The notes under the pieces were generated by a model. That model had not been told where the DNA came from. It saw only the letters and a program-made list of their open reading frames with translations, and made no database searches. A stretch of 64,000 bases of DNA from Escherichia phage vB_EcoM_Lh1B: the sequence record OK428535.1; one strand, 5' to 3'. Of the stretch, positions 1 to 64,000 are shown one piece after another. Both the position numbers and the translations under genes were made by a program. How positions within the stretch are numbered: the stretch's first letter is position 1; each line of letters starts with the position of its first letter.

Positions 1-232
1 CTTCATCCATTTTGCAGTGATGGCATTACCTTGCTTTACAGTAAGGTTGTCAGTACCACTTAAACTGTTGTGTTGCTTCTCTACAGGTGTCTCTGTTGCA
101 TCGACAGCTGTAGGATTAATAAAGTTAACTTCGATAGGGATGACTTTAACTCGAGTGGCACCACGAGGTTTATCTTCCGCGACGATACCTATCGAGAAGA
201 TGTGCAACCCTGACTTAGATTTATTCATACCA
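1..232 (-). CDS. hypothetical protein, 5' part (ORF continues past left edge)
   Basis: Reverse-complement of 1-232 translates without stops from ATG (comp. 230-232): MNKSKSGLHIFSIGIVAEDKPRGATRV...; GAGGAGGG SD-like sequence upstream on minus strand; absent from ORF track because truncated. Confidence 0.5.
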
Positions 233-408
233 CCCTCCTCTCATACTACACTTTTTTACGTTTCGATCTCATCGTTTGACAATCGAGGAGTGTACGGGGG
301 TAAGGGGGTTTATGTATTGGATGCGAACATAAACGGAGGTATCCGTAGGATACCGACATCCTTTTTGTAGTTGACCTTGACTTTTAACCTAACGAGGAGT
401 GCAGTACC

Positions 409-726
409 ATGTCTTTATTTCAAACCATTAAAAGTGCATTAGAGCGTAATGATGCAGACAGTGCCTTTACTGCGTTACAGAAAGCCAGTAACGGGAAGCT
501 AGACAGCGTCTTTGCTAACAATCAAAGAATGCGCTTTTACAAAGTGGGGGAAGTAGACCAGTTCTACGACGAACTGTTTACGGGGGTAGTGCAAAGCGCG
601 GTATACGCCATGCCGACTGAACAATTAAGTCAGTTTGAAAAAGGGATGCGTTACCAGCGGTTAAGTAACGACTACGCATTACTGAATCTGGCTATCGATG
701 ACTGCGTCGTGCTGGTCGTATACTAA
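409..726 (+). CDS. hypothetical protein (105 aa)
   Basis: ORF track; GAGGAG 8 nt upstream of ATG. Confidence 0.55.
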   Translation: MSLFQTIKSALERNDADSAFTALQKASNGKLDSVFANNQRMRFYKVGEVDQFYDELFTGVVQSAVYAMPTEQLSQFEKGMRYQRLSNDYALLNLAIDDCVVLVVY

Positions 727-733
727 GTTTTTA

Positions 734-757
734 CAGATAGATGTCATCTTAGTGAGC
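734..757 (+). promoter_or_regulatory. class A upstream motif, divergent copy
   Basis: CAGATAGATGTCATCTTAGTGAGC resembles the AGAYAGATATTAYCTA family; intergenic upstream of 847 gene. Confidence 0.3.
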
Positions 758-846
758 ATTGTGTATAAACCCACAGTCGCTTAAACACCAACTGTTCTTT
801 AGTAACAGTTTTTGGTCGCTTTAGTGTACTTTAAAGGAAATACCAA

Positions 847-2085
847 ATGTATAACGAATACGAATTAGTTTACCAGACACCGAAAGAAGCATTCTTTAAT
901 GCAGTAATTACTAACTCAATTGTACTGTTGGGAATGCAGTTCAGTATTCGGAGTATGGCTTACAGCGACGTAACGTGGCAGGATTGTGCGTACCTGCCAC
1001 AAAAGCTCTCAACCGTTGTCGAAAAGCGGCTGCTTGACAAAGGGGAAGTAAAGTGCCGTTTAGGCCACCACGTCTCTGACTTTGAGCCGTGGGTTGAGTT
1101 AACCATGACATTCGAAGGGGATTCGCGGGTAGCTTACCTATCGGGTAATCAAAACATCGGACGCGCCATTGCTGAGGGTAACACAATGTGGGTGCACTAC
1201 ATTCTTACTCTGCTGACCGGTAAACCGGTGTTCGAGTTAACACCTGACATGCCCGCACTAAGCGATAGCAACTGGTGGACTGGCGGAGAGCTGAATACAG
1301 GGTTTAATGAGAAATTACAAAACTTTAATTCAGAGCGACTCGATGTTGATGCGGAAGTGTTAGTGCAGCAGTTCCCCGAATTCACTGCGTACCAAATTAC
1401 TACCGTATGGAATAGAGCGGTAAGCAAGCGCAGATTCTACACGAAAAACGCACCGCGTGAAGCAGCCAAACCTGTGGAAATTGACGAAGACACCAAAGAA
1501 GCACTGCGTGATCTAGTCACCATAGCCAATGATAGCAATATGATGTTCTGGACATCTGATGAAAACGCTAACCATTATTTCGGTGAGATGTTAGACGCCG
1601 ATGTTTGGTCAGTAATGCCGATAGCAGAGCCCGGAAACCTTAAAGATTACCATAAGGTCGAAAAAGGCGATGTGGTTAATGAGAAGGTCGTCACCCTTCT
1701 TAACGTTTTCCGCGAAGTTATCCAGTCAGAAATACTGTTAAGCATCTATAAACGCAAGACCCCGGCCAGTGAAAATGACACGGCGTGGGTATTTGACTGT
1801 CGACCGACAAATACAATATCGCCTGCGTTCTGGATACAGGTGACAGGAAAGCTGCAGCGTGTGAACAGTTCCGTTGTTTCTCGCCTGCCAGATTCTGAAA
1901 NGCGCTCCGTTGCCGAACCTGCTTATTTGNTGTCGGNGAAGGNGGTANGGGATGCGTGGGGTACCAACGAACTGAAACAGTGGCATTACGATGCCATCAT
2001 CAAATGGGGTGTTAACAATGGCTGGAAAGAAGTGACTAAGTACGGCCGTCAACTATTGTTTGTCGCTGATTTGCGTTTACTGTAA
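847..2085 (+). CDS. hypothetical protein (412 aa)
   Basis: Long ORF; AAGGAA upstream; followed by terminator hairpin; contains n-masked codons near C-terminus. Confidence 0.7.
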   Translation: MYNEYELVYQTPKEAFFNAVITNSIVLLGMQFSIRSMAYSDVTWQDCAYLPQKLSTVVEKRLLDKGEVKCRLGHHVSDFEPWVELTMTFEGDSRVAYLSGNQNIGRAIAEGNTMWVHYILTLLTGKPVFELTPDMPALSDSNWWTGGELNTGFNEKLQNFNSERLDVDAEVLVQQFPEFTAYQITTVWNRAVSKRRFYTKNAPREAAKPVEIDEDTKEALRDLVTIANDSNMMFWTSDENANHYFGEMLDADVWSVMPIAEPGNLKDYHKVEKGDVVNEKVVTLLNVFREVIQSEILLSIYKRKTPASENDTAWVFDCRPTNTISPAFWIQVTGKLQRVNSSVVSRLPDSEXRSVAEPAYLXSXKXVXDAWGTNELKQWHYDAIIKWGVNNGWKEVTKYGRQLLFVADLRLL

Positions 2086-2095
2086 TCTCGTCATC

Positions 2096-2124
2096 GGGGG
2101 TCTTGTACCCCCTTCTTATTTTTT
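2096..2124 (+). terminator. intrinsic terminator
   Basis: GGGGGTCTTGTACCCCC hairpin followed by TTCTTATTTTTT. Confidence 0.7.
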
Positions 2125-2145
2125 AACCGTAAAGAGTATTTAACC

Positions 2146-2727
2146 ATGCCACAACCAATTATTGAACAACATGAAATGAACTACGAAGAACTGACCCGCC
2201 GCTATCGCGTGAAAGCCCCACGGGTAGTAGAAGGTTGCGAGAAATACAAAGAAGCAGACTTCGTGGTATTCCAACGCGAAGGTGTTCCGATGCTGGTGTT
2301 CGTAAAACACGTCACCACCGATAACGACGACCGTCTAGTGATGCTGTATAACGTGATGGCTACCGTACTAGATACTGATATTGGGTTGTTACGTCGTTAT
2401 AAATCATCCTACGAACAGAAAGCGAAGGTGGTTGCTTTTGACTTACCACGCACGGTACTAGTAGATGGTTCCCGTCCGGCTATTCTTCGTTTTACGAAAA
2501 GCGAAGACGACAGTAACCCAGCGCATATTGTTCAGCCACTAACGCTGTCGCAAGATACGTTACAGCAGAACGGTGGGATGGATTGGCTAAACGTCATGTT
2601 ACCGGGCCTAGCTGAAGGTCAGGAACTGCATCTGGTTTGCTACACCCCATCCGTCGAGCACACCTATGCGCGTTACCTTACCGAAGAACACGGTTTCCGT
2701 AACCACCGTGGTATTTACATTGCGTAA
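2146..2727 (+). CDS. hypothetical protein (193 aa)
   Basis: ORF track; follows terminator; no recognisable motif. Confidence 0.65.
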   Translation: MPQPIIEQHEMNYEELTRRYRVKAPRVVEGCEKYKEADFVVFQREGVPMLVFVKHVTTDNDDRLVMLYNVMATVLDTDIGLLRRYKSSYEQKAKVVAFDLPRTVLVDGSRPAILRFTKSEDDSNPAHIVQPLTLSQDTLQQNGGMDWLNVMLPGLAEGQELHLVCYTPSVEHTYARYLTEEHGFRNHRGIYIA

Positions 2728-2736
2728 GGTGAGTGT

Positions 2737-3300
2737 ATGTTCCGTTTACTAGAAATTCGAAACGATATCTGGCAAGAGCACATCCGCAACGATCCGGAGT
2801 GGGAAGGGGTTGAAAGTGATTTACCGGATAACCCCGACCAGCTGTTGGTGTTCCTTTATAGCGATAAAGCCAAACAGATCAAGGGGATATTTGAACGTAA
2901 AACGACAAGCTTGTCGACCTTACTGAGCTGCATTTGCTGTGGCGTCAGTGAGCTTGATCCCAATCTATTCACCAACTATCTTGCGCGTAAAGTCCGTACA
3001 CCGCTACTGGAGGTTACACTCCCGCCAGATATTCGTATCAGTAAAACTGTACCGACTGTTTTGCGTTTACAGGATGTCTCTGGCAGCAGCGACGACGGGG
3101 AAACAACGATTACCCTTTCCTCGTCAGAGAGTGAACTCGCAACCGAATCGTTTCTTAGCGAAGTCGAGGCCGGATTAAAGCAGGACGTAATCGTCTATAA
3201 TCTCGGCGGTGTGCCCATTGAGCCCATTTTACACTTCTTTGAAAGCCAAACCTGCCATCTCGTAGAGAGCTTAACATATCACTTTAAAGGAGCCTTATAA
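2737..3300 (+). CDS. hypothetical protein (187 aa)
   Basis: ORF track; AAGGTGAG upstream. Confidence 0.65.
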   Translation: MFRLLEIRNDIWQEHIRNDPEWEGVESDLPDNPDQLLVFLYSDKAKQIKGIFERKTTSLSTLLSCICCGVSELDPNLFTNYLARKVRTPLLEVTLPPDIRISKTVPTVLRLQDVSGSSDDGETTITLSSSESELATESFLSEVEAGLKQDVIVYNLGGVPIEPILHFFESQTCHLVESLTYHFKGAL

Positions 3301-3584
3301 TGAAACTCGAAGGTTATATTGTTACTGATAAGCCGTTTGTTGAGGCTAACCTTTCACGTTCTCAAGTTGTCTATAAAGACATCGATGTCCCTGCTGAAAT
3401 TGTTAAAGCGAANCCCAGCTGGCNAATCAACCNCGTTTCTTTGGAAATCACNAANCCGTTTATCAACGANCCAACCGNCCCATTTGTCGACATGGGTAAT
3501 TTCCGCGAGATTCTTTCCCCGCATCAATACCAGACAGTTGCACAGAAGAAAGGGAAGCTGCTCATTGAAACGTTGAGTGTGTAG
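3300..3584 (+). CDS. hypothetical protein (94 aa)
   Basis: ATG overlaps upstream stop (TAATG); AAGGAG upstream; n-masked middle. Confidence 0.55.
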   Translation: MKLEGYIVTDKPFVEANLSRSQVVYKDIDVPAEIVKAXPSWXINXVSLEIXXPFINXPTXPFVDMGNFREILSPHQYQTVAQKKGKLLIETLSV

Positions 3585-3589
3585 TTTAT

Positions 3590-3630
3590 CTCCAGTAACC
3601 ACGAGGGTTACTGGAGTCCTCTTATTTTTT
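3590..3630 (+). terminator. intrinsic terminator
   Basis: CTCCAGTAACC-ACGAG-GGTTACTGGAG hairpin followed by TCCTCTTATTTTTT. Confidence 0.75.
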
Positions 3631-3663
3631 ACACTTAACTCAAATTAATTTGAGGTGTGGTAT

Positions 3664-4251
3664 ATGACAGAACGTATTTTACGACTGCAAGAGAACAAGT
3701 TAGAAGACCTGCACGTAATGCGTAGTCGTGGCTTGTTTCCGGTGGGGCTTGATGTGAGTGGATTATTAACTGCCGCAGAGCACGGGGATAGGGTCATTAC
3801 AATGCATTCGCGTGGGAGCGAAGTGGTCTCTGCGATTTTCATCGATAAGGTTATTCCAGACTCGGAAAGCGGTAGGGAGGCAGGACACATCATTTACGAA
3901 TACTTTCGCAGCATTCTATACGAGGAAAAGATAAATGTCAAAACTTTTATGGAGTACGCTAAGCGAAATAACTACATCGATGCGCGACTGATGGTCACGG
4001 AAGGCACCCCAACTATAAACGGTAAAGTCCATCATCGTTTACTTGGGGCGCAGTTGCCGAGACTGGGTGAGTTACCGACGNNGNTAGAGCTANACCAAAA
4101 AACAGATTGGCGACACAAAATCGAAGTGCTTCACAAGCTTTACGATTTATCGATCGTTCAAATCAAACTGGTGGACTTCACGCCTGCAAATATGCAAATC
4201 GCTAAGCGAGCATTGGGTTTTCGTATTCTTAACACAACCTTCACATTGTAA
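3664..4251 (+). CDS. hypothetical protein (195 aa)
   Basis: ORF track frame; start moved from GTG 3655 to ATG 3664 with TGAGGTG upstream. Confidence 0.65.
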   Translation: MTERILRLQENKLEDLHVMRSRGLFPVGLDVSGLLTAAEHGDRVITMHSRGSEVVSAIFIDKVIPDSESGREAGHIIYEYFRSILYEEKINVKTFMEYAKRNNYIDARLMVTEGTPTINGKVHHRLLGAQLPRLGELPTXXELXQKTDWRHKIEVLHKLYDLSIVQIKLVDFTPANMQIAKRALGFRILNTTFTL

Positions 4252-4256
4252 AATAT

Positions 4257-4283
4257 CTCAGATATATATTACCTAGGTGAGAG
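4257..4283 (+). promoter_or_regulatory. class A upstream motif (phage promoter-like)
   Basis: CTCAGATATATATTACCTAGGTGAGAG; near-identical copy at 62815-62840. Confidence 0.5.
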
Positions 4284-4303
4284 TTAAGAGATTAACTCAA
4301 CTG

Positions 4304-4331
4304 GCTACCCTCGGGTAGCCTATTCTTTTTT
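4304..4331 (+). terminator. intrinsic terminator
   Basis: GGCTACCC-TCG-GGTAGCC hairpin followed by TATTCTTTTTT. Confidence 0.75.
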
Positions 4332-4334
4332 AAA

Positions 4335-4350
4335 CCAATCGACTATAGAG
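4335..4350 (+). promoter_or_regulatory. class B upstream motif
   Basis: CCAATCGACTATAGAG directly after terminator T-run, about 20 nt before ATG. Confidence 0.4.
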
Positions 4351-4356
4351 TAAAAC

Positions 4357-4758
4357 ATGACTATCAAGAAGTTCTTACAAGCAGTAGTAGTTCTGGCCGC
4401 ATGTGGTATTGCAGCAACTTATGCTTTCGATAAGCCAGACGTGACTGAATACACATCAGCTGATTCGGATTATGGCATTGCACCGAATGAAAAACCGGAA
4501 CTGATGCGTGAGGTCGAACAGTTACAAATCTACAGACTGACGGACGGTAAGAACTGCACAGGGCTGGTTATCGCTGATAAGAAATTGAAAATGTATCAGC
4601 GGTTAATCGACATATCGTGCAATCAACCAAAAGTCACCTCGGTCAGTGTATCGCCACTGGAATTACCGAATTTGGTTGCTGTGAGCTTTTATCACAACGA
4701 TGTGCTCGTCGGTCGCATCACCCTCAATCGTGGAGATATCAAAAATGAAATGCAATAA
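4357..4758 (+). CDS. putative lipoprotein (133 aa)
   Basis: N-terminus MTIKKFLQAVVVLAAC with LAAC lipobox-like signal; preceded by terminator and conserved upstream motifs. Confidence 0.6.
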   Translation: MTIKKFLQAVVVLAACGIAATYAFDKPDVTEYTSADSDYGIAPNEKPELMREVEQLQIYRLTDGKNCTGLVIADKKLKMYQRLIDISCNQPKVTSVSVSPLELPNLVAVSFYHNDVLVGRITLNRGDIKNEMQ

Positions 4759-5236
4759 CGTCAATCGCCNCTTGGCCAAAGTGGTGCTTTTTACTGTGCT
4801 GTTGATGGCAGTTGTTGTTGGGCTACGGATTTCTAAGGCACGCGCTGACGAATTCAGCGGGTTCCAGGGCAGTATTAACGGCAGCATTCCAGCATATACC
4901 CGCACCATCAATCTTAATGATAAGCCGTTCTGGTGCAATGCGCGTAAGCTGCTTAAGAAACAGTGTCGTGTAGTTGACATATCCTTCAACGGTCGTGTCG
5001 CTATCGTACACCGTCCTGGCGATAAAGATTGCCCAGGTGGTTGGTGGGGTGCAGTCGACCGTCACAATGGTGACGCGTTATGGCTTATCCCTAATCGTGA
5101 TGAACTATCAGTGGAGAAAATTTGCAGCAAAGATTTCAGGGCCGGTTTTGTACAGCGACCGGATACCAAAACTCTGGCCTCCATCGCTATGTACTACGGT
5201 ATGGAAACCATCAAAACAATCGACTATTCAGAATAA
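4745..5236 (+). CDS. small exported/membrane-anchored 4-Cys protein (paralog family member)
   Basis: Start set to ATG 4745 (GGAG upstream, 14-nt overlap with previous gene); hydrophobic N-terminus; PFWC motif and 4 Cys shared with next gene. Confidence 0.6.
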   Translation: MKCNNVNRXLAKVVLFTVLLMAVVVGLRISKARADEFSGFQGSINGSIPAYTRTINLNDKPFWCNARKLLKKQCRVVDISFNGRVAIVHRPGDKDCPGGWWGAVDRHNGDALWLIPNRDELSVEKICSKDFRAGFVQRPDTKTLASIAMYYGMETIKTIDYSE

Positions 5237-5258
5237 CTCAAAAAATTGAGGTACTATT

Positions 5259-5669
5259 ATGAAACATTTTTTATTACCAGTTTTACTTGCTACTCTGGCC
5301 ATTAGCTTCTTCGCTCGCGCTGGAAGTATCGAGTTACCAAAAGTTGTTAACGATCACGAATACGGCGGGCCGTTCTGGTGCCAGAACTCTGACGTACAAG
5401 GCGGTAGCTGTCAGATCGTTGCGATGTCCGATAACAACCGTTACCTGTTAGTGAAAACGATGGGCGGTGTCGCATGTGGCGACCCTGAATACGGGGTTAT
5501 TAACATGGCAACAGGTCAGGCCGAATCCATGAACTACAATGATAACCAAGCCTGCAGTGGTGAAGCCGTTGCTGAGTTTACTCGCGACCCAGGTGATAAT
5601 GCCCTGACGGTTATCATGTACGACCCTACGATTAAGAAAAACGTGGGCATCAATAAACTCGACTTTTAA
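5259..5669 (+). CDS. small secreted 4-Cys protein (paralog family member)
   Basis: Signal-peptide-like MKHFLLPVLLATLAISFFARAGS; PFWC motif; 4 Cys. Confidence 0.65.
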   Translation: MKHFLLPVLLATLAISFFARAGSIELPKVVNDHEYGGPFWCQNSDVQGGSCQIVAMSDNNRYLLVKTMGGVACGDPEYGVINMATGQAESMNYNDNQACSGEAVAEFTRDPGDNALTVIMYDPTIKKNVGINKLDF

Positions 5670-5682
5670 GTAAGGAAACAAC

Positions 5683-6066
5683 ATGCGTGGACTTATGGGT
5701 ATTATCGCGGCGGTGTTCTTGACCGCTTCTGCTTCAGCTACAACCAGCGTAGAAGATTTACTGCCAGGCACACCGTATCAGTACAACCCGCCTTCATTCG
5801 AAGTCTGTACTGGCGACAATGGCAGATGTGAAGAAGTCAGCCGTCACGACGAGTATATCCTGGTCCACGCAAAGGGCGAGGAAACTTGTCCGGCTGGTTA
5901 CTACTTCTTGTTGAACTCAAAGGCACAAGAGATTGTGCCGGTAGAGACAATAACGTGCGACCCGACGCTTCGCGCGTCGCTCGCTTACAATACGAAAACC
6001 AAACAACGCCTCCTGGTTATTGAACAGCAAGGGGTGGTGCGTGGTTCAGTAGCGCTCGACCAGTAA
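5683..6066 (+). CDS. small secreted 4-Cys protein (paralog family member)
   Basis: Signal-peptide-like MRGLMGIIAAVFLTASASA; C-x7-C plus two further Cys; AAGGAAA upstream. Confidence 0.65.
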   Translation: MRGLMGIIAAVFLTASASATTSVEDLLPGTPYQYNPPSFEVCTGDNGRCEEVSRHDEYILVHAKGEETCPAGYYFLLNSKAQEIVPVETITCDPTLRASLAYNTKTKQRLLVIEQQGVVRGSVALDQ

Positions 6067-6077
6067 CCGAAAAGTTT

Positions 6078-6100
6078 TCAGACAGATGTTATAACGTGAG
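6078..6100 (+). promoter_or_regulatory. class A upstream motif, divergent copy
   Basis: TCAGACAGATGTTATAACGTGAG followed by small hairpin 6096-6117. Confidence 0.35.
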
Positions 6101-6122
6101 ATGACGACCCATCTCACTTTGG

Positions 6123-6166
6123 CCCTGCGGTGATTTCCCCAACACTTAGCCGCAGGGTCCTTTTTA
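6123..6166 (+). terminator. hairpin with T-run (terminator/attenuator-like, long loop)
   Basis: CCCTGCGG...CCGCAGGG stem with about 20-nt loop followed by TCCTTTTT. Confidence 0.4.
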
Positions 6167-6178
6167 ATCGACTATTAC
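6165..6178 (+). promoter_or_regulatory. class B upstream motif
   Basis: TAATCGACTATTAC after hairpin/T-run, before GTAAGGATT RBS region. Confidence 0.45.
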
Positions 6179-6195
6179 TCGTAAGGATTAAGCAA

Positions 6196-6696
6196 ATGAA
6201 CATGAACATTCTCGACGATACCCGTTCTTCTTTCTTTACTCAGATGAACGTCAATCCCGAACGTACCCNTGCCATTCTTTCCACTGGCTGGAAGTTAAAG
6301 CTGTTAGGCGAGTTAACCCTAAACCGCACCGACTGGCCAGAAGAAGCGACCGTATTGATTAACAGCATTCACAGCGAGTGGCTAGATGCTGCGTTGAATG
6401 CCCCACAACTACGTCCGTACTATCGGATGCTTCATGCGGGTTATGAAGTATACCGCAAAGGTTGGTACGCTGCAGCCACTTATTGCAAAACCCCTGAAGG
6501 TCGTGAAGACAACACTGTCGACCACGTATTAGTAAACAATTTCTGGGGCGACCAAATCGAAGTCTTACAACTTTCCACCGGNGACCGTATTCCGGCCTGT
6601 GAGTTATTCGAAACTAACGCACAAATGTACGAACCATATGCAATGATTCGTGGCCGTAAGGTCCCAATCATTTCCCTTATGCATATGGGGCTGTAA
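6196..6696 (+). CDS. hypothetical protein (166 aa)
   Basis: Start set to ATG 6196 downstream of hairpins and TTAATCGACTATTAC motif; track ORF starts further upstream at 6130. Confidence 0.6.
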   Translation: MNMNILDDTRSSFFTQMNVNPERTXAILSTGWKLKLLGELTLNRTDWPEEATVLINSIHSEWLDAALNAPQLRPYYRMLHAGYEVYRKGWYAAATYCKTPEGREDNTVDHVLVNNFWGDQIEVLQLSTXDRIPACELFETNAQMYEPYAMIRGRKVPIISLMHMGL

Positions 6697-6704
6697 ATAC
6701 GAGA

Positions 6705-6732
6705 GGTAGCCCGTAGGCTACCTTCTTTTTTT
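6705..6732 (+). terminator. intrinsic terminator
   Basis: GGTAGCC-CGTA-GGCTACC hairpin followed by TTCTTTTTTT. Confidence 0.75.
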
Positions 6733-6750
6733 GTTGAAGAAGGATTAAAC

Positions 6751-7377
6751 ATGAACGAGATTACCCTGATTCGTTTCATCGACGACATGGTGACGTGTCA
6801 GAAAGCGAATCGTCAGGATACCAAACTGCGTATCAATCTGATGGAAGAAGAGGTAGAAGGGTTTCTGGAATACCCGCGATTGGTGAAGTGGTTTAAAGAA
6901 GCGCTGCCGCGTAGCTGGGAACAGCTAGAAGCGTGGTTTGCTCTACCTATTGCAGAACGTAATCCCAATAATACGATCTTCACCGGAACTACTGCATTAG
7001 ATTTGGCTGGTTCGGTGGAGCAACCTAAACGTTTAGTTTTCTTCTACGTCAATGGCGATTCAATAATGGCTGATACAGTTAACTGGATTTCCGATGAGTT
7101 AACTGTAAACACCACTTTGGTCGGTAGCGCTGCTGATGCCTGGGTTGTTGGTCAGCACCAATCGCAACCGTACGAAGAAATCAAAACCGGTTATTTAATC
7201 CCGATATATCTCGACGGCGTGGCACCGGGTCGCAGCGCAGAACTGTTCAAATTCCTGCTTACTGAAACGTTAAAGGTTGTCGATTCTGATGCCGGGCGTG
7301 CGTGGTATGAATTAACCAAAGAGCGCACCGATAGTTTTTGGGAATCACTCGGACACCGTAAGTTTATTCCGCAATAA
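6751..7377 (+). CDS. hypothetical protein (208 aa)
   Basis: ORF track; bracketed by terminators; no clear Mre11 phosphoesterase motifs. Confidence 0.65.
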   Translation: MNEITLIRFIDDMVTCQKANRQDTKLRINLMEEEVEGFLEYPRLVKWFKEALPRSWEQLEAWFALPIAERNPNNTIFTGTTALDLAGSVEQPKRLVFFYVNGDSIMADTVNWISDELTVNTTLVGSAADAWVVGQHQSQPYEEIKTGYLIPIYLDGVAPGRSAELFKFLLTETLKVVDSDAGRAWYELTKERTDSFWESLGHRKFIPQ

Positions 7378-7388
7378 CTCTCCTCTCT

Positions 7389-7420
7389 GGAACCCTTCGG
7401 GGTTCCATTTNTTCTTTTTT
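7389..7420 (+). terminator. intrinsic terminator
   Basis: GGAACCC-TTCG-GGGTTCC hairpin followed by T-rich run. Confidence 0.75.
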
Positions 7421-7473
7421 ACGCATGACCTTTTGGATATGAACNNCTAATNCTTTCTCATTANAAGGCAAAC

Positions 7474-9984
7474 ATGCACAAGGTCGAACGTATCATTTTN
7501 AAAGNNTTTACCGGCATGGGGTTACATGAAANNNAAANNTTTGATTTCACCCTTAANTCAACCGTTACCANCATCCTCGGTGGCAACGGCTGCGGTAAAA
7601 CAAGCCTCCTGTCTGTTTTTCTCCCCTTAGCTCCAGCAAAATCAGAATTCCGTGAAGGTGGTTCCTACACTAACTACGCGTTAGTTGGGGACGACCGTCT
7701 TAAGTTTGAAGTCCTGCGTCGTGGCTCTTCTCTGTCTTGTAGTATTTTCAATATCACTAAAGGTGTCTCCATCGTAGACTCGGTAAACGCCAAAGTTTAC
7801 AACTCCATGGTGGAGCAATTAACCGGAATCACCAAAGAAATCAAAGAGTTAATTAATGGTGAGACCTTATTAACTGACGCCACTACCGAAGTTCGTCGTA
7901 AATGGTTTACGTTAATGTCAGAATCTGATCTGACGTACGTTGTTGGTTGCTATCGACGTTTGCGTAAACTCGCTTCCAGTTTAAGTGGGGCCATTGAGCA
8001 CACCGGCCGTAAAATCGGTGAGGCAAAAATGCGCGTGGTGGACGATGAAGAAGATCGTGCACGTTTAGAAGTTCGTTTGAAAGAACTCGATGCTGAGCTT
8101 CAGGAATTAAACCGCACAATTGAAGCGAGACCCGGTTTAGATAACGCCGTTTCGGTTGATAGTATCCGGAAACGCATTGCTTCGTTGCAACCGGCTGTAA
8201 AACTCATTATGGAACGTTATGGCGTTCTGCCTTCTGACGAACTGATTAACGAGTTTCAAAGTCGTGTGGTTGCCTGGCGTGAGCAAGCTGCCTCTGCTGA
8301 AACTGAATGCAACATGTACAATAAAGAGTTGTCACAGCTACTGGATGAGGAGTCGCGTCAAGCGTATCTGATGCGCAACCATACCGGTCTAAAACAAACA
8401 ATCGACAGCTTAAAACAGGAACTGGCAACGTTCCAACAGAACTGGATGTTCCCGGCTCTGTTTGAAGGTACCCGCATTGATGTGGATAGCATTCAGAACG
8501 CGTTAAACGATGCCTGTAACTGGAATTTACCGTTGTCCATGCATCTGGACCAGTTAAAGACAACAGATCGCCTGGGAGCGTTAGAGAAGCGTTTACAGGG
8601 TATGGATTTAACCTCTGCGGGTCTATCTGAAAAGCTGCAACGTTGTGAGAATGTGCTACACGGTTTATACCACGACCGTCAACACTTCTTAGAAACTGCA
8701 GAAGTTGATTGTCCACAGTGTAACCACCGTTTCCGTCCTGGGATTCGTAAGTCGTTACCTGAAATTGAAAAGGCCATCAACGATAATGAAGGTTGGAAGA
8801 AGCAGCTGAAAGACGAAATGGATAGTCTTTTGCGTGACCGCAAAGAGATTGAAGAGGACGTCCGTAGCTTACGTACGATTCGCGAAATCGTCATGTCGTA
8901 TTCCAACCATCCTGTTGTCGGTTTGTTTTTCCGTAAACTGCAGGAGCTGGATATCTTCACCACGGCGCGGGATCGTTACGGTGCCATTGCACGTGCCTTT
9001 ACTGAAGAGCTAGATTCGGCCATGATGTATCTGCGTCAATCGGCGAAGCTTGCAACAGCGGAACGGGAATGGCAAGAGGCTGTTGCCGCAGTAGGTAACG
9101 TTGATGGTGCGCTGAGCCAGAAAATTGAACATATCCGTTCACAACTGGACGGGGCTAACCGTCGACTGATAGAATACCGCAGACAAGCCAATGAGCTGGA
9201 ACGCGAAACCACCCAACTGCAACAAACCAAAGAAGCAATCGAACGTTTCCAAAAAGGCTACGAACATCTGGTATCGGAAATGAACATCTCCGTTAACAAC
9301 GTCGTGGTTCGTGAGTTGTTAAACCGACGCGAAGCGAAGCTCGATGCGTATACTTCAGCTCGTGAACGGTTTCGTCAAATGGAAGGGGCTATTGCACGTT
9401 TAGCGGAATTGGAAAAAGAGCAAGCTGAGTTGCTCAAAGAACACCATCNNGNCNGATTGATTATCAATGCCGTCTCACCCGAAAAAGGATTATTGCGTCG
9501 TTACTTTTATGCTGCGATTACCCGCATCATGGATTTAATGAATCGGTATATCGAAATGGTGTGGGCATATCCGATGCAGGTTATTCCATGCGATCTAACC
9601 GACGGGGATTTGGATTATACTTTCCCGGTGCGATTAAAAGACCATGAAGAACTGGTGCCGGATGTGAAGAAAGGTTCGAAGGCACAGCGTATTATCTTTA
9701 ACATGATGTTTCGTTTAACGGCGTATAAAGCGCTTGGTTTACAAAACTATCCTTTGTTNTTNGATNAANCCNCNNAAGGCATGGATGAANAACANAAAAA
9801 NCGCCTGGTCAACTTCTTTAAATCGTTGGNGTTGTTGGGGGAGTTTTCTNAANTGCTGGTCGTTTCGCATGAAGCGGAAGTTCATTCTAAACTTAACGAA
9901 GCCACCTACTGTGTCGTGGAGCCAGAAGGTGTAACGCTTCCACCGGTTTATAACGAAGGGGTAATAATCAAATATGCATCATAA
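7474..9984 (+). CDS. SbcC/Rad50-like SMC-family ATPase
   Basis: Walker A GGNGCGKTS near N-terminus; long predicted coiled-coil middle with CPQC (CxxC hook-like) near residue 410; C-terminal ...LVVSHEAEV after partly n-masked Walker B/signature region. Confidence 0.75.
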   Translation: MHKVERIIXKXFTGMGLHEXXXFDFTLXSTVTXILGGNGCGKTSLLSVFLPLAPAKSEFREGGSYTNYALVGDDRLKFEVLRRGSSLSCSIFNITKGVSIVDSVNAKVYNSMVEQLTGITKEIKELINGETLLTDATTEVRRKWFTLMSESDLTYVVGCYRRLRKLASSLSGAIEHTGRKIGEAKMRVVDDEEDRARLEVRLKELDAELQELNRTIEARPGLDNAVSVDSIRKRIASLQPAVKLIMERYGVLPSDELINEFQSRVVAWREQAASAETECNMYNKELSQLLDEESRQAYLMRNHTGLKQTIDSLKQELATFQQNWMFPALFEGTRIDVDSIQNALNDACNWNLPLSMHLDQLKTTDRLGALEKRLQGMDLTSAGLSEKLQRCENVLHGLYHDRQHFLETAEVDCPQCNHRFRPGIRKSLPEIEKAINDNEGWKKQLKDEMDSLLRDRKEIEEDVRSLRTIREIVMSYSNHPVVGLFFRKLQELDIFTTARDRYGAIARAFTEELDSAMMYLRQSAKLATAEREWQEAVAAVGNVDGALSQKIEHIRSQLDGANRRLIEYRRQANELERETTQLQQTKEAIERFQKGYEHLVSEMNISVNNVVVRELLNRREAKLDAYTSARERFRQMEGAIARLAELEKEQAELLKEHHXXXLIINAVSPEKGLLRRYFYAAITRIMDLMNRYIEMVWAYPMQVIPCDLTDGDLDYTFPVRLKDHEELVPDVKKGSKAQRIIFNMMFRLTAYKALGLQNYPLXXDXXXXGMDEXXKXRLVNFFKSLXLLGEFSXXLVVSHEAEVHSKLNEATYCVVEPEGVTLPPVYNEGVIIKYAS

Positions 9985-10165
9985 AGGTTGGCGCTTATGG
10001 GCTTGGTGGGGTTTCCAGTTCCTTCAGTTTGTTGTGATGGTACTGTACCTCTCCTTTTGTGCAACCGTAGTGGTTATCGCTGCGGTCGTTTATTTAGCTG
10101 CTGCTCTTAAAGAACGTCTGTTCGACACGCGTTGTGAGTGGCGAGATATGGGGGAACGGACATGA
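9974..10165 (+). CDS. small hydrophobic membrane peptide (63 aa)
   Basis: ORF track; W-rich then TM-like VVMVLYLSFCATVVVIAAVVYLAAAL; overlaps upstream stop. Confidence 0.4.
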   Translation: MHHKGWRLWAWWGFQFLQFVVMVLYLSFCATVVVIAAVVYLAAALKERLFDTRCEWRDMGERT

Positions 10166-10266
10166 TTGAAGGTATCGTATTAACCGGTATTGCACTGTGG
10201 TTGATTCGTGGTGCCTGGGGTTGGATTATCCGCACGAAAGGATGGGCGTTCCATGGCAACACGTAA
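10162..10266 (+). CDS. tiny membrane peptide (34 aa)
   Basis: ATGA overlap with previous stop; translates MIEGIVLTGIALWLIRGAWGWIIRTKGWAFHGNT; below ORF-track size cutoff. Confidence 0.3.
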   Translation: MIEGIVLTGIALWLIRGAWGWIIRTKGWAFHGNT

Positions 10267-10444
10267 ACCACGTCGCTTAAAATCTTGGGNGGTTGTGGTA
10301 ATGCACACTGTAGTGTTGCTGGGTNTTTTCTTGTCTCGTGCCACNCCTGCCTTTTGGGGCTTAGTTGTTTTGGTGTTCTTAGAAGGGGTTTACTTCGGTA
10401 ATCTGTGGAGCAAGCCCCCCGNGTTTAAGGGACCCGGCTTATGA
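10253..10444 (+). CDS. small membrane peptide (63 aa)
   Basis: ATG 10253 within track ORF 10208-10444; MATRKPRRLKSW then hydrophobic stretch; n-masked codons. Confidence 0.3.
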   Translation: MATRKPRRLKSWXVVVMHTVVLLGXFLSRAXPAFWGLVVLVFLEGVYFGNLWSKPPXFKGPGL

Positions 10445-10572
10445 CAGTCGTGAATAGTGTCAACGCGGCGATGATTGNAACGGGTGCGTATGACGGTGCC
10501 ACATGGACAGATGTTGGTATCACGCTTATCATTTGCGCAATCGGAGCGTTTGTAGCAACATGGTTATTTTAG
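10441..10572 (+). CDS. tiny membrane peptide (43 aa)
   Basis: ATGA overlap with previous stop; ...GITLIICAIGAFVATWLF hydrophobic C-terminus. Confidence 0.3.
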   Translation: MTVVNSVNAAMIXTGAYDGATWTDVGITLIICAIGAFVATWLF

Positions 10573-10685
10573 TGAAATGGGTTGGGTGTATCGTCTGTAG
10601 CCTGATACTAGGAGCGGGCGCATACGCCCTAGGCGCAATCCTTGCATTGACGCAAGGTTGGTTTTAACAGGAGGGTAATTACGAA

Positions 10686-10964
10686 GTGGGAGAAGTATCA
10701 TGTAACAGTGAAACAGTCTCTGATCCCGTGGTCGTGGGTTCAGGGGCGGCCGAGCCAACCCGGCGTATCGTTCTTTCGAGCGCGGGGATGGCTATAGGGT
10801 CTTCAAAGAACCTTCTAGCAGACATCGCGGAAGTCTGCGGGCCGGATGATTTTGCAGTTTCACGTACAGTCGGGGAAGACTGGCGTGGTAATCAGAAGCG
10901 CCATGAGCGAATGTGGCGACGGAAGGTTACCTCAGCATCGCGACGTTTTCAACGTCGTTGCTGA
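10686..10964 (+). CDS. hypothetical protein (92 aa)
   Basis: ORF track; AGGAGG upstream; overlaps alternative ORF 10846-11166 so uncertain. Confidence 0.3.
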   Translation: MGEVSCNSETVSDPVVVGSGAAEPTRRIVLSSAGMAIGSSKNLLADIAEVCGPDDFAVSRTVGEDWRGNQKRHERMWRRKVTSASRRFQRRC

Positions 10965-11110
10965 TTATAGACACGGTTCCGATAGAGAACTGGTCTTCAC
11001 CTCTGGCGGTATACACCGCTTAAGTTTACCGGTAAACTTAAGAAAACACAAACCCAATTCTTCGTTACTCNCTTTCATCGCAGGTGAAAGCTCACTTAGG
11101 AATTCAGCTC

Positions 11111-11599
11111 ATGGCCGAAATTGTCATTCTTTCCTCATCCTCAGATTTAACGGAAGCACAAAATAAACAGCTGTTGGGGCTGCATTATAAATTTCTGAAC
11201 CACCAACGTACCATACTCCATATCGAAAAAGGTGAGATTCCGAACCTCACTCTGGAGAAACTGTTGGCGGGGAACCGTGCTTGTGTTGCTCTGGAAGGGG
11301 GTACCCCTGTTGGTTACTGTTTGTATCGCGTAATCGCTGGGGTTCTGAAGATTCGTACGATGTTCGTGTCTGAAATGGCACGCCGTCGTAAAACGATGAC
11401 GCAGATTTTTGATGCGCTTGATGTGAATGNGCAGTTCACCAGTGCGCATGGGGGAATATACGCTTGCCAGGAAGCTGGTATTGCGTTCTTTACCNCTCGC
11501 GGTTTTGACAAGACCGTCTCTACAGACGGACAATGGCTTGAATTTAAGAAGCAGGTTCTTGCGGAAGCAGATGAACCTTTAAGGACTGCGGTAGCATAG
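11111..11599 (+). CDS. possible GNAT-family acetyltransferase (weak)
   Basis: Start set to ATG 11111 (AGGAA upstream); ...GTPVGYCLYRV...MFVSEMARRRKTMTQIFDAL...ACQEAGIAFFT.RGF resembles GNAT core and C-terminal motif only loosely. Confidence 0.4.
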   Translation: MAEIVILSSSSDLTEAQNKQLLGLHYKFLNHQRTILHIEKGEIPNLTLEKLLAGNRACVALEGGTPVGYCLYRVIAGVLKIRTMFVSEMARRRKTMTQIFDALDVNXQFTSAHGGIYACQEAGIAFFTXRGFDKTVSTDGQWLEFKKQVLAEADEPLRTAVA

Positions 11600-11670
11600 T
11601 CCTGTTTTAGCACTCCTTACGATTATGCCTCACTATGAGTGGGGTATTTTTTACGCGAGGAGTGCTATTT

Positions 11671-11880
11671 ATGTTTCACCGTCCCGGGTTTTCAGCTTTA
11701 AACACCGATGTCTGTTGGGCTGAGTACGAGCGGGTGAAGGAGTTCTTACCCGTAAATCCTAAACACATCAACGTGGGTACTATCGGGCGTGTTGCGTTCG
11801 ATGACACTCCGCTGAGTACGTGTATTAAAGCTGCGCTTGGTACGCTGCCGGCGTCTATAGTGTTTGAGGAATTAAAATGA
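11671..11880 (+). CDS. hypothetical protein (69 aa)
   Basis: ATG 11671 with GCGAGGAG upstream within track ORF 11635-11880. Confidence 0.4.
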   Translation: MFHRPGFSALNTDVCWAEYERVKEFLPVNPKHINVGTIGRVAFDDTPLSTCIKAALGTLPASIVFEELK

Positions 11881-12395
11881 CGGACATTCGTGTTGACATA
11901 TATGGGGAAATTCATACCACGGCCGATCGTAATCGTGTTGAATGGGCTATCATCGATAACCATCGGAAAAAACCATACGATTTTTTACTGTGTGAAGAAC
12001 TGGGGCCGTATGAACATCACACTGCAAAAGCGCAAGATAAGGCATTAAAGGAGAAGATGTACTCTATTGGACCCATGGGGCTGGAGTTGGCTAAGAAACT
12101 CGGCATCCCTGCTATTGGGATCGATGACTGGAGCGACGCAACCTACGCTAAAGATATCAAGGATAAAAAGGGAATGGCTGTAAACTTTAGCCGTTCTTTT
12201 TATATTNGTGAAACTAAAATGGTTGCAAAAATTAAAAAGTATATGGCAAAAGGGCGTTGTGCTGTTATGCTTGGCGACTCACACTTGCGCACCACGAAAA
12301 CTAAAGAGCTTGGTGATGCGTCCCTTATCTGGGAAACGTTTAAGGATAATCCTGAAGTGAAGTTTCACAGGAGCCCTAAACGCGAGATTGATTAA
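11877..12395 (+). CDS. hypothetical protein (172 aa)
   Basis: ORF track; ATGA overlap with upstream stop. Confidence 0.6.
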   Translation: MTDIRVDIYGEIHTTADRNRVEWAIIDNHRKKPYDFLLCEELGPYEHHTAKAQDKALKEKMYSIGPMGLELAKKLGIPAIGIDDWSDATYAKDIKDKKGMAVNFSRSFYIXETKMVAKIKKYMAKGRCAVMLGDSHLRTTKTKELGDASLIWETFKDNPEVKFHRSPKREID

Positions 12396-12413
12396 ATCTA
12401 AAGGAGCATTAAA

Positions 12414-12836
12414 ATGGTTACCGCTATTCGCGAAACAAAATCACTATACGATCATTTATCAGAAGAAGAAACAGCCTTATTCTACGACCTGTTACCTGAA
12501 ACCAAAGCAAATGTTCAGTGGTGGTTACGTTTAGCGCTACGTGATAAAGTTGGGGAAACGCCGGTTAGTATTCTCGCACACACGTTGGACATGACACCCA
12601 TGATTGAAATCGCGATTACCCGCCCTAAATTCTGGCGACCTGGTATGGTGCGTGAGGCGTATCTACTCCAACGCTTAGGTGTTGACCCGGAGAAGTGTTG
12701 GCGTAAGATGGACGACCATCGCTACCGTGAAGAAATTACGAATAGCCTCAACACTATGTTGGCAATGAAACGACTCGGTATCGAANACGAAGGTTTCGAG
12801 TCTGCGGTGCAAGCGTGGGTGAGAAGGAATAGCTAA
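12414..12836 (+). CDS. hypothetical protein (140 aa)
   Basis: AAGGAGCATTAAAATG start context. Confidence 0.6.
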   Translation: MVTAIRETKSLYDHLSEEETALFYDLLPETKANVQWWLRLALRDKVGETPVSILAHTLDMTPMIEIAITRPKFWRPGMVREAYLLQRLGVDPEKCWRKMDDHRYREEITNSLNTMLAMKRLGIEXEGFESAVQAWVRRNS

Positions 12837-13085
12837 ATGCAAAAAACAATCATCGGAATAATGGTTAGTTCTTTCTGTGGTTTCCCTACCCCGCAGACAG
12901 AACCCCAATATTTGGGCGCAGGCAAACCTGATCCGGAAGTCCGTAAGTTGCGCGAAGAAGCAAAAGCCAGAGTTCTTACTGAGCTGGAATCGTTGCTTCA
13001 GTCTCCGGTTATTTCACAATGGGGTATGGCAATAGATGTCACTCGAACTGATCGACGAGGCTATTATCTCCCACGACCTGTTTAA
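12837..13085 (+). CDS. hypothetical protein (82 aa)
   Basis: ORF track; 3' end overlaps macrodomain gene start by about 50 nt, so uncertain. Confidence 0.35.
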   Translation: MQKTIIGIMVSSFCGFPTPQTEPQYLGAGKPDPEVRKLREEAKARVLTELESLLQSPVISQWGMAIDVTRTDRRGYYLPRPV

Positions 13086-13536
13086 CGCGCCTGAGCGCTT
13101 CAAGGTCGTTACAGTTAACTGTGTTGGTGCAATGGGAAGGGGCATTGCCTTGGCGTGCCGAGAACGCTTCCCATCGCTTTATAATGACTATCGCCAGAAA
13201 TGTCGTAAAGAGCAAATCGTTATCGGTGAGGTCTATTGTTATCCTGAGGAAGGGGTAATACTCCTTCCTACTAAAACCCATTTTCGCTATAAATCGCAGA
13301 TTTACTATGTCACGTCCGGCATTGATGCGCTGGCGCGACTAGGGGAAGACTTAGAAGGAGGGATTGCGATACCNCCCCTAGGGATGGCTAACGGTTGGTT
13401 ACGTTACCATGAGCGATTGGAAATCTTTATACACTTACAGAAACGACTACAGCACACGGAGCAGACTTATCGATTCTATTTACCAGACACCCTGCTGAGG
13501 GAAGCAGAGAAAATCATCCCAAAAAGTTTCAAATAG
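13036..13536 (+). CDS. macrodomain protein, TARG1/DarG-like
   Basis: DLFNAPERFKVVTVNCVGAMGRGIALACRERFP...IGEVYCYPEEGVILLPTK...GGIAI.PLGMANGWL lines up by eye with the TARG1-type block DLFxCP...C....RMGAGIA...FKKKF...GEV...TK...P.IGCG. Confidence 0.65.
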   Translation: MSLELIDEAIISHDLFNAPERFKVVTVNCVGAMGRGIALACRERFPSLYNDYRQKCRKEQIVIGEVYCYPEEGVILLPTKTHFRYKSQIYYVTSGIDALARLGEDLEGGIAIXPLGMANGWLRYHERLEIFIHLQKRLQHTEQTYRFYLPDTLLREAEKIIPKSFK

Positions 13537-13559
13537 ATATTATTATCAGGGCACATTAC
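13533..13559 (+). promoter_or_regulatory. class A upstream motif, divergent copy
   Basis: ATAGATATTATTATCAGGGCACATTAC resembles ATAGATATTATCTACAGGGAC at 22623. Confidence 0.35.
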
Positions 13560-13635
13560 AAAGGAGCACAATGCCGTCCGCGCCGTCTTCCCGGATTGGG
13601 AACGGAAAAGTATAAATCCGTTTGGAGATACATCC

Positions 13636-14358
13636 ATGTTTCNCACCATTTTATTTCTTCTGGTAGCAGTGACCACATTCAACAGCAACGCTTCTTACCA
13701 GACCACCAGTAACAAACACCAAAAAGAATTCGTCCTTATCCAGGACCAGTTCAATGAGATTAAACCTCTCATCGTCACCGCATCTCGAAAACAAGGCGTA
13801 CATGCCGGGATGCTCGCGACCACCATTTATCGTGAATCCCGTTTTAATAAAAACGTGGGTAAGAATAAATCGAGCAGTGCTAGTAGTGTTGTCCAAATGA
13901 CGACAGGCACTAAACGCTCCATGATACGTCTGTATGGGAAACAACTTAACATCCCAAAGAATGCGGACCTTAATAAACCGAAGTATGCTGTACAGCTTGC
14001 TGCCGTTTACATGAAACACATCGAGGATCATCTGACAAAACAACTCAAACGCAAGCCGAGCACAGCCGAAATCGCTTTAGGCTATCGCTTCGGTGAGGGT
14101 GCCGCTGTTGCGATGATTAAAAAGAAATCACCGGTCGGGAAACGCTGGATGGCNNGCNACNGAAAAGACGCAGCATTCTACGGTGCGAAAATGACACCAC
14201 CGAAAGNTGAAANACNNCNGNTTNNNTTTGNGNAGGNAGNCCANGNCCAACGNGTCGCCGAACTTCAGAAAATCTGGGATACGCTGTACACCAAAATATC
14301 ACCTGCGGCCGGTACATTACTGGCAAATAACACTATCATGAAAGGAGCATTGCTATGA
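13636..14358 (+). CDS. lytic transglycosylase-like protein with N-terminal hydrophobic signal/anchor
   Basis: Hydrophobic N-terminus MF.TILFLLVAVTTF; YRESRFN...SSASSVVQMT...AAVYM resembles the SLT E-S motif block; GGAGA upstream; C-terminal third n-masked. Confidence 0.55.
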   Translation: MFXTILFLLVAVTTFNSNASYQTTSNKHQKEFVLIQDQFNEIKPLIVTASRKQGVHAGMLATTIYRESRFNKNVGKNKSSSASSVVQMTTGTKRSMIRLYGKQLNIPKNADLNKPKYAVQLAAVYMKHIEDHLTKQLKRKPSTAEIALGYRFGEGAAVAMIKKKSPVGKRWMXXXXKDAAFYGAKMTPPKXEXXXXXFXXXXXXQXVAELQKIWDTLYTKISPAAGTLLANNTIMKGALL

Positions 14359-14948
14359 CACTCGTAACACGCCCCTGGTATCCAGGTCTTAAAACAGCCG
14401 NACAAATCACCGCCAAAGACGTTTACGAACTGATTCGCGCGGGTGCGGAACACGTTCAAACCAATCCGAACTACGTTGAGCGTCCTATCGGTGAAGTCGA
14501 TGGGGAAGCTGTCGAAGCACCTGTCTACGTTGAGTACGGCGAATGGTTCGCAGAGAACCACGGTTTCTACGACGCGTTAAACGCGGCGTTTGGTGATGAC
14601 GAAGACGAAGGTATCGAATTCGACTGGAACGTTAATCTGGCGCTGATGTGGATTTGTGGTTTACGTCCAGCAATTAACGAAACCGAAGCAGGCTTCGTGC
14701 TGACGTGGCGACAGTCGGCGGGTTACGATAAAGAACTCGACTTCAAACAGGCGTATATGGATGTGTCGATTGCACTGCAGAAACTGTTCTTCGGCGATCG
14801 TGCTTTCTGCCAGCTCAGCTGGTTGACCATCCTGGAAAAACTGGCAACGTGCCACAAACTGTGGCGAGCAGAAGATGCCCCAGAACATCTTTTCGTGCTC
14901 GAATATGCAGTGGTACCGAACCAGCCGTTCTTTGAGGCCGAAGCGTAA
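14355..14948 (+). CDS. hypothetical protein (197 aa)
   Basis: ATGA overlap with upstream stop; followed by terminator. Confidence 0.65.
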   Translation: MTLVTRPWYPGLKTAXQITAKDVYELIRAGAEHVQTNPNYVERPIGEVDGEAVEAPVYVEYGEWFAENHGFYDALNAAFGDDEDEGIEFDWNVNLALMWICGLRPAINETEAGFVLTWRQSAGYDKELDFKQAYMDVSIALQKLFFGDRAFCQLSWLTILEKLATCHKLWRAEDAPEHLFVLEYAVVPNQPFFEAEA

Positions 14949-14953
14949 TTAAC

Positions 14954-14987
14954 GGTCAGACCTTCGGGTCTGACCNCCTTTTATTTA
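14954..14987 (+). terminator. intrinsic terminator
   Basis: GGTCAGACC-TTCG-GGTCTGACC hairpin followed by CCTTTTATTT. Confidence 0.75.
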
Positions 14988-14999
14988 ATTCTTGGGTGT

Positions 15000-15266
15000 G
15001 TGTTCGTGAAACGTTTAATAAATATTCTCTACTGGATGGAGAAACGCTATAGCCACAACATTCCGATGATGTATAGTTTGTTATTCTCTACGGTAATGTT
15101 GGTGATCGGTGCGATTGTCGCGCATCTGATGGAACTCACGTCTCCATGGGCGCAACTCTTTCTTACCATCTGGATGTTGTTCTCAGGCTACCACATACGT
15201 GGTTTCATAACCCGATTCTTTCGCTGGCGTAGTACCTGGCACGTCTTTAATTCCGACCGTAACTAG
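15000..15266 (+). CDS. small membrane protein (start uncertain)
   Basis: Two hydrophobic helices (LLFSTVMLVIGAIVAHL; LFLTIWMLFSGY); GTG start in track, alternative internal ATG. Confidence 0.4.
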   Translation: MFVKRLINILYWMEKRYSHNIPMMYSLLFSTVMLVIGAIVAHLMELTSPWAQLFLTIWMLFSGYHIRGFITRFFRWRSTWHVFNSDRN

Positions 15267-15326
15267 TTTTTTACAGCAGTAACTAATCATCTGAAAATAC
15301 CATTGACTTTTATAAGGACTATTAAC

Positions 15327-16460
15327 ATGCAATTTCCAATTTCCGTAATCGAAGATATGGCTCGTGTAGTACGTGACCGTGCGTATGTGCTTAGCTACGA
15401 AGGTATTCGTGCATATTCAGAAGCTCTGATTGCACAACACGTCACTGGCACCGGTGTTATCAACCCGGATCTTTACAATGCGCTGGTCGATAACAATGTG
15501 GAGGCTTATCTGCCGCTGCCGCACCTGCGTAATAAGTTGTGCCTTTCTTCTCAAACTCTTCAGTTTGATAACCTGCCGCCACTGAAATATTCGCCAGATG
15601 ACCGTTGGGGAAGTATGCTGGGCGTAGCTTTCCAAAATTGCCACGCGCCTTATAACTGGTCTATTCTCGTTGAAGGTGTTGATGGTGTCTGGTATGCCAT
15701 TGCACATTCTGACGGATTCTTCTTCGAACCAGGTGAGTTGATTAAACCAGTAAGTGCCCCACAAGGTCGTGCTAAGGTTGGGCATTGTTACATTGAATTG
15801 ACTCATGTCCAGTGGACTATCGAAGACTGGCGTGCTGCCTCCGTTATCTTCGGTGACGGTAAACCACACTCAGTTACTTTCGAGCGTTGTGAAGCAGAGC
15901 ATGTTGAAGAGACTGACAATGACGAAGTGGGAGATCGTTACGCGCCGCTGGAAGAGTGTCGTAACATCGNNAACANCNACTGGGTGAAAGTCTTTACGGC
16001 CAACCCCGGTTTCCGTGGCCANACNATCAACCCCGGNGAAGNAACCTGGGAAGGTTTCGTACAACTCGCAGATAAACTCGGTTATGACGTGTGGGATTAT
16101 ACCTACAAACGTCCATACCCGAATGCGTCGGAAGATGAAGACCACGATGAAATCATTCTGGAAAACCTGGCTGATATCGAAAACGTGTTCATCGATGATG
16201 AAATCTTCATCACCCTCGGCATTGAGCGTCCGAAATCAACCGCATATCCGGTATCGGTTGCCAGCGTTATTCAGGAACTGGGCAAGATGCAGGAGCAGAC
16301 CGTCGAAGTGAAAATCGACGAAGAGCAAATGCATATCGTTGCACAGGTACAGAAAACTCTGAACCTGGATAAACTGTACGCGGAAATCCGCAAGCAGCCG
16401 AAAAAGAAACGTACTGCTGCCACAATCAAAGCAATGATGCGTGAAATTATCGGCAAGTAA
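15327..16460 (+). CDS. hypothetical protein (378 aa)
   Basis: Start set to ATG 15327 (TAAGGACT upstream); Lys-rich C-terminus; followed by bidirectional terminator. Confidence 0.7.
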   Translation: MQFPISVIEDMARVVRDRAYVLSYEGIRAYSEALIAQHVTGTGVINPDLYNALVDNNVEAYLPLPHLRNKLCLSSQTLQFDNLPPLKYSPDDRWGSMLGVAFQNCHAPYNWSILVEGVDGVWYAIAHSDGFFFEPGELIKPVSAPQGRAKVGHCYIELTHVQWTIEDWRAASVIFGDGKPHSVTFERCEAEHVEETDNDEVGDRYAPLEECRNIXNXXWVKVFTANPGFRGXXINPXEXTWEGFVQLADKLGYDVWDYTYKRPYPNASEDEDHDEIILENLADIENVFIDDEIFITLGIERPKSTAYPVSVASVIQELGKMQEQTVEVKIDEEQMHIVAQVQKTLNLDKLYAEIRKQPKKKRTAATIKAMMREIIGK

Positions 16461-16478
16461 TGCGATAAAAAATAAAAG

Positions 16479-16516
16479 CCTACCTACTCCCAAGGGAGTA
16501 GGTAGTTCTTTTTTTC
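16479..16516. terminator. bidirectional intrinsic terminator
   Basis: CCTACCTACTCCC-AAG-GGAGTAGGTAG hairpin flanked by A-run upstream and T-run downstream, between convergent genes. Confidence 0.75.
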
Positions 16517-16517
16517 T

Positions 16518-17141
16518 TTAATTTGTTAACCCGTTATCTTTCAGGATTTTCAACATCGCATCATTCAACGCCTGCAGTTCTTGATTCTGCTTAGTGAGTG
16601 TTGCAACTTGTTCTGTCAGAGGAACCTGCTCACGGATTTTGGCTTTACGCACCGCTTCCATTTGCAAGTGTTCTTCTTCCGTCACCGTCCCTTCGTAATC
16701 CATCGATGTGATGTCCACACGTGCATCGATTCCTAAACCGCGTTCTAAGATGCTTTTCAGGTCGTTCGTTAGCAGTGTGACATCGACGTATTCGGGTATT
16801 AATGCCAGGTCAATAACCACCACATTGCGTCTATAATTTAACCCGTTCAGTCCAGGATACGTCTCAATGTACGTATCAGGCAACTCGTAGACTTGACCGT
16901 CCCTCGACTTTAATGTTACAATCGAGGCTTCGACATTAGCGTCGCTGATATAGTCGTCACGAGTTAGGCCGACAGGTTTATAATACTTGTTATAAACGTC
17001 AATATTATTACGTTGGAGTTTCGGAAAGTTCTGTACCGCGTCAACACGGTAAATCACTTTATCTGGCAACGTATAAGGTGCCTTAACCTTGAACAACCCC
17101 TCAAGGTTAACCTGAGGCGTGTTAGGCAACAGTTGTGCCAT
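16518..17141 (-). CDS. hypothetical protein (207 aa)
   Basis: ORF track, minus strand; ends at bidirectional terminator. Confidence 0.65.
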   Translation of the reverse strand: MAQLLPNTPQVNLEGLFKVKAPYTLPDKVIYRVDAVQNFPKLQRNNIDVYNKYYKPVGLTRDDYISDANVEASIVTLKSRDGQVYELPDTYIETYPGLNGLNYRRNVVVIDLALIPEYVDVTLLTNDLKSILERGLGIDARVDITSMDYEGTVTEEEHLQMEAVRKAKIREQVPLTEQVATLTKQNQELQALNDAMLKILKDNGLTN

Positions 17142-17151
17142 TTAACCCTCC

Positions 17152-18531
17152 TTAGGCTTCTGGCTCTGCCNCAGGGACATCCCAAACAGCTTTGCGGGCC
17201 AAGACACGATACTCCACGTTATCGAATTCGAAGACGTAGAAGTAAACGTTAGGATCGACGTCGTCTACGAGCTTCACGATATCCAGCGGGGTGGAATGTG
17301 GGTGATACTCTTCCGCTGCGATTAACGCCTGGAAGAACAAGTCCAGCCACTCGGTGGTTTTCTTCGACATTCTCGCAATATCTGCATTGTTAGTGCCGAT
17401 TAATGCGTAGTCGGGAATCGTATCATGCAGGGTCGTTTTGCGTGAATCGTTTTCAGGGCCCGCGATAACTACAGCGTTTAGTGATTTATAGATGGACGGT
17501 AAATCCGTTACATCGGTAGTTGGAGTTGAGATTGCTCCACTATTTTTTTCCGTAATGGTTTGAACAGTCCACTCCCCAAATCGGGAGATTGCTTTGACCC
17601 AGAAATCATATGGGAGAATCGGCGAGTATAATGCCGCAACGTCTTCCTCATTTGGAANCCCACNAATTGACCAACCGGGAACAATTGTGAANTTGGNGGT
17701 CGTAAANATTTCTGGGAACACCTTGACACCCAACGCCACAGNAAAACTGGNGTTTNCCAAAATGTAATCACNNAACNCTTGTTTAATCCTGNTCGGGTTA
17801 CGACCCGCGCGTCCGTAGATGATAGCCGACATCGGTATCGGTAAGGTGGAATCAAAGTCTTCCTGGTCGTGCCAAGTATAGATGTTAGTAATCAGGCTAG
17901 TGTACGGATAACCGTCAGCTAATTCGTTAATCTTATTATGGTGATCCGGAAGGTTGAACCCTTCCATTGCCTTTTCGACTACAGATTTCACAGCCAAGAA
18001 AGTATCAACCGGTAATATCGGCATTTGGACTTCAATTTCAAATCCGGTATAGTCCTGATTGAAATCTTCATCAGCAAACCAGAGAATAATCTGGTTATTC
18101 ACATCAGATGGGTCTTCGACTTTATCTGCTGTGGTTTCAAGTTTCCAACTGACCCAACGTGGGAACCAGTTACTGTTAGTCTGAATCATCGCGCCAGACT
18201 GAACACCGCTGATGACACTATTAAATTGCCCCAACAGCAAACGCTGGAATTCAACTTCGTCGTTTCTTAAGTTGCCCAGGATAGACTGTTGGTAGATCCA
18301 TTGGGAAACAGTAAGAACGTGGTCGCTAAAGACGGCCGGGGTCTTAATAGGCAACTCGTCACGTTTAGAAGTAAAAGCAACCAGTTCCACCTGCAGATTT
18401 TCTTTAGTAAAATACTGCTTGCTTTTAGCGAACGAATATGACAGCTCAGACAACTCACCTACCGGAGCGGTGTTGCCAGGGCCATTATCAATCAGAGCCG
18501 CTATTTGAATAAAGCCTTGTAAATCATACAT
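17152..18531 (-). CDS. hypothetical protein (459 aa), possibly structural
   Basis: Long minus-strand ORF co-oriented with downstream 207-aa gene; n-masked central region. Confidence 0.7.
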   Translation of the reverse strand: MYDLQGFIQIAALIDNGPGNTAPVGELSELSYSFAKSKQYFTKENLQVELVAFTSKRDELPIKTPAVFSDHVLTVSQWIYQQSILGNLRNDEVEFQRLLLGQFNSVISGVQSGAMIQTNSNWFPRWVSWKLETTADKVEDPSDVNNQIILWFADEDFNQDYTGFEIEVQMPILPVDTFLAVKSVVEKAMEGFNLPDHHNKINELADGYPYTSLITNIYTWHDQEDFDSTLPIPMSAIIYGRAGRNPXRIKQXXXDYILXNXSFXVALGVKVFPEXFTTXXFTIVPGWSIXGXPNEEDVAALYSPILPYDFWVKAISRFGEWTVQTITEKNSGAISTPTTDVTDLPSIYKSLNAVVIAGPENDSRKTTLHDTIPDYALIGTNNADIARMSKKTTEWLDLFFQALIAAEEYHPHSTPLDIVKLVDDVDPNVYFYVFEFDNVEYRVLARKAVWDVPXAEPEA

Positions 18532-18555
18532 AATTAAAAACTCTCCGAGGTGAGC

Positions 18556-19065
18556 ATGATAGCATCAGTTTTCAAACTGCTTCCATTCTTACAAATGCTG
18601 TGGGAAGCATTTAAACCGGGCGAGGGGGAGAAAGTAACACGAGCCGGGAAAATAGTGACACTAGTGATAGTGGCACTGATCGCGTTCTCTGCATTTGTCT
18701 CATACGCCTACATTGTTCAATACCACACACTGGTTAGCGTTCAATCGCGTACTCAGTATCTGGAGATATCCTATAAGGAGCTAAAAGAGAAGTCCGATCA
18801 TGGCGAAGTGGAGAACAATAAGTTGTACGATCGTCTCTTCACGTGCCTGGGTTCTCGACCGCCATATGATGGTACCAAATCTCCAACAGGAACAGGCACT
18901 GAGGCCGCGGTTCCGCCTGTANAAANCAANCCNGTAANNCCNCCGGCNCCGTTNAATCCNTCTANCCCNCCNNCCAAGAAATACCNGGCCNCTTCTCNCC
19001 CGGTAGGGTCGCAGGAGGCAAATGATTTCCGACAGGAGATTATCAGTACGCTTAATAATCCATGA
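18556..19065 (+). CDS. membrane protein with N-terminal TM helix and Pro-rich C-terminal region
   Basis: Start set to ATG 18556 (GAGGTGA upstream); TM IVTLVIVALIAFSAFVSYAYIV; charged helical segment; n-masked Pro-rich region. Confidence 0.55.
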   Translation: MIASVFKLLPFLQMLWEAFKPGEGEKVTRAGKIVTLVIVALIAFSAFVSYAYIVQYHTLVSVQSRTQYLEISYKELKEKSDHGEVENNKLYDRLFTCLGSRPPYDGTKSPTGTGTEAAVPPVXXXXVXXPXPXNXSXXXXKKYXAXSXPVGSQEANDFRQEIISTLNNP

Positions 19066-19074
19066 GGAGCATAC

Positions 19075-19554
19075 ATGAAGTTATTTTTGGTGGCGATACT
19101 GGTGCTATTGTTGACAGGATGCCCTGGAGCCATCCGTCACGTAGACCCAGATTACTCCTCAACCGGAGATTGGCCTTTTCGTCCTTTAGAACACCCACCA
19201 GTTTATGCTGGTGGGAACAGTCCTGAGGCGAAAAAGCTGGCAGGGAAAATGTTTGTTGCGGATGTGAACGCTTATGCTTATTACGTTTATCTGTACGCTA
19301 AGTCGTTGAACAATTACGCAGAAGCTAAGGGGTGGCGCACCCCGATGGCCGCACCGCTTTGTGAAGAGTTTATTCGCCCCACTCTTCATGATATACCCTC
19401 CGGGATATATCTCGACCCTGGTTCTCGTAGCCCTCAAGACATTAGTCGTGATTTGTCACGACAGATTAAGTCNCTCATTCGCAGCTATCGCGAAGACAGA
19501 GAGTCTTTTAATCATGCCTACGAACGGCACAAAAGTAGTTGCCTTGTGCAATGA
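19075..19554 (+). CDS. putative lipoprotein (159 aa)
   Basis: MKLFLVAILVLLLTGC lipobox-like LTGC; followed by terminator. Confidence 0.6.
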   Translation: MKLFLVAILVLLLTGCPGAIRHVDPDYSSTGDWPFRPLEHPPVYAGGNSPEAKKLAGKMFVADVNAYAYYVYLYAKSLNNYAEAKGWRTPMAAPLCEEFIRPTLHDIPSGIYLDPGSRSPQDISRDLSRQIKXLIRSYREDRESFNHAYERHKSSCLVQ

Positions 19555-19557
19555 AAA

Positions 19558-19598
19558 CTCCCTCTTACCTTCGGGTAAGAGGGGATTTCCTTTTTTAN
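19558..19598 (+). terminator. intrinsic terminator
   Basis: CCTCTTACC-TTCG-GGTAAGAGG hairpin followed by GGATTTCCTTTTTT. Confidence 0.75.
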
Positions 19599-19610
19599 NT
19601 TAATANTCAA

Positions 19611-19635
19611 TANTGTGATATATAATCTCNTGGNG
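19611..19635 (+). promoter_or_regulatory. AT-rich promoter-like element
   Basis: GTGATATATAATCTC between terminator and exonuclease gene; partly n-masked. Confidence 0.3.
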
Positions 19636-19642
19636 AGTTGAA

Positions 19643-20362
19643 ATGACATATCCTAAAATTCTGCCTGTTTTAACGCCCACCGTTGTTGTTGGGACGGACT
19701 TAGAGACCCTGGCTTTACGTCCAGATGCCTACATCTTAACGTTGGCAAACGTGGCATTCGATGTTCCGACAATGAAAATGATCGGTTCATGTTACCACAA
19801 AATCGACCCCAATGATGCAAAAGCAAAAGAAATCTTCTACATCGATCCACAAACGGTCGGTTATTGGGAAGGTAAAGGCGACCCCGAATACGCACCGAGC
19901 GAGAAAGCACGTATTGAAGCGTTTTCTGGGACCACTCCACTGCCAGAAGCACTGTGGGCGGCCAAAAAATGGTTGGATGATCTGGGCAACGTGAAAATGG
20001 TTATCACCATGCGCGGTCCCGATTTCGATGCTCCAATTCTGATGAACGCATTCGCGCAGTGCGATATCCCGCCGGGCAAGTACCGCAAGTTTTCTATATT
20101 GGACTCTGACCGGACTGCAGAACGTATTGCATATGCGTTTGGCCTGGAACCGAACTGGCACGCAGAAGCGCACCATTGGACCCGTGGCAAAGAAGCGTAC
20201 GAGCATAACGCTAGCTTCGATGCTGCGAAGGAAGCGTATTCTACGGCACGCATCTATCATTTGGCCCTGGTCGCGCGTACGTACGGCTTCGAACGCATGT
20301 TAGAAGCCCACCGCGAAATGTGCACAGGTGAATACATTCCACCGCAGTTGCGAGGAGAATAA
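19643..20362 (+). CDS. DnaQ-like DEDDh 3'-5' exonuclease
   Basis: VVVGTDLETLAL (Exo I D-x-E) and YEHNASFDAAKEAY (Exo III H-x4-D) motifs. Confidence 0.65.
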   Translation: MTYPKILPVLTPTVVVGTDLETLALRPDAYILTLANVAFDVPTMKMIGSCYHKIDPNDAKAKEIFYIDPQTVGYWEGKGDPEYAPSEKARIEAFSGTTPLPEALWAAKKWLDDLGNVKMVITMRGPDFDAPILMNAFAQCDIPPGKYRKFSILDSDRTAERIAYAFGLEPNWHAEAHHWTRGKEAYEHNASFDAAKEAYSTARIYHLALVARTYGFERMLEAHREMCTGEYIPPQLRGE

Positions 20363-21876
20363 TGAAAGACGTCGACGTAGCGGTTATTTATACCGATGGT
20401 AGTCATACTGAGTCCCCGAAAGGTTCGGGGGCTGGTATTCATGGTTATTTATTCAACAACGGAGATTTGGAAGACAGTCAGGCTTATAGCCATCCGGGTG
20501 TTTCANAANGGATTACCACTGTTGGATANAAAAAAGNGCCGCAGGNTGNGAAGTGTCCGGNGTTGCCGGACACCGTTNAATTTNTNGACGCCGTTNTTCC
20601 CGTTCCNAAANAGTTNTNCNCAGATGTGGGNGNGTTAATCNCCTTCATCACGTTNTTTGAGAACGCGCCCTTCCGCGCGAAGAACTATATCATCTACGTG
20701 GATGCCAGTTACGTTGTAAACACTTTTAACGAGTGGATAGACGGCTGGCATAAACGTGGTTGGGTTCGTGCTGACGGTACTCCGCTGGCGAACAAAGAAC
20801 TTATTGTTCGTATCTGGGAAATCAAACAGCAGATGAAAAAAGAAGGACGGGGTGTTAAGGTTATCAAAATCAAAGGACACTCCGGCCACTACGGTAACGA
20901 CCGGGCGGACGAATTGGCTAGAAAAGGTTCAGCCATCACAGCGACCAACGACGGCGTTCCATATCAGCCGTACTGGTCGAAGGATGAGTTGCCTGCATCC
21001 GCGGAACCCGAGCCCATCGCCGCTGGGATGAACCTTGCGGCATATCCGCCTATTTGTACGGTTAAATATTGCTATCCGTTGGTGAACGAGGACCATCCTA
21101 CTGTAAAAGTGAAAGATGAAACTTTCTATTACATGTTTGGTGGCAACCATGCAAAGAACAAGGACGACTTGGTGTTTATTGGGAAAATGATTCCTGATGC
21201 ACACTTTTCCGTAATGTTCACTAAACAACCGTGGGATAACATCTACACGATTGTAAATACCCACGCCGCCCTGGCATGGAAAGATACACCGAAGATGCGG
21301 CAGTATGATCCAATCGGTGTTGTTAACAATGAGTTCGTTAAACGTAAGAAGTTCGTTGATGTGGCAGGTGATGGATTACCGGCAGACAAGATGCATTTCA
21401 GTGGAGAAGATTCCAATGTCTGGTTCTTTGAAGACCTGGCCATCTCCAGAATGCTTCGCCCGCCCTTATTGTCGTACCGTGCGCTGGATATTCGTGATGA
21501 ACTCGCTACAACGTTGCGAGATGTTCTGCATCAGGAAAAGGGTTACGTCTTAAACGACATTACCGACTTGCTATTCGACGACAAAGGTAAACCTGTCAAG
21601 GAATACTACCGTAGCGTCGATAAGTCAATAACGTTAAAGATTGACTTTCCGATGGGTAAACGACCTGTCTCGGTTATTTTGACTCGCGGTATCGATATTC
21701 CATCACGTACGGAAATCAACCGTATTAAAGAACCCGAAGGCCGTTATTACATCGCGGTGTGTCGTCCTGAAAAATACTACATCCGTTACTTCTTAATCTA
21801 TATCGGTAAAGAGTATCATGGGTTGTGGTGTGCGTATTACGCAAACCGTCGCATACTGCGAGAAGAAGAGGTGTAA
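20362..21876 (+). CDS. RNase HI domain protein with about 300-aa C-terminal extension
   Basis: N-terminal VAVIYTDGS...; WHKRGWVRADGTPLANKEL...VKVIKIKGHSGHYGNDRADELARKG aligns by eye with E. coli RNase HI WKKRGWKTADKKPVKNVDL...VKGHAGHPENERCDELAR; overlapping stop-start with exonuclease gene. Confidence 0.8.
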   Translation: MKDVDVAVIYTDGSHTESPKGSGAGIHGYLFNNGDLEDSQAYSHPGVSXXITTVGXKKXPQXXKCPXLPDTVXFXDAVXPVXKXXXXDVXXLIXFITXFENAPFRAKNYIIYVDASYVVNTFNEWIDGWHKRGWVRADGTPLANKELIVRIWEIKQQMKKEGRGVKVIKIKGHSGHYGNDRADELARKGSAITATNDGVPYQPYWSKDELPASAEPEPIAAGMNLAAYPPICTVKYCYPLVNEDHPTVKVKDETFYYMFGGNHAKNKDDLVFIGKMIPDAHFSVMFTKQPWDNIYTIVNTHAALAWKDTPKMRQYDPIGVVNNEFVKRKKFVDVAGDGLPADKMHFSGEDSNVWFFEDLAISRMLRPPLLSYRALDIRDELATTLRDVLHQEKGYVLNDITDLLFDDKGKPVKEYYRSVDKSITLKIDFPMGKRPVSVILTRGIDIPSRTEINRIKEPEGRYYIAVCRPEKYYIRYFLIYIGKEYHGLWCAYYANRRILREEEV

Positions 21877-21877
21877 C

Positions 21878-22618
21878 ATGTTGCGAGTCGTGAGTGAATC
21901 GCTCACGCTCCACACACAAAGTCTGATTAACTGTGTGGAGCAATACGGATGGATGTCGTGGATGGCAACGAACCGTGAGTTTGGTGCTGCGCCCATGGAA
22001 GATTACGACGTGTTGTACAAGTGGGGATTTGAAGCGGCTTGTGATGTTGTGGCAGAGCTGGTTACCGAAACAATTGCGCGTTACAACGCAAGATGTGATG
22101 AACCGATGCCTAAACAAGTCCCGCCGCAAATACCTCCGCTACCGACAATCGATCGTGAGCATTGTCGAATCTGGACAATGGAAGAGTTGTACGACGAACA
22201 CGTTAGAATGCTGAAACCGAACGAGCTAATAACCGGTGCGTTGAACTGGTTCTTACATCGTTTCTGGACAGAGTTGGTCGATGTGGCGGGTGACGAAGAT
22301 AATTGTTCTCAGGTTATTTGGTACGATCGAGCGATGTTTCATCGCAGTCTTAAAGATCGTAGTCTCTGCAACCTGTATATTGTTGACCCGTGTGAAGACA
22401 TTGTAAAGGTTGCAGAAGGTAACTCTTATTCCGACTTGGTGATGCCCGTGGTAGAAAAACCGATGGGTATTTTCCTGCAGGGNGACGNTTGGGTTTTAAC
22501 GGATGATATCTCGGGCTACCTGCTGGACCCGGATGACATTCACTCGGACGAACCTGATACCATCGAGTATTTTCACTTTACAGAACAGGCAGCACGCTTC
22601 TTGCATCTCTTAAAGTAA
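21878..22618 (+). CDS. hypothetical protein (246 aa)
   Basis: ATG 21878 with AGAGGTG upstream, immediately after RNase H gene stop. Confidence 0.65.
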   Translation: MLRVVSESLTLHTQSLINCVEQYGWMSWMATNREFGAAPMEDYDVLYKWGFEAACDVVAELVTETIARYNARCDEPMPKQVPPQIPPLPTIDREHCRIWTMEELYDEHVRMLKPNELITGALNWFLHRFWTELVDVAGDEDNCSQVIWYDRAMFHRSLKDRSLCNLYIVDPCEDIVKVAEGNSYSDLVMPVVEKPMGIFLQXDXWVLTDDISGYLLDPDDIHSDEPDTIEYFHFTEQAARFLHLLK

Positions 22619-22620
22619 TC

Positions 22621-22646
22621 TGAGATAGATATTATCTACAGGGACG
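22621..22646 (+). promoter_or_regulatory. class A upstream motif (phage promoter-like)
   Basis: TGAGATAGATATTATCTACAGGGACG with internal palindrome TAGATATTATCTA. Confidence 0.45.
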
Positions 22647-22671
22647 TAACCTTAAGGAGAATTTATTCACG

Positions 22672-23406
22672 ATGCTTAAAGTCGAAGTGCCAGTGCTTTT
22701 AAACCTCACGCCCCAGTTCTTTGAAGCGTTGTTCGAAAAGCATTGGCCCGCGTTCGCGAAGAACGAACTAAAGGATAACCCACAGTGGTATCCACTGCGC
22801 GATGAATTCAAGTACACAGCCATCAACGTCTGTATAGAAGTCTTCACTGCGTGGTTACAAGAGATGTACGACTGCATCAACACCGAACGGTTGTTCACGC
22901 TAGAACATGTAGAGATTAATGTTGTTGACGTCTACGAAGGTTACACCTACGAAGAAGGCATTACTGCCACGGGGTTAAGCCAACAAGACGTTGAAGAACA
23001 AATCTTTGCGTGGATCGAGTGGTTCACGGAAAAGTTGATGCTGGCTGATTTTGTCACGCAGGTGGAAGATGTATTCATCCCAATGTACGAGCGGTTAGCT
23101 GAGATACGTCGTAACCATCGTCTGCTCGGTTACTGGTATGACACTTATACCACCTCCTCAACATTGTGGTCTTCCGCTACTGCCGCATTTGGCATAACTG
23201 AAGGCGATTACGATGTCATTCATTCCGGCCCTTGGCAGTATGGTTTCGGCACCCTGTGGCACGAGCTGACCGATGCCATGTGCCTGGACTTTTATCTGTG
23301 TGGAGGTAAGTTTTACACGGATAACTGCGTGAGCCAAATTCCGAATGGTGCGATGGTGGTGATGTGTCGCATCCGTAAAGAAGTCGCTGAGAAACTAAAC
23401 TACTGA
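22672..23406 (+). CDS. hypothetical protein (244 aa)
   Basis: ORF track; preceded by conserved class A motif and AAGGAGA. Confidence 0.7.
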   Translation: MLKVEVPVLLNLTPQFFEALFEKHWPAFAKNELKDNPQWYPLRDEFKYTAINVCIEVFTAWLQEMYDCINTERLFTLEHVEINVVDVYEGYTYEEGITATGLSQQDVEEQIFAWIEWFTEKLMLADFVTQVEDVFIPMYERLAEIRRNHRLLGYWYDTYTTSSTLWSSATAAFGITEGDYDVIHSGPWQYGFGTLWHELTDAMCLDFYLCGGKFYTDNCVSQIPNGAMVVMCRIRKEVAEKLNY

Positions 23407-23419
23407 AGGAGTATTTAAA

Positions 23420-23791
23420 ATGACGCAAGACGAATTTGAAACGATGGTAAAACAGTATTACAAAGAAGGGACTATTCTGTACATAGTCGCACCCGAGAGC
23501 GAAAACTGGTTGACGTTATCGTCGCGGGTAACCACCCTACGCGGCCCAGTTTCTCAAGAAATAAGACAGATGGCTCGTATAGTTCGAGATACCGCCATCC
23601 AGGGCGGTAAAGTCGTCAGCTTCTCCCACCTCTCTCCGATCGGCCACTCTAACTTAGAAACCGAAGTTGATGTCGTTGCTACTGTTGGTTTTGATTTAGA
23701 TGGCTCTCCAGGCTCGAACCTTGTCGTGATTAAGAAATGGCGTGGATACGATGCAATCCCATCGCCAGGGGTGTGGCCGGCAACCAACTAG
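23420..23791 (+). CDS. hypothetical protein (123 aa)
   Basis: GAAGGAG upstream. Confidence 0.6.
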   Translation: MTQDEFETMVKQYYKEGTILYIVAPESENWLTLSSRVTTLRGPVSQEIRQMARIVRDTAIQGGKVVSFSHLSPIGHSNLETEVDVVATVGFDLDGSPGSNLVVIKKWRGYDAIPSPGVWPATN

Positions 23792-23801
23792 AGGGGTCGC
23801 T

Positions 23802-24209
23802 ATGTTAAAGGTGTATAGCGAGTCATTGATGGACTTGCAAGAGTATCTAAAGCATGTGGAAATTAACGGCAACCGTGGAATGATATACTCCATGGTTGTC
23901 GAGATTTTAATTAAAATCGTGCTTGTTTCATTCCACGTAGCAGAAAATGGCACTGCTGTACCAGGAGATGTTTATAAAGGCGTTATTAAGCATCTTAGCG
24001 AGCGCTACAGTTGTTTACGTGAACCGGATATCTTTAATGAGGTGCAGCGTGTTGTGTTGCTTATCCTCGACAACCGTGAAGACTTGGCGTACAAGCTTGC
24101 GCATGAATTGGCAGACACGTCACAGCACGGTGGACAACTGAAATATAACGTTGTGGATCTCGTAGCGTGCAGATACTGGTATACGCAGCCCGAGGTAAGT
24201 AACTTTTAA
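23802..24209 (+). CDS. hypothetical protein (135 aa)
   Basis: ATG 23802 with GAGGGG upstream within track ORF. Confidence 0.6.
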   Translation: MLKVYSESLMDLQEYLKHVEINGNRGMIYSMVVEILIKIVLVSFHVAENGTAVPGDVYKGVIKHLSERYSCLREPDIFNEVQRVVLLILDNREDLAYKLAHELADTSQHGGQLKYNVVDLVACRYWYTQPEVSNF

Positions 24210-24219
24210 GGAGCATTAG

Positions 24220-24759
24220 ATGCAAATCGTAATTGACTTCGCTCTGTCGGAGTCGAGACGTCAGCTAGATGAAATTCTGTTAGGATTAAAACGTGACGTG
24301 GAATTTGAACTTCACGATGCGTTGGCCGTCCACGAAAATCGTTTGTCTGACGAAATAGGTTCGGGTGTAGATGTGGCTATCTGTGACACTGGGGATATGG
24401 TAAATCAGCTTATTGAACGTATGTTCACGCGGCTGCGTAACATTCTGAACTATCCCCATCGTTTTGAACTGGTAGAAGGGACGGACCAAATCACCGACTT
24501 ATTGAGTGAAGCCTTTGATAAGGTTGGTGAATCTCTGGCGGGGTTACATCAAGAGAACCTGGGCGAGACATATGTTGCTGTGGTCATTAACGGGCAAACG
24601 TCGAACGTTACGGATACGGTAACATGGTCCGATATCGTTGACCAGCCAATCATTGACAAAATCACCAAGCTGTATCNTGAGGCGGAGATGAAGGTGCTGG
24701 CTATCTGTCGTCGCGAACTGCTCTATCTCGGCGAGAAATATGGGAAACCTGTTGAATGA
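24220..24759 (+). CDS. hypothetical protein (179 aa)
   Basis: TAAGGAGCATTAGATG start context. Confidence 0.65.
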   Translation: MQIVIDFALSESRRQLDEILLGLKRDVEFELHDALAVHENRLSDEIGSGVDVAICDTGDMVNQLIERMFTRLRNILNYPHRFELVEGTDQITDLLSEAFDKVGESLAGLHQENLGETYVAVVINGQTSNVTDTVTWSDIVDQPIIDKITKLYXEAEMKVLAICRRELLYLGEKYGKPVE

Positions 24760-25298
24760 AAATATTCATTGATTTACTCGATGACGAATTTCGTGAAATA
24801 TTTCCAGCGGCGTTGTTCGAGTTTAAGCGTAAGTGTGAAGACTATCTGATACCGAAGAATATCGATCGTCAACACCTCGCTGGACTTATCTCTGCGGCGT
24901 ACGTCAATATCGCGGTAAATGAAGTTCATCAACTCGCGCAACGTATTGCGTGTTTCGAATACAACGACGAAGACATTGAAGACGGCTTCCTGCAGTCTAA
25001 GATGGGTCGCTTCTCACTCGAACTCAAGACCGATGAGGTTATTGATAAGGTCGGTAAAGCCTTTGATGAAATGAAGGACATCGAAATGATGATTAAGATG
25101 TCTGGACCGGAAGCAGGCCCATTGAAAGAAGCGTGGGAACATCTCAACCGCGACGAGTATAAAGAGATGTACATGGGTGAGTTCACCACCATGCTACGTC
25201 ACCTCGAAGCACAGGTCTGGGAGCATATCGTTTCACGTCTGAAAGAAATACTGATTGTGATTGAGCCAATGCAGCCACTCGCTATTAGTAAATTCTAG
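24756..25298 (+). CDS. hypothetical protein (180 aa)
   Basis: ATGA overlap with upstream stop; followed by terminator. Confidence 0.65.
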   Translation: MKIFIDLLDDEFREIFPAALFEFKRKCEDYLIPKNIDRQHLAGLISAAYVNIAVNEVHQLAQRIACFEYNDEDIEDGFLQSKMGRFSLELKTDEVIDKVGKAFDEMKDIEMMIKMSGPEAGPLKEAWEHLNRDEYKEMYMGEFTTMLRHLEAQVWEHIVSRLKEILIVIEPMQPLAISKF

Positions 25299-25303
25299 TT
25301 AAA

Positions 25304-25338
25304 CGGACACTCTTCGGGGTGTCCGTAGTTTTATTTTA
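25304..25338 (+). terminator. intrinsic terminator
   Basis: CGGACAC-TCTTCGG-GGTGTCCG hairpin followed by TAGTTTTATTTT. Confidence 0.75.
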
Positions 25339-25352
25339 ATCGACCATTAATC
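25337..25352 (+). promoter_or_regulatory. class B upstream motif
   Basis: TAATCGACCATTAATC directly after terminator T-run. Confidence 0.45.
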
Positions 25353-25366
25353 TAAAGGAGTATTAA

Positions 25367-26290
25367 ATGGACAGCTTTCTTTTTGATTTGGCAGAATCGG
25401 TAAATGTAGATGTAATCGGTATGCGCGAATCCCCGAGTAATTTCTTAAACGGTCTTACTAAAATCGACGAACGTGTGAAATCCAGAAGTGGAGATCCCGC
25501 CATCATCGAGCAATACGCAATAGCCCATTGTGGCGAGATAGGCCAGCACTTTATACCGATTGAGGCGTTCCTAAAGAACTGCTTCGCCGAAGAATGCACC
25601 GCAGACTTCCTGTCTCTTGCCTACGGCTGGCGATACGGGGGTATCCAAATGGAATTTGATCTTAATATTTTTGAACAAGTTCTACTTGGCGACGTTCTCA
25701 CTGAGATACCACGCAGCTGGATAGACAAGATTCCCGGTTGGGCCGTCTCCTTTTCAGTGTGCTATCGCGCTAAAGATATCGGTATCCAAGAAAAGACTTA
25801 CGTTTTCGGTCGGCGAATGTTTAAAGGGAAAGATTGTTTAACAATGATGATTTTTGGAAAACGTATCGAGGGGGAAACCTTTGAAATCGTGGACGTGGGT
25901 GACGGCTTTGTATCCTTGCGTGTGGCGGAAACTGGTACGCCGGCCAATGAGAAAACGTTACGCATTGTCGGCGCTACCATGTTTACATTCTCACTGATCC
26001 CGCACAACCCTACACCCGTCAAACTGAGACAATTAACTGGAAAGAAACGTATCGCCAATTACCACATTGAACCAAAATCTAAACCGACTGTCCTCTCCAC
26101 CGTAAAAGCACAAAGCGAGTATCTTGAAGAATTTGATACTGATACGGAGAAAAGAACACAAGGTAGCAGATGTGCGCATATGCGTCGTGCACACTGGTGT
26201 ACTTACTGGCTCGGTCCACGTGACGGGAATCGGACAAAGATTTTGAAATGGATACCGCCGACATTTGTCAACGGTTCTAAATGCAAATAA
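25367..26290 (+). CDS. hypothetical protein (307 aa)
   Basis: AAAGGAG upstream; Cys/His-containing C-terminus; ends at bidirectional terminator. Confidence 0.7.
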   Translation: MDSFLFDLAESVNVDVIGMRESPSNFLNGLTKIDERVKSRSGDPAIIEQYAIAHCGEIGQHFIPIEAFLKNCFAEECTADFLSLAYGWRYGGIQMEFDLNIFEQVLLGDVLTEIPRSWIDKIPGWAVSFSVCYRAKDIGIQEKTYVFGRRMFKGKDCLTMMIFGKRIEGETFEIVDVGDGFVSLRVAETGTPANEKTLRIVGATMFTFSLIPHNPTPVKLRQLTGKKRIANYHIEPKSKPTVLSTVKAQSEYLEEFDTDTEKRTQGSRCAHMRRAHWCTYWLGPRDGNRTKILKWIPPTFVNGSKCK

Positions 26291-26294
26291 AATA

Positions 26295-26350
26295 AAGCCT
26301 ACCCACTCCCGTAAGGGGAGTGGGTACTGCTTACTTNNTNTTTATTTTTT
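26295..26350. terminator. bidirectional intrinsic terminator
   Basis: CCCACTCCC-GTAA-GGGGAGTGGG hairpin with A-run upstream and T-run downstream, between convergent genes. Confidence 0.7.
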
Positions 26351-27097
26351 GTTTGCTTTCAGGGTCTTGAGGCGATCACCGGTTACGTTCAGACATTCTG
26401 TCAGTTCATTAATCTGTTTCATAAACAGTCCGAACAGCTCAACCCAGTCAGCACCCATGTCAGCCATTTTCACTAACTCTGCCGCCACATTAGGATGGAC
26501 TTGTGAATTAGAGATAATGTCTACAGAGACGTTGATGCTTTCAACTGTACGGTCAATACCTTTCTGGAGTTTCTTAGTCACTTCCAGGTTCAGCGCTTTG
26601 GCACGATTAAACGCAACGTCAATCTCACCTGCACTGTGGTAGGTCTTTTCAATCGCACGCTGGTCGATCACATTGTTGGTGTACGACTTCGCCAGTTTTT
26701 CAACCAGGTCTTTCGGATTGATGTTTTTCAGTGGATAGTTCAGGTCTTTGAACTTAAACCNAATCGNNNGAGTTAACATGCCCNGGTCGTGTGTCATCGC
26801 GCCGAAACGTTTGTCGATGGGACTTAAAACCCCTTCCTGAATCTTCTGGAGCACAGCCCATACAGATTCCAACCGTTCTATGTGGTCCATCACATACGTG
26901 TTGAAGCCCGGTGGTACGGGTACAAGCATTCCGGTAAAGTTTAAAAACTTCTCTTGCTGCATCCACTTGGACACATCAGACATGTCGTCATAGGTGGTCA
27001 GCGCGAGTTCCTGTTGAGAGCCGCTGAAGGCTTTAGGCAGAATCGTGGATGCTTTGGCAACAAAGCCCGACAACGCTGCAAGTGGATTAACATTCAT
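26342..27097 (-). CDS. hypothetical protein (251 aa)
   Basis: Minus-strand ORF; stop embedded in bidirectional terminator T-run. Confidence 0.7.
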   Translation of the reverse strand: MNVNPLAALSGFVAKASTILPKAFSGSQQELALTTYDDMSDVSKWMQQEKFLNFTGMLVPVPPGFNTYVMDHIERLESVWAVLQKIQEGVLSPIDKRFGAMTHDXGMLTXXIXFKFKDLNYPLKNINPKDLVEKLAKSYTNNVIDQRAIEKTYHSAGEIDVAFNRAKALNLEVTKKLQKGIDRTVESINVSVDIISNSQVHPNVAAELVKMADMGADWVELFGLFMKQINELTECLNVTGDRLKTLKANKK

Positions 27098-27195
27098 TCT
27101 ATCAACCTCGAATATATAAGGGATTGGGCTACATAGTAAGTCTTTTACGTATCACCCAAACCTTATGTACGAGAACTGCAAAAAGGTAACACCTG

Positions 27196-27495
27196 ATGAA
27201 AATCAAATTACTGACTCGTGCTTTAACCTCTCGTATCGAACCTGAGATTTACACCACCCCGACGAAGAAGAATACCGATGGTAGTCCGATCGTGGTTGGT
27301 AAAATCCTGAACGTGACCACACGTGCTGATGGTCAACGCGTTCTGGAAATCGAAATCGACGAACGTAACCGTAACCGCTTCAAAAGCATTTCTAACATCA
27401 ATCCTAAGGATGACAACCAAGTCACCGAGTGGGCAGAAGTGCATTTCGAAGTTTGGCATAAACGTCGTCTGTTACTCCCACTGAAAAAACGCTAA
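27196..27495 (+). CDS. hypothetical protein (99 aa)
   Basis: ORF track; basic C-terminus. Confidence 0.6.
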   Translation: MKIKLLTRALTSRIEPEIYTTPTKKNTDGSPIVVGKILNVTTRADGQRVLEIEIDERNRNRFKSISNINPKDDNQVTEWAEVHFEVWHKRRLLLPLKKR

Positions 27496-27510
27496 TTGAC
27501 GGNGCGNTAA

Positions 27511-29004
27511 ATGGCAGGTCCAGCTAAACAAGTCATGGGTGAAGTGATTCGCCCTCGTTTTAACGTATATACCATCATGGACCACGCTCTCGGTAACTAC
27601 GAGCGCGGGGAAGATGGTTTGTACTACCTCAACGGTGGTTTTGCCCACATCATGGGCTTCGCAGGTCGTGGGAATACCTTTAAGTCTACCTTATTGGACT
27701 TCTGTATTTTCATGATTCTGCAACGTTATAATGCAGCCTGGGGATCGAAATACGATACCGAAGTTACGGCAGCATTAAGTCGTCTGGAAACGGGGTACAT
27801 TTCCGCAGCGAAAGCAAACGGATTAGAAGTATCGCCAACAGGCGGCGTGCTGGACCTGATCCACGAAGGTCGTTACAACATGGTTGGCTCGGATATCATG
27901 GCGGGTGAGGAGTATTACTCTGCTTATATCCGTGACGAAGTCGAAAAACGTTTCAAAGAGTATATGGCTGGTAAGGCACGTGAAACACCGTTCCCGGACC
28001 CAATCCGTCGCTCTGCGAAAAAGATTCTCGACCCGTGGTTGTACTCGATTGACTCCCTGTCCGAATGGCACACCTCTTCCCTGGAAGAGAAACACGCCAA
28101 ATCAGAAGTCGGTGATTCTGAACAGAACATCCTGAACGCCCACGATGCGCTGCAGAAATCGAACATGATGAGCCGTTGGCCGTCTGCGTTTGCGCGTGGT
28201 GGTTTCTATATGGGCTTCGTTGCTCAGTTGGCCGACGATGCGGGNAAAGCAATGGCGGCAGGTGGCCGGGGTGGACCGAAGGCGAACGGTAAACTGTTGG
28301 ACGATGCAGGCGATGATCTGAAGTTTGCGGGTATCCCGCGCCGTCAGTTGTCGTTCTTAACTAACTCCCTGCTGGTTGCAACCAAGTCTGGTGAGTTGAA
28401 GCAGGATCAGACTTACAACGCGAAGACCGGTGTAAACGAAGAGAAATACCCGACTGCGCGTTCGAAAGCAATGAATGCTTCGGTGAACGACCTGAAAGAA
28501 ATTGTTTTCACGCAGTACCGTGCGAAGGGTGGTCACACAGGCGTTAAGTTCAAAATGGTCTTCTCGCAGGAGATGGGTCTGCTTTATCACCTCTCTCTGT
28601 GGCATTACCTGAGCGACACACTGAAAGATGAATGGGGCTACAAACGTAGTGGTGCTAACTATACCCTCGATTTGCTACCTGGTACATCTTTCATGCGTAC
28701 CACGATTCGCGACATGTGTGACAGCAACCCGCGTTTGCGCCGTGCGTTGGAAATCACCGCCGCACTAGCGTACATGCAGAATAACTACCACCGACTGGAA
28801 ATGAAGTACCATCTCTCACCGGCGGAGCTTTATAAAGTTATCGACGAAAAGTGGGACTGGAATGAAATTCTGGACAATACAGTGGAATACTGGATGTTCA
28901 AGGATCAGGAAGTCAAAGGTGGTAAGCGTTGCTTAACAGCAATGTCATTACTGGCGATGGCCGTGGATGGTCTGGAACCTAAGTTCTTGACTAAGAAGAA
29001 ATAA
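27511..29004 (+). CDS. hypothetical protein (497 aa)
   Basis: Long ORF followed by terminator; no confident motif. Confidence 0.75.
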   Translation: MAGPAKQVMGEVIRPRFNVYTIMDHALGNYERGEDGLYYLNGGFAHIMGFAGRGNTFKSTLLDFCIFMILQRYNAAWGSKYDTEVTAALSRLETGYISAAKANGLEVSPTGGVLDLIHEGRYNMVGSDIMAGEEYYSAYIRDEVEKRFKEYMAGKARETPFPDPIRRSAKKILDPWLYSIDSLSEWHTSSLEEKHAKSEVGDSEQNILNAHDALQKSNMMSRWPSAFARGGFYMGFVAQLADDAXKAMAAGGRGGPKANGKLLDDAGDDLKFAGIPRRQLSFLTNSLLVATKSGELKQDQTYNAKTGVNEEKYPTARSKAMNASVNDLKEIVFTQYRAKGGHTGVKFKMVFSQEMGLLYHLSLWHYLSDTLKDEWGYKRSGANYTLDLLPGTSFMRTTIRDMCDSNPRLRRALEITAALAYMQNNYHRLEMKYHLSPAELYKVIDEKWDWNEILDNTVEYWMFKDQEVKGGKRCLTAMSLLAMAVDGLEPKFLTKKK

Positions 29005-29007
29005 GCA

Positions 29008-29038
29008 TGGGCGGGGCAACCCGCCTGTTTTTTCCCCT
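29008..29038 (+). terminator. intrinsic terminator
   Basis: GGCGGG-GCAA-CCCGCC hairpin followed by TGTTTTTTCC. Confidence 0.7.
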
Positions 29039-29049
29039 NAGGATTAGCG

Positions 29050-29325
29050 ATGCGTTATCAGAAAGATATTGTAGAGCGTCTGTGTCTGGGTCTCGCTGGT
29101 ATTAGCCAGGAACTTAGCACCGCGTTCCATAACGAGTTCTCAGCACCGCGACATGCACTGTCTGAATTTAGTCATCAGGTAAATGCCCATTACGGCAACC
29201 TGATTAATGATAAACCGAAGGTTGATGCGGTCGGTGTGCCTGAACACAATGAAGATATCCCGTACTGGATTGAAGACCTGGAACGTGTGGTTCTTCCAGT
29301 GCTCCGTGAGAGGATGAAAAAATGA
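29050..29325 (+). CDS. hypothetical protein (91 aa)
   Basis: ORF track; ATGA-type overlap with next gene. Confidence 0.55.
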   Translation: MRYQKDIVERLCLGLAGISQELSTAFHNEFSAPRHALSEFSHQVNAHYGNLINDKPKVDAVGVPEHNEDIPYWIEDLERVVLPVLRERMKK

Positions 29326-29990
29326 GATTAGACCCGGCACGGCGAAAAAAAGCAGAAGCTTATGCTTTACAGTTACTGAACTTAGTTGACCCGACCGGGA
29401 TTAACGCGGAAGCTGCCAAGCGCGCTTTCTCACGAATGTCTGACGAAGAGTTCAATCGTCTGCGCGAAGGGTTGCCTGTTTACAACCCAACTGGTGNCAA
29501 GGTCAAAATTGACCATATGCGCAATATTAAAATTTGCGAAGCGATGGGACTGAACTTGTGTCAGCGCCTGTGGCTCACGGAACCGAAAACCGGTATCCTG
29601 CAGCGTACCCGTTACCCCCATTTAGTCTTCCGCCTGCCTGCACGTCGCCAGACGCAGATGCAAGAGAAGAAAATGGCGGTGGCGAAGAACGATAAAGTCC
29701 GCGATAAACTCTCAGGTCAGGTAGTAGGGCCTTCCAAAGCTTCGGGTGTTTCGTTTCCAGAAGCGTACATCATGTACTCGGATGGACACGACTCAACGCT
29801 CCAGGAGTTCCTGTGGGCGCGTGGTGGTAACGATACGTTACAACGTGCGTTCTATCAATCGCTACGGCAAACCGGTAAAGGTCGCATCAACCTGGAAGGG
29901 GCTGAGCGTACCAGTTCAAAAGCGCCGCGTACATGGTCTTCGTACTTTAAAGCAATGCACATCGGTAACAACTTAGGACGCCCGGAATGA
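29322..29990 (+). CDS. hypothetical protein (222 aa)
   Basis: ORF track; overlapping start/stop chain. Confidence 0.65.
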   Translation: MRLDPARRKKAEAYALQLLNLVDPTGINAEAAKRAFSRMSDEEFNRLREGLPVYNPTGXKVKIDHMRNIKICEAMGLNLCQRLWLTEPKTGILQRTRYPHLVFRLPARRQTQMQEKKMAVAKNDKVRDKLSGQVVGPSKASGVSFPEAYIMYSDGHDSTLQEFLWARGGNDTLQRAFYQSLRQTGKGRINLEGAERTSSKAPRTWSSYFKAMHIGNNLGRPE

Positions 29991-30715
29991 GATTAGGACG
30001 CCGTTTCTTAGTCGATATCGACACAATCTTCGATACACGAATTGGTTGGGCGAAAGTGTTGCAGCCTGATGTATTAGAGAAGCTTGATTTAGAAGTGTAT
30101 CGGATGCGGTTCACGGATGCGTGGGCCGAAGTGGTAGGAATTCAGGACTGGAATAAAAAGTTCGCGGAGCGTGATAAACGCGCGTTGCAGAACGCGCAGC
30201 CAACAGAAATGTTGCTTACGCTAAAGAACGAAGTACAGGCAATGTTAATGACGATACAGATGCACGCTCCTATCGAGCGACCAGTCTTAACGTTTAACCT
30301 GTGGCCGTACGCCGATCTCGATGATGAAGAACGTCATGCGTTTTTGGAAGAACTGCGTTACTACTATAACGAAGTGCAAGTAGACGTCGTTGTTATTCCT
30401 CACAGCGATCTTACACCAGGACGACTTGCTTCGGCGTGGGACGGTTGGATAATGTACGACTGGTACCCGTGGATAGAACAACACGCGGGCCATTTCCAGA
30501 AACCGATTCCGGACTTCACTATTACCCGACCGAGTATGCTGACCAGCGAATTAACGGAAGAAGCCATCGCGCAAATAAAAAGAGATAAGGTGAACCCCTT
30601 TAAGGAGTCCACCCGTTTTCTTGCTCAGTACGTCGGTACTGACGTAAAGGACACTGCGCTGTTTAGTCTTCGTCGTCATCAGCAGGACGACGACTCGCAA
30701 ACGCAGACGCCATGA
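29987..30715 (+). CDS. hypothetical protein (242 aa)
   Basis: ORF track; 3' end overlaps convergent minus-strand ORF. Confidence 0.65.
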   Translation: MRLGRRFLVDIDTIFDTRIGWAKVLQPDVLEKLDLEVYRMRFTDAWAEVVGIQDWNKKFAERDKRALQNAQPTEMLLTLKNEVQAMLMTIQMHAPIERPVLTFNLWPYADLDDEERHAFLEELRYYYNEVQVDVVVIPHSDLTPGRLASAWDGWIMYDWYPWIEQHAGHFQKPIPDFTITRPSMLTSELTEEAIAQIKRDKVNPFKESTRFLAQYVGTDVKDTALFSLRRHQQDDDSQTQTP

Positions 30716-31133
30716 TCTGGTCAACGTCAATCTTTTCGCCTACTGGTGCCAACTCACCTTCTTTCGGAGGCCGTACTGCGGCAATCTGTGGGACGGTGGG
30801 TTGGTATCCGTTATTTAAATCTTCTTCATCGTCGTGACGTTTGATACCAACGCCAGCACGGGTCATTAAGAAGCCGTTTAAACTGTTGGCCAAATNTTGA
30901 GTCGCCTCAGCGCCTTTCNCAGCAGCTTTAATTTTCCGCTTCGTCATGACCTGTTTGTCGATGCCGTTGATTAGGCGTTCGATTCGGTCGACGGCTTTTA
31001 AGTCTTTGTGTACTTCACCGTCGTTCACCATATCCGTGACGAGCTTAACGCGTAGCTGTTGTGTTTGGCGGAGAAGCGAATCTTCGTTGTCCACATCTCC
31101 GTCGAACGCTTGGTATTTCACTTCTTCGCTCAT
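30663..31133 (-). CDS. hypothetical acidic protein (156 aa)
   Basis: Minus-strand ORF; acidic N- and C-termini; GAGG on minus strand upstream of start. Confidence 0.55.
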   Translation of the reverse strand: MSEEVKYQAFDGDVDNEDSLLRQTQQLRVKLVTDMVNDGEVHKDLKAVDRIERLINGIDKQVMTKRKIKAAXKGAEATQXLANSLNGFLMTRAGVGIKRHDDEEDLNNGYQPTVPQIAAVRPPKEGELAPVGEKIDVDQIMASAFASRRPADDDED

Positions 31134-31157
31134 GGGATAACCTCATCTCAAAAAGAA

Positions 31158-31184
31158 CTCAGACAGATATTATCTATCCGAGAC
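31158..31184 (+). promoter_or_regulatory. class A upstream motif (phage promoter-like)
   Basis: CTCAGACAGATATTATCTATCCGAGAC preceded by AAAAGAACT as at 62806. Confidence 0.45.
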
Positions 31185-31209
31185 AACATCTCATAATAGG
31201 ATAACACCT

Positions 31210-31740
31210 ATGCTTTTTAAATGGCTTTCAACACTCCTGCGTCGTAAGGCTGTAGAAGCTCGCAGACGCTCTTTGGAGGCTGAGTTTCATAAGAATACCC
31301 ATAACACCCTACACAGAGTGATGGTGGGCTTAGAACTCATTACAGAGCCTCTGGAATATAATGGGAAAGAATACCTTCCTTTTTCATTGCGTGGACAACT
31401 CGAATTACGTATTCGAGATTTTGACACGTTGGTGGAGCGATTGGAATTCTTCATTTCTGAGTATAACCGTGTATCCAGTAGCAACATTCCCAATCAACGT
31501 TGGTTAGAGTTGCCTGAGGCAATCGATAGAAAAGGAGAGAGTTCAGAACCACGATGGCTTGATCATTATTTCGGTGCATCCGATCCTGAAGTCGCGCGCG
31601 AAAAACTGCGCACAGTCTTCGCTATGTTAGAACTGTATCAGCGTGCATTTGATAAACAAACACCCGAACAGGATACGCTGTTTAATCAAACCGCACATAT
31701 CTTCCGCGAGTTAGAAGTGATAGTGGAACACTATCTCTAA
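31210..31740 (+). CDS. hypothetical protein (176 aa)
   Basis: ORF track; preceded by class A motif. Confidence 0.65.
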   Translation: MLFKWLSTLLRRKAVEARRRSLEAEFHKNTHNTLHRVMVGLELITEPLEYNGKEYLPFSLRGQLELRIRDFDTLVERLEFFISEYNRVSSSNIPNQRWLELPEAIDRKGESSEPRWLDHYFGASDPEVAREKLRTVFAMLELYQRAFDKQTPEQDTLFNQTAHIFRELEVIVEHYL

Positions 31741-31773
31741 CTTTTAATCTATTCCCTTGTAACAAGGTGATGT

Positions 31774-32652
31774 ATGGATGATGAGAAAAAGCCGCCGCTG
31801 AATAGCACACGCGAGCAAATTTGGCACGGTACGCCACCGGCGTCAGATTCCAGCTACCCGTTAAGGAAAGCTTATTGGAATCTGGTTAAGTTGATGGGTA
31901 TTAGCGACGGGATATGGAAAGACCTTATCCGTCAACATGTCAACGACCCGGAGTATCTGAAACAGTTTCGCGACAGCAAACTGACCACGATGACCGACCG
32001 CGTTAACCGGCTGAACACCTCACTTACGGGTGGTTCGGTACGTAACCTGACAGTCGATTTTACGTGGAAACGTTTCATCGAGGGATTAGTTATCCTGGAG
32101 ATGCAAACGCTAACAGTCACCCTGCTGACTAAGCGGGGAAGCTTTGACACGAAGTGTTTTGTATTCGACAGTACGTTTGTGCGTGAGGACTTCATTAAGA
32201 ACTTACGTAATGAGAACAGGAAGAAACGTAAAGAGCGTTTCGAGCATCCTGCATCTCACGACGTTAACGAGTATGTCGCGAATATCGACCACACTATCGA
32301 ACATGTGATGAAGCACATTCTCCTGCGTTTAATCTACAAAGTTATTCGTGGGTATAAAATCGATGGTGATAAACTGGAACGGTGGACGACGAACTACGTC
32401 AACAACCCTAAGTTGTGCCCAGGCACATCATCCAAACGTGGGGACAGACGAAACAACATGAAACAGGCGATGCGTCACACCGAGGCAATCACCTGGCGTT
32501 GGTTTCTAATAATCTTACAAGCGCTGGACGTACGTGAGTTCGAAATCACTTTCAAAGTTCGTCATCGTAGTGGTAGAGAATATGAGGTCAGCGACGACGT
32601 TCCGTTAGCGACGTATAGATTCTGGAGTTCCAATGAAACTGAACAACCTTGA
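31774..32652 (+). CDS. hypothetical protein (292 aa)
   Basis: ORF track. Confidence 0.7.
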   Translation: MDDEKKPPLNSTREQIWHGTPPASDSSYPLRKAYWNLVKLMGISDGIWKDLIRQHVNDPEYLKQFRDSKLTTMTDRVNRLNTSLTGGSVRNLTVDFTWKRFIEGLVILEMQTLTVTLLTKRGSFDTKCFVFDSTFVREDFIKNLRNENRKKRKERFEHPASHDVNEYVANIDHTIEHVMKHILLRLIYKVIRGYKIDGDKLERWTTNYVNNPKLCPGTSSKRGDRRNNMKQAMRHTEAITWRWFLIILQALDVREFEITFKVRHRSGREYEVSDDVPLATYRFWSSNETEQP

Positions 32653-33907
32653 TGGGATTACCAACCAGATAAGCAGCACAACGGGCGCAATAGAGAACAA
32701 AGTTAACGATGTTCAAAACCGTGTCCAGTCAACGATTGGTAATGCCGAGCGCGGTATTGAAAGTGCTCAAAATTTGTACAATAACGTAACCGCCAAAGCA
32801 GGGGAAACTTTCGACAAGATCTCCAACATTGGCAACACGATAAGTGAAAAATTTGGTAACGTGTTCGGGGGCGGCGACCAAGTCACGGTAGGTGGTAAAA
32901 AGGCAGCAGGTTCAGCGGCTTCCGGAGTATCGCCGCCACAACGTGTGCCTACTTTTGCTTCCAACACGAAAGAAGCGCTGCCAGTTATCGATCCACAGAA
33001 GCGCGATGTGTCTGAACCCTTTCAGAAGGTAAACCAGGAAGGGAAAACTGCACTGAGCTATCTCTCACCGGGCGGCGCAGGTAGTCTGTTAAGTAAGGGA
33101 TGGGATACACTGACTGATCTTCGCGATAGTGCTTTAAGCGCGGTCGGGACAGATTATGCGTCAGTGAAAGCTCGCCTGGAGTCCACGATGAACATCGCGG
33201 GACAGCTTGCCAAACTACCTGGTGAGGTACAGCGTGAAATCGGTAACTACGTCGATATGGCCAATAGCGCCAAGTGGCAAGTCACCGCACTGATTGACGA
33301 TGTTACGCACACGTTTGATAGCTTTAAGGACCTGGACGACTTCTTGTCTATCGACGGGATCATTGATAGCTTTACGGGCGGGAGTGGGAATTTCTCCTCG
33401 CTGGATATCAACACCTCGTCTGCGTTGATATACGGTATGTCCACAAAGCTCAATCAATACGGTCTGCCGAATCGCATCGATCCGATGATTCAGGCTATCA
33501 CCGATCCTATTGCACAACAAGCGTTGTACGGCGAACTGATGATACAGGCTGCGGCTGCGGGCAATCTCAATTCTGTTGAGTATTACTTGCCTAAACTACA
33601 GCCAGGTCAAGGTGCTGAGATTGCAGATACTGTTATTCAGAATCTTCTGATGAACCTTAACGTTGAGCCGGGGGTGGGTTACAGCACCTACGGTCAGCGA
33701 CTGTTGACGTTGTTTAATGCGCTTAATCCAAACTGGGATATCTCTAAAACGAATCCTGGAATGGTTGAGCTTAAGCTTTACACGTACGCCAACAGTAATG
33801 CGATTCAAGCACTCCTGACCACCGAGAAACGTCCGTACGTTATCGCCGGTGGTAGTGTCCAATATCAGTCTGCCAGTACGCTGGTGCAGAGCTATTTCGC
33901 CTTGTAA
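32633..33907 (+). CDS. hypothetical protein (424 aa), possibly structural
   Basis: Long ORF; Gly/Ser/Thr/Asn-rich composition. Confidence 0.7.
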   Translation: MKLNNLDGITNQISSTTGAIENKVNDVQNRVQSTIGNAERGIESAQNLYNNVTAKAGETFDKISNIGNTISEKFGNVFGGGDQVTVGGKKAAGSAASGVSPPQRVPTFASNTKEALPVIDPQKRDVSEPFQKVNQEGKTALSYLSPGGAGSLLSKGWDTLTDLRDSALSAVGTDYASVKARLESTMNIAGQLAKLPGEVQREIGNYVDMANSAKWQVTALIDDVTHTFDSFKDLDDFLSIDGIIDSFTGGSGNFSSLDINTSSALIYGMSTKLNQYGLPNRIDPMIQAITDPIAQQALYGELMIQAAAAGNLNSVEYYLPKLQPGQGAEIADTVIQNLLMNLNVEPGVGYSTYGQRLLTLFNALNPNWDISKTNPGMVELKLYTYANSNAIQALLTTEKRPYVIAGGSVQYQSASTLVQSYFAL

Positions 33908-33916
33908 GGTACCTCT

Positions 33917-34768
33917 ATGTCGAAAGATGAAGGTAAGTTTTTGCGTAGTGCGTTGGAACGTCTACGTGTCGATGGTGCATCGGTGGATGCTTTGGCGGCT
34001 GCTTTTGGGTTTACGTTGCCCGCCTCGGTAGAAGCCACATATCCTGTTTTACGTCCCATCCTACCACCAGAAGAAAAGGAAGCCTTTGTACGCTATTTAC
34101 TGCGTATGGGTTACCAGAGTACCTTGGTGGATATCACGCCGTCTACAGACGGTCTGAATCACTTCAACATCTATTCGCAGGGGCGAACTGAGATAGGTCG
34201 GATGGCGAGTAACTTCTATGCTCGCCCTGGTGAGTATTTTGTTACCCCCCACGGACCTTTCCGGACGCTCGAAGGTTATTATCATTACCTGCGTATTCTG
34301 GATTACTTAATGCGTGAAATTNATAACCGCACTTTGGTGATGGAATTTGATATCATGNNACAGGCAGTGAACACCTGGCCTGATATTGAGAAGTTGCGTG
34401 CACTAGATGGCACCGACTGTATCCGGCTAGGTCGTAATCTGAAAGCGGAAATCTACGGAGGAACCAGTTATAAGCCCGGTTCATTTACCCCGGTTACAGA
34501 AAGCCGCTTTATCCATGCGCTGGTAAATAAACTCTTTATACTGTCGGTCGACGGGACATCGTTAGGTAATGTATTTGCAGAGATTCTGCGAGCACGTATC
34601 CCGCTTAAGCATTATTACATGATGCAAGGGCGTAAGATATTCCCAGCACACTGGGACTGGCTACCAAATCTGATTGAGATGATAGCTGAACATATCGATC
34701 CTGAGGACAGTACGTTTGATCGAACCGAACTTTTGAAGAAACTAGGAATCGATGATGGGACTATTTGA
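33917..34768 (+). CDS. hypothetical protein (283 aa)
   Basis: ORF track. Confidence 0.7.
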   Translation: MSKDEGKFLRSALERLRVDGASVDALAAAFGFTLPASVEATYPVLRPILPPEEKEAFVRYLLRMGYQSTLVDITPSTDGLNHFNIYSQGRTEIGRMASNFYARPGEYFVTPHGPFRTLEGYYHYLRILDYLMREIXNRTLVMEFDIMXQAVNTWPDIEKLRALDGTDCIRLGRNLKAEIYGGTSYKPGSFTPVTESRFIHALVNKLFILSVDGTSLGNVFAEILRARIPLKHYYMMQGRKIFPAHWDWLPNLIEMIAEHIDPEDSTFDRTELLKKLGIDDGTI

Positions 34769-35414
34769 TATTCTCAAAAACTTAGACGAGCAGCAGGAAA
34801 AAGAAGTCATTACTGTTGCGCGTGAGTCCATCTCTACGGAGAAGGAACGTGAGTATTGCATGTGGGTTAAACCCACTGAAGAAGGTTGGCAATGGCTGTT
34901 TGGTCAGACAGGTGAAACGTTCCTGGATGTGATTATGCCGGTCGTTAACGGCAAACGTCGTGTGCGGTTGTCCACCGATAAAACCGCAGTGTTGACGTTA
35001 AAACGGCAAGCATCTGACGGACGTATCGAAGAGAACTCGGATATCGGGTTTGCTTCGGGTCTGACCTTCTACGAAGATGGCAATCTTGCACATCTCGTGC
35101 GTCGTATCAAACTCGAACCAGGTGAACTGGCAGAGCAAGGTGCGAAGCATTGGGATATTGATCTGTTCTTTAAACTGGCAGGTCACCCAGTTATCGAATC
35201 GCAGGCAGGTTTCGAAGACCTTGTCAACGAACTGCGCGACTCCACGACATTCGGCGAGTGGGTAAAAGTCGAACTGGAAGTTGAGCGATTTGAGCTGACG
35301 TCTATCAAGGACGTATTGCCGTTTGCAGTAGAAGACGCTATTCCAGGCAACCCGTCGGATGCTGAAGCCCAGGAAGTCATTCGGAACTACTGGGATAATG
35401 AAACCCGCATCTAA
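34752..35414 (+). CDS. hypothetical protein (220 aa)
   Basis: ORF track; followed by terminator. Confidence 0.65.
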   Translation: MMGLFDILKNLDEQQEKEVITVARESISTEKEREYCMWVKPTEEGWQWLFGQTGETFLDVIMPVVNGKRRVRLSTDKTAVLTLKRQASDGRIEENSDIGFASGLTFYEDGNLAHLVRRIKLEPGELAEQGAKHWDIDLFFKLAGHPVIESQAGFEDLVNELRDSTTFGEWVKVELEVERFELTSIKDVLPFAVEDAIPGNPSDAEAQEVIRNYWDNETRI

Positions 35415-35420
35415 GTCGTG

Positions 35421-35455
35421 CCCTCTCCTTCGGGAGAGGGTATCTTTATTTTTTA
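35421..35455 (+). terminator. intrinsic terminator
   Basis: CCCTCTCC-TTCG-GGAGAGGG hairpin followed by TATCTTTATTTTTT. Confidence 0.75.
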
Positions 35456-35472
35456 TCTTAAGGAGTATGTAA

Positions 35473-35835
35473 ATGCAAATCGGCTTCTTCTTTAATCGTC
35501 ACGGAATCGTGTTTGTTTGTGGTGTTCCGGATAGTGACGGGAGACGTGTACNCANNTTAGAACTCGACGAAACATCTATGGTNGNGTGGAAAGAGAAACT
35601 TGCNCCCTTCGCAGAAGGTAAGTTTCAACTATTGCAACTCTACACGCAAGCTGCGTCGCCACGCGTGGCTTTCTCTAGGCTTGGGGACAGTGAAGACACC
35701 ACACACCTGGTTATCTTCAGTGGGCAGCCTGGTCGTGTATTGAGCGAATTATTGATGGGATTCAACCCGCCTAGCAAGCCCAGGATGAATACGTACAATG
35801 TGCACGACAGTAGTCAAATTCTTATTCTTCGATAA
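35473..35835 (+). CDS. hypothetical protein (120 aa)
   Basis: AAGGAGTATGTAAATG start context. Confidence 0.55.
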   Translation: MQIGFFFNRHGIVFVCGVPDSDGRRVXXLELDETSMXXWKEKLXPFAEGKFQLLQLYTQAASPRVAFSRLGDSEDTTHLVIFSGQPGRVLSELLMGFNPPSKPRMNTYNVHDSSQILILR

Positions 35836-35883
35836 TTTACGGCCACGGCTGTACGTATGTAAAAGACCTCAAGGAGAACTATA

Positions 35884-36303
35884 ATGAACAATATCGCGTT
35901 TGAAAAAGGCGTTGGCTTACTTCTGAACAACACCATCGTCGCTGGCACTAATAACGCNAACTGGGAAGCGTTAGCACAACGTCTCAAAGACAAGCCGGTG
36001 AAAATCGTGGTGACGAGCGAGTTACCGTTAAACGGCACAATGGCAAACTGTGGTCCAATGTTTGCAGCGTTTAATGTCGACTATGATTGCGGCTCCGCTT
36101 TCTTACAAAACGCCGCGTTACGTAGCCGTCTGTACAGCTGGCGTTTACTAGGTCCGGTAAGTAAAGCCGCAGGTCAAATGGTTAACCAGGGAACACCGAT
36201 GTCGGGTGTAGAAGACCAGACTATCGCCGTTGTCGTTTCTCGCGCAACCGGCCAGCTTAACTTTGCAATCTGCTACGCGTATCAGGAGGAGGAGTATGTT
36301 TAG
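35884..36303 (+). CDS. hypothetical protein (139 aa)
   Basis: AAGGAGAACTATAATG start context. Confidence 0.6.
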   Translation: MNNIAFEKGVGLLLNNTIVAGTNNXNWEALAQRLKDKPVKIVVTSELPLNGTMANCGPMFAAFNVDYDCGSAFLQNAALRSRLYSWRLLGPVSKAAGQMVNQGTPMSGVEDQTIAVVVSRATGQLNFAICYAYQEEEYV

Positions 36304-37156
36304 TATCATTCAGCAAGTTCAAGCGGTCGAAGAGTGGTTTCGGCAAGCGGATATTTACCAATACGGGACACGCGAGCAGCAGCTAGCCAAGTTCTATCGC
36401 ACATTAGGCGACGTCGCTGAAGGTGTGCAGAAGATGGACAACTTGAAAGTGGCGGCGGCCATGGGTCGCTCTCTTTGGGCGTTCGTTGGTCTGTTGCACT
36501 TCGGCAAGCACACGAACGTGGGAGATTTCGTTATTCCACTGGATGCAGCTATAAAAGACCGCACCACGGGAAACACCAAAGAGTTCCGTCTTCATAACCT
36601 TTTTGTTGTTGCCACCGAAGTGGTTGGACTCATATTGCAAGATGAGCACGAGCCCCACAGCTACGTTACCGAGCTGCATAGTTTGGCGCGACAATACCGA
36701 ATGTTGGCGCGTATCTGCGGCCTGGAATTCGGCCGTGTAATATACAACGGACATCGTGTGCTAATCAACACGAAAGGTGAAATGAACGGCATCGGGTTGT
36801 TTGTTCCCGCGTCTGATGATTTTACTGGCGATAAATTGCCTGGTTCTAGACAGATGTCTGGGCCAGCCATCTGTCTGATGTTCCAGACTGTCCTGGACAG
36901 TTGTGTCGCTACGCACCTTGCGCCCTATTGCCACCGGCCGTTTAAACGCGACGAGTTGCCGACAATCAATGCTGCACTCGCAACTACGTTAAACGAACTG
37001 CTGGACAAATATGTTCGTGACTCAGTGCGCTGGAATCGTATCCTGTTCGAACGTGTACCTGAAATAACCGCAGCCTACACAGATGGCGGTGTGAATGTGG
37101 TGATGAATGATGATCTACTTTACTTATTTGAAAGCTTAAAGAGGGATAGTATCTAA
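36296..37156 (+). CDS. hypothetical protein (286 aa), possibly all-alpha NTP pyrophosphatase-like (weak)
   Basis: Start set to ATG 36296 (AGGAGGAGG upstream); stop overlaps thyA start (TAATG). Confidence 0.6.
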
Positions 37157-38187
37157 TGAAACAGTATCTTGAAATGATGCAGAATATTCTGGATGAAGGG
37201 CATGTTAAAGGCGATCGTACTGGGACAGGGACGCTCTCCGTCTTTGGTCGCCAAATGCGTTTTGATTTGCGCAAAGGTTTCCCGTTAGTCACGACTAAGA
37301 AACTCCACCTGCGTTCTATTATTCACGAACTGCTGTGGTTCCTTAGTGGCGATACCAACACCAAATATCTGGAAGATAACGGCGTTACCATTTGGCGGGA
37401 GTGGCAAGATGAAAATGGGAACCTTGGCCCCCTGTATGGGGAACAGTGGAGACGTTGGAAAGATGTGAAACTGGTGCCTAAGAAAAATGCAGCTTTACTC
37501 GAGAAACTGCAAGATGCTGGATACGTGGATTATGGCGACGCGGACGACGGTTCACAAATGTTCGATGCGCGTGTACTTCTGAAACTACACGACCAAATCT
37601 CTAAGGTGATTGACCAACTGCGTAACGATCCTGACAGTCGCCGTATTATTGTCAGCGCATGGAATGTGGGTGAGTTGGATCAAATGGCGTTAGCGCCGTG
37701 TCATGCTTTCTTCCAATTTTACACTCGTGAGCTGTCTATCGACGAGCGGGTGAATTGGGCAGAAGATAACGATAACGAACTCTGGTCTGATTATGTCCAC
37801 AGCACGTACGTACCCGCACCTAAGCGATTAGAGTGGTTGGATAAAGCCAACGTGCCAACCCGTATGTTGTCATGTCAGCTGTATGCACGTTCCCAAGACT
37901 TCTTCCTGGGAACACCGTTCAACATCGCGTCTTACGCATTACTCGTACACATGGTAGCTCAGCAAGTTAACATGGTCCCGGGCGATTTCGTTTGGAGTGG
38001 TGGTGACGTACATCTGTACTCCAACCATCTGGAACAGGCTAAATTGCAGCTGACGCGCCAACCTTTACCTTTACCGAAACTGGTCATCAAGCGTAAACCG
38101 GATTCTATCTTCGATTATAAGTTCGAAGATTTCGAAATCCGGGATCACGTATCCCATGAAAAAATATCTGCACCTGTCGCTATCTAA
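37156..38187 (+). CDS. thyA: thymidylate synthase (ThyA-type) with two in-frame insertions
   Basis: [38 protein letters not shown]...[18 protein letters not shown]...[32 protein letters not shown]...[29 protein letters not shown]...[10 protein letters not shown]...PKLVIKRKP...FEDFEI matches E. coli ThyA blocks including catalytic Cys and PFN motif. Confidence 0.9.
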
Positions 38188-38199
38188 TTAGGAGCGTTT

Positions 38200-38736
38200 A
38201 TGGCTGACAACGTCGTTCCATTCAAACCTAAAGTGGCGGTTGCTACGGACGAACCGCCGTTTATTCCTGTCAATGGACAGAAGATCATCGAGTTTCCAGA
38301 CGAACATCGTGGACAATTGCACGTTCCACAACCGGACGGGACGATGAAAGCTATCGGTTTCCCGATAGCTGAACAAGAATGGTGGACGCTTCTGGCCATC
38401 CAGATGATGTCGCGTGGTCTGGGTGTGTCTACGGAACCTGTCGTTCGCATTAATACCGACCCGTATATCCACGAACAAGGCAGTTGGATGGAACGACGTC
38501 GGACAATGGAGATGCAGATTAGCAAAGAAACGCTTTTGCAAATCGCAGAATCCACACCTTTCATCCTGACCTCATCTTTTAACGGGGATATGGATGAAGA
38601 CCTCTACATGCACCTTTCAGGCTTAGCAGCTGAGCACCGTATTGCAGAAGAAGAGCCTATCTATACCGAAGCGATGATTATCCATCCGACCGGCTTAGAA
38701 GGTAATACCTTTAAACTGATTTGGGTGGAGCTATGA
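38200..38736 (+). CDS. hypothetical protein (178 aa)
   Basis: ORF track; GGAGCG upstream. Confidence 0.65.
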   Translation: MADNVVPFKPKVAVATDEPPFIPVNGQKIIEFPDEHRGQLHVPQPDGTMKAIGFPIAEQEWWTLLAIQMMSRGLGVSTEPVVRINTDPYIHEQGSWMERRRTMEMQISKETLLQIAESTPFILTSSFNGDMDEDLYMHLSGLAAEHRIAEEEPIYTEAMIIHPTGLEGNTFKLIWVEL

Positions 38737-38984
38737 CTGACCGACTTACTAAAACAATTCGACTACCACAAGAGCGTAATGTTCGCAAAGGCGTTGTTTT
38801 AACGGGGGAACAACGGGTTGAATTAAAGGCCCTGTTCCCGGAACAAACCGATTATCATGTCGACCAAACGGNATTAAAAGAGTTTGCAAAGAACGCTCCT
38901 GAAATGCTGCTGCGTAAGAAAGAAGAAGAACTGAATATGCTCCGTAACAGCGTAGACGTTCTCTTTAAAACAATGGAGAAATAA
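38733..38984 (+). CDS. hypothetical protein (83 aa)
   Basis: ATG 38733 with GGGTGGAG upstream (track ORF begins at TTG 38721). Confidence 0.5.
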   Translation: MTDRLTKTIRLPQERNVRKGVVLTGEQRVELKALFPEQTDYHVDQTXLKEFAKNAPEMLLRKKEEELNMLRNSVDVLFKTMEK

Positions 38985-38985
38985 G

Positions 38986-39753
38986 ATGATGAAGCTCTTT
39001 GCGTTCTCCGATGAATTCTACACAGTGGAATTCGACGACTACGAATACGGGTTATTAGGGGCCGTCGACATGGAAGACGCTAAACGGCAGCTTCCCACTA
39101 GCGAAATAGAAATCATTGAGATTGGGGAAACTAATCTTAGTGGTATTTTGATGCTGGGGCGGCGACCNCGNCCTGNGGAACCNGNGNNGGAAAAANAGNA
39201 AANGNNANNGNTTTTTTTGGTTTTTGAGCCGAAAGACCCCGCAGCGATAGCGAAGGTAGTCGATACGTTACGGCCACAGATTGGCGTCGCGATTGAAAAT
39301 TATCGNTGGGCTCGTTTCTCAGGCGACACGCCGATATTTTCGAATAAGCACTGGTTGTTATGTATCAACAACGACACGATAATGGTACCGTTAACAGGGG
39401 AGAAGAATTTTGAAGATAACTTCGTCCCTGGCGAAGAGTCTGTTATCTTCGAGTATACCCATGTCATCGGAAAGCCGAGCTTCTACCAAGTTCTGATTGA
39501 TGTCTTGACTCACGTCGGTCGAACCATCGAATACCACTACTGGGCACGCCAGGCGCGTTCTAAATGGTTCTCGTTGACGTACGTCGAAGGTTGGGAACGT
39601 GTTGTTGAAAAGATTGACGGGCGCTATGAGCAGATTTGGTTCCTGAACCCGGCTTTCCGTGAAGAATTACCCGCATGGGTAAAAGAAGAGGCGAGCAAGC
39701 TGACGGTTGGCTTTACTAAGCAGGGCGCGCCGTATATGGTTAACTACAAATAA
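38986..39753 (+). CDS. hypothetical protein (255 aa)
   Basis: ORF track; n-masked segment. Confidence 0.65.
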   Translation: MMKLFAFSDEFYTVEFDDYEYGLLGAVDMEDAKRQLPTSEIEIIEIGETNLSGILMLGRRXXPXEXXXEKXXXXXXFLVFEPKDPAAIAKVVDTLRPQIGVAIENYXWARFSGDTPIFSNKHWLLCINNDTIMVPLTGEKNFEDNFVPGEESVIFEYTHVIGKPSFYQVLIDVLTHVGRTIEYHYWARQARSKWFSLTYVEGWERVVEKIDGRYEQIWFLNPAFREELPAWVKEEASKLTVGFTKQGAPYMVNYK

Positions 39754-39764
39754 GGTGAAAACAG

Positions 39765-40244
39765 ATGTCTATAACTCGGATCGATTATCGTGCCGTAGTA
39801 AAAGAACTGTCCAAAGGTCTTATCGAACTGGACTCCGATGAAGCCCGCAACTGTGGCTTCCTGCCACACATTGCACTGAGTGAGTTCCGTACCATCCGTT
39901 ACGGTGCCGGTCGTCAGAAGGGCGTTACAACACACACCGTTGATATGTCAGCAAAGTTCCACGGCAGCGTTCTGTATCTGGTCCACAATGAATCGTTACG
40001 AAACGAAGTAGTGGAGAAGTTCCATGAAAAGGCTGCCGGGAACGGTTGGTTGACCGTGCACTGTAACTACTTGCCTGAGGGTTGGAAACGCGCGACAGGT
40101 GCTGGTATATCCGGCTACGAGAAATTCGGCTTGGTTATTGTCGACGAAGCGGGTTTCTTCTTCAACAAGTTCAGTTACGATAAAATCTATCGCAGTCTGG
40201 TTGACGTAGTAACGCCAGACGTTGTGATTCACCTGATTAATTAA
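39765..40244 (+). CDS. hypothetical protein with P-loop-NTPase-like fragments
   Basis: YGAGRQKGVTT (deviant Walker A-like) and GLVIVDEAGFF (Walker B-like). Confidence 0.55.
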   Translation: MSITRIDYRAVVKELSKGLIELDSDEARNCGFLPHIALSEFRTIRYGAGRQKGVTTHTVDMSAKFHGSVLYLVHNESLRNEVVEKFHEKAAGNGWLTVHCNYLPEGWKRATGAGISGYEKFGLVIVDEAGFFFNKFSYDKIYRSLVDVVTPDVVIHLIN

Positions 40245-40256
40245 GTAGAGGAAAAT

Positions 40257-40445
40257 ATGGCTGGAGAACTCGGTCGTGGGCAAGCCACAACGTTCATGTA
40301 TCGTGATGGGTTAGGTGCGGATGTAAACATGTCTCCGGATGACGAGATGGTTATCCCTGGACTTGACCCCGACGCAGGTGTGGAAGGTGGCGTTGACCCG
40401 TCGAAAGACGACGACAACTGCACTGGTGGTGCGTGCAAGATTTAA
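40257..40445 (+). CDS. small highly acidic protein (62 aa)
   Basis: AGAGGAAAATATG start; about 13 Asp/Glu versus 4 Lys/Arg; followed by terminator. Confidence 0.5.
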   Translation: MAGELGRGQATTFMYRDGLGADVNMSPDDEMVIPGLDPDAGVEGGVDPSKDDDNCTGGACKI

Positions 40446-40455
40446 AATACGTATT

Positions 40456-40490
40456 AGGGTGTCCATATGGACACCCTACTTATTTTTTTG
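40456..40490 (+). terminator. intrinsic terminator
   Basis: AGGGTGTCC-ATAT-GGACACCCT hairpin followed by ACTTATTTTTTTG. Confidence 0.75.
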
Positions 40491-40507
40491 TTTAAGGAGC
40501 TATCAAA

Positions 40508-41449
40508 ATGGGCGAACGTTTCATTATCCAGATTCCGTATAACGTTATTGTTGAACCTAATCAGTACCTGGCACAGATTAATGAGCTTCTGGCTGGATTC
40601 TGCCAACGTCAGTTTGTTAAACCGNGGTCCTTTGANAAACTNTACACCCTNTGCGNGAACAGNGAAACCGGTCACACTTACGTCGAAGGTAAAGTCTTCA
40701 NAGGCNACCAGCGTTTGGAAANAAATGATTTCGAAATGCCGTGGACGTTGGAGGGTGTCGAATATCGTGGTACGGTTGATCGCCCGCGTTACGTGCCTTT
40801 GTACACCATCCCACAATGTATTACTAACGTTATGGGTTGGTCTAAAGCGCGTGGTATTCTGGATAACGGCGTCTGGTATAGCCAAGCCACCAAACTCTAC
40901 GAAGAAGACGGTGAAGCAGCAACCGGCATCAGCAAAACCAAAGAACGTCTTATCATGGACGGCCTAGGCGATGCAATGGTGGTACTGGTTAACTTGATGG
41001 AACTCATTAAGTTTGACTCAACCGATATCACCACATACGTCAACGACGCACGTTCAAAGAAACCACACGCCGGGAACAGTCATTACCTGTTCCACAAAAT
41101 GCGTTTCCATCTTACTTGTGCAGTTGATTATATCTGGGATCAGGCAGGCATCGACTCAGCTAAGCAACTCGAATATAAACACTTCGAGAACAGCGACGCG
41201 GTAATGATCGAATGTCACTTCGCGCAGATGGTCGAATACGCCAATGCGCTGGCTAATGCGTACAACATTACCCTGGAACAGTGCTTCTCACTGGCTTGGG
41301 ATGAAATCAAAGACCGTAAGGGTTTCCTGAACGCGGACGGTATCTTCGTTAAAGAAGCAGACATGACCGCTGCTGAAATCGAAGTAAACGGTTCCCTTAC
41401 TGTAAAAGATGAGGCGCTTACCGATGGCGAAGAAACTGTTCACGGTTGA
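40508..41449 (+). CDS. possible MazG-like NTP pyrophosphohydrolase (313 aa)
   Basis: YEEDGEAATGISKTKERLIMDGLGDAMVVLVNL and ITLEQCFSLAWDEIKDRKG resemble the MazG EExxE...GD and C-terminal helix motifs; N-terminal part n-masked. Confidence 0.5.
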   Translation: MGERFIIQIPYNVIVEPNQYLAQINELLAGFCQRQFVKPXSFXKXYTXCXNXETGHTYVEGKVFXGXQRLEXNDFEMPWTLEGVEYRGTVDRPRYVPLYTIPQCITNVMGWSKARGILDNGVWYSQATKLYEEDGEAATGISKTKERLIMDGLGDAMVVLVNLMELIKFDSTDITTYVNDARSKKPHAGNSHYLFHKMRFHLTCAVDYIWDQAGIDSAKQLEYKHFENSDAVMIECHFAQMVEYANALANAYNITLEQCFSLAWDEIKDRKGFLNADGIFVKEADMTAAEIEVNGSLTVKDEALTDGEETVHG

Positions 41450-41846
41450 TTACGATGAATACGTTGATCGTTTACTGGTCAACAATATCGTCTGGGAAGA
41501 CCACGGTCTAATGCCATGGCATCTGAAACTCCTAGCGGAGCGTTCAGAACAATGCGGTGGTTTGGAGTTCGTACTCACCGACACACCAATTCCGGTACCT
41601 CATATTGCGCCGGTAGAAAATCTGTACTTCTTCGATGCTAATGTGAAGTTATTACAGCAGGTACTCTATACGCATGACTGGCGTGGTGGTTGTCAGTTCC
41701 CAGAGAACGTTCTAAAGCTCTCTGAGCGCTTCGGCACCGACATTGCATACTGTCAAACGTTCCCAAAAGACTTGGGACGAAACAGCGTGGTACTGTGGTA
41801 TTACCCTCCGGTAAAAGACATCGTGAAAGTGATTATCGAACGCTAA
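41424..41846 (+). CDS. hypothetical protein (140 aa; start uncertain)
   Basis: ATG 41424 (GAGG upstream) or ATG 41409; overlaps 3' end of previous gene; followed by bidirectional terminator. Confidence 0.55.
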   Translation: MAKKLFTVDYDEYVDRLLVNNIVWEDHGLMPWHLKLLAERSEQCGGLEFVLTDTPIPVPHIAPVENLYFFDANVKLLQQVLYTHDWRGGCQFPENVLKLSERFGTDIAYCQTFPKDLGRNSVVLWYYPPVKDIVKVIIER

Positions 41847-41856
41847 AAAATAAAAG

Positions 41857-41900
41857 CAAACGAGTACCCCGTAAGGGGTACTCGCGTTACTTATTTTTTT
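41857..41900. terminator. bidirectional intrinsic terminator
   Basis: CGAGTACCCC-GTAA-GGGGTACTCG hairpin with A-run upstream and T-run downstream, between convergent gene blocks. Confidence 0.75.
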
Positions 41901-41902
41901 TG

Positions 41903-42454
41903 TTACGCTTGAGTCATGTCGGAGATGTCATAAACCAGACCGTTCAACTCAGTAACGGTGATCAGTTTACTGATATCGACACCATCGCTCGGAACTTCGG
42001 TCAAATAAACTTCAACCGTACCCGTCCACGCCAGTGACTTTCCATTGAAACGCAAATTGTGTTTCGTGGAAGACGTCATTGACTCGTTTGCGTAGATCTC
42101 CGATACGTCAATCATCCAGTTATACTTAGCCTGCAATAACGGGACAAGATCAGCAGCAGTAGATGCGCTACTACCGTCCACAGACAGCACCACGTTTTCA
42201 AACAGGTGGGCTACGTCCAATCGACGGTAAGTAAGACCCATCTTACCAAACGTACCTTTCTCAACGATACCAGAAACATCGAGACTGGTGTTCAGTCTGG
42301 TGTACTGTTCTGGGTCAGGATCGGCTGCGGTGATGTGCGACGGGTTACCGAACGACAATTTATCGATGGTCACGCCCTTACCAGTCAGTCCGGGATTCTG
42401 GGACACGATAAGATCGTAAACCAACTCTTTTGCGGTCTTTCCAAATAAACTCAT
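41903..42454 (-). CDS. hypothetical protein (183 aa), possibly structural
   Basis: Last gene of the minus-strand block before bidirectional terminator. Confidence 0.65.
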   Translation of the reverse strand: MSLFGKTAKELVYDLIVSQNPGLTGKGVTIDKLSFGNPSHITAADPDPEQYTRLNTSLDVSGIVEKGTFGKMGLTYRRLDVAHLFENVVLSVDGSSASTAADLVPLLQAKYNWMIDVSEIYANESMTSSTKHNLRFNGKSLAWTGTVEVYLTEVPSDGVDISKLITVTELNGLVYDISDMTQA

Positions 42455-42476
42455 AATGCGCTACCTCTGTGGTGTA

Positions 42477-44738
42477 TTATCGCGCTTGTGGTAGGAAAAT
42501 GTTCGCGATTTGTCGTGCCGGTATGATATCTAACGCGGCGTTGACGATGCTGCCCTGTGACCAGGNACTTGCCCNNTTCTNCGCCCAGATAGACGCGTTG
42601 ATTTTAGCCTGCGCGATACCGTTGGTACGCTCGTAAAGCGTGGCAGCACCCAACACAGACATAAATTCACTGAACTTGTTATCATCATCAAACACACCAA
42701 TATCAGTTACAATCGGCATGTACATAACACGCGACAGGTCGCGAATAGTTACCTGTATATCACACGACAACGGCAGACCGTCAGCACGCCACCCTAACCC
42801 ACCTGTACCAAACTGGAGACTCAAGTTAGTTACCATGGCATTACGCATGGAATAACGACCACGAGAATAACACTCCAGATAGAACGGGTGCGTAAACGAT
42901 TGTTTACCGGTTGCTAACGGGCAAACTGCCGCTAACCAGAACGACAACGGGACAATCAGATCCTGGAACACATCTAAGTCGTTACCCGACCAACAGCGAA
43001 GAGGAATGCTTAGCGAGATATCGTCACCTGAGGTGTCTGAGGAGTCCCACACTTCCGGGAAGTCAATCACTGACGAGTTGTACAGCGACATAATCCCTGA
43101 TAAATGCAAGAAATCGAGTGCGCCTGTAAAGGCGGACTTCAACCCAGTAATGAGACCATCGACTGCGTCGAAACCAGTCTTACCACCAGAGAGGTTTACT
43201 TCCAAAGAACGTGCTTTCTGTGTGGCGGAGTTAACCGTGCCAGAGATTTCAGGTTCTTTGGTGGTGTTGGAGAACGAACGCCCTACGGTATCACGTCCAT
43301 CAACACGCCAAGTAATCCACTGCGAACCATTGCGTATCTCCGAAGCGATGTTCGAAGTTAACCCATCCATAGCGCCTTCTAAAATATCGATATAGTCTTT
43401 GAAGACGCTACCGACAGATTCTTTCTGGCCTTGGTCCATCCAGTTTTCAATCTTCCCAATGTCGAGATTATTCTCATCCATTGAGTTTGCTTCGGTCTGA
43501 CTTTTAGCAACCTGAGCCTGGTTCTTTTCAACCTGTGCCATACGCTCGGCAAGCTCTTTACGTTGCGCATCACCTTCGTTTTCGAAGTTTTCAGCTTTAC
43601 CTCCTTGTGACTGAGCATCCTGAATGCTTCCGTTCATCCCTGCTACCAGTTCGTCTTCTTTGTTATCGACGTTTTCAAAACCGGCATCGTACCCTTTACC
43701 GGCTTTGGCTACGTATTCAAGGTTACGTAAAGAAACCTCGTACTGCGCAGCTTTCTCCAAATGGGTTGTTGAGTACGTCGCTTCCAGATAGAAGTTTCGC
43801 AAACGTCGAGCCATGTCCTCTTCGTTACTCGACTCTTTACGAATTTTATCGATGGTTTTCGCCTGGTAGTTGGCTAATGTTTGGTAGCGGTTAATCATTC
43901 GATAGATATCGAACTCACCATCAGCTGTCCAGATTTCTGGCAGCATGGAGTACCACTCTTTGCGGTCGCCGTTGTACTTATTAGCAGTACCGCCTTTCTC
44001 AGACCCATCTACAGCATTAGCAAGCTGGAAAGTCCCTAACACACCCGTTGGTACCAATCGGCGATAAACTAACTGGGTGTTGACCATATTCTGCACAGCG
44101 CGCAGATACAAGTGCATTGTCGGTTTCACGTAGTAGTAGCGAGAAGTCTGCTTGTTCAGCACCATCTTCAACATACGTGGTGTAATTAGAATAACCGCAA
44201 AGGCAACCGTACCTACCGCGGCCCATATTGCTGCGGCGGCAACATACGTCCCCATCGCACGTAACATACCTGGGTAGTCACCTGTGCGCGCCAGATACGC
44301 TAGGTTGGAATCGTACATATTCGCGAAGAATGCAGCGACCCCGATATATCGAGGTTTACCGAAACGACAATGAAGATAAAAACTGTTTTGGTTAATAGCT
44401 TCGTAATAGAAAGTACCTAGACGATAGGAACCACGTTGGTCTTGACCTTTAACGTACTTTGAGTACGAGCCACGACCTGCATCAGGTTGTGCAAAAGCAC
44501 CTGTTGAACTCGGATCAGCAAACATCGTAAACTGCGGCGGCGCATTTAACGCTTGCGAACCACCCATCGTGGTATCTTCAAACGAGAGCATCGCGTTAGA
44601 GTAACGACGCAAACCCAGGAAACGCTCATCGCGTTGTGCGGTTGTACCGCCAAACAGGCCGGTTACCCANCCNNAATCTTTTAGTTGTCTTGCTTCCATG
44701 TAAAACCTCTCTGTAAGATGATTAGGGGGTGTTGCCAC
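42477..44738 (-). CDS. hypothetical virion-associated protein (753 aa)
   Basis: Long minus-strand ORF immediately downstream of the giant gene; internal hydrophobic segment GTYVAAAAIWAAVGTVAFAVILI; coiled-coil-like middle. Confidence 0.75.
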   Translation of the reverse strand: MATPPNHLTERFYMEARQLKDXXWVTGLFGGTTAQRDERFLGLRRYSNAMLSFEDTTMGGSQALNAPPQFTMFADPSSTGAFAQPDAGRGSYSKYVKGQDQRGSYRLGTFYYEAINQNSFYLHCRFGKPRYIGVAAFFANMYDSNLAYLARTGDYPGMLRAMGTYVAAAAIWAAVGTVAFAVILITPRMLKMVLNKQTSRYYYVKPTMHLYLRAVQNMVNTQLVYRRLVPTGVLGTFQLANAVDGSEKGGTANKYNGDRKEWYSMLPEIWTADGEFDIYRMINRYQTLANYQAKTIDKIRKESSNEEDMARRLRNFYLEATYSTTHLEKAAQYEVSLRNLEYVAKAGKGYDAGFENVDNKEDELVAGMNGSIQDAQSQGGKAENFENEGDAQRKELAERMAQVEKNQAQVAKSQTEANSMDENNLDIGKIENWMDQGQKESVGSVFKDYIDILEGAMDGLTSNIASEIRNGSQWITWRVDGRDTVGRSFSNTTKEPEISGTVNSATQKARSLEVNLSGGKTGFDAVDGLITGLKSAFTGALDFLHLSGIMSLYNSSVIDFPEVWDSSDTSGDDISLSIPLRCWSGNDLDVFQDLIVPLSFWLAAVCPLATGKQSFTHPFYLECYSRGRYSMRNAMVTNLSLQFGTGGLGWRADGLPLSCDIQVTIRDLSRVMYMPIVTDIGVFDDDNKFSEFMSVLGAATLYERTNGIAQAKINASIWAXXXASXWSQGSIVNAALDIIPARQIANIFLPQAR

Positions 44739-44747
44739 CCCCTACGA

Positions 44748-47700
44748 TTAGCTTGCTTTCCGACTTACGTTTAACGACGGTGTCGGTTGGGTTATTTCCT
44801 GCCTACGTGCAGCTGAGCCCGGAGGAGGCACATTTGCCGCTTGCTGGATACTACCACCCCGTGTGTCGTTTGCCGCTCTTGGATTTGATTTCAAAATATC
44901 ACGAATCTCTTTCAAGTAATCGCGAGACTGAATCAGTACCTTGAGCTGCTGAACATCTATCGGGTCACCATTCAGCGTTGGCGTCGATGCTGTAGCATCA
45001 GAAGTTGGGGCGGCAATTGGACGAGCTGCTGCGTTAACCTGCGCTTCCGCGCCTGCTTTCACTTTAGCAACATCCGTCNCAGACAATCCTTCTGCTGCAG
45101 CTTGCGACGCTACGGTTTCGGCCGTTGTTGAGGCATCGGATGTTCCGGTACCGCCTGTGGTTGGNGTAGGTGCTGCTGGTCCTACATTACCTGCGGCGGT
45201 AGCCATTGCATCTTGTGCCGCCATGGCCCCTTTCTGCGTCAATGCGTCATCACGACGATTAGCATTATCTGCTGGCAGGTTATCTGCNGGCGACAGACTC
45301 GGGTCATTAGCGGCCGGTGCACCCATTGCCGCTGCCGGGTTAGTTGGTGAATTAGGCGACAATCCTGCAACCATATCCTTCGTCTTGCTCGGAACGGCAG
45401 CGACTTCGTTGGCGGAAATTGCGCCCATGCGGCGGTTCAGTTCCTGAATAACCCCGTCTACGCTACGTATACGACCGTTGCTGTAGAAGACGTTGGCATT
45501 CCCTCTCAGTATTGCGGATGTAATCCCAGGAGCACTCGATGCCGCCATATTCGGATTACGCTTCCATGCTTCCAGGAATTTCTTACCGCCGCCTGCACCC
45601 AGGAAGTGGTACAGATAAGCCACGGCTGGNGGNGGTGCTTTACCACCCAGGTCACGTTGTGCTTTTTGGATGTTGTCACGAATGAACTGTACACCCAAAA
45701 TANCATNCNCCCNCGGGNCCNTCTGGTTAACACGCGGAANACCNAACTTCCNCGAANACCCCTTCATCATCCCGTCCCACGNGCCGTTAACAAACTGGAA
45801 CAACCCAGATGCCGAAGCATACGGGTTTTTAGCGGTGTAGTTAAATCCGGACTCCNCCTTAGCCATTGCTAACGCCACTGCAGGTGGCACGCCCATCATG
45901 TTCGCTGCATCGGTAATCAATGCTTTGATATTCGGAACGTTCAACGCACCCTTTCTACCCAACATTTCTATCGGGTATTTTTCAGCCAGTGACTTATAAT
46001 CACCGTCTTTCACTTCACTCAGGTTAATCGAAGACGAACCAGTGGTCATTGCAGCGTAGTTCCGCACACCGCCAACCGCATCGACGACTTGACCCAAGTT
46101 ACCCGGCACACCACCACTCGTACCCGATGGAATGTAGCCTGAGGCGCGAGCACCGTCAGATGACAAAGAATCTCCCGAACTGATGTTCGAGTCTTCTTCA
46201 TCTTCACCGGTAACTTCCAGAGAACTGCGGTTCTTGTTACGATCCTTCCAGCGTGCACGCTTGCCATTATTTTTAATGGCTTTAATCATGTTACGCACGG
46301 CAAGGTCAGCTTCTTTTGACAACAGCTTCAGCGTTTCCAGCTCGGCTTTGATAGACGATGGGTTCGTGTTAGCATCGCCCCCTAGTGGGTTGATGTTCAC
46401 TTCCCACACCGACTGTCTTATACCGCCTTTCAGGCTGTAGGCAGTTGACATCATCAGACTGATTTCGTACAGGTAGCCGCCGGTCAGTTTCAAGTTCAGC
46501 GGATCGGCTGTTGGCAGGTAACGCTTCACCCCAACCAAATACGTCATGAATACCGGTAAGAAGCGGTCAAAGAACCACCGTTTCAAACGATCTTCTTTCG
46601 GTGTGCCGATAGCGTCTGGAACCATCGAGGCGATGGCTTTCTTCCAGTCACCTTTATAGCTTGCGGTTTTCACGTCGATGTCTTTGATGACGTTCTTCTC
46701 GAATACCGTAATCAACGTGCGTGTGGCGTTGTCGATGGTGGTAAAACCATAAGTCTTCCAACGCACCGACTCCATCGCATTCATGTCTTTCTGGTCGAGC
46801 ACCGCGTTCCAGTCTACCTGAATCTGAACCTGCTCTGTTCCGTCTTCCCAACCTTCTACCTTCGCCAGATTTTTATTACGTTCGTTATCCAACTGTCCAA
46901 GTTTGTTGATAGCTTCATCAACACCCGCGGACTTAATCCCCTCCACGGCCGGTGCCATTCCGTACTTACGNGCTTTCTTATCGTCCATTCTGAACTTGAT
47001 TGCACNCNCGACTTCATTCTGCACTTCCATAACCTCTTCACCGCTCAAAAACTCCTTCGGTGTAAAGGTTACAACGTCCCAGGCTTTCGAGAAGAAGCCT
47101 TGGTTGACTTTGCGTGGGTCTGTTAACGAAGAGAACGCTTTTGCATCCTTAGTCATCTTCATTTTGTTGAAGAGTGTCTGCATGTCCTCTTTCGATACTT
47201 TCTTAGCATCGCCGACGTCAGCCAACTGGATACTATTCGGCATTGATTTCAGTGCCGNAATCCAGCGGAGATAAATCGGAATAAAGCGCTGAAGCATAAA
47301 CGCTTGGAAGGCCAACATCTCGCCTTTTTCCTCGACGTTAATACCGAACCCTTCAGCTAACTTCTGAACGTCTTTTCCACCTAGCCCACGGAGACTGGCT
47401 TGGCCATCTTCCGCGTAAGACACATACTCACGCAATGCGTCTTCTAAGTAACGCGCTTTCGCCCCGTCATCCGACGACCACTTATCGTAATCACGGAAAC
47501 CGTACTGAGCTAAACGCATCTTATCCAGGTACTGGGTATAGGTAGTCGTTGCGATCTTGTACNCGGCGTAACCNNCCNCGGNGNNCNCNCCACCGATAAG
47601 AATTGCCGGCCAACCCACCGCAGTCACGACGGCAGAGGCCCCGGTTCCCACNNCGGNCACCNCGGGTGCCNCCAAACGGGTTACTGCGAACTTACCAACA

Positions 47701-50700
47701 TTCCACGCAGCCTTACCTAAAAGACCTACGGGTTTTAACACACCCCATTTCGTGATAGAACCGAGTATATTACCCACAGTTCCCAAGATACTGACGATGG
47801 GGCCGATGATAGGTAAGCCTTTCACCATATCCCACAGACCGCCAGATTTCCCTTTGGAGCCCTGCNCTTTCTCTTTCTTCNCCTTNCNTTTCNCACNCCA
47901 ACNTTTGAAGAAGTTAAAGTAGTCGCGTTTTTCATCACCTTCAGGCGGCTTGTTACGTTTACCGAACTTCGCAAACATGGTACGAATAATACCATCGTCG
48001 CCACCTGCACGGGATACTGATTCGCGCATGGTGTTAAACCACGACATCTCTTGCAAGCCAATCATTCGGTCCAAGCGTTCGAATAACCTTGCACCTGCTG
48101 ACTTGGCGGCATTCTTCCCTTTGTTGATAACCCTCCCTGCTGCATCACGGGCGGTCTCAAGGTCTTCCTTCGCATCGCCGTAGACTTTACGGCCAGAAAG
48201 GCCACCTTTCGCGTTCAAATGGCTGCGATAAAACTCAGCAACATCGTCATCGCGTCCAGCCAACCGACGTTCAACTTCGTAACGTGTAGCAATGTCGTGT
48301 CGTGCTCCACGATATCCATCGAGCATATCCCCAGCCCGGCCTCGGAAACCACTGAACCAACCNCGCAGGCNGTCGCGTCCACGACCAAAGAACGCTTTTG
48401 TTCTTGACCAACGTCCACCAAAACGTTCAGACAATGACGATTTCGCACGATCATACGCCCCGCGTACTGCACGACCGATCGTACTACCGCCACCCCCGAC
48501 GCCCTTCTCCATTTCCTCTGTCCAACTTTCGTCTTCCGGATCTCCCGGTAAACGTTGGTTCAACAGTTTATAGATACGGATAAGGATGTGGTTGGTTTTC
48601 TTGCCGGTTGATGAGAAGAGACTGAAACCACCACCCCCACCATCTTTACGGCCTTTCCACCAACGCGTCAGTGGGTTGTCGGTAANCATGTCTTTCAGAC
48701 GATCGACACCACGTTTCGCAAAACCGAGCACTTTACCCGGTAAGCTCGTTACACGGTTGAACGCTTTCTGGAGACGTGTCTTTTCTTCGCCTTCCGGAAT
48801 CTCGTTCAGCCAGTCCTTAATCTTACCAACGATGCTGCCTGCTTTCGGTGACAGGAAATCCAGGAACCGCTTCGGTAGCTTAGCCACCTTATTAAAGCCT
48901 AAGCCAATCTTACTGGCCAGACCTTGGGTCAGTGCTTGGATTTTCCCGCCTTTATAGTAGCGGAGTTTACCCGCAGCGGCTAAGTCAGCGGCTGCTAATA
49001 CCAGATTACCTGCGGAGTCAACAATATCACTCCCCAGTTTGATGTCGTCCAGCGTTTTCAGCTGAACCATTTTACCATCAATGACCTGATAGTATTCTCC
49101 AGCTTCCAGACGTGCACCTTGCAGAACAACGTTACCGTGGTCATCGTAAACATCGCGGATACCCAGTAGTCCTTTACCGAAGGAACTTACCGCTTCAAAA
49201 CCACCACGGACACTACCACTGATAAGGCCACGCATCCGGGTTAAGAAACCAGGACCTTCGCCACCTCCCATGCCTGCGACTTTACCGCGTGCCCAACCAC
49301 CGAACTGGTTCAGTTTATTCCAGGCACCCTTAACACCACGTTTCGCAAAGCCGCCGATTCCTGCTGCGGTGTCGAACAANACACCGCCCCAACGACGAAT
49401 AAGCCCATCCTCACCGATGATAATACGACGGCGTCTACCGCCACCGCTACCACCACCAGGGCGAGGCGGACCCATTTCTTCATCACCAGAACCAGCACCC
49501 CCTGCTAACGAAGCCAGAAGAACCCCTTCTTCGTCCATACTTCTGACGTGTTCCAGAATTTTCTGGAGGGTGTCACTGTTGTTGTTACCACGAATCGCTT
49601 CGATGATACCGTCAAAGTTATTCCGTGGTGCTTCTTCGCCGCGGTTACGTTGACTCAACAATTCAACAAAGTTAGTCGAGGTTTTACCGTAGAGAACTGC
49701 GGCTAACTGCCGAGGCGACATTCCGCGGCCTTTACCACCGCCACGTAAANCNGGNGGTAACGACGTGTCATCGGCACCACCACTTGCCCCTTGGTTCATT
49801 CGGCGCAGATAGTCGCCTAACGCCGAACCATTTTGCAGCTTACGTTGAATCTCCTGGTCACGAGTCAATGCGCGCCCGCTGCGTGTCTTACCCATCGCCA
49901 AGTCATTAAACAAGGTATAGGGATCGGACAGGTCTTTATCCACGCCGAAGGTGTCACTCTTCGCGTCGTAGTTAAAGATACCCGCATCACGCAACGCTCG
50001 CTCGCCGTAAATATTCACCGCCTCGTCGATAATTGCCTGACGTTGGGTGATAGATGACTGCACTGTGGAGATTTTGCGAGCCAGTTCGTTACTTAATTCG
50101 TTGCTACCACCGAGTAAGCTGTCTGAATGCCCCTGTAACGCTTCCTTAATGCGTTCTGCGGCGTTTCCTGGCATATACCGATGAAGATGCATCGGGTCTT
50201 TCAGAATCGCTTCTACGTCGAATGCGCGGCCCTGCGAGGCACGTGACTCGATATAGTCGGCAAGATGCTGTCGATCCTTCTGCGAGAGCGTTTTGCCACG
50301 GTCAACAAAATCCACAGTGCTGTTAATGGAATTTTGGAGACGCAGGCGCTGCTCATCGTTTGCAACCGCTTTGCGTACACGGTTACCGACCACTTTGCGG
50401 TCTACGAAACCACGACTGGTGATGTCGTATTCCAGATCGGCATGTTCGCCATAGCCACGACGAACAGATTTGTTAATCTCTGCCAGCCAGGCAGGAATAA
50501 CTTCAACCAGGCTAAGATACGCTTTACGGTCAAACTTCGCCGAACGACTTAACGTTTCGCCATTACGCTCATCGAGGAAGGCTTTCTCACGGTTTAACGG
50601 TTGGACAATACCGAGTTCATTCAGTACCCGGAACAAATCCGCCAACGGTCCTTGTGTTTCGCCTGCGATAGCTGAGTTCGAGATAGAGGAAAGATTACCA

Positions 50701-51722
50701 AAGGTGAACGCGCCCTTCTGCAGGCGTTTCATGACCTCTGGATTTTTCTCCATCTCCTCACGAGTCCATTTCTGGAGTTTCTCGATTTGTGGGCCGAGTA
50801 GTTTCTTCGCAAGGAATCCGCTACCCCATGCAGTTGCTTTATCGCGAGCATTTGTTTTGCGACGTTCGGCAGTCAACGAAGAGCTGTCGCTCATGCCGAA
50901 ATCGTCTTCAACACCCATGCCGAGAACAGACTCTAACAAACCACGACCTTCGCCAAATATACCAGAAATTTTCTTCTTGGTATTTTCGCGAATCATGTCC
51001 ATAAACCCGTCAGCATAACGCAANGGGTTCATCCATTCCGCAGCCTGGCGTTTAACGTTTGCCCAACGGACTTCTGAGAAATCTTCCTTCGCGTAGTCTG
51101 GCAGCGCCGTGTTCTTCACGATGGCTTCTAAAGCAGGCGTGTTACGATCGAACTCCGACTGCTTCATCTTCACGATGTCTTGAATGGCGAACAGGGTACG
51201 GTATTGCAATTCGAGTTTCTTACGCTCGATGTTTAAGAATACCCCACGGCTTAACCCGGTTAGCAGGTTAATGTCTTTCGCCATCCCAATCATGGTTTGG
51301 TGCATTGCATCCGCGCGCATCTCTTTGATGCTGTCGCGGAGCTTATCCTCTACCATGCGGTCCTGCAGTTGACGTTGTTCGTCGGCGTCCTTTGGCACGC
51401 CTGAGAAAACGTCGCCCAGTTCACGATCCATCAATGCCTGATTAGGATCGTAATTTTGGTAATCCAACTGGTCAGATTTTGACCACTTGTCGATGCGCTT
51501 AGTAACTGCATCCGGCAAGTATTTCTTCATCGTCGGACCGAGTTGGCGCGCTTGCATCTTCAGCGTGCGCTCGGTCTTCTCAAGCTCCCCTTTCGTATGG
51601 GCGTAAATGTCCTTTGCTGCAGCTGCCGCTGACTGATAACCCTCGTATGCATCAGCTGCCGGCTTAGGCATCCCCTTGAGGATAACTTGGTCGCGTTTCC
51701 CTTCTGGCCAGATAGTTGACAT
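44748..51722 (-). CDS. giant virion-associated protein with C-proximal lytic transglycosylase domain (about 2320 aa from proposed start)
   Basis: Uninterrupted ORF 44748-51905; start proposed at ATG comp. 51720-51722 (AGGAAG SD-like) because the ORF otherwise overlaps the divergent RNAP gene start; GVPPAVALAMAK.ESGFNYTAKNPYASASGLFQFVNG SLT-like motif about 2040 residues in; Gly/Arg-rich low-complexity tracts. Confidence 0.8.
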   Translation of the reverse strand: MSTIWPEGKRDQVILKGMPKPAADAYEGYQSAAAAAKDIYAHTKGELEKTERTLKMQARQLGPTMKKYLPDAVTKRIDKWSKSDQLDYQNYDPNQALMDRELGDVFSGVPKDADEQRQLQDRMVEDKLRDSIKEMRADAMHQTMIGMAKDINLLTGLSRGVFLNIERKKLELQYRTLFAIQDIVKMKQSEFDRNTPALEAIVKNTALPDYAKEDFSEVRWANVKRQAAEWMNXLRYADGFMDMIRENTKKKISGIFGEGRGLLESVLGMGVEDDFGMSDSSSLTAERRKTNARDKATAWGSGFLAKKLLGPQIEKLQKWTREEMEKNPEVMKRLQKGAFTFGNLSSISNSAIAGETQGPLADLFRVLNELGIVQPLNREKAFLDERNGETLSRSAKFDRKAYLSLVEVIPAWLAEINKSVRRGYGEHADLEYDITSRGFVDRKVVGNRVRKAVANDEQRLRLQNSINSTVDFVDRGKTLSQKDRQHLADYIESRASQGRAFDVEAILKDPMHLHRYMPGNAAERIKEALQGHSDSLLGGSNELSNELARKISTVQSSITQRQAIIDEAVNIYGERALRDAGIFNYDAKSDTFGVDKDLSDPYTLFNDLAMGKTRSGRALTRDQEIQRKLQNGSALGDYLRRMNQGASGGADDTSLXXXLRGGGKGRGMSPRQLAAVLYGKTSTNFVELLSQRNRGEEAPRNNFDGIIEAIRGNNNSDTLQKILEHVRSMDEEGVLLASLAGGAGSGDEEMGPPRPGGGSGGGRRRRIIIGEDGLIRRWGGXLFDTAAGIGGFAKRGVKGAWNKLNQFGGWARGKVAGMGGGEGPGFLTRMRGLISGSVRGGFEAVSSFGKGLLGIRDVYDDHGNVVLQGARLEAGEYYQVIDGKMVQLKTLDDIKLGSDIVDSAGNLVLAAADLAAAGKLRYYKGGKIQALTQGLASKIGLGFNKVAKLPKRFLDFLSPKAGSIVGKIKDWLNEIPEGEEKTRLQKAFNRVTSLPGKVLGFAKRGVDRLKDMXTDNPLTRWWKGRKDGGGGGFSLFSSTGKKTNHILIRIYKLLNQRLPGDPEDESWTEEMEKGVGGGGSTIGRAVRGAYDRAKSSLSERFGGRWSRTKAFFGRGRDXLXGWFSGFRGRAGDMLDGYRGARHDIATRYEVERRLAGRDDDVAEFYRSHLNAKGGLSGRKVYGDAKEDLETARDAAGRVINKGKNAAKSAGARLFERLDRMIGLQEMSWFNTMRESVSRAGGDDGIIRTMFAKFGKRNKPPEGDEKRDYFNFFKXWXXKXKXKKEKXQGSKGKSGGLWDMVKGLPIIGPIVSILGTVGNILGSITKWGVLKPVGLLGKAAWNVGKFAVTRLXAPXVXXVGTGASAVVTAVGWPAILIGXXXXXXGYAXYKIATTTYTQYLDKMRLAQYGFRDYDKWSSDDGAKARYLEDALREYVSYAEDGQASLRGLGGKDVQKLAEGFGINVEEKGEMLAFQAFMLQRFIPIYLRWIXALKSMPNSIQLADVGDAKKVSKEDMQTLFNKMKMTKDAKAFSSLTDPRKVNQGFFSKAWDVVTFTPKEFLSGEEVMEVQNEVXXAIKFRMDDKKXRKYGMAPAVEGIKSAGVDEAINKLGQLDNERNKNLAKVEGWEDGTEQVQIQVDWNAVLDQKDMNAMESVRWKTYGFTTIDNATRTLITVFEKNVIKDIDVKTASYKGDWKKAIASMVPDAIGTPKEDRLKRWFFDRFLPVFMTYLVGVKRYLPTADPLNLKLTGGYLYEISLMMSTAYSLKGGIRQSVWEVNINPLGGDANTNPSSIKAELETLKLLSKEADLAVRNMIKAIKNNGKRARWKDRNKNRSSLEVTGEDEEDSNISSGDSLSSDGARASGYIPSGTSGGVPGNLGQVVDAVGGVRNYAAMTTGSSSINLSEVKDGDYKSLAEKYPIEMLGRKGALNVPNIKALITDAANMMGVPPAVALAMAKXESGFNYTAKNPYASASGLFQFVNGXWDGMMKGXSXKXGXPRVNQXXPXXXXILGVQFIRDNIQKAQRDLGGKAXXPAVAYLYHFLGAGGGKKFLEAWKRNPNMAASSAPGITSAILRGNANVFYSNGRIRSVDGVIQELNRRMGAISANEVAAVPSKTKDMVAGLSPNSPTNPAAAMGAPAANDPSLSXADNLPADNANRRDDALTQKGAMAAQDAMATAAGNVGPAAPXPTTGGTGTSDASTTAETVASQAAAEGLSXTDVAKVKAGAEAQVNAAARPIAAPTSDATASTPTLNGDPIDVQQLKVLIQSRDYLKEIRDILKSNPRAANDTRGGSIQQAANVPPPGSAARRQEITQPTPSLNVSRKAS

Positions 51723-51898
51723 CGCCGACTTCCTGGCAACATTCAGGGTACTGAGTATCGGGCTTCGTTTTTTCTCGTCTTTGGGACGGGGNGGTTCNCC
51801 NAAANCNTCCCANTCGTCGANTNTATCTAAATCNATATCATCNAAACCNTCTTTNCCTCTTTTTGCCNTAANNTTTNTTCCAATTNAGGAGNTTAAAA

Positions 51899-53512
51899 AT
51901 GACAAAGCTAAAATGGGTTNACTTTTACTTGTTAAACNNCAACAAGTCCCTGGTGTCGCATTTAAAACCAGTTACAACAACAGACACCTTTCAGGGACTG
52001 ACGAAAAACTTTCACCCTGAAGGACTGTATTCAACCGAAATTTTTGGCCTCACAGGGAGCGAAGCACGAGACTCAACGTTCTCGTACATTGATATCAAAC
52101 TGGATATCATTTCGCCGACCGTTTGTTTGGCATTGTTCCAGCTGAAACAGCTGTACGAAGAAATCTGTTCCGGGAAGCGATTCGCTATCTGGAATGAGAA
52201 AGAAAAAGATTTCGAGCCGGCTCTGCCCAGTGATAAAGGTGCAGACACCGGCTTCAACTTCTTCCTACGCTACTACGAACAACTGACACCGGGACGCAAC
52301 GAATCGATGCGTCGCGACGAGACAGTCGATTTCTTCAATAAGTTCCGTCCGGTCAGTCTCAGCCGCTATGTGCTGGTTCTGCCTGCGGGATTACGTGATT
52401 TGGTCATTCGTCAGGATGGCCGCGACCAAGAAGAAGAGATTGGCGGACTCTACCGTCGTCTGATTTCTCTGGCGCGTGCAATCCCCGACCGCAGTACGCG
52501 AACGGAACTGACTGACCCGGTTCGCTGGAAGCTCCAACAAACCTTTAATGATATCTGGATGTACTTCTTCAACATCCAGGATGGTAAAGGTGGTTTTGCA
52601 CGTCGTAAAGTGACGTCACGTAAGTTAATGAACGGTACGCGTAACGTACTGTCTTCATTCTCAACCGGTTCCAAGGTCATGGGTCGCGAAGATGCGATTC
52701 GTCCAACGGATACCCGTATCGGTTTGTACCAAACCCTGAAGGCATTACTGCCTGTGGCTCAATACCACATCCGTGAACGTTACCTCAGTAACATCCGGGC
52801 AGGGGACGGCAACTTATACGGCGTTAACACCAAAACACTCAAGCGTGAGTTCCTGGAAGTCTCCGGGCGGGTGTATGACCTTTTCACTACCGACGATGGC
52901 ATCGAAACACTCATCAACAGAATGGAAGCGCGCGAGCTTCGACATAAACCGCTGATGATTGATCCGGACCATTACGTGGCATTAATCTACCAGGACAAAC
53001 GCAGCTTCAAAATCTTTTACGATATTGAAGACCTGCCGGAAGGACGTGACCGCAAGCTTGTCCGCGGACTGAGCTTAGCAGAACTCCTCTATTTGTCAGG
53101 TTACGATATTTGGAATGACTACTTCTCGTTCATCACGCGTTATCCGGTTACGGGACGCGGTTCGACTTACTCCTCGACCATAAGATTGGAGACCACCACC
53201 TCTTCCCTCTATTTGCATGAACTGGAAGACGATTGGGNCACGTTAAAAGANAAGGGNGCAATTNGNTTCCCTGACCGTACCGTGAAAACNTTTGTGGAAT
53301 CCATGGCACCACATCCANCCCNATTAGGGGGNTTGGGNGGNGACNACGANGGNGACACCGGCNCANCAAANAGCCCGATGTCAACCGAAGCGCTCGNGGA
53401 AAATCGGAAGTGGGTCAGTTCGAAAAACTACTGGTTTGCAACAGACGGCAGTTTCAAAATCAATCCGGTTAACAACGTGATTAAAAGAACGACTGCTGCG
53501 CTGTTGAAATGA
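51899..53512 (+). CDS. RNA polymerase beta-prime-like subunit, N-terminal fragment
   Basis: FSYIDIKLDIISPTV and VLVLPAGLRDLVIRQDGRD....IGGLYRRLISL align with E. coli RpoC HIELASPTAHIW and [35 protein letters not shown]; partly resolved GGD-x-(D/E)-GD-TG at 53342-53362 compatible with the DxDGD catalytic loop. Confidence 0.75.
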   Translation: MTKLKWVXFYLLNXNKSLVSHLKPVTTTDTFQGLTKNFHPEGLYSTEIFGLTGSEARDSTFSYIDIKLDIISPTVCLALFQLKQLYEEICSGKRFAIWNEKEKDFEPALPSDKGADTGFNFFLRYYEQLTPGRNESMRRDETVDFFNKFRPVSLSRYVLVLPAGLRDLVIRQDGRDQEEEIGGLYRRLISLARAIPDRSTRTELTDPVRWKLQQTFNDIWMYFFNIQDGKGGFARRKVTSRKLMNGTRNVLSSFSTGSKVMGREDAIRPTDTRIGLYQTLKALLPVAQYHIRERYLSNIRAGDGNLYGVNTKTLKREFLEVSGRVYDLFTTDDGIETLINRMEARELRHKPLMIDPDHYVALIYQDKRSFKIFYDIEDLPEGRDRKLVRGLSLAELLYLSGYDIWNDYFSFITRYPVTGRGSTYSSTIRLETTTSSLYLHELEDDWXTLKXKXAIXFPDRTVKXFVESMAPHPXXLGXLXXDXXXDTGXXXSPMSTEALXENRKWVSSKNYWFATDGSFKINPVNNVIKRTTAALLK

Positions 53513-53530
53513 TACCCATAAGGCACATGT

Positions 53531-56500
53531 ATGATTTTTCTGAAACAGTTTAACCAGCGCTTTACCGTGCGCAAGACCGATGAGTTCGGTCGTCCGCGTA
53601 TTATCCCGCTGGAGAAGCTCCAGCTCCCACGTGGTTCTATCTACCACACCATCGATTTAGACCAGGTGGTTTTAGCACCACCGTTAACTACACCGTNTTT
53701 TGNCCNGGTGGAAAAACCGGCGATGATTCGCCACCACTTCCAGCTGCCTGAAGACGGCATTATTGGCCACCCGCGTAAGAAACCGGTTGTTGGCCAAGAA
53801 CGTCAAATCTTCCAGTACCATCGTAACAATCGTCGTATTCGTCGCATGATTGAAGACGGCGTGGTACGTTCCGATCCGAAAGTGCTGCTCATCGAAAACT
53901 ACACCCCGATGCTGCCGCATTATTTCTACCCTGATACTCTGATGTCCTGGTACGAACGTCTGCACAACATTCAGCTGCTGATAACTAACCAGATGAAAAC
54001 TGACTCACGTGAGTACATGCGTCAGAACTACTACATCATCGAACTGGGTAACGTACTGCCTTCTTTCGATCGTTTTAAAATGACGTATAACGATCGTGTT
54101 AAAACCAAACTGGAGCGCTTTAAAGACTTTAACCTGCTGTGGTTACTGGAGTTGTTCGGTTGGGTGTACGGCGATCAGCAAGCAACACTGTTTGACGGTA
54201 TGGACATGAACCAGCTGTCACGTGTGAACTTTATCTTCACACACAACGGTGGTTTTACATCCATGAACATGGGTGTAATTGAAAGAATGCGTAAGTCTGC
54301 CGGTGGTCGTTTGACTGACGTGCAGATGGGCAGAATGTTCTACCGTACACTGACTACTGTGATGACCACACCGCCGTCTACCGACTACGAAGATGACGAG
54401 TTCGTTACACCGGAAGGGGATGAACGCGTACATCTGGGAGAGGACGACGATGCTGTTGAAACCGTTGCCAGTAAACCGGAAGAAAGCCTCGATATCGTCG
54501 ACGATGAAGCAACACAAAGCGACAACGTTGACGATACATTGAACGATCATGAGTTCGATGAGAAAGAAGATCTGGTCATCGAAGCGCCGAAAGAAGATGT
54601 CAAACCAACCACCATCGTCGTAGAACGCACCATCCCACACGATGCTGTGATTAAACAAGAAGTTGAGCGCCTGGCNGAAGCGGGCCGCGTCACCGCCAAA
54701 GCGTATCAGTTCCTGAACGAATCTTCTAAACGTTTCGTAAACTTACCCAACCCGTACAATCCTAAAGAGACGTACGGCGAAGGTCTGACCATCGATCCGA
54801 AGAAACTCGAAGTTAAAGCCGAGCCTAAGAAGATTGAACGCTTAGTTACGGATGAAGCCTGGGCGGAAAATACCACCGACCAAATCATTCGTCAGTACAA
54901 CCAGGAAATCTTCCCGAAAGATATTCTGGGGGCAGTAGCGTCATCTCAGCGTCTCGGTTTGGCGATTCACAATCACACTGTTNAGAAAGAGATTTCCGTT
55001 ACCGGGAATATCGAACACCACACGTTGCGTATTCAGCCGATTGGCGGAGAACCAACCACGGTACGTTTCTCAATTCCTGCATTAACCGAAGACGGTACTT
55101 GGGTTGCGAATGGTGTGGAATATACAATGCGTCGTCAGCGTGTTGATCTTCCCATCCGTAAAGTGTCCCACGATACTGTAGCGTTAACCACTGCCTACGG
55201 GAAGAACTTTGTCCGTCGCAGTGATAAAGTCGTCAATGATTACGGACGTTGGCTCACTAACGCGATTATTACTCGCGCGGTCGATCCAAAGAACACCGAA
55301 ATCACTGATGCAAAACTGGCGAATGTGTTCGATCCGCTGTCTAAACTGCCGCGTCAGTACACCGAGGTGGCACGTCGTGTAGCAGCATTCAACGCAATTG
55401 GGTACCAATGGAACTTTGACATTAAACAGAAAGCGGCATTCTTTAACGAAGGGCAACTGGCAGATGCGGACCGTGTCGAGCTGGTACCTGTGGCGAAGAA
55501 ACCGCGGAGTCATGTCATCGTCGGTATGGATAAAAACTCCCAGCTTTATCGAGTGGATAAGGATAAGACCGAACCACTGGGTACACTCGCCGAGGTCTTT
55601 GGCGTGGACACCTCTAAGGCTCCACGTGAAATGACCGAACTGTCACTGATGGGCAAATCAATCTCGCTGGGCTTTGTGTTTGCGTACTATCTCGGATTAA
55701 CCGGGATGTTGAAACACTTTGGTATCAGTTACGAGGTTCTCTCTGTCGGACAACGTATCGATAAAGGTCAGTTCGACTCCATTATTCGTCTCCAGGATGC
55801 GAAAATTGCAATTGTCTGCGAGAACGATCAACAGAGGATGATTGTCAACGGCTTAGACCGTTACATTAAACACTTTACCACGTATACCGAGTCGGAAGTT
55901 GACCGGGAAGACATTTACCTGAACCTGTTACGTGATGCAGATGGGCTAACACCACGCTACATCAAAGAGCTGAAACTGATGCGGACCGCATTTGTTGACG
56001 ACATGCACGCGCGTATCCTCAGGAAAATGGGCGAGCCGGNAACCTTTATCGGCTTACTGGAGCGTTCTAACGAACTGCTGCAGACGGACCACACGTTACC
56101 GGAAATTAACGGTGACGAAATGATGTTCATCGGGAACCAACGTATTTCGTATCACATCTACACCGCGATGGTGCGGGCGATGCGTAACTACAACAACGCG
56201 CCTAACTCGAATCGTAAGTTTGAGTTGACGCAGGACATGGTCTGGGGTGCAATTAACTCCGACCCGTCTGTTCTACTGGCTCCTGGTGCAAACCCGGTAC
56301 AGAACATCAAAGAAAAAGATGTTGTTACCATGGGCGGTACAGGTGGTCGTAACCGCAAGACCATGGTCTACAGTACCCGTGAATTCCAACCGAGCGACCT
56401 GGGGATTGTCTCCGGTAACACGGTCGATAACGGCGATGTAGGTATCACCGCCTTTGCAACAAACAATCCGCGTTACGACACCGTGGACGGCACGACCTTT

Positions 56501-57736
56501 AAAAAGGACCTCGATAAACTGAAGCCAGGTGAGGCACTGTCATTTATTGATGGCTTGGTGCCGGATACCCTGATGGACGATGCTAAGCGTCAGAACTTCG
56601 TTGGGATTCAATTCGGTTCTGCGACCAGTTGTGTTGGCGCAACCACCACACCGTATCGTACCGAGCAAGAAAAGTTCGTGGCACACCGTACTTCTGTGAA
56701 GCACGCACGCGTAATCGATAAACCTGGCAAGATTGTGGAGGTTCTTAACGACCACGTTAAAATCAAATACGACGACGGAGAGGAAGAAGCTTTCCCACTG
56801 GGCCGTTGGTTCGGTCCGCACGAAGGGACTTACTACCCACACACCCTGGTAACGAAATGGAAGCGCGGAGATAAACTCCCTGCCGGTGCCGTTATCACGT
56901 ACAACGAACAACACTTTGAACCAGACATCTACGATCCAACGCAGGTCAGTTTTAAAAACGGGATACTGGCAACTGTCGCTTTGATTGAAGGGGAAGAAGT
57001 AATTGAGGACTCCAACGCCATTAGTGAGCGGTTCGCTGCTAAGGCTGAAGCCGATGTTACCAAACTCAAAGAAGTCACAATGACGTTTACCCAGAACCTG
57101 TTGGAGATGGTAAAAGAAGGGGACCACGTAGACGTGGATTCAATTCTATGCACCTTCACCGACAACCTGACCGGCGATATGAGCGGGTTCAGTAAAGAAG
57201 CAGCGGAAACGCTGCGTGAGTTAAGCTCCTTTGCACCACGCTCTGGTGTTCGTGGGTTTATCGACAAAATCGAAGTGGTTTACCACGGCGAGGTGGAAGA
57301 TATGACCCCGTCTTTGGCGGAGATGGTTCGTAAATACGACCGTATACGTCGGAAGACTGCGCTGGCTCTCAAACGTGACGAGCCGAAGGATGGTCGAGTC
57401 AACGGTGATTTTCGTGTTGAGGGGGTGCCGTTAGCGTACAATAGCCTGTGTGTCCGATTCTACATCACACACCGGGTAGAGATGGCAGCAGCGGATAAGA
57501 TGGTTATTGCTAACCAGCTGAAAACGACGGTTCAGGAAGTGATGTATGGAACCAACAAAACGGAAGACGGGCAGGAACTCGACATTATCTTTGGTCGTGA
57601 TTCCGTCGACGCACGTATCGTAGGTTCTATCATGCGCATCGGAACCACCAACGCTGTCGGGTATCGTGGTGGGGAGAATATCGGACGCATCTTAGATGGT
57701 GAAGACGTCCCAGCCTTGCCGGCTAAAATCAACTAA
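53531..57736 (+). CDS. RNA polymerase beta-like subunit, N-terminal and middle part
   Basis: [38 protein letters not shown] aligns with RpoB [64 protein letters not shown] aligns with MPWNGYNFEDSILVSERV; C-terminal RpoB region absent. Confidence 0.75.
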   Translation: [1401 protein letters not shown]

Positions 57737-57783
57737 TGTAGGGCGGGTCGCTCCCGCCCGGTAAATAAACTCCGGAGTTAATA

Positions 57784-58077
57784 ATGGGAATTTTAGATAC
57801 GCTCAAGCAGCAGCATGGGATTCCGGTGGGTCGTAATAGCACGAATCCGGAAACGGAAGGTTATTCCCCACAGCAACGCATGAACTTTGTTGTTCTGGGC
57901 AATGCGGTTGAATTGGCCACCGAAATTATTCACGGACTGCTGAAGGGCAGCAATGGCCTGTCTGACCGCATGGGCGATCAGCGTTTGCTGAAACGAGACA
58001 TCGCTGATATGGTGGGTGCGCGTATTACTGGTCGCATCCAGGATTCTATCAGCACCAAAAACGGGGGTCAGGCATGA
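57784..58077 (+). CDS. hypothetical protein (97 aa)
   Basis: ORF track; overlapping stop-start with next gene. Confidence 0.5.
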   Translation: MGILDTLKQQHGIPVGRNSTNPETEGYSPQQRMNFVVLGNAVELATEIIHGLLKGSNGLSDRMGDQRLLKRDIADMVGARITGRIQDSISTKNGGQA

Positions 58078-59549
58078 TCAACTTATATTCACTTAATGCT
58101 GTCACCAACGCAATGAAACTGGCGAAACAACACCAGGTTCGTTTGGAAGCTGACGTTGACAGTCCTGTTGGTCTACTGACAAAAGCGACTACGCAGCAGA
58201 GCGTTTTCGATACGCAGATAACTGACGAAGAGTTCTTCCAGTCTCTGCCGGATATCACTGCACTGAAAACACCACAATCTGGCACGGGCGAAGCGTCTGT
58301 AATCGCAGATACTGCAGCGGGTCCAGAAACGCTGAACGTCGAAGACCACGAACCGACACTGTTCGAACTGAAACGTATGGCTATCCAACGTTGTCAGGGT
58401 ATGCTTGACTTTGCCCGTAACGTTATTCAGCCGTTTGTTCAACTGGTTATCCAAAACAACCAGGGTATTGAAAACCNGGCNGTTNGNGAANAATGGGNAC
58501 TTGTGCCTGCAGGTATGGACCCGGCGTTGAACTCCCCGGTGGTACAGGCATTAATTGATTCGGTAGAAAACCCGCTGGGCAATGGTACTACGCACCCTGC
58601 AGTTAAAGCCAACGTCCCTGCTGATATCGAACTGCCAGAAACCGGCAGCAAAGCTTACGACGATCTGGTTAAAGAACTGTTGAATGCGCTGGGTTGGAAT
58701 ATCAACGAAGCCGTTCGCAACATGCTCGAAGGGAACATGCTCTCTCCGGTAAGCGACCAGGCACCACACAACCTGAAACGCAACATTCTGTTTATGCTNC
58801 TTTCTGGCTNCTACCTGGAAATGCCGTGGAAAGACTCTGGTCTGAATAGCGGGCAGTGGAAAGCACAGATGCTGCCGTTGCATTACAGCTATATCGGTTG
58901 GGTTTACGCCTACACCCAGAACATCGTTACCCGCATCAAGACCGGTAACATTGTCTTCGGATACGACAACGTTGAGAAGAAAGTGTATATCTGTCAGGAA
59001 GTGATGGACGACTATCTGGAAAAAGGCGGTAGCGTTGAAGCGTTACTGGGCGCTATCTACCAGCTGGACGAAGGTGACACCAATGTCTCCACGCGTGTAG
59101 CTTCACTGTTGGAAAAACAGAAAGACTACATCGCTGCCTGGGGCCACCGTTCTGCGATTCAGCGTGCTAAGCTCGACAGCAGTTGGGTAACACGCAATCG
59201 CCAGTCACTGAAACAAGCGTTTAACGTGGCTATCGATGCGACCGATCCTGAACTGTTCTGGCGTGGACAGGACGGTCAGGTAGCAACGCCGGAGTTCGTT
59301 AAGAAATCAACGGCAAGCTTCATCGATTCGTTCTTCACCACCGACACCACAGACATCACTGAGTTCGTTATCAAGGTCTCCGCGACTGAGGTCTTCGGTG
59401 AATACGAACTGTCCAAGCTGATGCTGGATATTCATCGTGGTATGATTGCTAACCGTCAACCTGACGAGGTGGCAACCGACTGGATGATTAACTACGTCCT
59501 GGATTGGATTTGTGGCGGTGTGGTTATTTCTGTACCGAGCAAAGTTTAA
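58074..59549 (+). CDS. hypothetical protein (491 aa), possibly virion-associated
   Basis: Long ORF in the RNAP/structural neighbourhood. Confidence 0.7.
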   Translation: MINLYSLNAVTNAMKLAKQHQVRLEADVDSPVGLLTKATTQQSVFDTQITDEEFFQSLPDITALKTPQSGTGEASVIADTAAGPETLNVEDHEPTLFELKRMAIQRCQGMLDFARNVIQPFVQLVIQNNQGIENXXVXEXWXLVPAGMDPALNSPVVQALIDSVENPLGNGTTHPAVKANVPADIELPETGSKAYDDLVKELLNALGWNINEAVRNMLEGNMLSPVSDQAPHNLKRNILFMXLSGXYLEMPWKDSGLNSGQWKAQMLPLHYSYIGWVYAYTQNIVTRIKTGNIVFGYDNVEKKVYICQEVMDDYLEKGGSVEALLGAIYQLDEGDTNVSTRVASLLEKQKDYIAAWGHRSAIQRAKLDSSWVTRNRQSLKQAFNVAIDATDPELFWRGQDGQVATPEFVKKSTASFIDSFFTTDTTDITEFVIKVSATEVFGEYELSKLMLDIHRGMIANRQPDEVATDWMINYVLDWICGGVVISVPSKV

Positions 59550-59564
59550 TAAAGAGAGGTGGTC

Positions 59565-60287
59565 ATGAGCGCCATTGAAACAGCACGTCGTGACGCGACG
59601 AAAATTCATGCAGATTTAGTGGACCAAGGCACGGCCACCATCACCAAAGGGGGATGTTACATTTACATCCCTGTTGGCTTCGTGGCTAAAGAGCTGGCGG
59701 TAATTTCTTCGCAAGTCGAAATCGTCGGCATTTTCGCTATCTCCACTGACCGCAAAACCTACGGGGTATCGAACGTCACGACGTTCATTGAAATTACCCC
59801 GTCGGCGTTTGAGGAAATTGACGTTCAGGGTGTGCCGTATTACGAGTTCCGTTTTGACCCCGGCACGGTGGTGTTCCCCAACCGAATGCTGCAAGTGCTA
59901 TCCTCGCCAGTCTACAACATCGCTTCGTACATCTACGACTTCGGAAACCGGCCTTTCTGGTACACCGCAGTAGATGACGCTGAGCTATTGTCTGACACTA
60001 AGACGTGGAACGGCTTTACGGTCTTTAACGACCAGATCACCGCTGACTGTTATGCTGCCCACACACAGCGTAAGGTTGGCGACCCGCGGACGTATTTCCG
60101 CTACACCCTGAAAAAAGACAGCGATTTGATGAATCGGGTGCAGTTTATTCCGCTGCGTTCAGGTTCATTGAACAAAACTTCCCGGTTGGCCAAGATTGCA
60201 GATGTGGAACTGAAACAGGGTATCCGTTCTGCACTCCAGGTCGATCCGGTACGTGCAGAGCCACTCGAGGATTTGTATATGAGGTAA
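59565..60287 (+). CDS. hypothetical protein (240 aa)
   Basis: ATG 59565 with GAGAGG upstream. Confidence 0.65.
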   Translation: MSAIETARRDATKIHADLVDQGTATITKGGCYIYIPVGFVAKELAVISSQVEIVGIFAISTDRKTYGVSNVTTFIEITPSAFEEIDVQGVPYYEFRFDPGTVVFPNRMLQVLSSPVYNIASYIYDFGNRPFWYTAVDDAELLSDTKTWNGFTVFNDQITADCYAAHTQRKVGDPRTYFRYTLKKDSDLMNRVQFIPLRSGSLNKTSRLAKIADVELKQGIRSALQVDPVRAEPLEDLYMR

Positions 60288-60349
60288 CTGAGGTAGGGTT
60301 ATTGTACGTCCCCAATAACCCGCTTCGGTAATAACAACTGGGGAAACCA

Positions 60350-61153
60350 ATGGAAAACTTGTCACTACGTTATAACTGCGTGGCACTCGCTGGGGTCAAT
60401 AAAGGGGCAACGCTAAAGAAAGATGCGGACGGATATTACTACGTCCTGTTAGGTGCATTGAATATTTTCAACTCTGAGAATATTTACTACGCCTATAACG
60501 AGTCAAAACATGTCTTCGAGCGCTCTAACGTTTTCATGCGTAAAGTTTTGGCGGGGAATCTCTTCGGTGAAGAAGACCATCCGCAATACGAACAAGGCAT
60601 GAGCGAAGCCCAGTGGATCGAACGTAACGAATGGATCGAAACGCGTAACGTGTGTATGCACATTCGCGAAGTAGAAGTGAAGCCGACCGACCAGATGTGT
60701 AACGGTCTGCCGGTGATGGAAATTTGGGGTTGGATTAAACCTAACCGTGAACGTGGTCCGCTTCTGGCGGAAGCACTAGAGAACCCACATCAGAACGTGT
60801 GTTTCTCACTGCGTGCTATCGTTCGTGAAGGTCGTCTGGGTACGACAATCGTACGCCGCATCGATAAACTGGTCACCTTTGACTGGGTTATTGAAGATGG
60901 TCTGCAAATCTGTAACAAATACTCTGCGATTCAACGCGGTAGTAAAGTGGCACAGGAATCCACTCGCACTTACGTCGACCGTCCTATTAGTCGTCAGGTG
61001 CTGGAAGACATCCTGTACAATCCGACAACGACCAGCGCTGTTGCCACTGAGTCCCGTCGTGGCGCTCTCCAGCAACTCGCGCAGGAATACCTGCAGCTGG
61101 CTCCGAAAGTGTCCAATCTGCGGGTAATGGGCATGGGTGTAAGGAGCTGGTAA
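60350..61153 (+). CDS. hypothetical protein (267 aa)
   Basis: ORF track. Confidence 0.7.
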   Translation: MENLSLRYNCVALAGVNKGATLKKDADGYYYVLLGALNIFNSENIYYAYNESKHVFERSNVFMRKVLAGNLFGEEDHPQYEQGMSEAQWIERNEWIETRNVCMHIREVEVKPTDQMCNGLPVMEIWGWIKPNRERGPLLAEALENPHQNVCFSLRAIVREGRLGTTIVRRIDKLVTFDWVIEDGLQICNKYSAIQRGSKVAQESTRTYVDRPISRQVLEDILYNPTTTSAVATESRRGALQQLAQEYLQLAPKVSNLRVMGMGVRSW

Positions 61154-61156
61154 AAA

Positions 61157-61786
61157 ATGGCAGAACATGTCGACCCGTCATTAGAGCGGTGGTGTGAACG
61201 CCAGATGCCGCACGTCGCCAAAAAGTTGACGTTACGTAAACTGACTGAACAGCCGCTGCATTTAAGCAAGTGTAAGATACCGACGTTTTCGCCGCGTATC
61301 CCACTTTCGTGCGCGCCAGATGAAGACAAGACCGTGCCCAGGATTTGCTGCTCGGTAGATTTAGAGCGAGCGATTAAGGGTGCACGTCACAACTTCTCTG
61401 CAATCGAAATACCCACACGATTGTATCTTTACGGTTTTGATGAACGTGATGTAGCGCAGCCTTCGGTCAACCTGACACAGGAACCGAATCGGGCGGGTGA
61501 AGTATGGATTGTACCACACCGCATGTCGAACTGGGATATCAAACCGATTTACCTGGGCGAGATGCGATTGTCAGAACTTCGCAACGGTGGTCATGTTTTT
61601 GTCTATCACTTAAGTTTCGGACAAGATGTGCGCCTGTCTACCAGTCAACTGCTGAAAGCCGGCGAGTTTTATCGGCTGATTATCAGCGTCAACTGGGAGC
61701 GCGGTGAAGTTAAGGTCTCGGAGGCGGTCGCCACTGCGCGTACTGCTTTTGATAACGCACTGAACGAATACGTCGTTTCACCGTAG
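61157..61786 (+). CDS. hypothetical protein (209 aa)
   Basis: ORF track. Confidence 0.65.
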   Translation: MAEHVDPSLERWCERQMPHVAKKLTLRKLTEQPLHLSKCKIPTFSPRIPLSCAPDEDKTVPRICCSVDLERAIKGARHNFSAIEIPTRLYLYGFDERDVAQPSVNLTQEPNRAGEVWIVPHRMSNWDIKPIYLGEMRLSELRNGGHVFVYHLSFGQDVRLSTSQLLKAGEFYRLIISVNWERGEVKVSEAVATARTAFDNALNEYVVSP

Positions 61787-61841
61787 TGCCTAGTTCGTGG
61801 TCTGCAAATCACAACTAAAAACCACTACAGTAGGGGGACGC

Positions 61842-62141
61842 ATGAAGGTCGTTAACATCGCAATACCTCCGACCCTTCGTTGTTTGACGCCGGAAGAACT
61901 GAAAGCGTTAGCGATCTACGCTATCCAAGGAAAGGCTGGTAAAGAAGTGCTTGCCGAAATCTTATCGAAACGTTTTGATACAAAACGCAAGGTTAATAAC
62001 ATTATCTCCGGAATCGCGTCGCTAGATATCATGGCACTCTATTGCGACATTAAAGAGGCTGGAGTGACAATCGACTATCGCCGTACTTACTTTCTACTCA
62101 CTGAGCCGTATCGTTCGAATATGGCAATAAAGCAGATGTAA
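61842..62141 (+). CDS. hypothetical protein (99 aa)
   Basis: ATG 61842 with TAGGGGGA upstream. Confidence 0.55.
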   Translation: MKVVNIAIPPTLRCLTPEELKALAIYAIQGKAGKEVLAEILSKRFDTKRKVNNIISGIASLDIMALYCDIKEAGVTIDYRRTYFLLTEPYRSNMAIKQM

Positions 62142-62194
62142 TTTTTTACATGACGTTGGTTTCATGTGTTGGGGAACAAAATAAGGACAAGAAA

Positions 62195-62743
62195 ATGTTT
62201 TATCTGGATAGCGATGGCGTTTTTGCACGCTGGCGTAAATACGTTTTATCCACACATTTTCCCGGAANGACGATTAAAGAGTTTAACGCATTACCTGAAC
62301 TCCGCCGTCGTAGTTTGGTTCGTTCGATGTATCAGAACGATCCTGACTTGTTTTACAAACTCGAACCAATTGAGGGTGTAGAGCGAATCCTGGAAACGGT
62401 AGATAGACTTTGCGACAGTTGGGCAATACTCACCTCTGGGTCAGAAGATCACTACGACCACCAATTGGTTGTGGATTCAAAACAACGGTGGTTCATGAAG
62501 CACTTTGGGGTACCAGCTGACAAAGTCATCGTCACCGAAAGTTCAGGGCAGAAGAAAGCTTACGCCTCGCGAGGTAATTTGCTTGTCGACGATTATGGTC
62601 GTAACTGTCGAGAATGGATTTTGCAAGGTGGTGCGGCGATATGGTCGCGAACTGAAGAACCGAACATTGATGGCATTTGCCTCCAGTGTGAAGCGTTCTA
62701 CAATGACCCGATTACTCACTCGGGGACACTACTGCAAGTCTAA
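62195..62743 (+). CDS. HAD-superfamily phosphatase, 5'(3')-deoxyribonucleotidase-like
   Basis: Start ATG 62195 (AAGGACAAG upstream); N-terminal FYLDSDGVF (DxDGV motif I), LTSGS and LLVDDYGRN (DD motif IV). Confidence 0.6.
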   Translation: MFYLDSDGVFARWRKYVLSTHFPGXTIKEFNALPELRRRSLVRSMYQNDPDLFYKLEPIEGVERILETVDRLCDSWAILTSGSEDHYDHQLVVDSKQRWFMKHFGVPADKVIVTESSGQKKAYASRGNLLVDDYGRNCREWILQGGAAIWSRTEEPNIDGICLQCEAFYNDPITHSGTLLQV

Positions 62744-62752
62744 GCTCTACTA

Positions 62753-62796
62753 GGCTCATCCTATCTTCGGATACGGGTGAGCCTTTTTATTTTATT
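62753..62796 (+). terminator. intrinsic terminator
   Basis: GGCTCATCC...GGGTGAGCC stem (one mismatch) followed by TTTTTATTTTATT. Confidence 0.6.
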
Positions 62797-62814
62797 AATT
62801 GCATTCAAAAAGAA

Positions 62815-62840
62815 CTGAGATATATATTACTTAGGTGAGC
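62815..62840 (+). promoter_or_regulatory. class A upstream motif (phage promoter-like)
   Basis: CTGAGATATATATTACTTAGGTGAGC; downstream of terminator, followed by hairpin AGCGTTA-CACG-TAACGCT (62838-62856). Confidence 0.5.
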
Positions 62841-62856
62841 GTTACACGTTAACGCT

Positions 62857-62872
62857 TTAATCGACTATTACC
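62857..62872 (+). promoter_or_regulatory. class B upstream motif
   Basis: TTAATCGACTATTACC after hairpin, before GAAGGAG RBS. Confidence 0.45.
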
Positions 62873-62889
62873 CAGAAGGAGTATTTACA

Positions 62890-63288
62890 ATGACTAACCA
62901 ACTACGCCAAGACCCGTTTGTTGCCATGATGCTTTGTGCTAAAGCCGAGAGCAACGAAGCCGATTTAATTCGTCTGTTGACTGATGACGAATACCTTATC
63001 TCTGAACGTGATAAACGTTTAGAAGAACTCTATAAGCCAGAAACCGGTGAATCGCTCGGTAATCAAAACGCCTGGAAATTTCTTATTCTCGTAGCTGATG
63101 AAAAATGGCGAGCAGAAAATCCCATCGTCTGCGATATTACAGACTTACCGTACAAATACGGCGGACTCATCACTAGCGACCTGCATCTTAAAGCGTTCTT
63201 TGCTGGTGAAGCAATTCAAGAACTGCAAGATGTTCTTGTTACAGCAACAAACACTTTGAGACGTTTACGCGCTGAGCAGCTAATCTGA
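62890..63288 (+). CDS. hypothetical protein (132 aa)
   Basis: GAAGGAG upstream; preceded by class A/class B motifs. Confidence 0.6.
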   Translation: MTNQLRQDPFVAMMLCAKAESNEADLIRLLTDDEYLISERDKRLEELYKPETGESLGNQNAWKFLILVADEKWRAENPIVCDITDLPYKYGGLITSDLHLKAFFAGEAIQELQDVLVTATNTLRRLRAEQLI

Positions 63289-63342
63289 TCCCTCAAAAAT
63301 AACGAATCGTACAAATCCTTTGACTGTGTAGGAAGGAATAAA

Positions 63343-63732
63343 ATGAAAATCGCAGAGGGGTTAGTAGATGCGTGCAGAGACCCATTCACGCTATGGGTTC
63401 TTTGTGGCTTGCGCCGAGACGATCGTTTCGGTGAGTTTGTTCGAAATCCAGATGCTTTACTAAGCTTCGTAGAAAGCGAGGAGAAGCGTTTAGAGGAGAT
63501 TAAAGAGGAAAGTAGTACCCTTACACCAGATATGGTGGTTTATAGCCGTATGACGTCACACAGGTGGCGTACGACCCATCGGCTGAAGGGAACCTCAATG
63601 AAGGAATTGATTGAAGGGTTATCAAAGGCGCTTTCGTCTGATAACATTATCTGGCCGGTGGTGTATACCAACGAAGACCATTCTGATAACGTGAAGGTTA
63701 CACTGACACGTTGTTATCACACATTCTCGTAG
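63343..63732 (+). CDS. hypothetical protein (129 aa)
   Basis: GGAAGGAA upstream. Confidence 0.6.
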   Translation: MKIAEGLVDACRDPFTLWVLCGLRRDDRFGEFVRNPDALLSFVESEEKRLEEIKEESSTLTPDMVVYSRMTSHRWRTTHRLKGTSMKELIEGLSKALSSDNIIWPVVYTNEDHSDNVKVTLTRCYHTFS

Positions 63733-63736
63733 TAGT

Positions 63737-63752
63737 TAATCGACCATTATCG
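63737..63752 (+). promoter_or_regulatory. class B upstream motif
   Basis: TTAATCGACCATTATC about 15 nt before the TAAGGAA RBS of the HD-domain gene. Confidence 0.45.
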
Positions 63753-63766
63753 TAAGGAATATTTAC

Positions 63767-64000
63767 ATGCAGGGCACTGAACTCAACAAACTTTGGGAAA
63801 AACTGGTTCGTCAATTCCGCGACTTCTATCGTTATACCGATAGTGCGCATCGCATGGATCACATCAACTCAGTTAAATCAAATGCGATTCGTATCGCGTA
63901 TATGCTTGGGCAAACCGAACACCTGAAGCTGATACTGATTGCGGTGGCAGCTCACGATATCTTCTCTACCAAAGAAGACCGTGCGTCGCACCACATCAAA
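63767..64000 (+). CDS. HD-domain phosphohydrolase-like protein, 5' part (continues past right edge)
   Basis: ATG 63767 with TAAGGAA upstream; ...SAHRMDHINSV...IAVAAHDIFS fits the H...HD signature; no stop before window end. Confidence 0.5.
   Translation, partial: MQGTELNKLWEKLVRQFRDFYRYTDSAHRMDHINSVKSNAIRIAYMLGQTEHLKLILIAVAAHDIFSTKEDRASHHIK

Follow-up and report, generated by a model that had tools for sequence, protein, structure and literature searches.

An SbcC/Rad50-like ATPase gene in an SPN3US-like jumbo phage and its distant SbcD/Mre11 partner in complete relatives

The DNA analyzed here, a 64-kb stretch referred to below as the window, is 95 to 97% identical to the SPN3US, SPFM, and SPLA phages, and its source is an SPN3US-like jumbo phage (Seoulvirus, phiKZ-related). 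We found in it an intact open reading frame (ORF) running from an ATG start to a TAA stop, the product of which is 96.7% identical to SPN3US gp186 across all 836 residues when every X is counted as a mismatch. The two differ by point substitutions and N-masked codons only, with nothing functionally distinct between them, and the genomic setting of the gene in SPN3US and its close relatives is the same as in the window. The counterpart in SPN3US spans 168900-171410, and its annotations read "SMC domain-containing" or "SbcC-like." The product also matched phrog_77, "SbcC-like" (E=2e-83), and phiKZ gp165 over its full length (21% identity, E=1e-49). Both gp165 and gp186 match the window protein in length, in motifs, and in having a central C-P-x-C. 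The features of the locus are collected in Table 1.

Table 1. Features of the SbcC locus in window coordinates, with residue numbers for the 836-aa protein
Feature	Nucleotides	Residues	Strand	Remarks
208-aa gene upstream of SbcC	6751..7377		+	SPN3US gp185 ortholog; phrog_9964, unknown function
Terminator-like hairpin and T-run	7388..7407		+	Separates the 208-aa gene from SbcC
SbcC/Rad50-like ATPase gene	7474..9984	836 aa	+	ORF; SPN3US gp186/phiKZ gp165 ortholog
Walker A/P-loop, GGNGCGKTS	7579..7605	36-44	+	Aligns with P. furiosus Rad50 P-loop
Outgoing helical arm	7885..8694	138-407	+	AF2; breaks at ~218-227, 248-254, 319-336, 361-366
Hook loop with CPQC (nt 8710-8721)	8695..8754	408-427	+	AF2 non-helical apex
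Returning helical arm	8755..9474	428-667	+	AF2; breaks at ~477-481, 492-498, 537-549
ABC signature-like, GSKAQ	9673..9687	734-738	+	Aligns with Rad50 signature region
Walker B and D-loop, YPLxxDxxxxGMD	9748..9786	759-771	+	Partly N-masked; relatives read YPLLLDEPSEGMD
H-loop/switch, VVSHE	9859..9873	796-800	+	Aligns with Rad50 VSHD
63-aa hydrophobic transmembrane-type ORF	9974..10165		+	SPN3US gp187 ortholog; phrog_16515
Short hydrophobic ORF	10208-10444			Downstream of SbcC

None of the immediate neighbors resembles a nuclease. The initial annotation had seen no phosphoesterase motifs in the 208-aa upstream product, and this reading held: the product hit no Pfam family at an E value of ≤0.1 and did not match an Mre11-detecting profile, and the 2 histidines in its whole translation could not make up the Mre11 motifs. 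The two downstream ORFs are indeed short and hydrophobic, as expected of the tiny membrane peptides they had been taken for. The first of them starts 11 nt before the end of the SbcC stop codon, an arrangement with translational coupling that is seen in the Seoulvirus/Wellingtonvirus lineage, and this ORF has been remarked on for SPN3US (PMC5105663). We found a hydrophobic counterpart only in Erwinia phage Kwan and none in pVa-21, phiKZ, or the Ralstonia and Aeromonas phages. Both the 208-aa and the 63-aa genes were considered as conserved partners of the ATPase and rejected, since the SbcC genes of phiKZ and of the Vibrio, Ralstonia, and Aeromonas relatives have neither of them alongside and the 63-aa gene is lineage specific. 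Small lineage-specific genes fill the flanks of SbcC. The window ORFs include no second SMC-like gene and no Mre11-like gene. A UvsX-like recombinase gene is annotated ~16 kb downstream of SbcC in the near-identical phage SPLA3 and projects to ~26.0-27.5 kb in the window.

We then asked what the ATPase resembles at the sequence level. In searches of the PDB, its best matches were to P. furiosus Rad50, both with the single sequence (E=8e-5) and with a family profile (E=1.2e-6), and the best NCBIfam matches included three Rad50 models (E=5e-16, 4e-13, and 1.4e-10). All curated scores nevertheless fell short of their cut-offs. The best NCBIfam Rad50 model scored 58.2 bits against a cut-off of 1087, and in Pfam the window protein gave P-loop matches only, all subthreshold. 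The clean SPN3US ortholog did slightly better, reaching 29.9 bits for SMC_N (cut-off, 40) and 19.5 bits for AAA_23 (cut-off, 27). We attribute these low scores to divergence, and they give no sign of a different fold. A homologue search with gp186 returned 46 proteins, all at least 29% identical; because it stopped at that level, relatives as distant as phiKZ were taken from phage records.

The protein has a bipartite ABC head, with Walker A in the N-terminal half and the signature, Walker B, D-loop, and H-loop in the C-terminal half. In an alignment of 19 homologs reaching down to 29% identity, Walker A residues G36, N38, G39, G41, and K42 were invariant, as were G734, S735, A737, and Q738 of the signature, D764, E765, and D771 of the Walker B/D-loop segment, and S798 and H799 of the H-loop. 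The codon for E765 is N-masked in the window. The canonical ABC signature of Rad50 and SbcC is LSGGQ/E, whereas the phage ATPase has GSxAQ. Most of the distant family members examined also carry the head motifs. The signature pattern G-S-x-[AS]-Q was present in five of seven family members, and a search for it found none in the other two, the Ralstonia and Aeromonas proteins. A second departure may lie in the putative Q-loop segment, L-I-N-G-E (residues 126-130), in which G129 is invariant and the Vibrio-like homologs and phiKZ have T-G. With the register read from the sequence alignment, N or T, and not Q, appears to occupy the expected Q-loop position. The Walker A motif and C-terminal ABC region on which the initial annotation had based its Rad50/SbcC-like assignment were thus located and are conserved, and Rad50 was the best match.

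Roughly 530 residues, mostly helical, separate the two halves of the head. An AF2 model of the protein (pLDDT, 82.3) predicts two long helical arms around a single apical loop, as expected of the long coiled coil that had been proposed from the sequence. Heptad periodicity was significant on both sides of the hook (z=4.2 for residues 365-406; z=4.1 for residues 421-462) and at residues 519-602 (z=3-4.4) and was weak over the rest of the arms. The CPQC motif (residues 413-416), already singled out as hook-like, is the sole CxxC in the protein. It lies at the midpoint of the chain and falls within the nonhelical apex of the model. The family consensus here is V-x-C-P-x-C-x-x-x-F-[RK]-P-G, and V411, C413, C416, F420, P422, and G423 were invariant among the 19 homologs. 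All seven family members examined, from Salmonella, Erwinia, Vibrio, Ralstonia, Aeromonas, and Pseudomonas phages, have exactly one CxxC, positioned at residue 407-414; in phiKZ gp165 it is CPSC at residue 412, so the motif is kept down to 21% identity. An apical CxxC loop is a hallmark of Rad50 and SbcC, in which a zinc hook and a coiled coil are standard. Conservation and model together point to a CxxC zinc hook at the apex of the coiled coil, with zinc binding predicted. The arms are parted by just 20 nonhelical residues, with no globular SMC hinge between them and no hinge domain in Pfam.

A Foldseek search with the model gave as its best match Rad50 from the C. thermophilum MRN complex (7zr1_D, E=2e-18), aligned over the full length. 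Smc5/6, condensin, MukB, Lamassu LmuB, and JetC also matched strongly (E values of 1e-15 to 1e-8), so the fold alone says SMC-like and not specifically Rad50.

The initial annotation had called the ATPase an orphan with no adjacent nuclease. Within the window this was borne out: the Mre11-detecting profile run against all ORFs of the 64 kb gave a best E value of 1.7, and a tblastn search for an Mre11-type gene gave 0.34. It had also suggested that the partner may be elsewhere, and in complete relatives it is, as was already published. Thomas et al. (2016) described SPN3US gp186 as the SbcC subunit and gp27 as SbcD, with "drastically separated" genes (PMC5105663). We located gp27 at 21020-22168 in SPN3US; its phiKZ counterpart is gp065.

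To characterize gp27, we compared it with known nucleases by sequence and by predicted structure. It matched phrog_100, SbcD-like, with an E value of 8.5e-64, and Pfam Metallophos was subthreshold (E=0.032). Since phmmer with gp27 alone found nothing relevant in the PDB, we built a 47-sequence family profile, and all 16 of its PDB matches were Mre11/SbcD chains. T. maritima Mre11 ranked first (3qg5_C, E=8e-13), in an alignment that spans almost the whole sequence, through residue 360. The metal-ligand motifs are conserved (D22-x-H24, G57-D58, H101-D102, H180, and G211-H212-x-H214). Motif III reads as an invariant G97-T-P-S-H101-D102, which aligns with the G-N-H-D of T. maritima Mre11. An AF2 model of gp27 (pLDDT, 92.4) gave 29 best Foldseek matches that were all Mre11/SbcD, led by E. 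coli SbcD (7yzo_A, E=9.8e-14, TM 0.60). Its C terminus is modeled as a helix-loop-helix (helices 356-363 and 371-381), located where Mre11 has its Rad50-binding domain. By profile, motifs, and predicted fold, the gp27 family is true Mre11/SbcD.

We also compared the distributions of the two genes across phage records. The gp27 type was found in 300 records and the gp186 type in 299, with equal counts by genus (Pseudomonas, 81; Erwinia, 62; Salmonella, 35) except in Vibrio (23 versus 22). In all 17 genomes listing both coordinates, the genes lay at least 72 kb apart, and in SPN3US-like genomes the separation is ~90 kb. From the near-identical complete relatives, we infer that the SbcD/Mre11 partner is encoded elsewhere in the source genome, at an expected ~90 kb past the right end of SbcC on the circular map or ~147 kb going the opposite way. 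"Orphan" therefore describes the local neighborhood and the window but not the phage group, whose complete genomes encode a distant SbcD/Mre11.

Published work shows the ATPase gene to be essential or needed for fitness in SPN3US and phiKZ. SPN3US gp186 is essential, as two independent amber mutants (am39 and am50) show (PMC5105663). In phiKZ, orf165 and the nuclease gene orf065 both belong to the core, and the phage is impaired when they are knocked down (PMC12571901); orf165 tolerates no transposon insertions (PMC12676376). SbcCD has been counted among the most conserved functions of jumbo phages. Among chimalliviruses the gene is an ordinary and already known part of the core, and the 2016 account of SPN3US covers its essential role, the SbcD partner, and how far apart the two genes lie. 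That paper (PMC5105663) does not address the zinc hook or the coiled coil.

The closest phage parallel is T4 gp46/gp47, which is required for recombination, DNA replication, and host DNA breakdown (PMC5105663). It is likewise a phage-encoded, essential Mre11-Rad50 pair, essentiality here being that of gp186 in SPN3US, and in gp46, too, a coiled coil parts the two halves of a split ABC head. T4 also has a small transmembrane ORF, gp47.1, beside these genes, as the window has its 63-aa ORF. The T4 proteins, however, show no BLASTP-detectable similarity to the phage pair described here, the arm region of gp46 is shorter by ~300 residues in total (PMC5105663), and the T4 genes are clustered. Both phage subunits found their best matches, by sequence and by structure, in E. 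coli SbcCD and the archaeal and eukaryotic Mre11-Rad50 complexes. These complexes share with the ATPase the bipartite head, antiparallel arms, and apical CxxC, and Mre11/SbcD shares with the gp27-type nuclease the calcineurin-like fold, capping domain, and C-terminal helix-loop-helix. Identity to Mre11-Rad50 in the structural alignment is nevertheless only ~14%, the phage signature and nuclease motif III differ from LSGGQ/E and G-N-H-D, and the phage SbcC and SbcD genes, by contrast, lie in no operon. SMC proper, MukB, Smc5/6, LmuB, and JetC have in common with the phage protein an ABC head and a long intramolecular coiled coil; the phage ATPase instead has the short CxxC apex in place of a globular hinge, is core and essential, co-occurs with an Mre11-type nuclease, and has no kleisin or defense partner near its gene.

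These resemblances raise the question of whether the ATPase works without an Mre11-like nuclease, for example as an SMC-like organizer or tether of the replicating genome in the phage nucleus, with gp27 acting independently. The consistent distance between the genes, arms longer than those of gp46, and Foldseek scores for Smc5/6, condensin, and MukB that nearly equal that of Rad50 would all fit such a role. We nevertheless consider it very unlikely: the apex is a Rad50/SbcC-type CxxC loop, Rad50 came first in both sequence and fold searches, the records of the two genes nearly coincide in number and genus spread, the modeled C terminus of gp27 is placed like the Rad50-binding domain of Mre11, and no kleisin-like partner is evident beside the SbcC gene. 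The related suggestion that the ATPase may act outside canonical recombination likewise found no support, given a bona fide SbcD/Mre11 with near-identical record and genus counts.

That the gene might instead encode the SMC-like ATPase of an antiphage or antiplasmid system akin to Lamassu (LmuB), Wadjet (JetC), or PtuA, used in competition between viruses, is scarcely credible. Foldseek did match Lamassu LmuACB (E=1.6e-10) and JetABC (E of ~1e-8), a sequence search of the PDB weakly matched ATPases of retrons and PtuA (E=0.17-0.58), and the flanks are rich in small lineage-specific genes. Rad50 outscored these defense ATPases by sequence and by fold, however, and no LmuA, JetABD, or PtuB-type partner lies adjacent. 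Accessory defense genes are patchy and dispensable, and it is on distribution and essentiality that we reject this explanation: all the chimalliviruses examined have the gene (299 records), SPN3US cannot do without it, and phiKZ needs it. Extremely unlikely, too, is a frameshift or stop masked by the N stretches, which would make this copy of the gene a pseudogene or an assembly artifact. Thirty-two of the 2511 ORF bases are N, giving 22 X codons that include the Walker B glutamate, and several related SPFM records have fragmented or truncated protein calls for the gene. The N-containing stretches concerned (7498-7571, 9449-9454, and 9759-9853) leave the frame unbroken, though, and the same 836 codons are open as in SPN3US, in a gap-free alignment, for a gene that is essential there; at the N-masked position relatives read YPLLLDEPSEGMDEEHKNRLVNFIKSLALSGEFSQLLVVSHE. 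The 315 N bases are spread along the entire 64 kb, a pattern typical of ambiguous consensus calls, and we rejected the idea that they are targeted at SbcC.

We are therefore confident that the product of the gene is the SbcC/Rad50 subunit in an Mre11-Rad50-type (SbcCD) complex that the phage itself encodes. By analogy with established Rad50/SbcC proteins, the two arms would fold back on each other as an antiparallel coiled coil, and the CxxC hooks of two protomers would share one Zn2+ and so join them. On binding ATP, the two heads would engage and clamp DNA ends. A gp27-type nuclease dimer would dock to the heads by its C-terminal helix-loop-helix, and ATP hydrolysis would then drive the processing of DNA ends and hairpins by endo- and exonucleolytic cuts. 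Judging by T4 gp46/gp47, this activity probably leads into UvsX-dependent recombination and, for the 240-kb genome, into recombination-dependent replication. Genomes related to phiKZ routinely scatter functionally linked genes, and we ascribe the unlinked SbcC and SbcD genes to this habit and not to an ATPase that works alone.

The G-T-P-S-H-D motif of the nuclease, the GSxAQ signature of the ATPase, the possible loss of the Q-loop glutamine, and the 63-aa peptide could also be read as marks of a mechanistically altered Mre11-Rad50, perhaps specialized for the interior or the shell of the phage nucleus. We regard this reading of chimallivirus SbcCD as improbable. If it were true, the altered complex might process replication intermediates or genome ends, unlike a plain T4-like recombination nuclease.

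As a discovery the finding is of small value, the system having been described for SPN3US years ago, but it does add structure-level confirmation for both SbcCD subunits. It also means that the absence of a partner from a 64-kb window of a phiKZ-related genome is no evidence of an orphan. Finally, it flags small motif variants, present across the family, that biochemists working on chimallivirus DNA metabolism can test.

The SbcC gene of vB_EcoM_Lh1B (window positions 7474 to 9984, plus strand) is an intact ORF of 836 aa, and the motifs of its product are listed in the table. Alignment of 19 homologs, extending down to 29% identity, showed that Walker A, the signature, Walker B/D-loop, H-loop, and both cysteines were invariant, as were the hook-flanking residues V411, F420, P422, and G423. 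Exactly one CxxC was found, at residue 407 to 414 of 827 to 837, in all seven family members checked (Salmonella, Erwinia, Vibrio, Ralstonia, Aeromonas, and Pseudomonas phages, including phiKZ gp165 at 21% identity). The initial annotation of an SbcC-type ORF with Walker A, a CPQC hook motif, and C-terminal ABC motifs was thus borne out. At the Q-loop position expected from the alignment (aa 126 to 130), the sequence is L-I-N-G-E; the Vibrio-like homologs and that of phiKZ have T-G, and G129 is the only invariant residue; judged from sequence, the canonical Q-loop glutamine may be absent from the family.

Motifs of the SbcC protein and the hairpin preceding its gene
Feature	Position	Strand	Method
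Walker A, GGNGCGKTS	aa 36-44	+	motif search
CPQC, sole CxxC, at protein midpoint	aa 413-416	+	motif search
Signature-like GSKAQ	aa 734-738	+	motif search
Walker B/D-loop, YPLLLDEPSEGMD in relatives	aa 759-771	+	motif search and alignment
H-loop, VVSHE	aa 796-800	+	motif search
Hairpin and T-run between 208-aa gene and SbcC gene	7388-7407	+	terminator scan

We modeled the protein with AlphaFold2 from an 18-sequence alignment (mean pLDDT, 82.3). In the model, the N-terminal lobe is mixed alpha/beta and the C-terminal lobe alpha/beta; between them run helical arms (residues 138 to 407, with few breaks, and 428 to 667), and CPQC sits in a 20-residue nonhelical loop between the arms. Heptad periodicity, by a simple test, was significant on either side of the hook and over residues 519 to 602 and weak elsewhere. 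Any Rad50/SbcC would be expected to have the hook and coiled coil predicted here, the latter with a partial heptad signal. Assignment to that family was upheld by the top PDB matches: Pyrococcus furiosus Rad50 ranked first in the sequence search (E = 8e-5 with the single sequence, 1.2e-6 with the family profile), and Foldseek gave the best score to the Rad50 subunit in the Mre11-Rad50-Nbs1 complex of C. thermophilum (E = 2e-18). Among PHROGs, the protein matched phrog_77, "SbcC-like subunit of palindrome specific endonuclease" (E = 2e-83). It reached none of the curated Pfam and NCBIfam thresholds and is therefore a very divergent family member.

A nucleotide comparison found 35 phage records matching the 5-kb segment around the SbcC gene, with full-length identity of 95 to 97% to Salmonella phages SPN3US, SPFM, SPLA, SEGD1, and related phages. 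These relatives form the genus Seoulvirus (about 240 kb), phiKZ-related nucleus-forming jumbo phages. We searched the 64-kb window for Mre11/SbcD by tblastn with SPN3US gp27 and phiKZ gp065 (best E = 0.34) and with a gp27-family HMM, which recovered Thermotoga maritima Mre11 from PDB at 8e-13 and gave a best E of 1.7 against all 527 ORFs (minimum, 50 aa) in the six frames of the window. Neither search revealed an Mre11/SbcD-like ORF. The 208-aa product encoded upstream had no Pfam match and belongs to phrog_9964, which has no assigned function; it contains just two histidines, and phosphoesterase motifs are therefore not found in it. The nuclease is indeed not adjacent, as the initial annotation held.

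To judge by complete genomes of close relatives, the partner very probably lies elsewhere, a possibility already raised. Gene 27 of the complete SPN3US genome (21020 to 22168) is annotated as "nuclease SbcCD D subunit," and its product matched the SbcD-like phrog_100 (E = 8.5e-64). All 16 PDB matches of the gp27 family profile (47 sequences) were Mre11 or SbcD, and the profile spans T. maritima Mre11 almost end to end. The best 29 Foldseek matches of the gp27 AlphaFold2 model (pLDDT, 92.4) were likewise all Mre11/SbcD, headed by Escherichia coli SbcD (E = 9.8e-14; TM, 0.60). The metal-ligand motifs are kept except for motif III, where an invariant G-T-P-S-H-D replaces the metal-binding G-N-H-D of Mre11/SbcD, a change from Asn to Ser plus a two-residue insertion in SPN3US gp27 and phiKZ gp065 aligned to T. 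maritima Mre11. By tblastn, the gp27 type occurred in 300 phage records and the SbcC (gp186) type in 299, with equal counts in every genus except Vibrio (23 versus 22); the label "orphan" for the ATPase is not supported. The two genes were 72 kb or more apart in all 17 genomes with both coordinates (among them SPN3US, SPLA3, phiKZ, Kwan, FLC4-11C, sm033, PS1, Desertfox, Yubaba, and Eowyn). Around the 240-kb SPN3US map, the distances between them are 146.7 kb in one direction and 90.0 kb in the opposite one; on either path, the partner would fall outside the window.

Among the relatives examined, the 208-aa gene and a 63-aa hydrophobic ORF (9974 to 10165) adjoin SbcC only in the Seoulvirus and Erwinia-phage lineage. 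The 63-aa ORF shares its first 11 nt with the end of the SbcC gene, stop codon included, an arrangement that suggests translational coupling, and beyond it lies another short hydrophobic ORF. Erwinia phage Kwan has a 59-aa hydrophobic ORF in the equivalent position; no counterpart was found in pVa-21, phiKZ, or the Ralstonia or Aeromonas relatives examined. A strong hairpin and T-run also lies at 6703 to 6724, 3' of a 188-aa ORF (6130 to 6696), so each small gene upstream of SbcC appears to have a terminator-like element of its own at its end; the 4.1-kb region scanned held 10 such sites, where 4.0 ± 2.3 would be expected. SbcC is immediately preceded by a divergent baseplate-assembly gene in phiKZ and Aeromonas phage PS1, and the genes that follow it there are different ones. 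About 13 small genes (window about 400 to 7377), codirectional and without assigned function, separate the two in SPN3US-type genomes and thus represent a lineage-specific insertion or expansion. Three consecutive ORFs within this block (178, 136, and 127 aa; 4700 to 6066) match phrog_17072, phrog_8968, and phrog_5248 as well as each other's families, and they look like tandem paralogs. The stretch from about 11084 to 14358, between SbcC and a conserved transglycosylase gene, includes genes for a macro-domain protein, labeled "phosphatase" or "macro domain-containing," and for a GNAT acetyltransferase (phrog_3810, E = 3e-41); Vibrio phage pVa-21 has similar macro and transglycosylase genes after SbcC.

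The window contains 315 N in about 60 small clusters, without enrichment in the SbcC gene, and its mismatches to Seoulvirus relatives are mostly its own ambiguous bases. They mask 22 SbcC codons, including that of the Walker B glutamate (aa 765), so we considered a masked pseudogene. This is very unlikely: the frame is undisturbed, and the protein aligns to its relatives without gaps across all 836 residues. Several related SPFM records gave fragmented matches for the same genes, which suggests a low-quality consensus in that record set.

After Rad50, the next Foldseek matches were Smc5/6, condensin, MukB, and the SMC-like ATPases of Lamassu and Wadjet. An SMC-like organizer acting without the nuclease is nevertheless very unlikely, and so is a defense-type SMC ATPase, judged by the distribution and essentiality of the gene. 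The product is very probably a Rad50/SbcC subunit working with the unlinked gp27-type nuclease in recombination, as argued by its motifs, by a predicted architecture of head, arm, hook, arm, and head, by the conserved, co-occurring Mre11-type nuclease, and by the essentiality of the ATPase gene, marked in SPN3US by two amber mutants, am39 and am50 (PMC5105663). A role outside canonical recombination is not supported, given that conserved partner encoded at a distance. By analogy with Rad50/SbcC and T4 gp46/47, Zn would mediate hook dimerization, the heads would engage on DNA ends in an ATP-driven manner, and a gp27 dimer would dock via its C-terminal helix-loop-helix; processing of ends and hairpins would then feed UvsX-dependent recombination and recombination-dependent replication. 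Near-identical phage SPLA3 has an annotated UvsX-like recombinase gene about 16 kb downstream of SbcC, projecting to roughly 26.0 to 27.5 kb in the window.

The SbcC feature is already known. SPN3US gp186 was identified as the SbcC subunit, with phiKZ ORF165 as its homolog, by Thomas et al. (2016; PMC5105663), who catalogued its Walker A, signature, Walker B, D-loop, and H-loop, left the hook and coiled coil unmentioned, named gp27 as SbcD, remarked on the great distance between the two genes, and likened the downstream 63-aa transmembrane gp187 to T4 gp47.1. In phiKZ, both orf165 ("SbcC-like") and orf065 ("nuclease") belong to the core genome, and their knockdown by antisense impairs the phage (PMC12571901), and orf165 tolerates no transposon insertions (PMC12676376). 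In reviews, SbcCD is listed with the best-conserved functions of jumbo phages. Mild interest remains in the family-wide variants, namely, the GSxAQ signature, the G-T-P-S-H-D of the nuclease, and a possibly noncanonical Q-loop, and in where the predicted complex would work in a nucleus-forming phage.

Follow-up and report, generated by a model that had tools for sequence, protein, structure and literature searches.

The window analysed here is a 64,000-nucleotide stretch of the genome of Escherichia phage vB_EcoM_Lh1B (OK428535.1). In the ORF listing of the window, an ATG-started ORF extends from 13036 to 13536 on the + strand and encodes 166 amino acids plus a stop codon; we refer to it as the macro gene and to its product as the macro protein. 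Position, strand and quoted sequence were exactly as given in the original prediction, which had called the product a free-standing TARG1/DarG-like macrodomain. The GC content of the gene is 0.476, which matches its surroundings, and there is thus no horizontal-transfer signature. A masked base (N) at 13374 makes residue 113 of the macro protein an X; this residue is Pro in all of the homologues aligned. Scattered and clustered N bases were also noted at about 10200-10400, about 14150-14260 and about 15950-16030, and the N bases give rise to X residues in several ORFs, including a run inside the SLT transglycosylase ORF.

The macro gene is flanked by the SLT transglycosylase gene (13636..14358) and, about 1.4 kb upstream, by a gene for a GNAT acetyltransferase (11084..11599, + strand) that was recognized by PHROG 3810 (E 3e-41) and weakly by Pfam. 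The remaining flanks consist of four ORFs of unknown function and further unknowns past the transglycosylase. An 82-aa ORF (12837..13085, + strand; SPN3US gp071) extends 50 nt into the macro gene. This ORF has no Pfam or PHROG match and its position is occupied in Erwinia phage Asesino by a 247-nt intergenic gap; it may be a spurious ORF or one restricted to this lineage. No antisense or overlapping ORF with family support was found at the macro gene. Strong terminator-like hairpins with stems of 10 and 9 bp, each followed by a T-run, are present on the + strand at 11625-11647 and 14954-14975, respectively. Between the two hairpins lie seven co-directional ORFs, the macro gene and the SLT transglycosylase gene among them, and this block may constitute a transcription unit, although the arrangement is only suggestive. 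A sigma-70 promoter scan identified 7 candidates compared to 5.7 expected, no more than chance. SPN3US-like phages use their own RNA polymerases.

The GNAT gene lies at a similar distance from the macro gene in Asesino, and in Serratia phage Moabite a GNAT gene directly adjoins the macro gene. A conserved GNAT partner was considered and rejected, as the two GNATs have no detectable similarity (BLASTP E 3.7) and the neighbours of the gene in PhiKZ and Goslar do not include a GNAT. We judge the nearness of the GNAT gene to be coincidental or lineage-specific. A hidden toxin partner was also rejected, as searches with Pfam and PHROGs identified no ART or DarT domain in the nine flanking ORFs, and none is annotated over ~50 kb of the SPN3US RefSeq equivalent. 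Hence, the description of the gene as free-standing, with no cognate toxin nearby, held up. The same Pfam and PHROG searches of the flanking ORFs identified no RNA ligase or KptA-type partner adjacent to the macro gene.

A megablast search with nucleotides 11000-16000 retrieved 39 phage records, of which the best were SPN3US-like Seoulvirus jumbo phages (97-98% identity) that infect Salmonella, E. coli and Proteus. SPN3US gp244 is a diverged chimallin, and lysates of infected cells contained a square lattice resembling the nuclear shell (PMC9365700). A homologue of PhiPA3 gp63 is likewise encoded by SPN3US (PMC10643120); PhiPA3 gp63 is the counterpart of the nuclear importer Imp1, alias PicA (bioRxiv 10.1101/2024.03.27.586873). 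On the basis of this similarity we assign the phage to the SPN3US-like (Seoulvirus) nucleus-forming jumbo phages, i.e. the chimalliviruses. The ORF is intact and the macro protein is at least 97.6% conserved at the protein level in 22 SPN3US-like genomes. Its SPN3US counterpart, gp070 (YP_009153490.1), carries the RefSeq label 'macro domain-containing protein'; other records call this protein 'hypothetical', 'phosphatase' or 'protein-ADP-ribosylation protein', and many in GenBank use 'Appr-1-p processing protein'. In GenBank records LR535904, LR535905, LR535911, LR535917 and those of related SPFM phages, the macro region appears as dozens of short matching pieces and the macro proteins are shortened to 111-152 aa. 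We suspect that these fragments are due to sequence-quality problems of the assemblies rather than to biology.

Family searches with the macro protein pointed to DarG. The Pfam Macro model (PF01661) matched residues 25-68 only and scored 19 bits, below its gathering score of 22. Several 62%-identical homologues carry PF01661 in precomputed tables, and the sub-threshold score reflects limited sensitivity of the model and is not evidence against a macrodomain fold. PHROG 335, labelled 'phosphatase', matched at E 1e-27. The PADLOC DarG model matched at E 1.1e-30, and PhiKZ gp104 and Asesino gp217 scored similarly with this model. NCBIfam antitoxin_DarG matched at E 6e-29 with 101.4 bits, compared to an equivalog cutoff of 250, and the alignment covered model positions 7-150 of 338; judged by these positions, the partial match is to the macrodomain half of DarG alone. 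In a phmmer search of the PDB the best matches were DarG macrodomains, those of M. tuberculosis (5M3I, E 1.9e-19) and T. aquaticus (5M31/5M3E, E 8e-18), and the Thermosipho DarTG fusion (7OMU) was matched at E 1.2e-9. With a profile built from 29 homologues these values improved to E 7.8e-40 (5M3I), 2.6e-35 (5M31/5M3E) and 9.7e-29 (7OMU), while human TARG1 was matched by the same profile at just E 9e-5.

An exhaustive HMMER scan of 1.84 billion representatives yielded 3,924 relatives at E<=1e-3, which are a mix of free-standing proteins of ~150 aa and proteins of ~340 aa. Several of the ~340-aa relatives pass the curated DarG cutoff (P0066 with 400 bits, P0069 and P0071), the full-length relatives scoring 254-400 bits with NCBIfam antitoxin_DarG. 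Bona fide full-length DarG proteins are therefore among the nearest bacterial relatives of the macro protein.

Structure prediction gave the same assignment. The AF2 model, built on a 28-sequence alignment that did not contain the PhiKZ row, had a pLDDT of 93.1 and a pTM of 0.89, and its strands and helices alternate. When this model was compared to the PDB with Foldseek, ranks 1-4 were all DarG macrodomains (5M31 and 5M3E from T. aquaticus, and 5M3I from M. tuberculosis), with E values of 2e-12 to 4e-11, TM scores of 0.75-0.83 and rmsd values of 2.0-2.6 A; the best of these had TM 0.77/0.83 and an rmsd of 2.0 A. TARG1 followed after DarG (E 4e-7, TM 0.68/0.76), and alphavirus macrodomains were next. 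At E<=1e-3 the PDB yielded 138 matches, of which the best 50 were almost all macrodomains. From these data the macro protein is confidently predicted to be a macrodomain, i.e. an alpha/beta/alpha fold of three layers that has a central, mixed beta-sheet and a cleft for ADP-ribose, and no other macrodomain class is as close to it as that of DarG.

We then considered the predicted active site. Throughout the family, residues T26, N28, G31, M33, G34, G36, A38, Y52, T79, K80, G116 and G120 do not vary; for N28, K80 and both glycine-rich loops this holds across 28-29 homologues with identities as low as 33%. The motif blocks that had been matched by eye to TARG1 correspond to aligned columns. Asn28 (codon AAC, 13117..13119, + strand) aligns with N22 of T. 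aquaticus DarG and N23 of PhiKZ AdfM, whereas TARG1 has Ser at this position. The first glycine-rich loop (G31-A-M-G-R-G36, 13126..13143, + strand), which is predicted to bind the phosphates of ADP-ribose, contains the invariant residues G31, M33, G34 and G36. Lys80 (codon AAA, 13273..13275, + strand) is part of a PTK motif and is invariant in every aligned sequence; it corresponds to catalytic K80 of DarG and to the Lys of the TARG1 TKK motif. The second glycine-rich loop comprises residues 113-122 (X/P-P-L-G-M-A-N-G-W-L, 13372..13401, + strand), and the masked base at 13374 falls within its codons. Of its two invariant glycines, G116 and G120, the latter occupies the column of the TARG1 catalytic Asp. 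We take the catalytic dyad of human TARG1/OARD1 to be K84/D125. The residue after G120, Trp121, hardly varies in the SPN3US/Erwinia clade, and the corresponding residue is Gly in DarG and PhiKZ AdfM. The roles of DarG residues N22 and K80 are as described previously, and an N23A mutant of PhiKZ AdfM had reduced activity (PMC13309987). Because Asn28 is found where TARG1 has Ser, and Gly is found at the Asp column, the alignment argues that the macro protein has a DarG-type site with predicted catalytic residues Asn28 and Lys80, rather than a TARG1-type Lys/Asp dyad.

The C-terminal part of the macro protein consists of the last beta-strand (residues 145-149, Y-R-F-Y-L), a helix (residues 151-160) and a tail predicted with low confidence (together 13468..13533, + strand). 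The Pro that follows the strand forms a YLP motif that is present in Thermosipho DarG as well. Since the protein ends after this strand and short helix, it has no DarT-binding domain; neither this C-terminal domain nor the total length of ~340 aa typical of full-length DarG is found in the 166-aa macro protein.

Taken as a class, the protein thus resembles the macrodomain of the DarG2 antitoxin (T. aquaticus 5M31/5M3E, M. tuberculosis 5M3I and Thermosipho africanus 7OMU), with which it shares the Asn/Lys site and the glycine-rich loops. It differs from DarG2 in that it corresponds to the N-terminal half only, its gene has no darT neighbour, and its source is a phage instead of a bacterial defence island. 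Likeness to human TARG1/OARD1 (4J5Q-4J5S) extends to the broad macrodomain class, the overall fold and the catalytic Lys in a TK motif, but the sequence match is far weaker and the Asn28 and Asp columns differ as described above. TARG1 is a terminal ADP-ribose glycohydrolase that acts on protein Glu/Asp-ADPr and O-acetyl-ADPr. A TARG1-type assignment was rejected on two grounds: in the profile search TARG1 trailed DarG by 35 orders of magnitude, and the macro protein has Gly in place of the TARG1 catalytic Asp. The original prediction had placed the protein in a joint TARG1/DarG class; its DarG component is borne out by profile, PADLOC and fold, which point to DarG2, and its TARG1 component had to be abandoned.

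Macrodomain proteins of chimalliviruses were recently named AdfM (anti-DarT factor macro) by Morgan et al. (Cell Rep 2026), in a set that includes PhiKZ gp104, PhiPA3 gp108, Goslar gp83 and Asesino gp217 (PMC13309987). The macro protein is 68.7% identical to Asesino gp217 (YP_009290835.1) across all 166 residues. The two phages also have a common gene order, consisting of a gene for an SMC-domain protein, small genes, the acetyltransferase gene, small genes, the macro gene, the transglycosylase gene and, on the opposite strand, a virion structural protein gene. A tblastn search of phiKZ returned PHIKZ104 (gp104) itself at 35% identity (E 3e-24); the macro protein is about as distant from the assayed PhiKZ enzyme as it is from bacterial DarG. 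On account of the full-length identity and common gene order with Asesino gp217, sequence comparison identifies the macro gene as the orthologue of a published AdfM gene and as a homologue of PhiKZ gp104. Like other AdfM proteins, it is a free-standing DarG2-like macrodomain of ~160 aa from a nucleus-forming jumbo phage in which the Asn and Lys residues are kept. Differences from PhiKZ AdfM include the Trp at position 121 in place of Gly, the lack of a 12-residue insertion that precedes the second loop in PhiKZ, a longer C-terminal helix, and hosts that are Salmonella, E. coli and Proteus instead of Pseudomonas.

Several properties of AdfM have been established in other phages. PhiKZ AdfM removes DarT2-made ADP-ribose from an ssDNA oligonucleotide and rescues DarT2 toxicity, and deletion of its gene lowers the titre of PhiKZ by 3-6 logs on DarTG2 hosts; PhiPA3 behaves like PhiKZ in these genetic experiments (PMC13309987). 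Import into the phage nucleus was shown for the AdfM proteins of PhiKZ, PhiPA3 and Asesino, and localisation to the nucleus is the sole property shown for Asesino gp217 (PMC13309987). The same study stressed that importer and cargo co-evolve (PMC13309987), and nuclear import is therefore not transferable with certainty from another phage.

The most likely explanation for these results, and one that we consider probable, is that the macro protein is an AdfM-type counter-defence enzyme, i.e. a stand-alone DarG2 catalytic macrodomain that removes DarT2-made ADP-ribose from phage DNA. Activity of DarTG2 against phages has been documented in E. coli (PMC11825919, among others). On infection, DarT2, the toxin of this host toxin-antitoxin defence, places ADP-ribose on thymidines of single-stranded phage DNA, a modification that reduces DNA replication and blocks packaging. 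In the proposed mechanism, the two glycine-rich loops of the macro protein would bind the ADP-ribose moiety, and the Asn28/Lys80 site would hydrolyse the thymidine-ribose bond, thereby restoring unmodified DNA. As the macro protein has no DarT-binding domain, it would neutralise the mark enzymatically instead of sequestering the toxin. Moreover, because the phage is a nucleus-forming chimallivirus, import of the macro protein into the phage nucleus, the site of the replicating DNA, is probable. By analogy with the AdfM proteins described above, we infer that the macro protein is an active hydrolase, enters the phage nucleus and protects the phage from DarTG2 of Salmonella or E. coli hosts. In a PLSDB search of plasmids, DarG-like genes were mostly from Bacillus, Zymomonas and Rhizobium, and few were enterobacterial, a result with little bearing on how prevalent DarTG2 is in Salmonella. 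The expected target is the thymidine-ADP-ribose made by DarT2, not ADP-ribosylation in general. Of the two roles put forward in the original prediction, anti-DarT factor or general de-ADP-ribosylation factor, the AdfM homologues (PMC13309987) favour the first, specifically against DarT2, and the general role was not retained; overall, its interpretation of the gene as encoding a stand-alone anti-DarT macrodomain is supported.

Other readings of the macro protein were weighed against this one. The macrodomain superfamily acts on many ADP-ribose conjugates, and TARG1 and alphavirus macrodomains were also significant fold matches. Hence, the protein might be an active ADP-ribosylglycohydrolase with a substrate other than DarT2-modified DNA, such as ADP-ribosylated protein or RNA generated by host ART defences or toxins, or marks made by a phage-encoded ART; the clade-specific Trp121 in the active-site loop could also alter substrate range. 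We consider this unlikely, as DarG was at least 30 orders of magnitude ahead of every other class in profile E-value, an invariant Gly stands in place of the TARG1 catalytic Asp, the flanks and ~50 kb of the SPN3US counterpart contain no annotated ART, and bacterial DarG2 macrodomains, the closest match of the phage AdfMs, act only on ADP-ribosylated DNA (PMC13309987). A related proposal concerns the clade itself. The ~35% identity to the assayed enzyme, together with the clade-wide W121, suggests that AdfM proteins of SPN3US and Erwinia phages could differ from PhiKZ AdfM in substrate range. To us this is doubtful; possible targets might be a divergent enterobacterial DarT2, other nucleic-acid ADP-ribose linkages, or a new ADP-ribosylating defence of Salmonella or Erwinia.

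It is improbable that the macro protein processes soluble ADP-ribose derivatives, either as a Poa1p-like ADP-ribose-1''-phosphate phosphatase in RNA repair or as a degrader of a NAD-derived immune signal. Iyer et al. (2021) suggested a role of this kind for the Macro domains of jumbo phages (PMC7824862), and the 'phosphatase' label of PHROG 335 and the many 'Appr-1-p processing protein' labels in GenBank agree with it. However, these labels are legacy names applied to any macrodomain, not tests, and the homologous PhiKZ gp104 has a demonstrated role in DNA de-ADP-ribosylation. Weak partial matches to ADP-ribose 1''-phosphate phosphatase entries 6LFQ-6LFU were obtained, but they are marginal (E 0.003-0.14) and confined to residues 8-59, and the RNA ligase or KptA-type partner is absent from the adjacent ORFs. 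A Poa1p-like phosphatase was rejected on the grounds that no significant full-length similarity was found, only the marginal partial matches. That the protein binds ADP-ribose without catalysis (as a reader or sponge), or is a decaying remnant devoid of function, is the least plausible of these readings and in our view very improbable. The sub-threshold Pfam Macro score could be taken in its favour, as could the non-core status of the gene, a homologue of which is present in about half of the chimalliviruses (PMC13309987). Nevertheless, the invariance of the catalytic Asn, the Lys and both glycine-rich loops down to 33% identity, the intact ORF with its high protein conservation among SPN3US-like genomes, and the very confident AF2 model all argue against this reading.

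Our preferred reading, an AdfM-type enzyme directed against DarT2 marks, has a parallel in AdfN, an orphan phage copy of an antitoxin hydrolase that erases DarT marks from phage DNA (PMC11825919). AdfN has a NADAR fold that is unrelated to the macrodomain; it acts specifically on the guanosine-ADPr that DarT1 generates and is ineffective against DarTG2 (Johannesman et al., Nat Commun 2025; PMC11825919). Free-standing DarG-like macrodomains that are 31-35% identical to the macro protein are also encoded by small phages that do not form a nucleus, e.g. phiEco32-like podophages (EU330206.1, 34893-35246), Sashavirus (OZ035775.1, 40027-40377) and vB_EcoM_DE15 (NC_079184.1, 7893-8234). The AdfM study covered chimalliviruses only (PMC13309987), and by sequence these small-phage proteins could be further anti-DarT2 factors. 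A 62%-identical macro gene was found at 21143-21634 of PLSDB entry NZ_CP134650.1, a 222,441-bp 'plasmid' of Enterobacter ludwigii, which, judged by its size and the presence of this gene, may be a chimallivirus jumbo-phage genome in a carrier state that was deposited as a plasmid. Some 62-63%-identical homologues are likewise labelled as Salmonella enterica proteins and are located on contigs of 79-226 kb (P0014, P0017).

The AdfM family and its mechanism were already published in 2026, and the concept is not new. What AdfM reveals about these phages is that the protein shell of the nucleus gives their DNA incomplete protection from host enzymes, such that a dedicated repair enzyme is needed inside it. 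The SPN3US-like orthologue carries this view of AdfM beyond Pseudomonas phages to giant phages that infect Salmonella, E. coli and Proteus, some of them under consideration for biocontrol, and leads to the prediction that DarTG2-bearing strains would restrict mutants lacking the macro gene. It also corrects labels that are uninformative or misleading, namely 'hypothetical protein', 'phosphatase', 'Appr-1-p processing' and 'protein-ADP-ribosylation protein'. The residual interest lies in the enterobacterial AdfM clade and its active-site Trp. If the substrate range of this clade does differ, the related free-standing macrodomains encoded by phages without a nucleus would mark a broader anti-ADP-ribosylation repertoire.

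What the first reader, a model, noticed from the sequence alone, without database searches (positions are those of the whole stretch)
13636..14358. Second, small transglycosylase-like protein with a hydrophobic N-terminus (endolysin candidate)
A 240-aa protein with N-terminal MF.TILFLLVAVTTF and an ESRFN...SSASSVVQMT block resembling the SLT catalytic region. An N-terminal signal or signal-anchor on a muralytic enzyme is the architecture of secreted or SAR-type endolysins. It is separate from the giant virion transglycosylase.
Basis: partly seen in the sequence, partly recalled or inferred. Interest (0 to 1): 0.4.

Follow-up and report, generated by a model that had tools for sequence, protein, structure and literature searches.

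The report
Secreted phage cell-wall-cutting enzyme (SPN3US gp198)
This gene of a giant Salmonella phage encodes a cell-wall-cutting enzyme with a classic cleavable export signal, already annotated in databases as the "putative endolysin"; it is probably one of two enzymes the phage uses to burst its host, so it is real but fairly ordinary.

Summary
Window 13636..14358 (+) is an intact 240-aa gene, the ortholog (about 99% to SPLA3, 96% to SPN3US) of gp198 of jumbo Salmonella phage SPN3US, deposited as "putative endolysin/transglycosylase". It has an SLT domain above Pfam's cut-off and an invariant Glu67-Ser68 that aligns with the Glu115-Ser116 (ES) motif of phiKZ endolysin gp144. Its AlphaFold core best matches gp144, MltE and goose-type lysozymes.

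The N-terminus is not SAR-like. It is a short Sec signal: Arg3, then 12 residues rich in Leu, Ile, Val and Phe, then a [S/A/V/T]-x-Ala|Ser site conserved in 17 of 18 family members (one has Thr after the Ala). Verified SAR domains have 20-residue cores rich in Gly and Ala.

"Endolysin" is only partly supported. The same phage genome, outside the window, also encodes a canonical cytoplasmic endolysin candidate (gp156, GH108 + PG_binding_3) and a tail-associated M15-like hydrolase (gp158).

Most likely gp198 is exported by Sec, cleaved, and acts as a soluble periplasmic lytic transglycosylase, serving as a holin-independent second endolysin. It is translationally coupled to a conserved acidic protein of unknown fold (gp199). 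A holin-like 2-TM protein and a spanin-like pair lie nearby.

I found no experimental work on it. It is a new member of a known kind, of modest interest.

The parts
13624..13628 (+). Shine-Dalgarno GGAGA, 7 nt before the ATG of the gp198 ortholog
   Evidence: Read directly from the sequence. In the window this ATG is the first start codon after the upstream stop. All 18 homologs begin M-[F/L/M/I]-R.
13636..14358 (+). CDS of the secreted SLT-type lytic transglycosylase (ortholog of SPN3US gp198 / SPN3US_0198 / YP_009153492), 240 aa plus stop
13636..13692 (+). Predicted Sec (type I) signal peptide, aa 1-19. It has an n-region (M-F-R), an h-region (TILFLLVAVTTF) and a c-region (NSNA). Predicted cleavage is Ala19|Ser20.
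   Evidence: Ala19 is invariant, the -3 position is always S/A/V/T, and +1 is Ser in 17 of 18 homologs (Thr in one). The AF2 pLDDT here is about 45-51. Cleavage is inferred, not shown.
13771..14127 (+). SLT (GH23-type, goose-lysozyme-like) catalytic domain, aa 46-164. The folded core extends to about aa 30-190.
   Evidence: Pfam PF01464. AF2 core pLDDT is about 90. Foldseek matches are gp144, MltE, MltC, Slt, MltF and g-type lysozyme.
13834..13836 (+). GAA codon of Glu67, the predicted catalytic acid of the E-S motif (YRESRFN)
   Evidence: Invariant E67 and S68. They align with Glu115-Ser116 of phiKZ gp144 and with E2005-S2006 of gp239. That gp144 Glu115 is the catalytic residue comes from my own knowledge of the gp144 structure paper.
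14355..14948 (+). gp199 ortholog, 197 aa, acidic (pI 4.4), no signal peptide. Its ATG overlaps the gp198 stop (ATGA), so the two are translationally coupled.
14954..14975 (+). Terminator-like hairpin with a T-run that closes the gp198-gp199 unit
   Evidence: 9-bp stem with 6 G-C pairs, followed by a T-run. This is a consensus scan only.
15000..15266 (+). gp200 ortholog, 86-88 aa. It has two predicted TM segments and a basic C-terminal tail. It is a holin or pinholin candidate, not shown to be one.
   Evidence: There is a weak sub-threshold DUF4231 match. In Huxley the same position holds two 2-TM proteins.
18550..19065 (+). gp204 ortholog: an N-terminal TM anchor, a helical segment and a Pro-rich C-terminus. 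It is an i-spanin-like candidate.
   Evidence: It is annotated 'hypothetical' in all 40 matching records listed, of 41.
19075..19554 (+). gp205 ortholog: a lipoprotein with lipobox LLTG|C. It is an o-spanin-like candidate and is followed by a terminator-like hairpin at 19559-19584.
   Evidence: Caveat: phiKZ has a pair of the same architecture in the syntenic position, gp156.1/gp156, but its validated spanins are gp141/141.1.
45420..45902 (-). SLT domain inside the giant tail (tape-measure-like) protein gp239 (ORF 44748..51905).
   Evidence: Thomas 2016 calls gp239 the tape measure protein.

Best explanation
The gene encodes a pre-protein whose first 19 residues are a classical Sec signal peptide. 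After synthesis it is translocated through SecYEG and cut by signal peptidase I after Ala19. This releases a basic (pI about 10), 24.7-kDa soluble periplasmic enzyme with the family-1 lytic-transglycosylase (goose-lysozyme-like) fold.

With Glu67 as the catalytic acid, it should cleave the MurNAc-GlcNAc bonds of the host sacculus.

In evolutionary terms it is the phiKZ gp144-type catalytic domain in which the N-terminal peptidoglycan-binding domain has been replaced by an export signal. The enzyme therefore reaches the wall without a holin.

Its most likely job is that of a holin-independent, second endolysin. It would weaken the wall late in infection alongside the canonical cytoplasmic endolysin candidate gp156 (GH108 + PG_binding_3), a holin and a spanin pair.

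Shown here:
- the gene, the domain, the fold and the catalytic motif;
- a signal-peptide architecture conserved across genera;
- the coupling to gp199.

Inferred, not shown:
- export and cleavage;
- enzymatic activity;
- timing of expression;
- a role in lysis.
For: Identity and fold:
- Pfam SLT is above the gathering score, and PHROG 4067 scores 2.4e-53.
- gp144 is the best PDB match by sequence and by fold.
- E67-S68 are invariant in 18 homologs and align with the ES motif (E115-S116) of gp144.

Export signal:
- The pattern is M-x-R, then a 12-residue L/I/V/F-rich core, then [S/A/V/T]-x-A|S at residues 17-20. Ala19 is invariant.
- The same pattern occurs in distant relatives: Moabite gp16 (PATA|SVS), RisingSun gp104 (ALA|STS), Phobos gp192 (VFA|STS) and Huxley gp208 (AAA|ITS).
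- 45 of 51 small relatives in the 1.84-billion-protein library have a signal-like N-terminus.
- Verified SAR domains differ: they have 20-residue cores with 55-65% G/A/S/T.

Lysis role:
- phiKZ gp144 is a proven endolysin (papers).
- Thomas 2016 pairs gp198 with phiKZ ORF144.
- In Serratia phage Moabite, the signal-bearing homolog is the only endolysin that the Center for Phage Technology annotators identified.
- A 2-TM holin-like gene and a TM-protein plus lipoprotein pair lie within 5.5 kb, and this order is kept in Erwinia phage Huxley.

Precedent: Kayvirus Tgl is a signal-peptide transglycosylase that acts as an additional endolysin next to LysK.
Against: - I found no experimental data on gp198, and its expression timing is unknown.
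- The genome has a canonical endolysin candidate, gp156, which could do the job alone.
- A freely soluble, active transglycosylase exported before the lysis time would risk premature lysis, and no control mechanism is evident.
- In Moabite, RisingSun and Phobos no TM (holin-like) gene is adjacent to the homolog, so the linkage to gp200 is not general.
- phiKZ has a pair of the same architecture as gp204/gp205 in the syntenic position, but it is not phiKZ's validated spanin pair.
- phiKZ gp144 matches the tail protein gp239 better (8.5e-17) than gp198 (6.5e-10).
- Signal-peptide cleavage was judged by rules, not by a trained predictor.
Confidence: 0.5

Rival explanations
1. gp198 is the principal or sole endolysin of the phage, as deposited annotations imply. 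Under this reading gp156 would be a virion or tail-associated entry enzyme.
For: - GenBank and RefSeq label it 'putative endolysin'.
- It is homologous to phiKZ gp144.
- In Moabite the homolog is the only endolysin identified.
- gp156 lies inside the tail/baseplate gene block, next to the tail-associated gp158.
Against: - gp156 has the full GH108 + PG_binding_3 architecture of bona fide endolysins (N4-like phages; Goslar 'endolysin').
- The accessible text gives no evidence that gp156 is a virion protein.
- Both genes are conserved together across Seoulvirus, Machinavirus and Wellington-like phages.
Confidence: 0.2
2. It is a SAR-type endolysin. The N-terminal segment would stay uncleaved as a membrane tether and be released when a pinholin (for example gp200) depolarises the membrane.
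For: - It has a hydrophobic N-terminus on a muralytic enzyme.
- A small 2-TM protein with a basic C-terminus lies two genes downstream. This is the same gene pairing as in phage 21 (my own knowledge).
Against: - The core is only 12 residues, with 67% L/I/V/F/M and 33% G/A/S/T.
- The best 19-residue window has an estimated insertion energy of about +5.4 kcal/mol, against 0.5-0.8 for P1 Lyz and R21. The Hessa scale values were taken from memory.
- A -3/-1 cleavage motif is conserved, with an invariant Ala19.
Confidence: 0.07
3. It is a periplasmic peptidoglycan-remodelling enzyme that is not part of lysis. It could open or loosen the sacculus during infection, for example to accommodate cell swelling, help an envelope-spanning phage structure, or alter the wall against superinfection. 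This would resemble the specialised signal-peptide transglycosylases of secretion systems.
For: - Small signal-peptide SLT proteins are the architecture of specialised transglycosylases (my own knowledge).
- The phage already has gp156 for lysis.
- The phage encodes several other exported proteins (gp180-183, gp90, gp159).
- Homologs in Moabite, RisingSun and Phobos are not next to holin-like genes.
Against: - Its closest characterised relative is an endolysin.
- No phage structure needing it is known.
- In Moabite no other endolysin was found.
Confidence: 0.2

Closest known systems
phiKZ gp144 endolysin (PDB 3BKH; lytic transglycosylase of Pseudomonas jumbo phage phiKZ)
   Same: - It shares the catalytic-domain family. 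It is the best PDB match by sequence (E 1e-7, gp198 aa 44-160 against gp144 aa 92-210) and by fold.
- The ES...SSA...Q...GT motifs are shared, and E67 aligns with E115.
- Both come from related jumbo phages, and Thomas 2016 pairs the two genes.
   Different: - gp144 has an N-terminal PG_binding_1 domain and no signal peptide. It needs the gp142 holin and sits in a cassette with the spanins and regulator gp143. It is also found in the virion neck (PDB 9xps).
- gp198 has a signal peptide instead of the binding domain, an ~11-residue insertion and a longer C-terminal tail.
- gp198 is not in that cassette. Its partner gp199 is unrelated to gp143 (hhalign probability 0.1%).
- Identity is only about 25%.
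Kayvirus Tgl (Staphylococcus phage K-like secreted transglycosylase; PMC7150955)
   Same: - It is a signal-peptide-bearing lytic-transglycosylase-motif protein of a large myovirus.
- It is encoded a few genes from lysis genes and is exported by the host Sec system.
- It acts as an additional endolysin beside a canonical one.
   Different: - Its host is Gram-positive.
- The sequence relationship to gp198 was not tested here.
- Tgl has experimental support; gp198 has none.
SAR endolysins (P1 Lyz, phage 21 R21)
   Same: They are muralytic enzymes exported by Sec through an N-terminal hydrophobic segment, independently of a large-hole holin.
   Different: - SAR cores are about 20 residues, rich in Gly and Ala, uncleaved, and released on depolarisation.
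- gp198 has a 12-residue Leu/Phe/Val-rich core plus a conserved AXA-type cleavage site.
- The catalytic fold also differs: they are T4-lysozyme-like, gp198 is SLT.
Serratia phage Moabite gp16 (QDB71048) and the small signal-SLT proteins of Erwinia, Serratia and Klebsiella jumbo phages
   Same: - They share the architecture (signal peptide + gp144-like SLT).
- The Moabite protein is annotated 'endolysin' by the Center for Phage Technology.
   Different: - They are 24-30% identical to gp198.
- They lack the gp198-clade insertion and C-terminal tail.
- In Moabite the neighbours are different.
SPN3US gp156-type GH108 + PG_binding_3 endolysins (N4 gp61 type)
   Same: It is a small muralytic protein of the same phage, also labelled 'endolysin' in some records.
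   Different: - It has an unrelated fold family, no signal peptide and a peptidoglycan-binding domain.
- It lies outside the window, at SPN3US 135425-136042.

Membership tests
SLT / family-1 lytic transglycosylase (Pfam PF01464, GH23-like) | Sequence match to the family profile above the curated threshold | tested here: met
   27.6 bits against a cut-off of 21.3, aa 46-164.
SLT / family-1 lytic transglycosylase (Pfam PF01464, GH23-like) | Catalytic Glu in the E-S motif, plus the downstream S-x-A...Q...G-T and Y/H-x-x-G motifs | tested here: met
   E67-S68, S80, A82, M88, T92, Y150 and G153 are invariant in 18 homologs, and Q87 is kept in 16 of 18. E67 aligns with gp144 E115.
SLT / family-1 lytic transglycosylase (Pfam PF01464, GH23-like) | Goose-lysozyme-like all-alpha fold | tested here: met
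   AF2 core pLDDT is about 90. The top Foldseek hits are gp144, MltE, MltC, Slt, MltF and g-type lysozymes.
SLT / family-1 lytic transglycosylase (Pfam PF01464, GH23-like) | Non-hydrolytic cleavage that gives 1,6-anhydroMurNAc products | not testable with these tools
   This needs a biochemical assay.
Sec-exported (signal-peptide) phage endolysins | Tripartite n/h/c signal peptide with small residues at -3 and -1 | tested here: met
   R3, a 12-residue hydrophobic core, and S-N-A|S. Ala19 is invariant and -3 is S/A/V/T in 18 of 18. This is rule-based, with no trained predictor.
Sec-exported (signal-peptide) phage endolysins | Demonstrated export and cleavage, with lysis dependent on the signal | not testable with these tools
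   No experimental report was found.
SAR endolysins | N-terminal weakly hydrophobic TM domain of about 16-22 residues, rich in Gly, Ala, Ser and Thr | tested here: not met
   gp198 has a 12-residue core with 33% G/A/S/T. P1 Lyz and R21 have 20-residue cores with 55-65%.
SAR endolysins | No signal-peptidase cleavage, with the N-terminal domain retained in the mature enzyme | tested here: not met
   A conserved AXA-type site directly follows the core. The test is on sequence only.
Endolysin (functional class: the muralytic enzyme of the lysis programme) | Muralytic catalytic domain in a non-virion protein | tested here: inconclusive
   The domain is present. gp198 is absent from the accessible SPN3US virion-proteome text, but the full tables were not all readable.
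Endolysin (functional class: the muralytic enzyme of the lysis programme) | Genetic linkage with a holin and spanins | tested here: inconclusive
   The holin-like gp200 and the spanin-like gp204/205 lie within 5.5 kb, and the order is kept in Huxley. None of them is validated, and the linkage is absent in Moabite, RisingSun and Phobos.
Endolysin (functional class: the muralytic enzyme of the lysis programme) | Late expression and a requirement for lysis | not testable with these tools
   The promoter class is unknown. My inspection of upstream regions was uninformative.
phiKZ gp144-type modular endolysin | N-terminal PG_binding_1 domain plus a C-terminal transglycosylase domain | tested here: not met
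   Only the catalytic domain is shared. The N-terminus is a signal peptide.
phiKZ gp144-type modular endolysin | Location in the spanin-holin-regulator-endolysin cassette after the RuvC-like gene | tested here: not met
   The SPN3US orthologs of phiKZ gp139 and gp140 are gp84 and gp85, about 90 kb from gp198. phiKZ gp141-143 have no BLAST match in SPN3US.

The most novel reading that the evidence does not exclude
gp198 and the translationally coupled, conserved, very acidic cytoplasmic protein gp199 (confident AF2 model, no PDB fold match) could form a new kind of lysis-timing module. In it, gp199 would bind the very basic pre-enzyme in the cytoplasm, as a dedicated chaperone or anti-export factor. 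That would gate its Sec export and give enterobacterial jumbo phages a holin-independent lysis clock. This differs from the holin/regulator cassette of phiKZ.
Probability: 0.08. Interest if true: 0.6.

Novelty: new member of a known kind. Interest (0 to 1): 0.3.

Why it matters
Lysis by jumbo phages has only just been worked out for phiKZ, which uses a holin-dependent gp144. The enterobacterial relatives carry the same catalytic domain behind a cleavable Sec signal, and they also carry a separate canonical endolysin.

If gp198 does contribute to lysis, it would be a case of a soluble, signal-peptidase-processed endolysin in a Gram-negative host. To my knowledge Gram-negative cases described so far are SAR types. 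It would then raise the question of how premature lysis is avoided.

In practical terms, the mature 24.7-kDa, pI-10 enzyme is a candidate antibacterial enzyme against Salmonella. Annotators should also stop treating gp198 as the only endolysin of SPN3US-like phages.

Tried and rejected
- **Literature.** I searched for experimental work on SPN3US gp198 or its signal peptide and found none. The SPN3US genome announcement and the Weintraub 2019 infection proteome are not held, so expression timing could not be read.
- **phiKZ cassette homologs.** BLASTP of phiKZ gp141, 141.1, 142 and 143 against all SPN3US ORFs gave nothing. hhalign of the gp199 family against gp143 gave nothing. tblastn of gp86 reaches only the SPN3US, Erwinia and Cronobacter group.
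- **Promoter class of gene 198.** The remembered phiKZ early motif TATATTAC is not enriched (4 hits against 1.35 expected). Inspecting the upstream regions of late genes by eye gave no shared motif. The sigma-70 scan was at background.
- **Spanin assignment of gp204/205.** I rejected it as firm. It rests on architecture only, there is no BLAST similarity to the phiKZ pairs, and the phiKZ pair in the matching position is not the validated spanin.
- **Upstream start codon.** I rejected this. SPN3US has an upstream in-frame TTG start (13 extra residues), but in the window the ATG is the first start after a stop, and every homolog begins with MxR.
- **Lipoprotein or Tat signal.** I rejected both. 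There is no Cys and no twin-arginine motif.
- **Ns as a sign of a broken gene.** I rejected this.

Full report
**What is there**

Window 13636..14358 (+) is an intact 240-codon ORF with an ATG start. A GGAGA Shine-Dalgarno lies 7 nt upstream.

The window belongs to a Seoulvirus, an SPN3US-like jumbo Salmonella phage. The 2.5 kb around the ORF is 98% identical to phages SPLA3 and SPFM and 96% to SPN3US.

The ORF is the ortholog of SPN3US_0198 (gp198). GenBank deposits it as "putative endolysin" and RefSeq and SPLA3 as "transglycosylase".

The ORF contains 21 ambiguous bases. Its length is identical to the SPLA3 and SPN3US genes, and only 6 of 702 called bases differ from SPLA3. The window carries 315 such N in clusters. 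They are base-calling ambiguity, not a lesion. Complete protein sequences from the relatives were used for the analyses.

**The catalytic domain**

- Pfam SLT (PF01464) matches aa 46-164 above its gathering score: 27.6 against 21.3 bits.
- PHROG 4067 "transglycosylase" matches with E 2.4e-53.
- The closest solved structure by sequence is the phiKZ endolysin gp144 (3BKH and 9xps_S), E about 1e-7.
- An AlphaFold2 model built on 18 homologs has a confident core, with pLDDT about 90 for residues 30-190.
- The best Foldseek PDB match of that model is again gp144. MltE, MltC, Slt, MltF, goose-type lysozymes and the phi6 lysin follow.
- Glu67-Ser68 are invariant in the family and align with Glu115-Ser116 of gp144. 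The SSA...Q...GT and Y-x-x-G motifs are also kept.

That criterion is not met, so the fold is there.

The giant tail protein, which Thomas 2016 calls the tape measure protein gp239, is window 44748..51905 (-). Its SLT domain at about 45420..45902 is a separate paralog, 26% identical.

**The N-terminus**

The family alignment shows M-[F/L/M/I]-R, then about 12 strongly hydrophobic residues, then [N/S/A]-[S/A/V/T]-x-Ala|Ser (Thr in one of 18). Ala19 is invariant and the -3 residue is always small.

The same design, with different sequences, occurs in much more distant jumbo-phage relatives:

| Phage protein | Predicted cleavage site |
|---|---|
| Moabite gp16 | PATA\|SVS |
| RisingSun gp104 | ALA\|STS |
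| Phobos gp192 | VFA\|STS |
| Huxley gp208 | AAA\|ITS |

In a profile search of 1.84 billion representative proteins, 45 of the 51 small (≤320 aa) proteins among the best 150 hits have a signal-like N-terminus. The rest of the 150 are mostly tail proteins of 2,100-2,600 aa that carry the domain near the C-terminus.

I compared gp198 with two experimentally established SAR endolysins. Their sequences, recalled from memory, were verified against phage records at 99.5% and 100% identity.

| Feature | P1 Lyz and R21 (SAR) | gp198 |
|---|---|---|
| Uncharged core length | 20 residues | 12 residues |
| G/A/S/T content | 55-65% | 33% |
| L/I/V/F/M content | 35-40% | 67% |
| Cleavage motif after the core | none conserved | conserved -3/-1 site |

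The gp198 core is too short to span the membrane. There is no Cys for a lipobox and no twin-arginine motif. I therefore read it as a cleavable Sec signal peptide, not a SAR anchor. Cleavage itself is inferred. The mature protein would be 221 aa, 24.7 kDa, pI 10.1.

**Is it the endolysin?**

Arguments in favour:
- Its nearest characterised relative, gp144, is the proven phiKZ endolysin (papers read).
- Thomas et al. 2016 pair gp198 with phiKZ ORF144 in their supplementary table.
- In Serratia phage Moabite, the signal-bearing homolog is the only endolysin that the Center for Phage Technology annotators identified.

Arguments against exclusivity came from fetching the whole SPN3US and SPLA3 genomes:
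- There are two further small muralytic candidates outside the window.
- gp156 is Glyco_hydro_108 + PG_binding_3 with no signal peptide. This is the architecture that serves as the endolysin in N4-like and many other phages, and it is labelled "endolysin" in jumbo phage Goslar.
- gp158 matches PHROG 894 "endolysin" with a weak M15 peptidase signal. Thomas 2016 detected it in virions but not in tailless particles.
- The pSal-SNUABM-04 paper likewise lists a lytic glycosylase, an N-acetylmuramidase and a tape-measure-fused lysozyme for a related phage.
- Within SPN3US, gp144 matches the tail protein gp239 better than gp198: 8.5e-17 against 6.5e-10.

"Endolysin" is therefore plausible for gp198, but it is not the only or the best-supported candidate.

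**Neighbourhood**

- **gp199.** The stop codon of gp198 overlaps the start of gp199 (ATGA). A terminator-like hairpin follows gp199 at 14954-14975.
  - gp199 is acidic (pI 4.4) and has no signal peptide.
  - It is conserved next to the SLT gene in Huxley and in the distant Phobos (hhalign probability 95.8%).
  - Its AF2 model is confident (pLDDT 87) but has no PDB fold match, and it is unrelated to the phiKZ regulator gp143.
- **gp200.** This protein (15000..15266) has 86-88 aa, two TM segments and a basic tail, so it is holin-like. Huxley has two 2-TM proteins in the same position.
- **gp204 and gp205.** gp204 (18550..19065) is a TM-anchored protein with a Pro-rich C-terminus. gp205 (19075..19554) is a lipoprotein with lipobox LLTG|C. 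Together they look like a separated i-spanin/o-spanin pair, and they are "hypothetical" in every listed record.
  - Caveat: phiKZ has a pair of the same architecture in the syntenic position, gp156.1/gp156 (lipobox LISG|C), whereas its validated spanins are gp141/141.1.
- **gp86.** Elsewhere in SPN3US, directly after the RuvC-like ortholog of phiKZ gp140, gp86 has a soluble N-terminal domain followed by TM segments. It occupies the place of the phiKZ holin.
- **No linkage in distant relatives.** In Moabite, RisingSun and Phobos no membrane protein is adjacent to the SLT gene.

The linkage to lysis genes is suggestive but not decisive.

**Mechanism I commit to (confidence about 0.5 for the whole chain, about 0.85 for "exported lytic transglycosylase")**

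- gp198 is made as a pre-protein, exported by Sec and cleaved after Ala19.
- It then acts as a soluble periplasmic lytic transglycosylase, using Glu67.
- It serves as a holin-independent second endolysin that cooperates with the canonical gp156, a holin and spanins.
- The closest functional precedent is Kayvirus Tgl, a Sec-exported transglycosylase that acts as an additional endolysin beside LysK.

Rivals:
- main or sole endolysin (0.2);
- non-lysis wall-remodelling enzyme (0.2);
- SAR-type tethered endolysin (0.07).

**Comparison with the known, and novelty**

The gene and its label are already in public records. Signal-peptide and SAR endolysins are established classes. The fold is a standard SLT.

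What I did not find described is the following:
- The gp144-type domain of enterobacterial jumbo phages sits behind a conserved cleavable signal peptide, in place of gp144's peptidoglycan-binding domain.
- It is coupled to a conserved acidic partner.
- It co-exists with a GH108 endolysin.

This makes it a new, uncharacterised member of a known kind. Interest is modest (0.3).

Noticed in passing
[not shown]
   Followed up: partly
window 15000..15266 (+): gp200 ortholog. It has 86-88 aa, two TM segments and a basic C-terminal tail (5 K/R against 1 D/E), and a weak sub-threshold match to the 2-TM family DUF4231. It looks like a holin or pinholin but is 'hypothetical' in the records inspected here. 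Its start codon is uncertain (GTG at 15000 or 15006).
   Followed up: partly
window 18550..19065 (+) and 19075..19554 (+): This is a separated pair: a TM-anchored, Pro-rich protein (gp204) and a lipoprotein (gp205, lipobox LLTG|C), followed by a terminator-like hairpin. They resemble an i-spanin and an o-spanin but are 'hypothetical' in every one of the 40 matching records listed (41 matched). phiKZ has a pair of the same architecture in the matching position (gp156.1/gp156) in addition to its validated spanins.
   Followed up: partly
SPN3US JN641803 135425-136042 and 136982-137497 (outside the window; L009 35425-36042 and 36982-37497): gp156 is a GH108 + PG_binding_3 protein, a canonical endolysin architecture. 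gp158 is an M15-like / PHROG 894 'endolysin' that Thomas 2016 reported as tail-associated. Between them lies a DUF1353 protein, and a lipoprotein (gp159, lipobox LLAG|C) is encoded on the opposite strand.
   Followed up: partly
SPN3US JN641803 84978-86286 (outside the window; L008 34978-36286): gp86 has an ~100-aa soluble N-terminal domain followed by two TM segments, and gp87 has 212 aa. Both lie directly after the RuvC-like ortholog of phiKZ gp140. In phiKZ that is where the spanins, the holin gp142 and the regulator gp143 sit. They are positional candidates for the SPN3US holin and regulator, but no sequence similarity was detected.
   Followed up: partly
window about 4870..6580 (+): This is a run of four small genes (gp180-183 orthologs). 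Their products all start with signal-peptide-like or lipobox-like N-termini, so the phage exports several other small proteins of unknown function.
   Followed up: no
window 13036..13536 (+): A macro-domain (Appr-1-p processing) protein gene lies directly upstream of the transglycosylase gene. The macro-SLT-gp199 order is kept in Erwinia phages Huxley and Phobos.
   Followed up: no
whole window: There are 315 ambiguous bases (N) in clusters of up to about 24 per kb. Several deposited SPFM phage genomes show the same kind of fragmentation in BLAST, and their gene calls in this region are broken into odd 'hypothetical proteins' (for example P0010-P0016).
   Followed up: partly
window 13556..13678 (-): A 40-aa ORF antisense to the start of the transglycosylase gene is annotated as gp197 in SPN3US. 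It overlaps the gp198 start and the intergenic hairpin and looks like an over-call.
   Followed up: no

Follow-up and report, generated by a model that had tools for sequence, protein, structure and literature searches.

Putative dTTP-synthesis and nucleotide-hydrolase genes in a 64-kb region of the SPN3US-like jumbo phage vB_EcoM_Lh1B

Introduction

Phage T4 carries, in gp56 (dCTPase/dUTPase), Td, Frd and gp1, an all-alpha NTP pyrophosphohydrolase, a ThyA-family synthase, DHFR and a dNMP kinase, and at the gene-set level the jumbo phage considered here is similar. The T4 synthase Td has surface inserts, as does the ThyA described below. In addition, the T4 gene is interrupted by a group I intron that carries the I-TevI endonuclease. 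A relative of our phage has an intron of this kind in thyA, whereas the thyA analyzed here has none. A further difference from T4 is that dCMP hydroxymethylase, dCMP deaminase and ribonucleotide reductase were not found in the annotations and scans of this phage group.

The object of our analysis was a stretch of 64,000 nucleotides (hereafter, the window) of Escherichia phage vB_EcoM_Lh1B (OK428535.1), in which a preliminary description had recognized several nucleotide-pool enzymes around thyA. The window is 97.5% identical, with no indels, to the sister genome of Escherichia phage vB_EcoM_EC001, and it comes from a nucleus-forming jumbo phage of the SPN3US-like type. Everything outside the window, and the full length of the one gene cut by its end, was read from EC001, with this level of identity in mind. 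According to our analysis, the window carries some of the genes of an ordinary phage module that makes and cleans dTTP for canonical DNA, a reading to which we assign a probability of about 0.7.

Results

Genomic context and gene order

All five genes were present as open reading frames where they had been placed earlier, and they agree with the CDS calls of the record MN445185.1, which is collinear with the window at an offset of 160000. The genes are indeed dispersed, but to call them a set overstates the case: they form two small clusters separated by 21 kb, in which genes for tail fibers, virion proteins and a virion RNA polymerase intervene on both strands. In the genus Machinavirus the order of an inactive MazG paralog, thyA, four genes and a MazG-like gene is kept, as is the neighborhood of the HAD and HD genes, and the arrangement inside each cluster is conserved across genera. 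Because the genomes are collinear overall, this conserved order lends little weight to a functional coupling. Pfam and PHROG scans of the 15 neighboring ORFs of both clusters revealed no further nucleotide enzymes; except for one virion protein, these ORFs belong to families of unknown function. An Rfam scan of the window at the gathering threshold gave no matches. The GC content of the window (44–53%), compared with ~51–52% in E. coli and Salmonella, fits an extra demand for thymidylate.

It is possible, although not likely, that the genes are no functional set at all but independent housekeeping-type genes that may be expected in any 240-kb phage, their grouping being a construct of the reader. 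The distance between the clusters and the nature of the intervening genes point in this direction, as does the location of the genes for DHFR and thymidylate kinase at a distance of ~100 kb or more; moreover, few genes are conserved in jumbo phages as commonly as those for thymidylate synthase and DHFR (PMC13282480; PMC7824862). However, the arrangement within the clusters persists across genera, with the inactive paralog joined directly to the thyA start, and all of the proteins act on one class of metabolites.

Thymidylate synthase

The thyA gene (37156..38187, plus strand) encodes a 343-aa thymidylate synthase of the canonical E. coli type, as indicated by Pfam, NCBIfam and the catalytic residues. 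The protein matches Pfam Thymidylat_synt with E = 2.3e-110 and exceeds the NCBIfam equivalog cut-offs of NF002499 (430.1 bits; cut-off 405) and NF002497 (403.5; cut-off 327), as well as that of TIGR03284 (348 bits; cut-off 108). Three blocks are ~75–80% identical to E. coli ThyA structures. The protein contains R21, E58, R162, R163, C182, R245, D248, N256, H286 and Y288 and ends in APVAI; of these, R21, R162, R163, C182, R245, N256, H286, Y288 and APVAI are the same as in E. coli. The catalytic Cys, the phosphate-binding arginines, the Asn responsible for preferring dUMP to dCMP and the folate-closing C-terminus are all kept. Judged by its sequence, ThyA is a bona fide dUMP-to-dTMP synthase.

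Two surface inserts were delineated. Insertion 1 (residues 103–145; 37462..37590, plus strand), recognized as a gap against E. coli ThyA, varies in sequence among close relatives. Insertion 2 (residues 192–236; 37729..37863, plus strand), recognized in the alignment to E. coli ThyA, is hypervariable and lies just upstream of the site that holds a group I intron in a relative; nucleotide identity to SPN3US is 43–51% within it, compared with 95–97% over the preceding 550 bp. In one relative the thyA region harbors a group I intron together with an I-TevI-like endonuclease, and in another it bears a recombination scar; this part of the genome is a mobile-DNA hot spot. The presence of two divergent patches flanking conserved DNA suggested co-evolution of insertion 2 with the allele of the upstream paralog. 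This was rejected, because the relative L012 pairs an A-like allele of the paralog with an SPN3US-like insertion 2, while L013 carries a third type of insertion 2. Intron homing and recombination account for the divergent patches around thyA.

MazG-like pyrophosphohydrolase

The gene at 40508..41449 (plus strand) encodes a protein of 313 aa, for which the earlier proposal of a MazG-type NTP pyrophosphohydrolase was correct as to the enzyme class. It consists of an N-terminal alpha/beta domain specific to jumbo phages (residues 1–97; 40508–40798, plus strand), a catalytic helical domain (residues 99–287; 40802–41368, plus strand) and a disordered tail. Seven acidic residues (E132, E133, E136, D151, D155, E266 and D269) are invariant in 24/24 diverse homologs and form an intact metal site of the pattern EExxE ... 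D/ExxD. The protein has the helical-bundle fold of the superfamily, with dimeric dUTPases as the closest fold, followed by MazG, and it matches MazG families in PHROG. Against Pfam MazG (PF03819) the window copy scores 16.7 bits and the P0067 copy 18.6 bits, below the gathering cut-off of 22 bits; among the members of the family, 18 of 24 match this model at E <= 1, and the strongest of these matches reaches 3.1e-4. Taken together, the protein is predicted to be an all-alpha NTP pyrophosphohydrolase with its metal site intact.

A sequence link to the dimeric dUTPases was sought and rejected. No match to the solved dimeric dUTPases in the PDB (C. jejuni 1w2y, Leishmania 2yay and staphylococcal phage 5myd) was obtained with phmmer or with the family profile, and a homolog from a small staphylococcal phage, used as a bridge, gave none either. 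The Pfam model of dimeric dUTPases was matched by 0 members of the family. The resemblance to dUTPases is at the level of the fold only.

Probably inactive paralog upstream of thyA

The gene at 36296..37156 (plus strand) encodes a protein of 286 aa, its stop codon overlaps the start of thyA by 1 nt, and it adjoins thyA across genera. Residues 1–175 form a domain of the all-alpha NTP-PPase fold, with the helical bundle of the superfamily, and residues ~189–286 form a family-specific C-terminal domain. Scaffold anchors are kept throughout the family (K32, Y34, G38, G43, K46 and G57), whereas all seven acidic positions are replaced in its 21 members (R35, T/H/Y36, variable 39, A/S54, variable 58, R147 and variable 150), two of them by conserved arginines. 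No member of the family matches Pfam MazG. The preliminary description had listed this protein as a weaker all-alpha candidate; the MazG-type fold was recognized correctly, but the protein cannot be counted as a pyrophosphohydrolase, as all metal-binding acidic residues are gone. It is probably not an enzyme, and we regard it as a putative inactive, fast-diverging copy of the MazG-like enzyme: identity to the SPN3US counterpart is 40.6%, compared with 95–98% for the neighboring genes, and highly divergent alleles have been swapped within one genus.

The arginines in place of two glutamate ligands, the added C-terminal domain and the fusion to the start of thyA could also be taken as signs of a dedicated non-catalytic derivative of the all-alpha NTP pyrophosphohydrolases, acting as a nucleotide-sensing regulator of thymidylate synthesis, a partner of the active MazG-like enzyme, or a nucleotide sponge or decoy that counters host immunity. 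We consider so specific a function improbable.

HAD and HD hydrolases

The gene at 62195..62743 (plus strand) encodes a HAD-superfamily protein of 182 aa that was assigned to the 5'(3')-deoxyribonucleotidases of the NT5C family from Pfam, phrog_2643 and its motifs. It scores 33.8 bits against Pfam NT5C (cut-off 24.8), matches phrog_2643 at 8.4e-19 and reaches E ~0.008 against mdN/cdN structures in the PDB. Both motifs on which a HAD-type nucleotidase had been proposed were located: DSDGV at residues 5–9 corresponds to the motif I nucleophile DxDx(T/V), and D132-D133 to the acidic pair of motif IV. The protein is 99% conserved in the genus and 42–82% in Erwinia and Cronobacter jumbo phages. An NT5C-type deoxyribonucleotidase is the predicted identity.

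The last gene (63767..64000, plus strand) is cut by the window end and comprises the N-terminal 78 of 223 residues of an HD-domain phosphohydrolase; the full gene in EC001 is at 223767–224438. The ligands H28, H32, H63-D64, H111 and D131 are the same in all 22 homologs, and the first four (H28, H32 and H63-D64) lie inside the window fragment. The family profile matches the HD hydrolase 2pq7 (E = 5.7e-6) and YedJ 3gw7 (E = 0.05), and a match to NCBIfam PRK10119 (E = 2.5e-5) falls under its cut-off. Pfam HD is matched by nine of the 22 family members (best E-value 6.5e-6), and the window-type sequence alone gave no match to it. The HD-domain assignment made earlier was right, and the gene is expected to encode a YedJ-like metal-dependent phosphohydrolase.

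Overall, the profile searches upheld every guess of fold or family, with E-values far beyond chance; these are matches at the profile or fold level, and the window's own sequences miss the cut-offs of Pfam MazG and Pfam HD.

Discussion

Proposed role in dTTP supply

The sister genome EC001 encodes DHFR (159 bits) and thymidylate kinase (59.6 bits), which complete the dTTP branch. No trimeric dUTPase or CDA-type deaminase was found by means of its sparse annotation and scans with simple regular-expression motifs, nor was such a dUTPase found by tblastn with hand-written queries. The MazG-like enzyme would convert (d)NTPs to (d)NMP and pyrophosphate, and, by analogy with T4 gp56 and the dimeric dUTPases, its most plausible substrates would be dUTP, dCTP or damaged dNTPs. 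Because the genome has no conventional dUTPase, this activity would supply ThyA with dUMP and exclude uracil from the phage DNA. The HAD and HD enzymes would trim the pools of dNMP or dNTP, while the inactive paralog would bind a nucleotide or a partner protein without catalysis. A role in remodeling or sanitizing the dNTP pool, as had been suggested, is reasonable, and the four enzyme classes were assigned correctly.

A role in host takeover or counter-defense seems rather unlikely. In such a scenario the hydrolases would destroy nucleotides with which the host signals or raises alarm (for example (p)ppGpp, cyclic oligonucleotides or dNMP danger signals), or would offset defenses that deplete dNTPs, and the inactive paralog would be a nucleotide sponge, decoy or inhibitor in an arms race. 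E. coli MazG does act on (p)ppGpp, and the two conserved arginines of the paralog could bind phosphates without metal. Defense modules that deplete dNTPs, consisting of MazG-like or calcineurin-type enzymes with HAD phosphatases and triggered by dNMP, have been described (PMC12871103). The divergence of the paralog from its SPN3US allele amid well-conserved neighbors would also suit an arms race, but it is explained more simply by the mobile DNA (group I intron, recombination scar) of the thyA region. Furthermore, the four proteins match no PADLOC model, and HAD and HD are highly conserved rather than diversifying. We retain a module of dTTP synthesis and cleaning as the preferred reading.

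Non-canonical DNA bases

The link to non-canonical bases drawn in the preliminary description found no support and is very unlikely: it would require the MazG-like and HD hydrolases to clear a canonical dNTP from the pool, to be replaced in phage DNA by a modified nucleotide, as happens through MazZ and DatZ with PurZ in 2-aminoadenine phages or through dCTPase or dTTPase in hmC and hmU phages. A MazG-class and an HD-class enzyme are the accessory pair of the Z-genome cluster, and the same pair occurs in this one genome; however, the two genes here are 22 kb apart instead of clustered, and the HD protein falls with YedJ and 2pq7. Iyer et al. (2021; PMC7824862) note that degradation of unmodified NTPs is a possible task of the MazG-like triphosphatases scattered in jumbo phages. 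The sister genome contains, in other regions, a Dam methylase and two radical-SAM genes, but the products of the latter have no match beyond the generic superfamily model. ThyA, above its equivalog cut-offs and with Asn256, Cys182 and the C-terminus intact, speaks against this pathway, as do DHFR and thymidylate kinase.

The Z-genome pathway was rejected, as no PurZ/PurA homolog was found: tblastn of the sister genome with a hand-written E. coli PurA query reached an E-value of 0.087 at best, its six frames contain no P-loop or GIGP motif, and no PurZ/PurA gene is annotated. Uracil-DNA of the PBS1 or phiR1-37 type, for which the lack of a thymidylate synthase is the criterion, was rejected in view of the canonical ThyA. 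For the hydroxymethyl-pyrimidine pathways, also rejected, the defining genes are absent or the thymidylate synthase is of the wrong type; no second or hydroxymethylase-type gene of this family is annotated in the compared records. In the literature searched we found no reports of modified DNA in this phage group, of the SPN3US nucleoside composition or of MazG function in that phage. These are standard phage nucleotide-metabolism genes, and they give no ground to expect unusual DNA chemistry.

Comparison with known systems

GenBank records of SPN3US-like phages already carry annotations for most of the genes, and the three accessory hydrolases are labeled in public records. The sole fresh detail is the 286-aa gene, "hypothetical" in most records, which appears to encode an inactive MazG-fold paralog and does not warrant annotation as a pyrophosphohydrolase. 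The MazG-like enzyme is the only candidate for dUTP or dCTP hydrolysis in a genome without a conventional dUTPase, and it is therefore the obvious target for studying how these nucleus-forming phages feed ThyA and exclude uracil.

Compared with hydrolases of the YedJ/2pq7 type, the HD protein has invariant H...HD...H...D ligands; these relatives are themselves uncharacterized, and hence no function can be transferred from them. The HAD protein has the DxDGV nucleophile and DD motifs in common with mammalian cdN/mdN (NT5C, PF06941), at ~20–25% identity over 100 residues. The 313-aa protein differs from the dimeric dUTPases by its extra N-terminal alpha/beta domain, which is restricted to its own jumbo-phage clade, and from MazG additionally by ~70 inserted helix residues. 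Its identity to the MazG-like pyrophosphatases encoded by many small phages is 25–33%, and with the MazG proteins of E. coli, Sulfolobus and cyanophage it shares the EExxE...D...D and distal E..D signature, where the Pfam MazG region aligns to its acidic motif, as well as the four-helix core.

Genomic setting

Judged from their sequences, the nucleotide-related genes of the window comprise thyA, with a canonical product, genes for three hydrolases (an all-alpha NTP pyrophosphohydrolase with its catalytic residues, one nucleotidase of the NT5C type and one HD hydrolase), and a gene for a MazG-fold paralog that is inactive. The five ORFs named in the preliminary description are all present and coincide with the deposited CDS calls. 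They fall into two small groups, one at 36296-41449 and the other running from 62195 past the end of the window; the approximately 21 kb between them carry genes for tail fibres, virion proteins and the virion RNA polymerase on both strands. Families of unknown function account for the five ORFs that separate thyA from the MazG gene, and for those around the HAD and HD genes. In the genus Machinavirus, pseudo-MazG abuts thyA as well, and MazG again follows after four genes; as the genomes are broadly collinear, this conserved order is weak evidence for coupling. Over the block of large virion genes on the minus strand (42477-51905), one of which is a 2385-aa ORF called tail fibre in the sister genome, the GC skew is markedly negative (down to -0.19) and the GC content is the highest of the window.

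According to megablast, 51 phage records match the region 36000-44000, and almost all of them are SPN3US-like jumbo phages of Salmonella, Escherichia, Proteus and Erwinia. The whole window aligned without indels, at a constant offset of 160000, to the sister genome of Escherichia phage vB_EcoM_EC001 (MN445185.1, Seoulvirus), with 97.5% identity outside 315 scattered N bases; EC001 stood in for the rest of the genome and supplied the complete HD gene, of which the window end cuts off a part. The N positions lie in about 60 small clusters (e.g., 39168-39306, 40625-40722, 51792-51939, and 53238-53397) and put nine X residues into the N-terminal domain of MazG and one into the HAD protein, with no effect on the catalytic motifs. 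The density of mismatches to EC001 is 0.028 near the Ns, about the same as elsewhere (0.024). For SPN3US, nucleus formation has been shown experimentally (PMC13282480).

Thymidylate synthase

The 343-aa product of thyA (37156-38187, plus strand) scored 368 bits with Pfam Thymidylat_synt and exceeded two NCBIfam equivalog cut-offs for thymidylate synthase (430 vs. 405 bits and 403 vs. 327 bits). Compared with solved structures, it shows roughly 75-80% identity to E. coli ThyA in three blocks, between which lie two insertions (residues 103-145 and 192-236). Direct indexing located all of the catalytic residues (R21, E58, R162/R163, C182, R245, D248, N256, H286, and Y288), and the C-terminus, APVAI, is the same as in E. 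coli. Given these residues, including N256, which selects dUMP over dCMP, the protein is predicted to be a dTMP-forming enzyme, not a relative of the hydroxymethylase type. The insertions (37462-37590 and 37729-37863) differ strongly among close relatives, while the catalytic core remains E. coli-like. Positively selected codons 89 and 92 have been reported in this thymidylate synthase (PMC6614189).

MazG-like enzyme and its inactive paralog

The 313-aa protein encoded at 40508-41449 (plus strand) remained below the Pfam MazG threshold (16.7 bits vs. the 22-bit cut-off), a model touched by 18 of 24 diverse homologs, but strongly matched phage MazG families (phrog_7855, 1e-138; phrog_1992, 5.5e-38; phrog_715, 2.2e-23). 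Across these 24 homologs, aligned at identities down to 41%, the residues E132, E133, G135, E136, D151, D155, E266, and D269 are invariant, and the acidic ones correspond to the predicted metal site, EExxE...D...D / E..D, of the all-alpha NTP pyrophosphohydrolase superfamily. On this sequence evidence the superfamily assignment is sound, in agreement with the probable MazG-type pyrophosphohydrolase suggested previously for this ORF. No sequence link of the 313-aa protein to the solved dimeric dUTPases was found.

The AlphaFold model of the protein is confident (pLDDT 86.8): residues 1-97 form an N-terminal alpha/beta domain, residues 99-287 are helical, and the tail is disordered. In tblastn searches, the helical domain showed 25-33% identity to MazG-like proteins of about 170 aa from many small phages, and the N-terminal domain (40508-40798) was limited to this jumbo-phage clade. 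A further C-terminal domain extends some of the Erwinia-phage-like homologs, which are 420-467 aa long. A second allele of the gene, 76-77% identical, occurs within the genus in the SPFM and SPLA5c phages; its differences concentrate in the middle helices (roughly residues 160-250), and all acidic ligands are kept.

The 286-aa protein encoded immediately upstream of thyA (36296-37156, plus strand; the last base of its TAA stop is the A of the thyA ATG) has no match in Pfam or NCBIfam. It belongs to phrog_10269 and weakly matches MazG families (E = 4.8e-7); reciprocally, the 313-aa protein matches phrog_10269 (E = 1.2e-7). In a profile-profile comparison, its residues 1-175 paired with the whole MazG-like helical domain (E = 9.5e-4, 167 columns), and the submitters of pSal-SNUABM-04 had independently marked an NTP-PPase_SsMazG domain (CDD) in the ortholog. 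The scaffold anchors K32, Y34, G38, G43, K46, and G57 are kept, equivalent to K129, Y131, G135, G140, K143, and G154 of the 313-aa protein. Column by column, however, none of the seven invariant acidic positions of the latter is retained: E132 is replaced by R35 in 18 of 21 family members and E266 by R147 in all 21, E133 by T, H or Y, and D151 by A or S, with E136, D155, and D269 variable. The sole well-conserved acidic residue in the domain, E42, lies off the ligand positions. The earlier proposal of a weaker all-alpha candidate at this locus thus holds for the fold: this is a real MazG-fold protein but, with all seven acidic positions replaced, almost certainly not a metal-dependent hydrolase.

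An exhaustive search of 1.84 billion representatives recovered only 20 members of this family. Its C-terminal domain of about 100 residues is missing in some short members and stands alone in others. The paralog could be a nucleotide-sensing regulator, could act together with ThyA or with the MazG-like enzyme, or could serve as an immune decoy, but such roles are speculative and seem unlikely.

Divergence of the thyA locus

Protein identities to SPN3US are 95-98% for the neighbours, 86.6% for ThyA and only 40.6% for the 286-aa protein, and the SPN3US-type allele of the latter is found in most members of the genus. Two divergent patches stand apart in the nucleotide comparison, at 36300-37160 and at about 37740-37900, with about 550 bp at 95-97% identity between them; when tested among relatives, the patches did not co-vary. 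The 83-aa ORF of unknown function at 38733-38984 is another locally divergent spot, 84% identical to EC001 and SPN3US between flanking genes at 95-98%.

An arms race is compatible with the divergence of the pseudo-MazG, although PADLOC defence components show no resemblance to any of the accessory proteins and relatives point to a simpler process. In one close relative (SRR34965338_151, 3881-6013; GCA_052023715.1, contig DBJTMZ010000027.1), an insert of about 1.1 kb splits thyA directly after the codon of the catalytic R245, at a position corresponding to about 37891 of the window, whose own thyA is intron-free. Within the insert are a GIY-YIG/NUMOD3/I-TevI-type ORF and a group I intron match below the Rfam threshold (26.8 bits, E = 2.5e-4); the insert looks like an intron with a homing endonuclease, arranged as in the T4 td intron. 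In another relative (SRR28562032_197), an extra 112-aa ORF (3861-4199) lies between the window-type pseudo-MazG allele and thyA; in sequence it is similar to the C-terminal domain of pseudo-MazG of the SPN3US type, and it is apparently a recombination scar from allele replacement. Such sequences indicate mobile-DNA traffic in the thyA region; because of the intron insert and the scar, the divergence can be explained by recombinational allele replacement, and no arms race is needed.

HAD and HD hydrolases

The 182-aa protein encoded at 62195-62743 (plus strand) passed the Pfam NT5C threshold (33.8 vs. 24.8 bits), matched phrog_2643 ("5'-3' deoxyribonucleotidase") and aligned to human and mouse cdN and mdN. 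Its motifs, DSDGV (residues 5-9) and DD (132-133), agree with the HAD-type nucleotidase proposed previously. Conservation is 99% within the genus, and the jumbo phages of Erwinia and Cronobacter have versions with 42-82% identity. The HD protein (63767 onward) is weak against Pfam by its own sequence, but its family has invariant H28, H32, H63-D64, H111, and D131, and the family profile matched the HD hydrolase 2pq7 (E = 5.7e-6) and E. coli YedJ (E = 0.05); Pfam HD was matched by 9 of 22 members. The ligands and the 2pq7 match confirm the HD-domain call. The two genes are neighbours in the Machinavirus relative, too.

Probable role in the nucleotide pool

Every component is a member of a known enzyme superfamily. 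Records of SPN3US-like phages already annotate thyA, "mazG nucleotide pyrophosphohydrolase" and "HD domain protein," and in some the 182-aa protein is labeled NT5C or deoxyribonucleotidase. What existing records do not contain is the recognition that the "hypothetical protein" fused to thyA is, by its sequence, an inactive MazG-fold paralog with arginine-for-glutamate swaps.

A link of these enzymes to non-canonical DNA bases, as the preliminary description suggested, is very improbable: the pairing of MazG with HD is similar to that in 2-aminoadenine phages (MazZ, DatZ), but PurZ, the defining enzyme of those phages, is missing according to annotation and crude motif and tblastn tests, ThyA is canonical, and the canonical dTTP branch is completed by the DHFR (159 bits) and thymidylate kinase (59.6 bits) of EC001. 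The annotation of all 240 kb contains no dUTPase, ribonucleotide reductase or dCMP deaminase, no second gene of the thymidylate-synthase family and no adenylosuccinate-synthetase homolog; six-frame motif scans and tblastn with E. coli Dut and PurA sequences, which are crude tests for dUTPase, PurZ, DpdA and deaminase, gave nothing significant. Two adjacent radical-SAM genes outside the window (EC001 138838-141073) matched nothing in Pfam beyond the generic superfamily model Radical_SAM and Fer4_12, and no link of them to DNA or nucleotide modification was found. In the literature searched, we found no report on the nucleoside composition of the SPN3US-type group.

Canonical dTTP supply is the likeliest mechanism. 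The MazG-like enzyme would convert (d)NTPs to (d)NMPs and, on the model of T4 gp56 and the dimeric dUTPases, may plausibly turn dUTP or dCTP into a substrate for ThyA, excluding uracil or damaged nucleotides; such a role would help a genome in which no trimeric dUTPase was found. ThyA, DHFR and thymidylate kinase would then raise the dTTP supply for a genome (44-53% GC in the window) somewhat more AT-rich than that of its host. The HAD and HD proteins may cut back the pools of dNMPs or dNTPs. In related nucleus-forming phages, metabolic enzymes remain cytoplasmic. As a system, the set finds its closest analogue in the dNTP-synthesis genes of T4.
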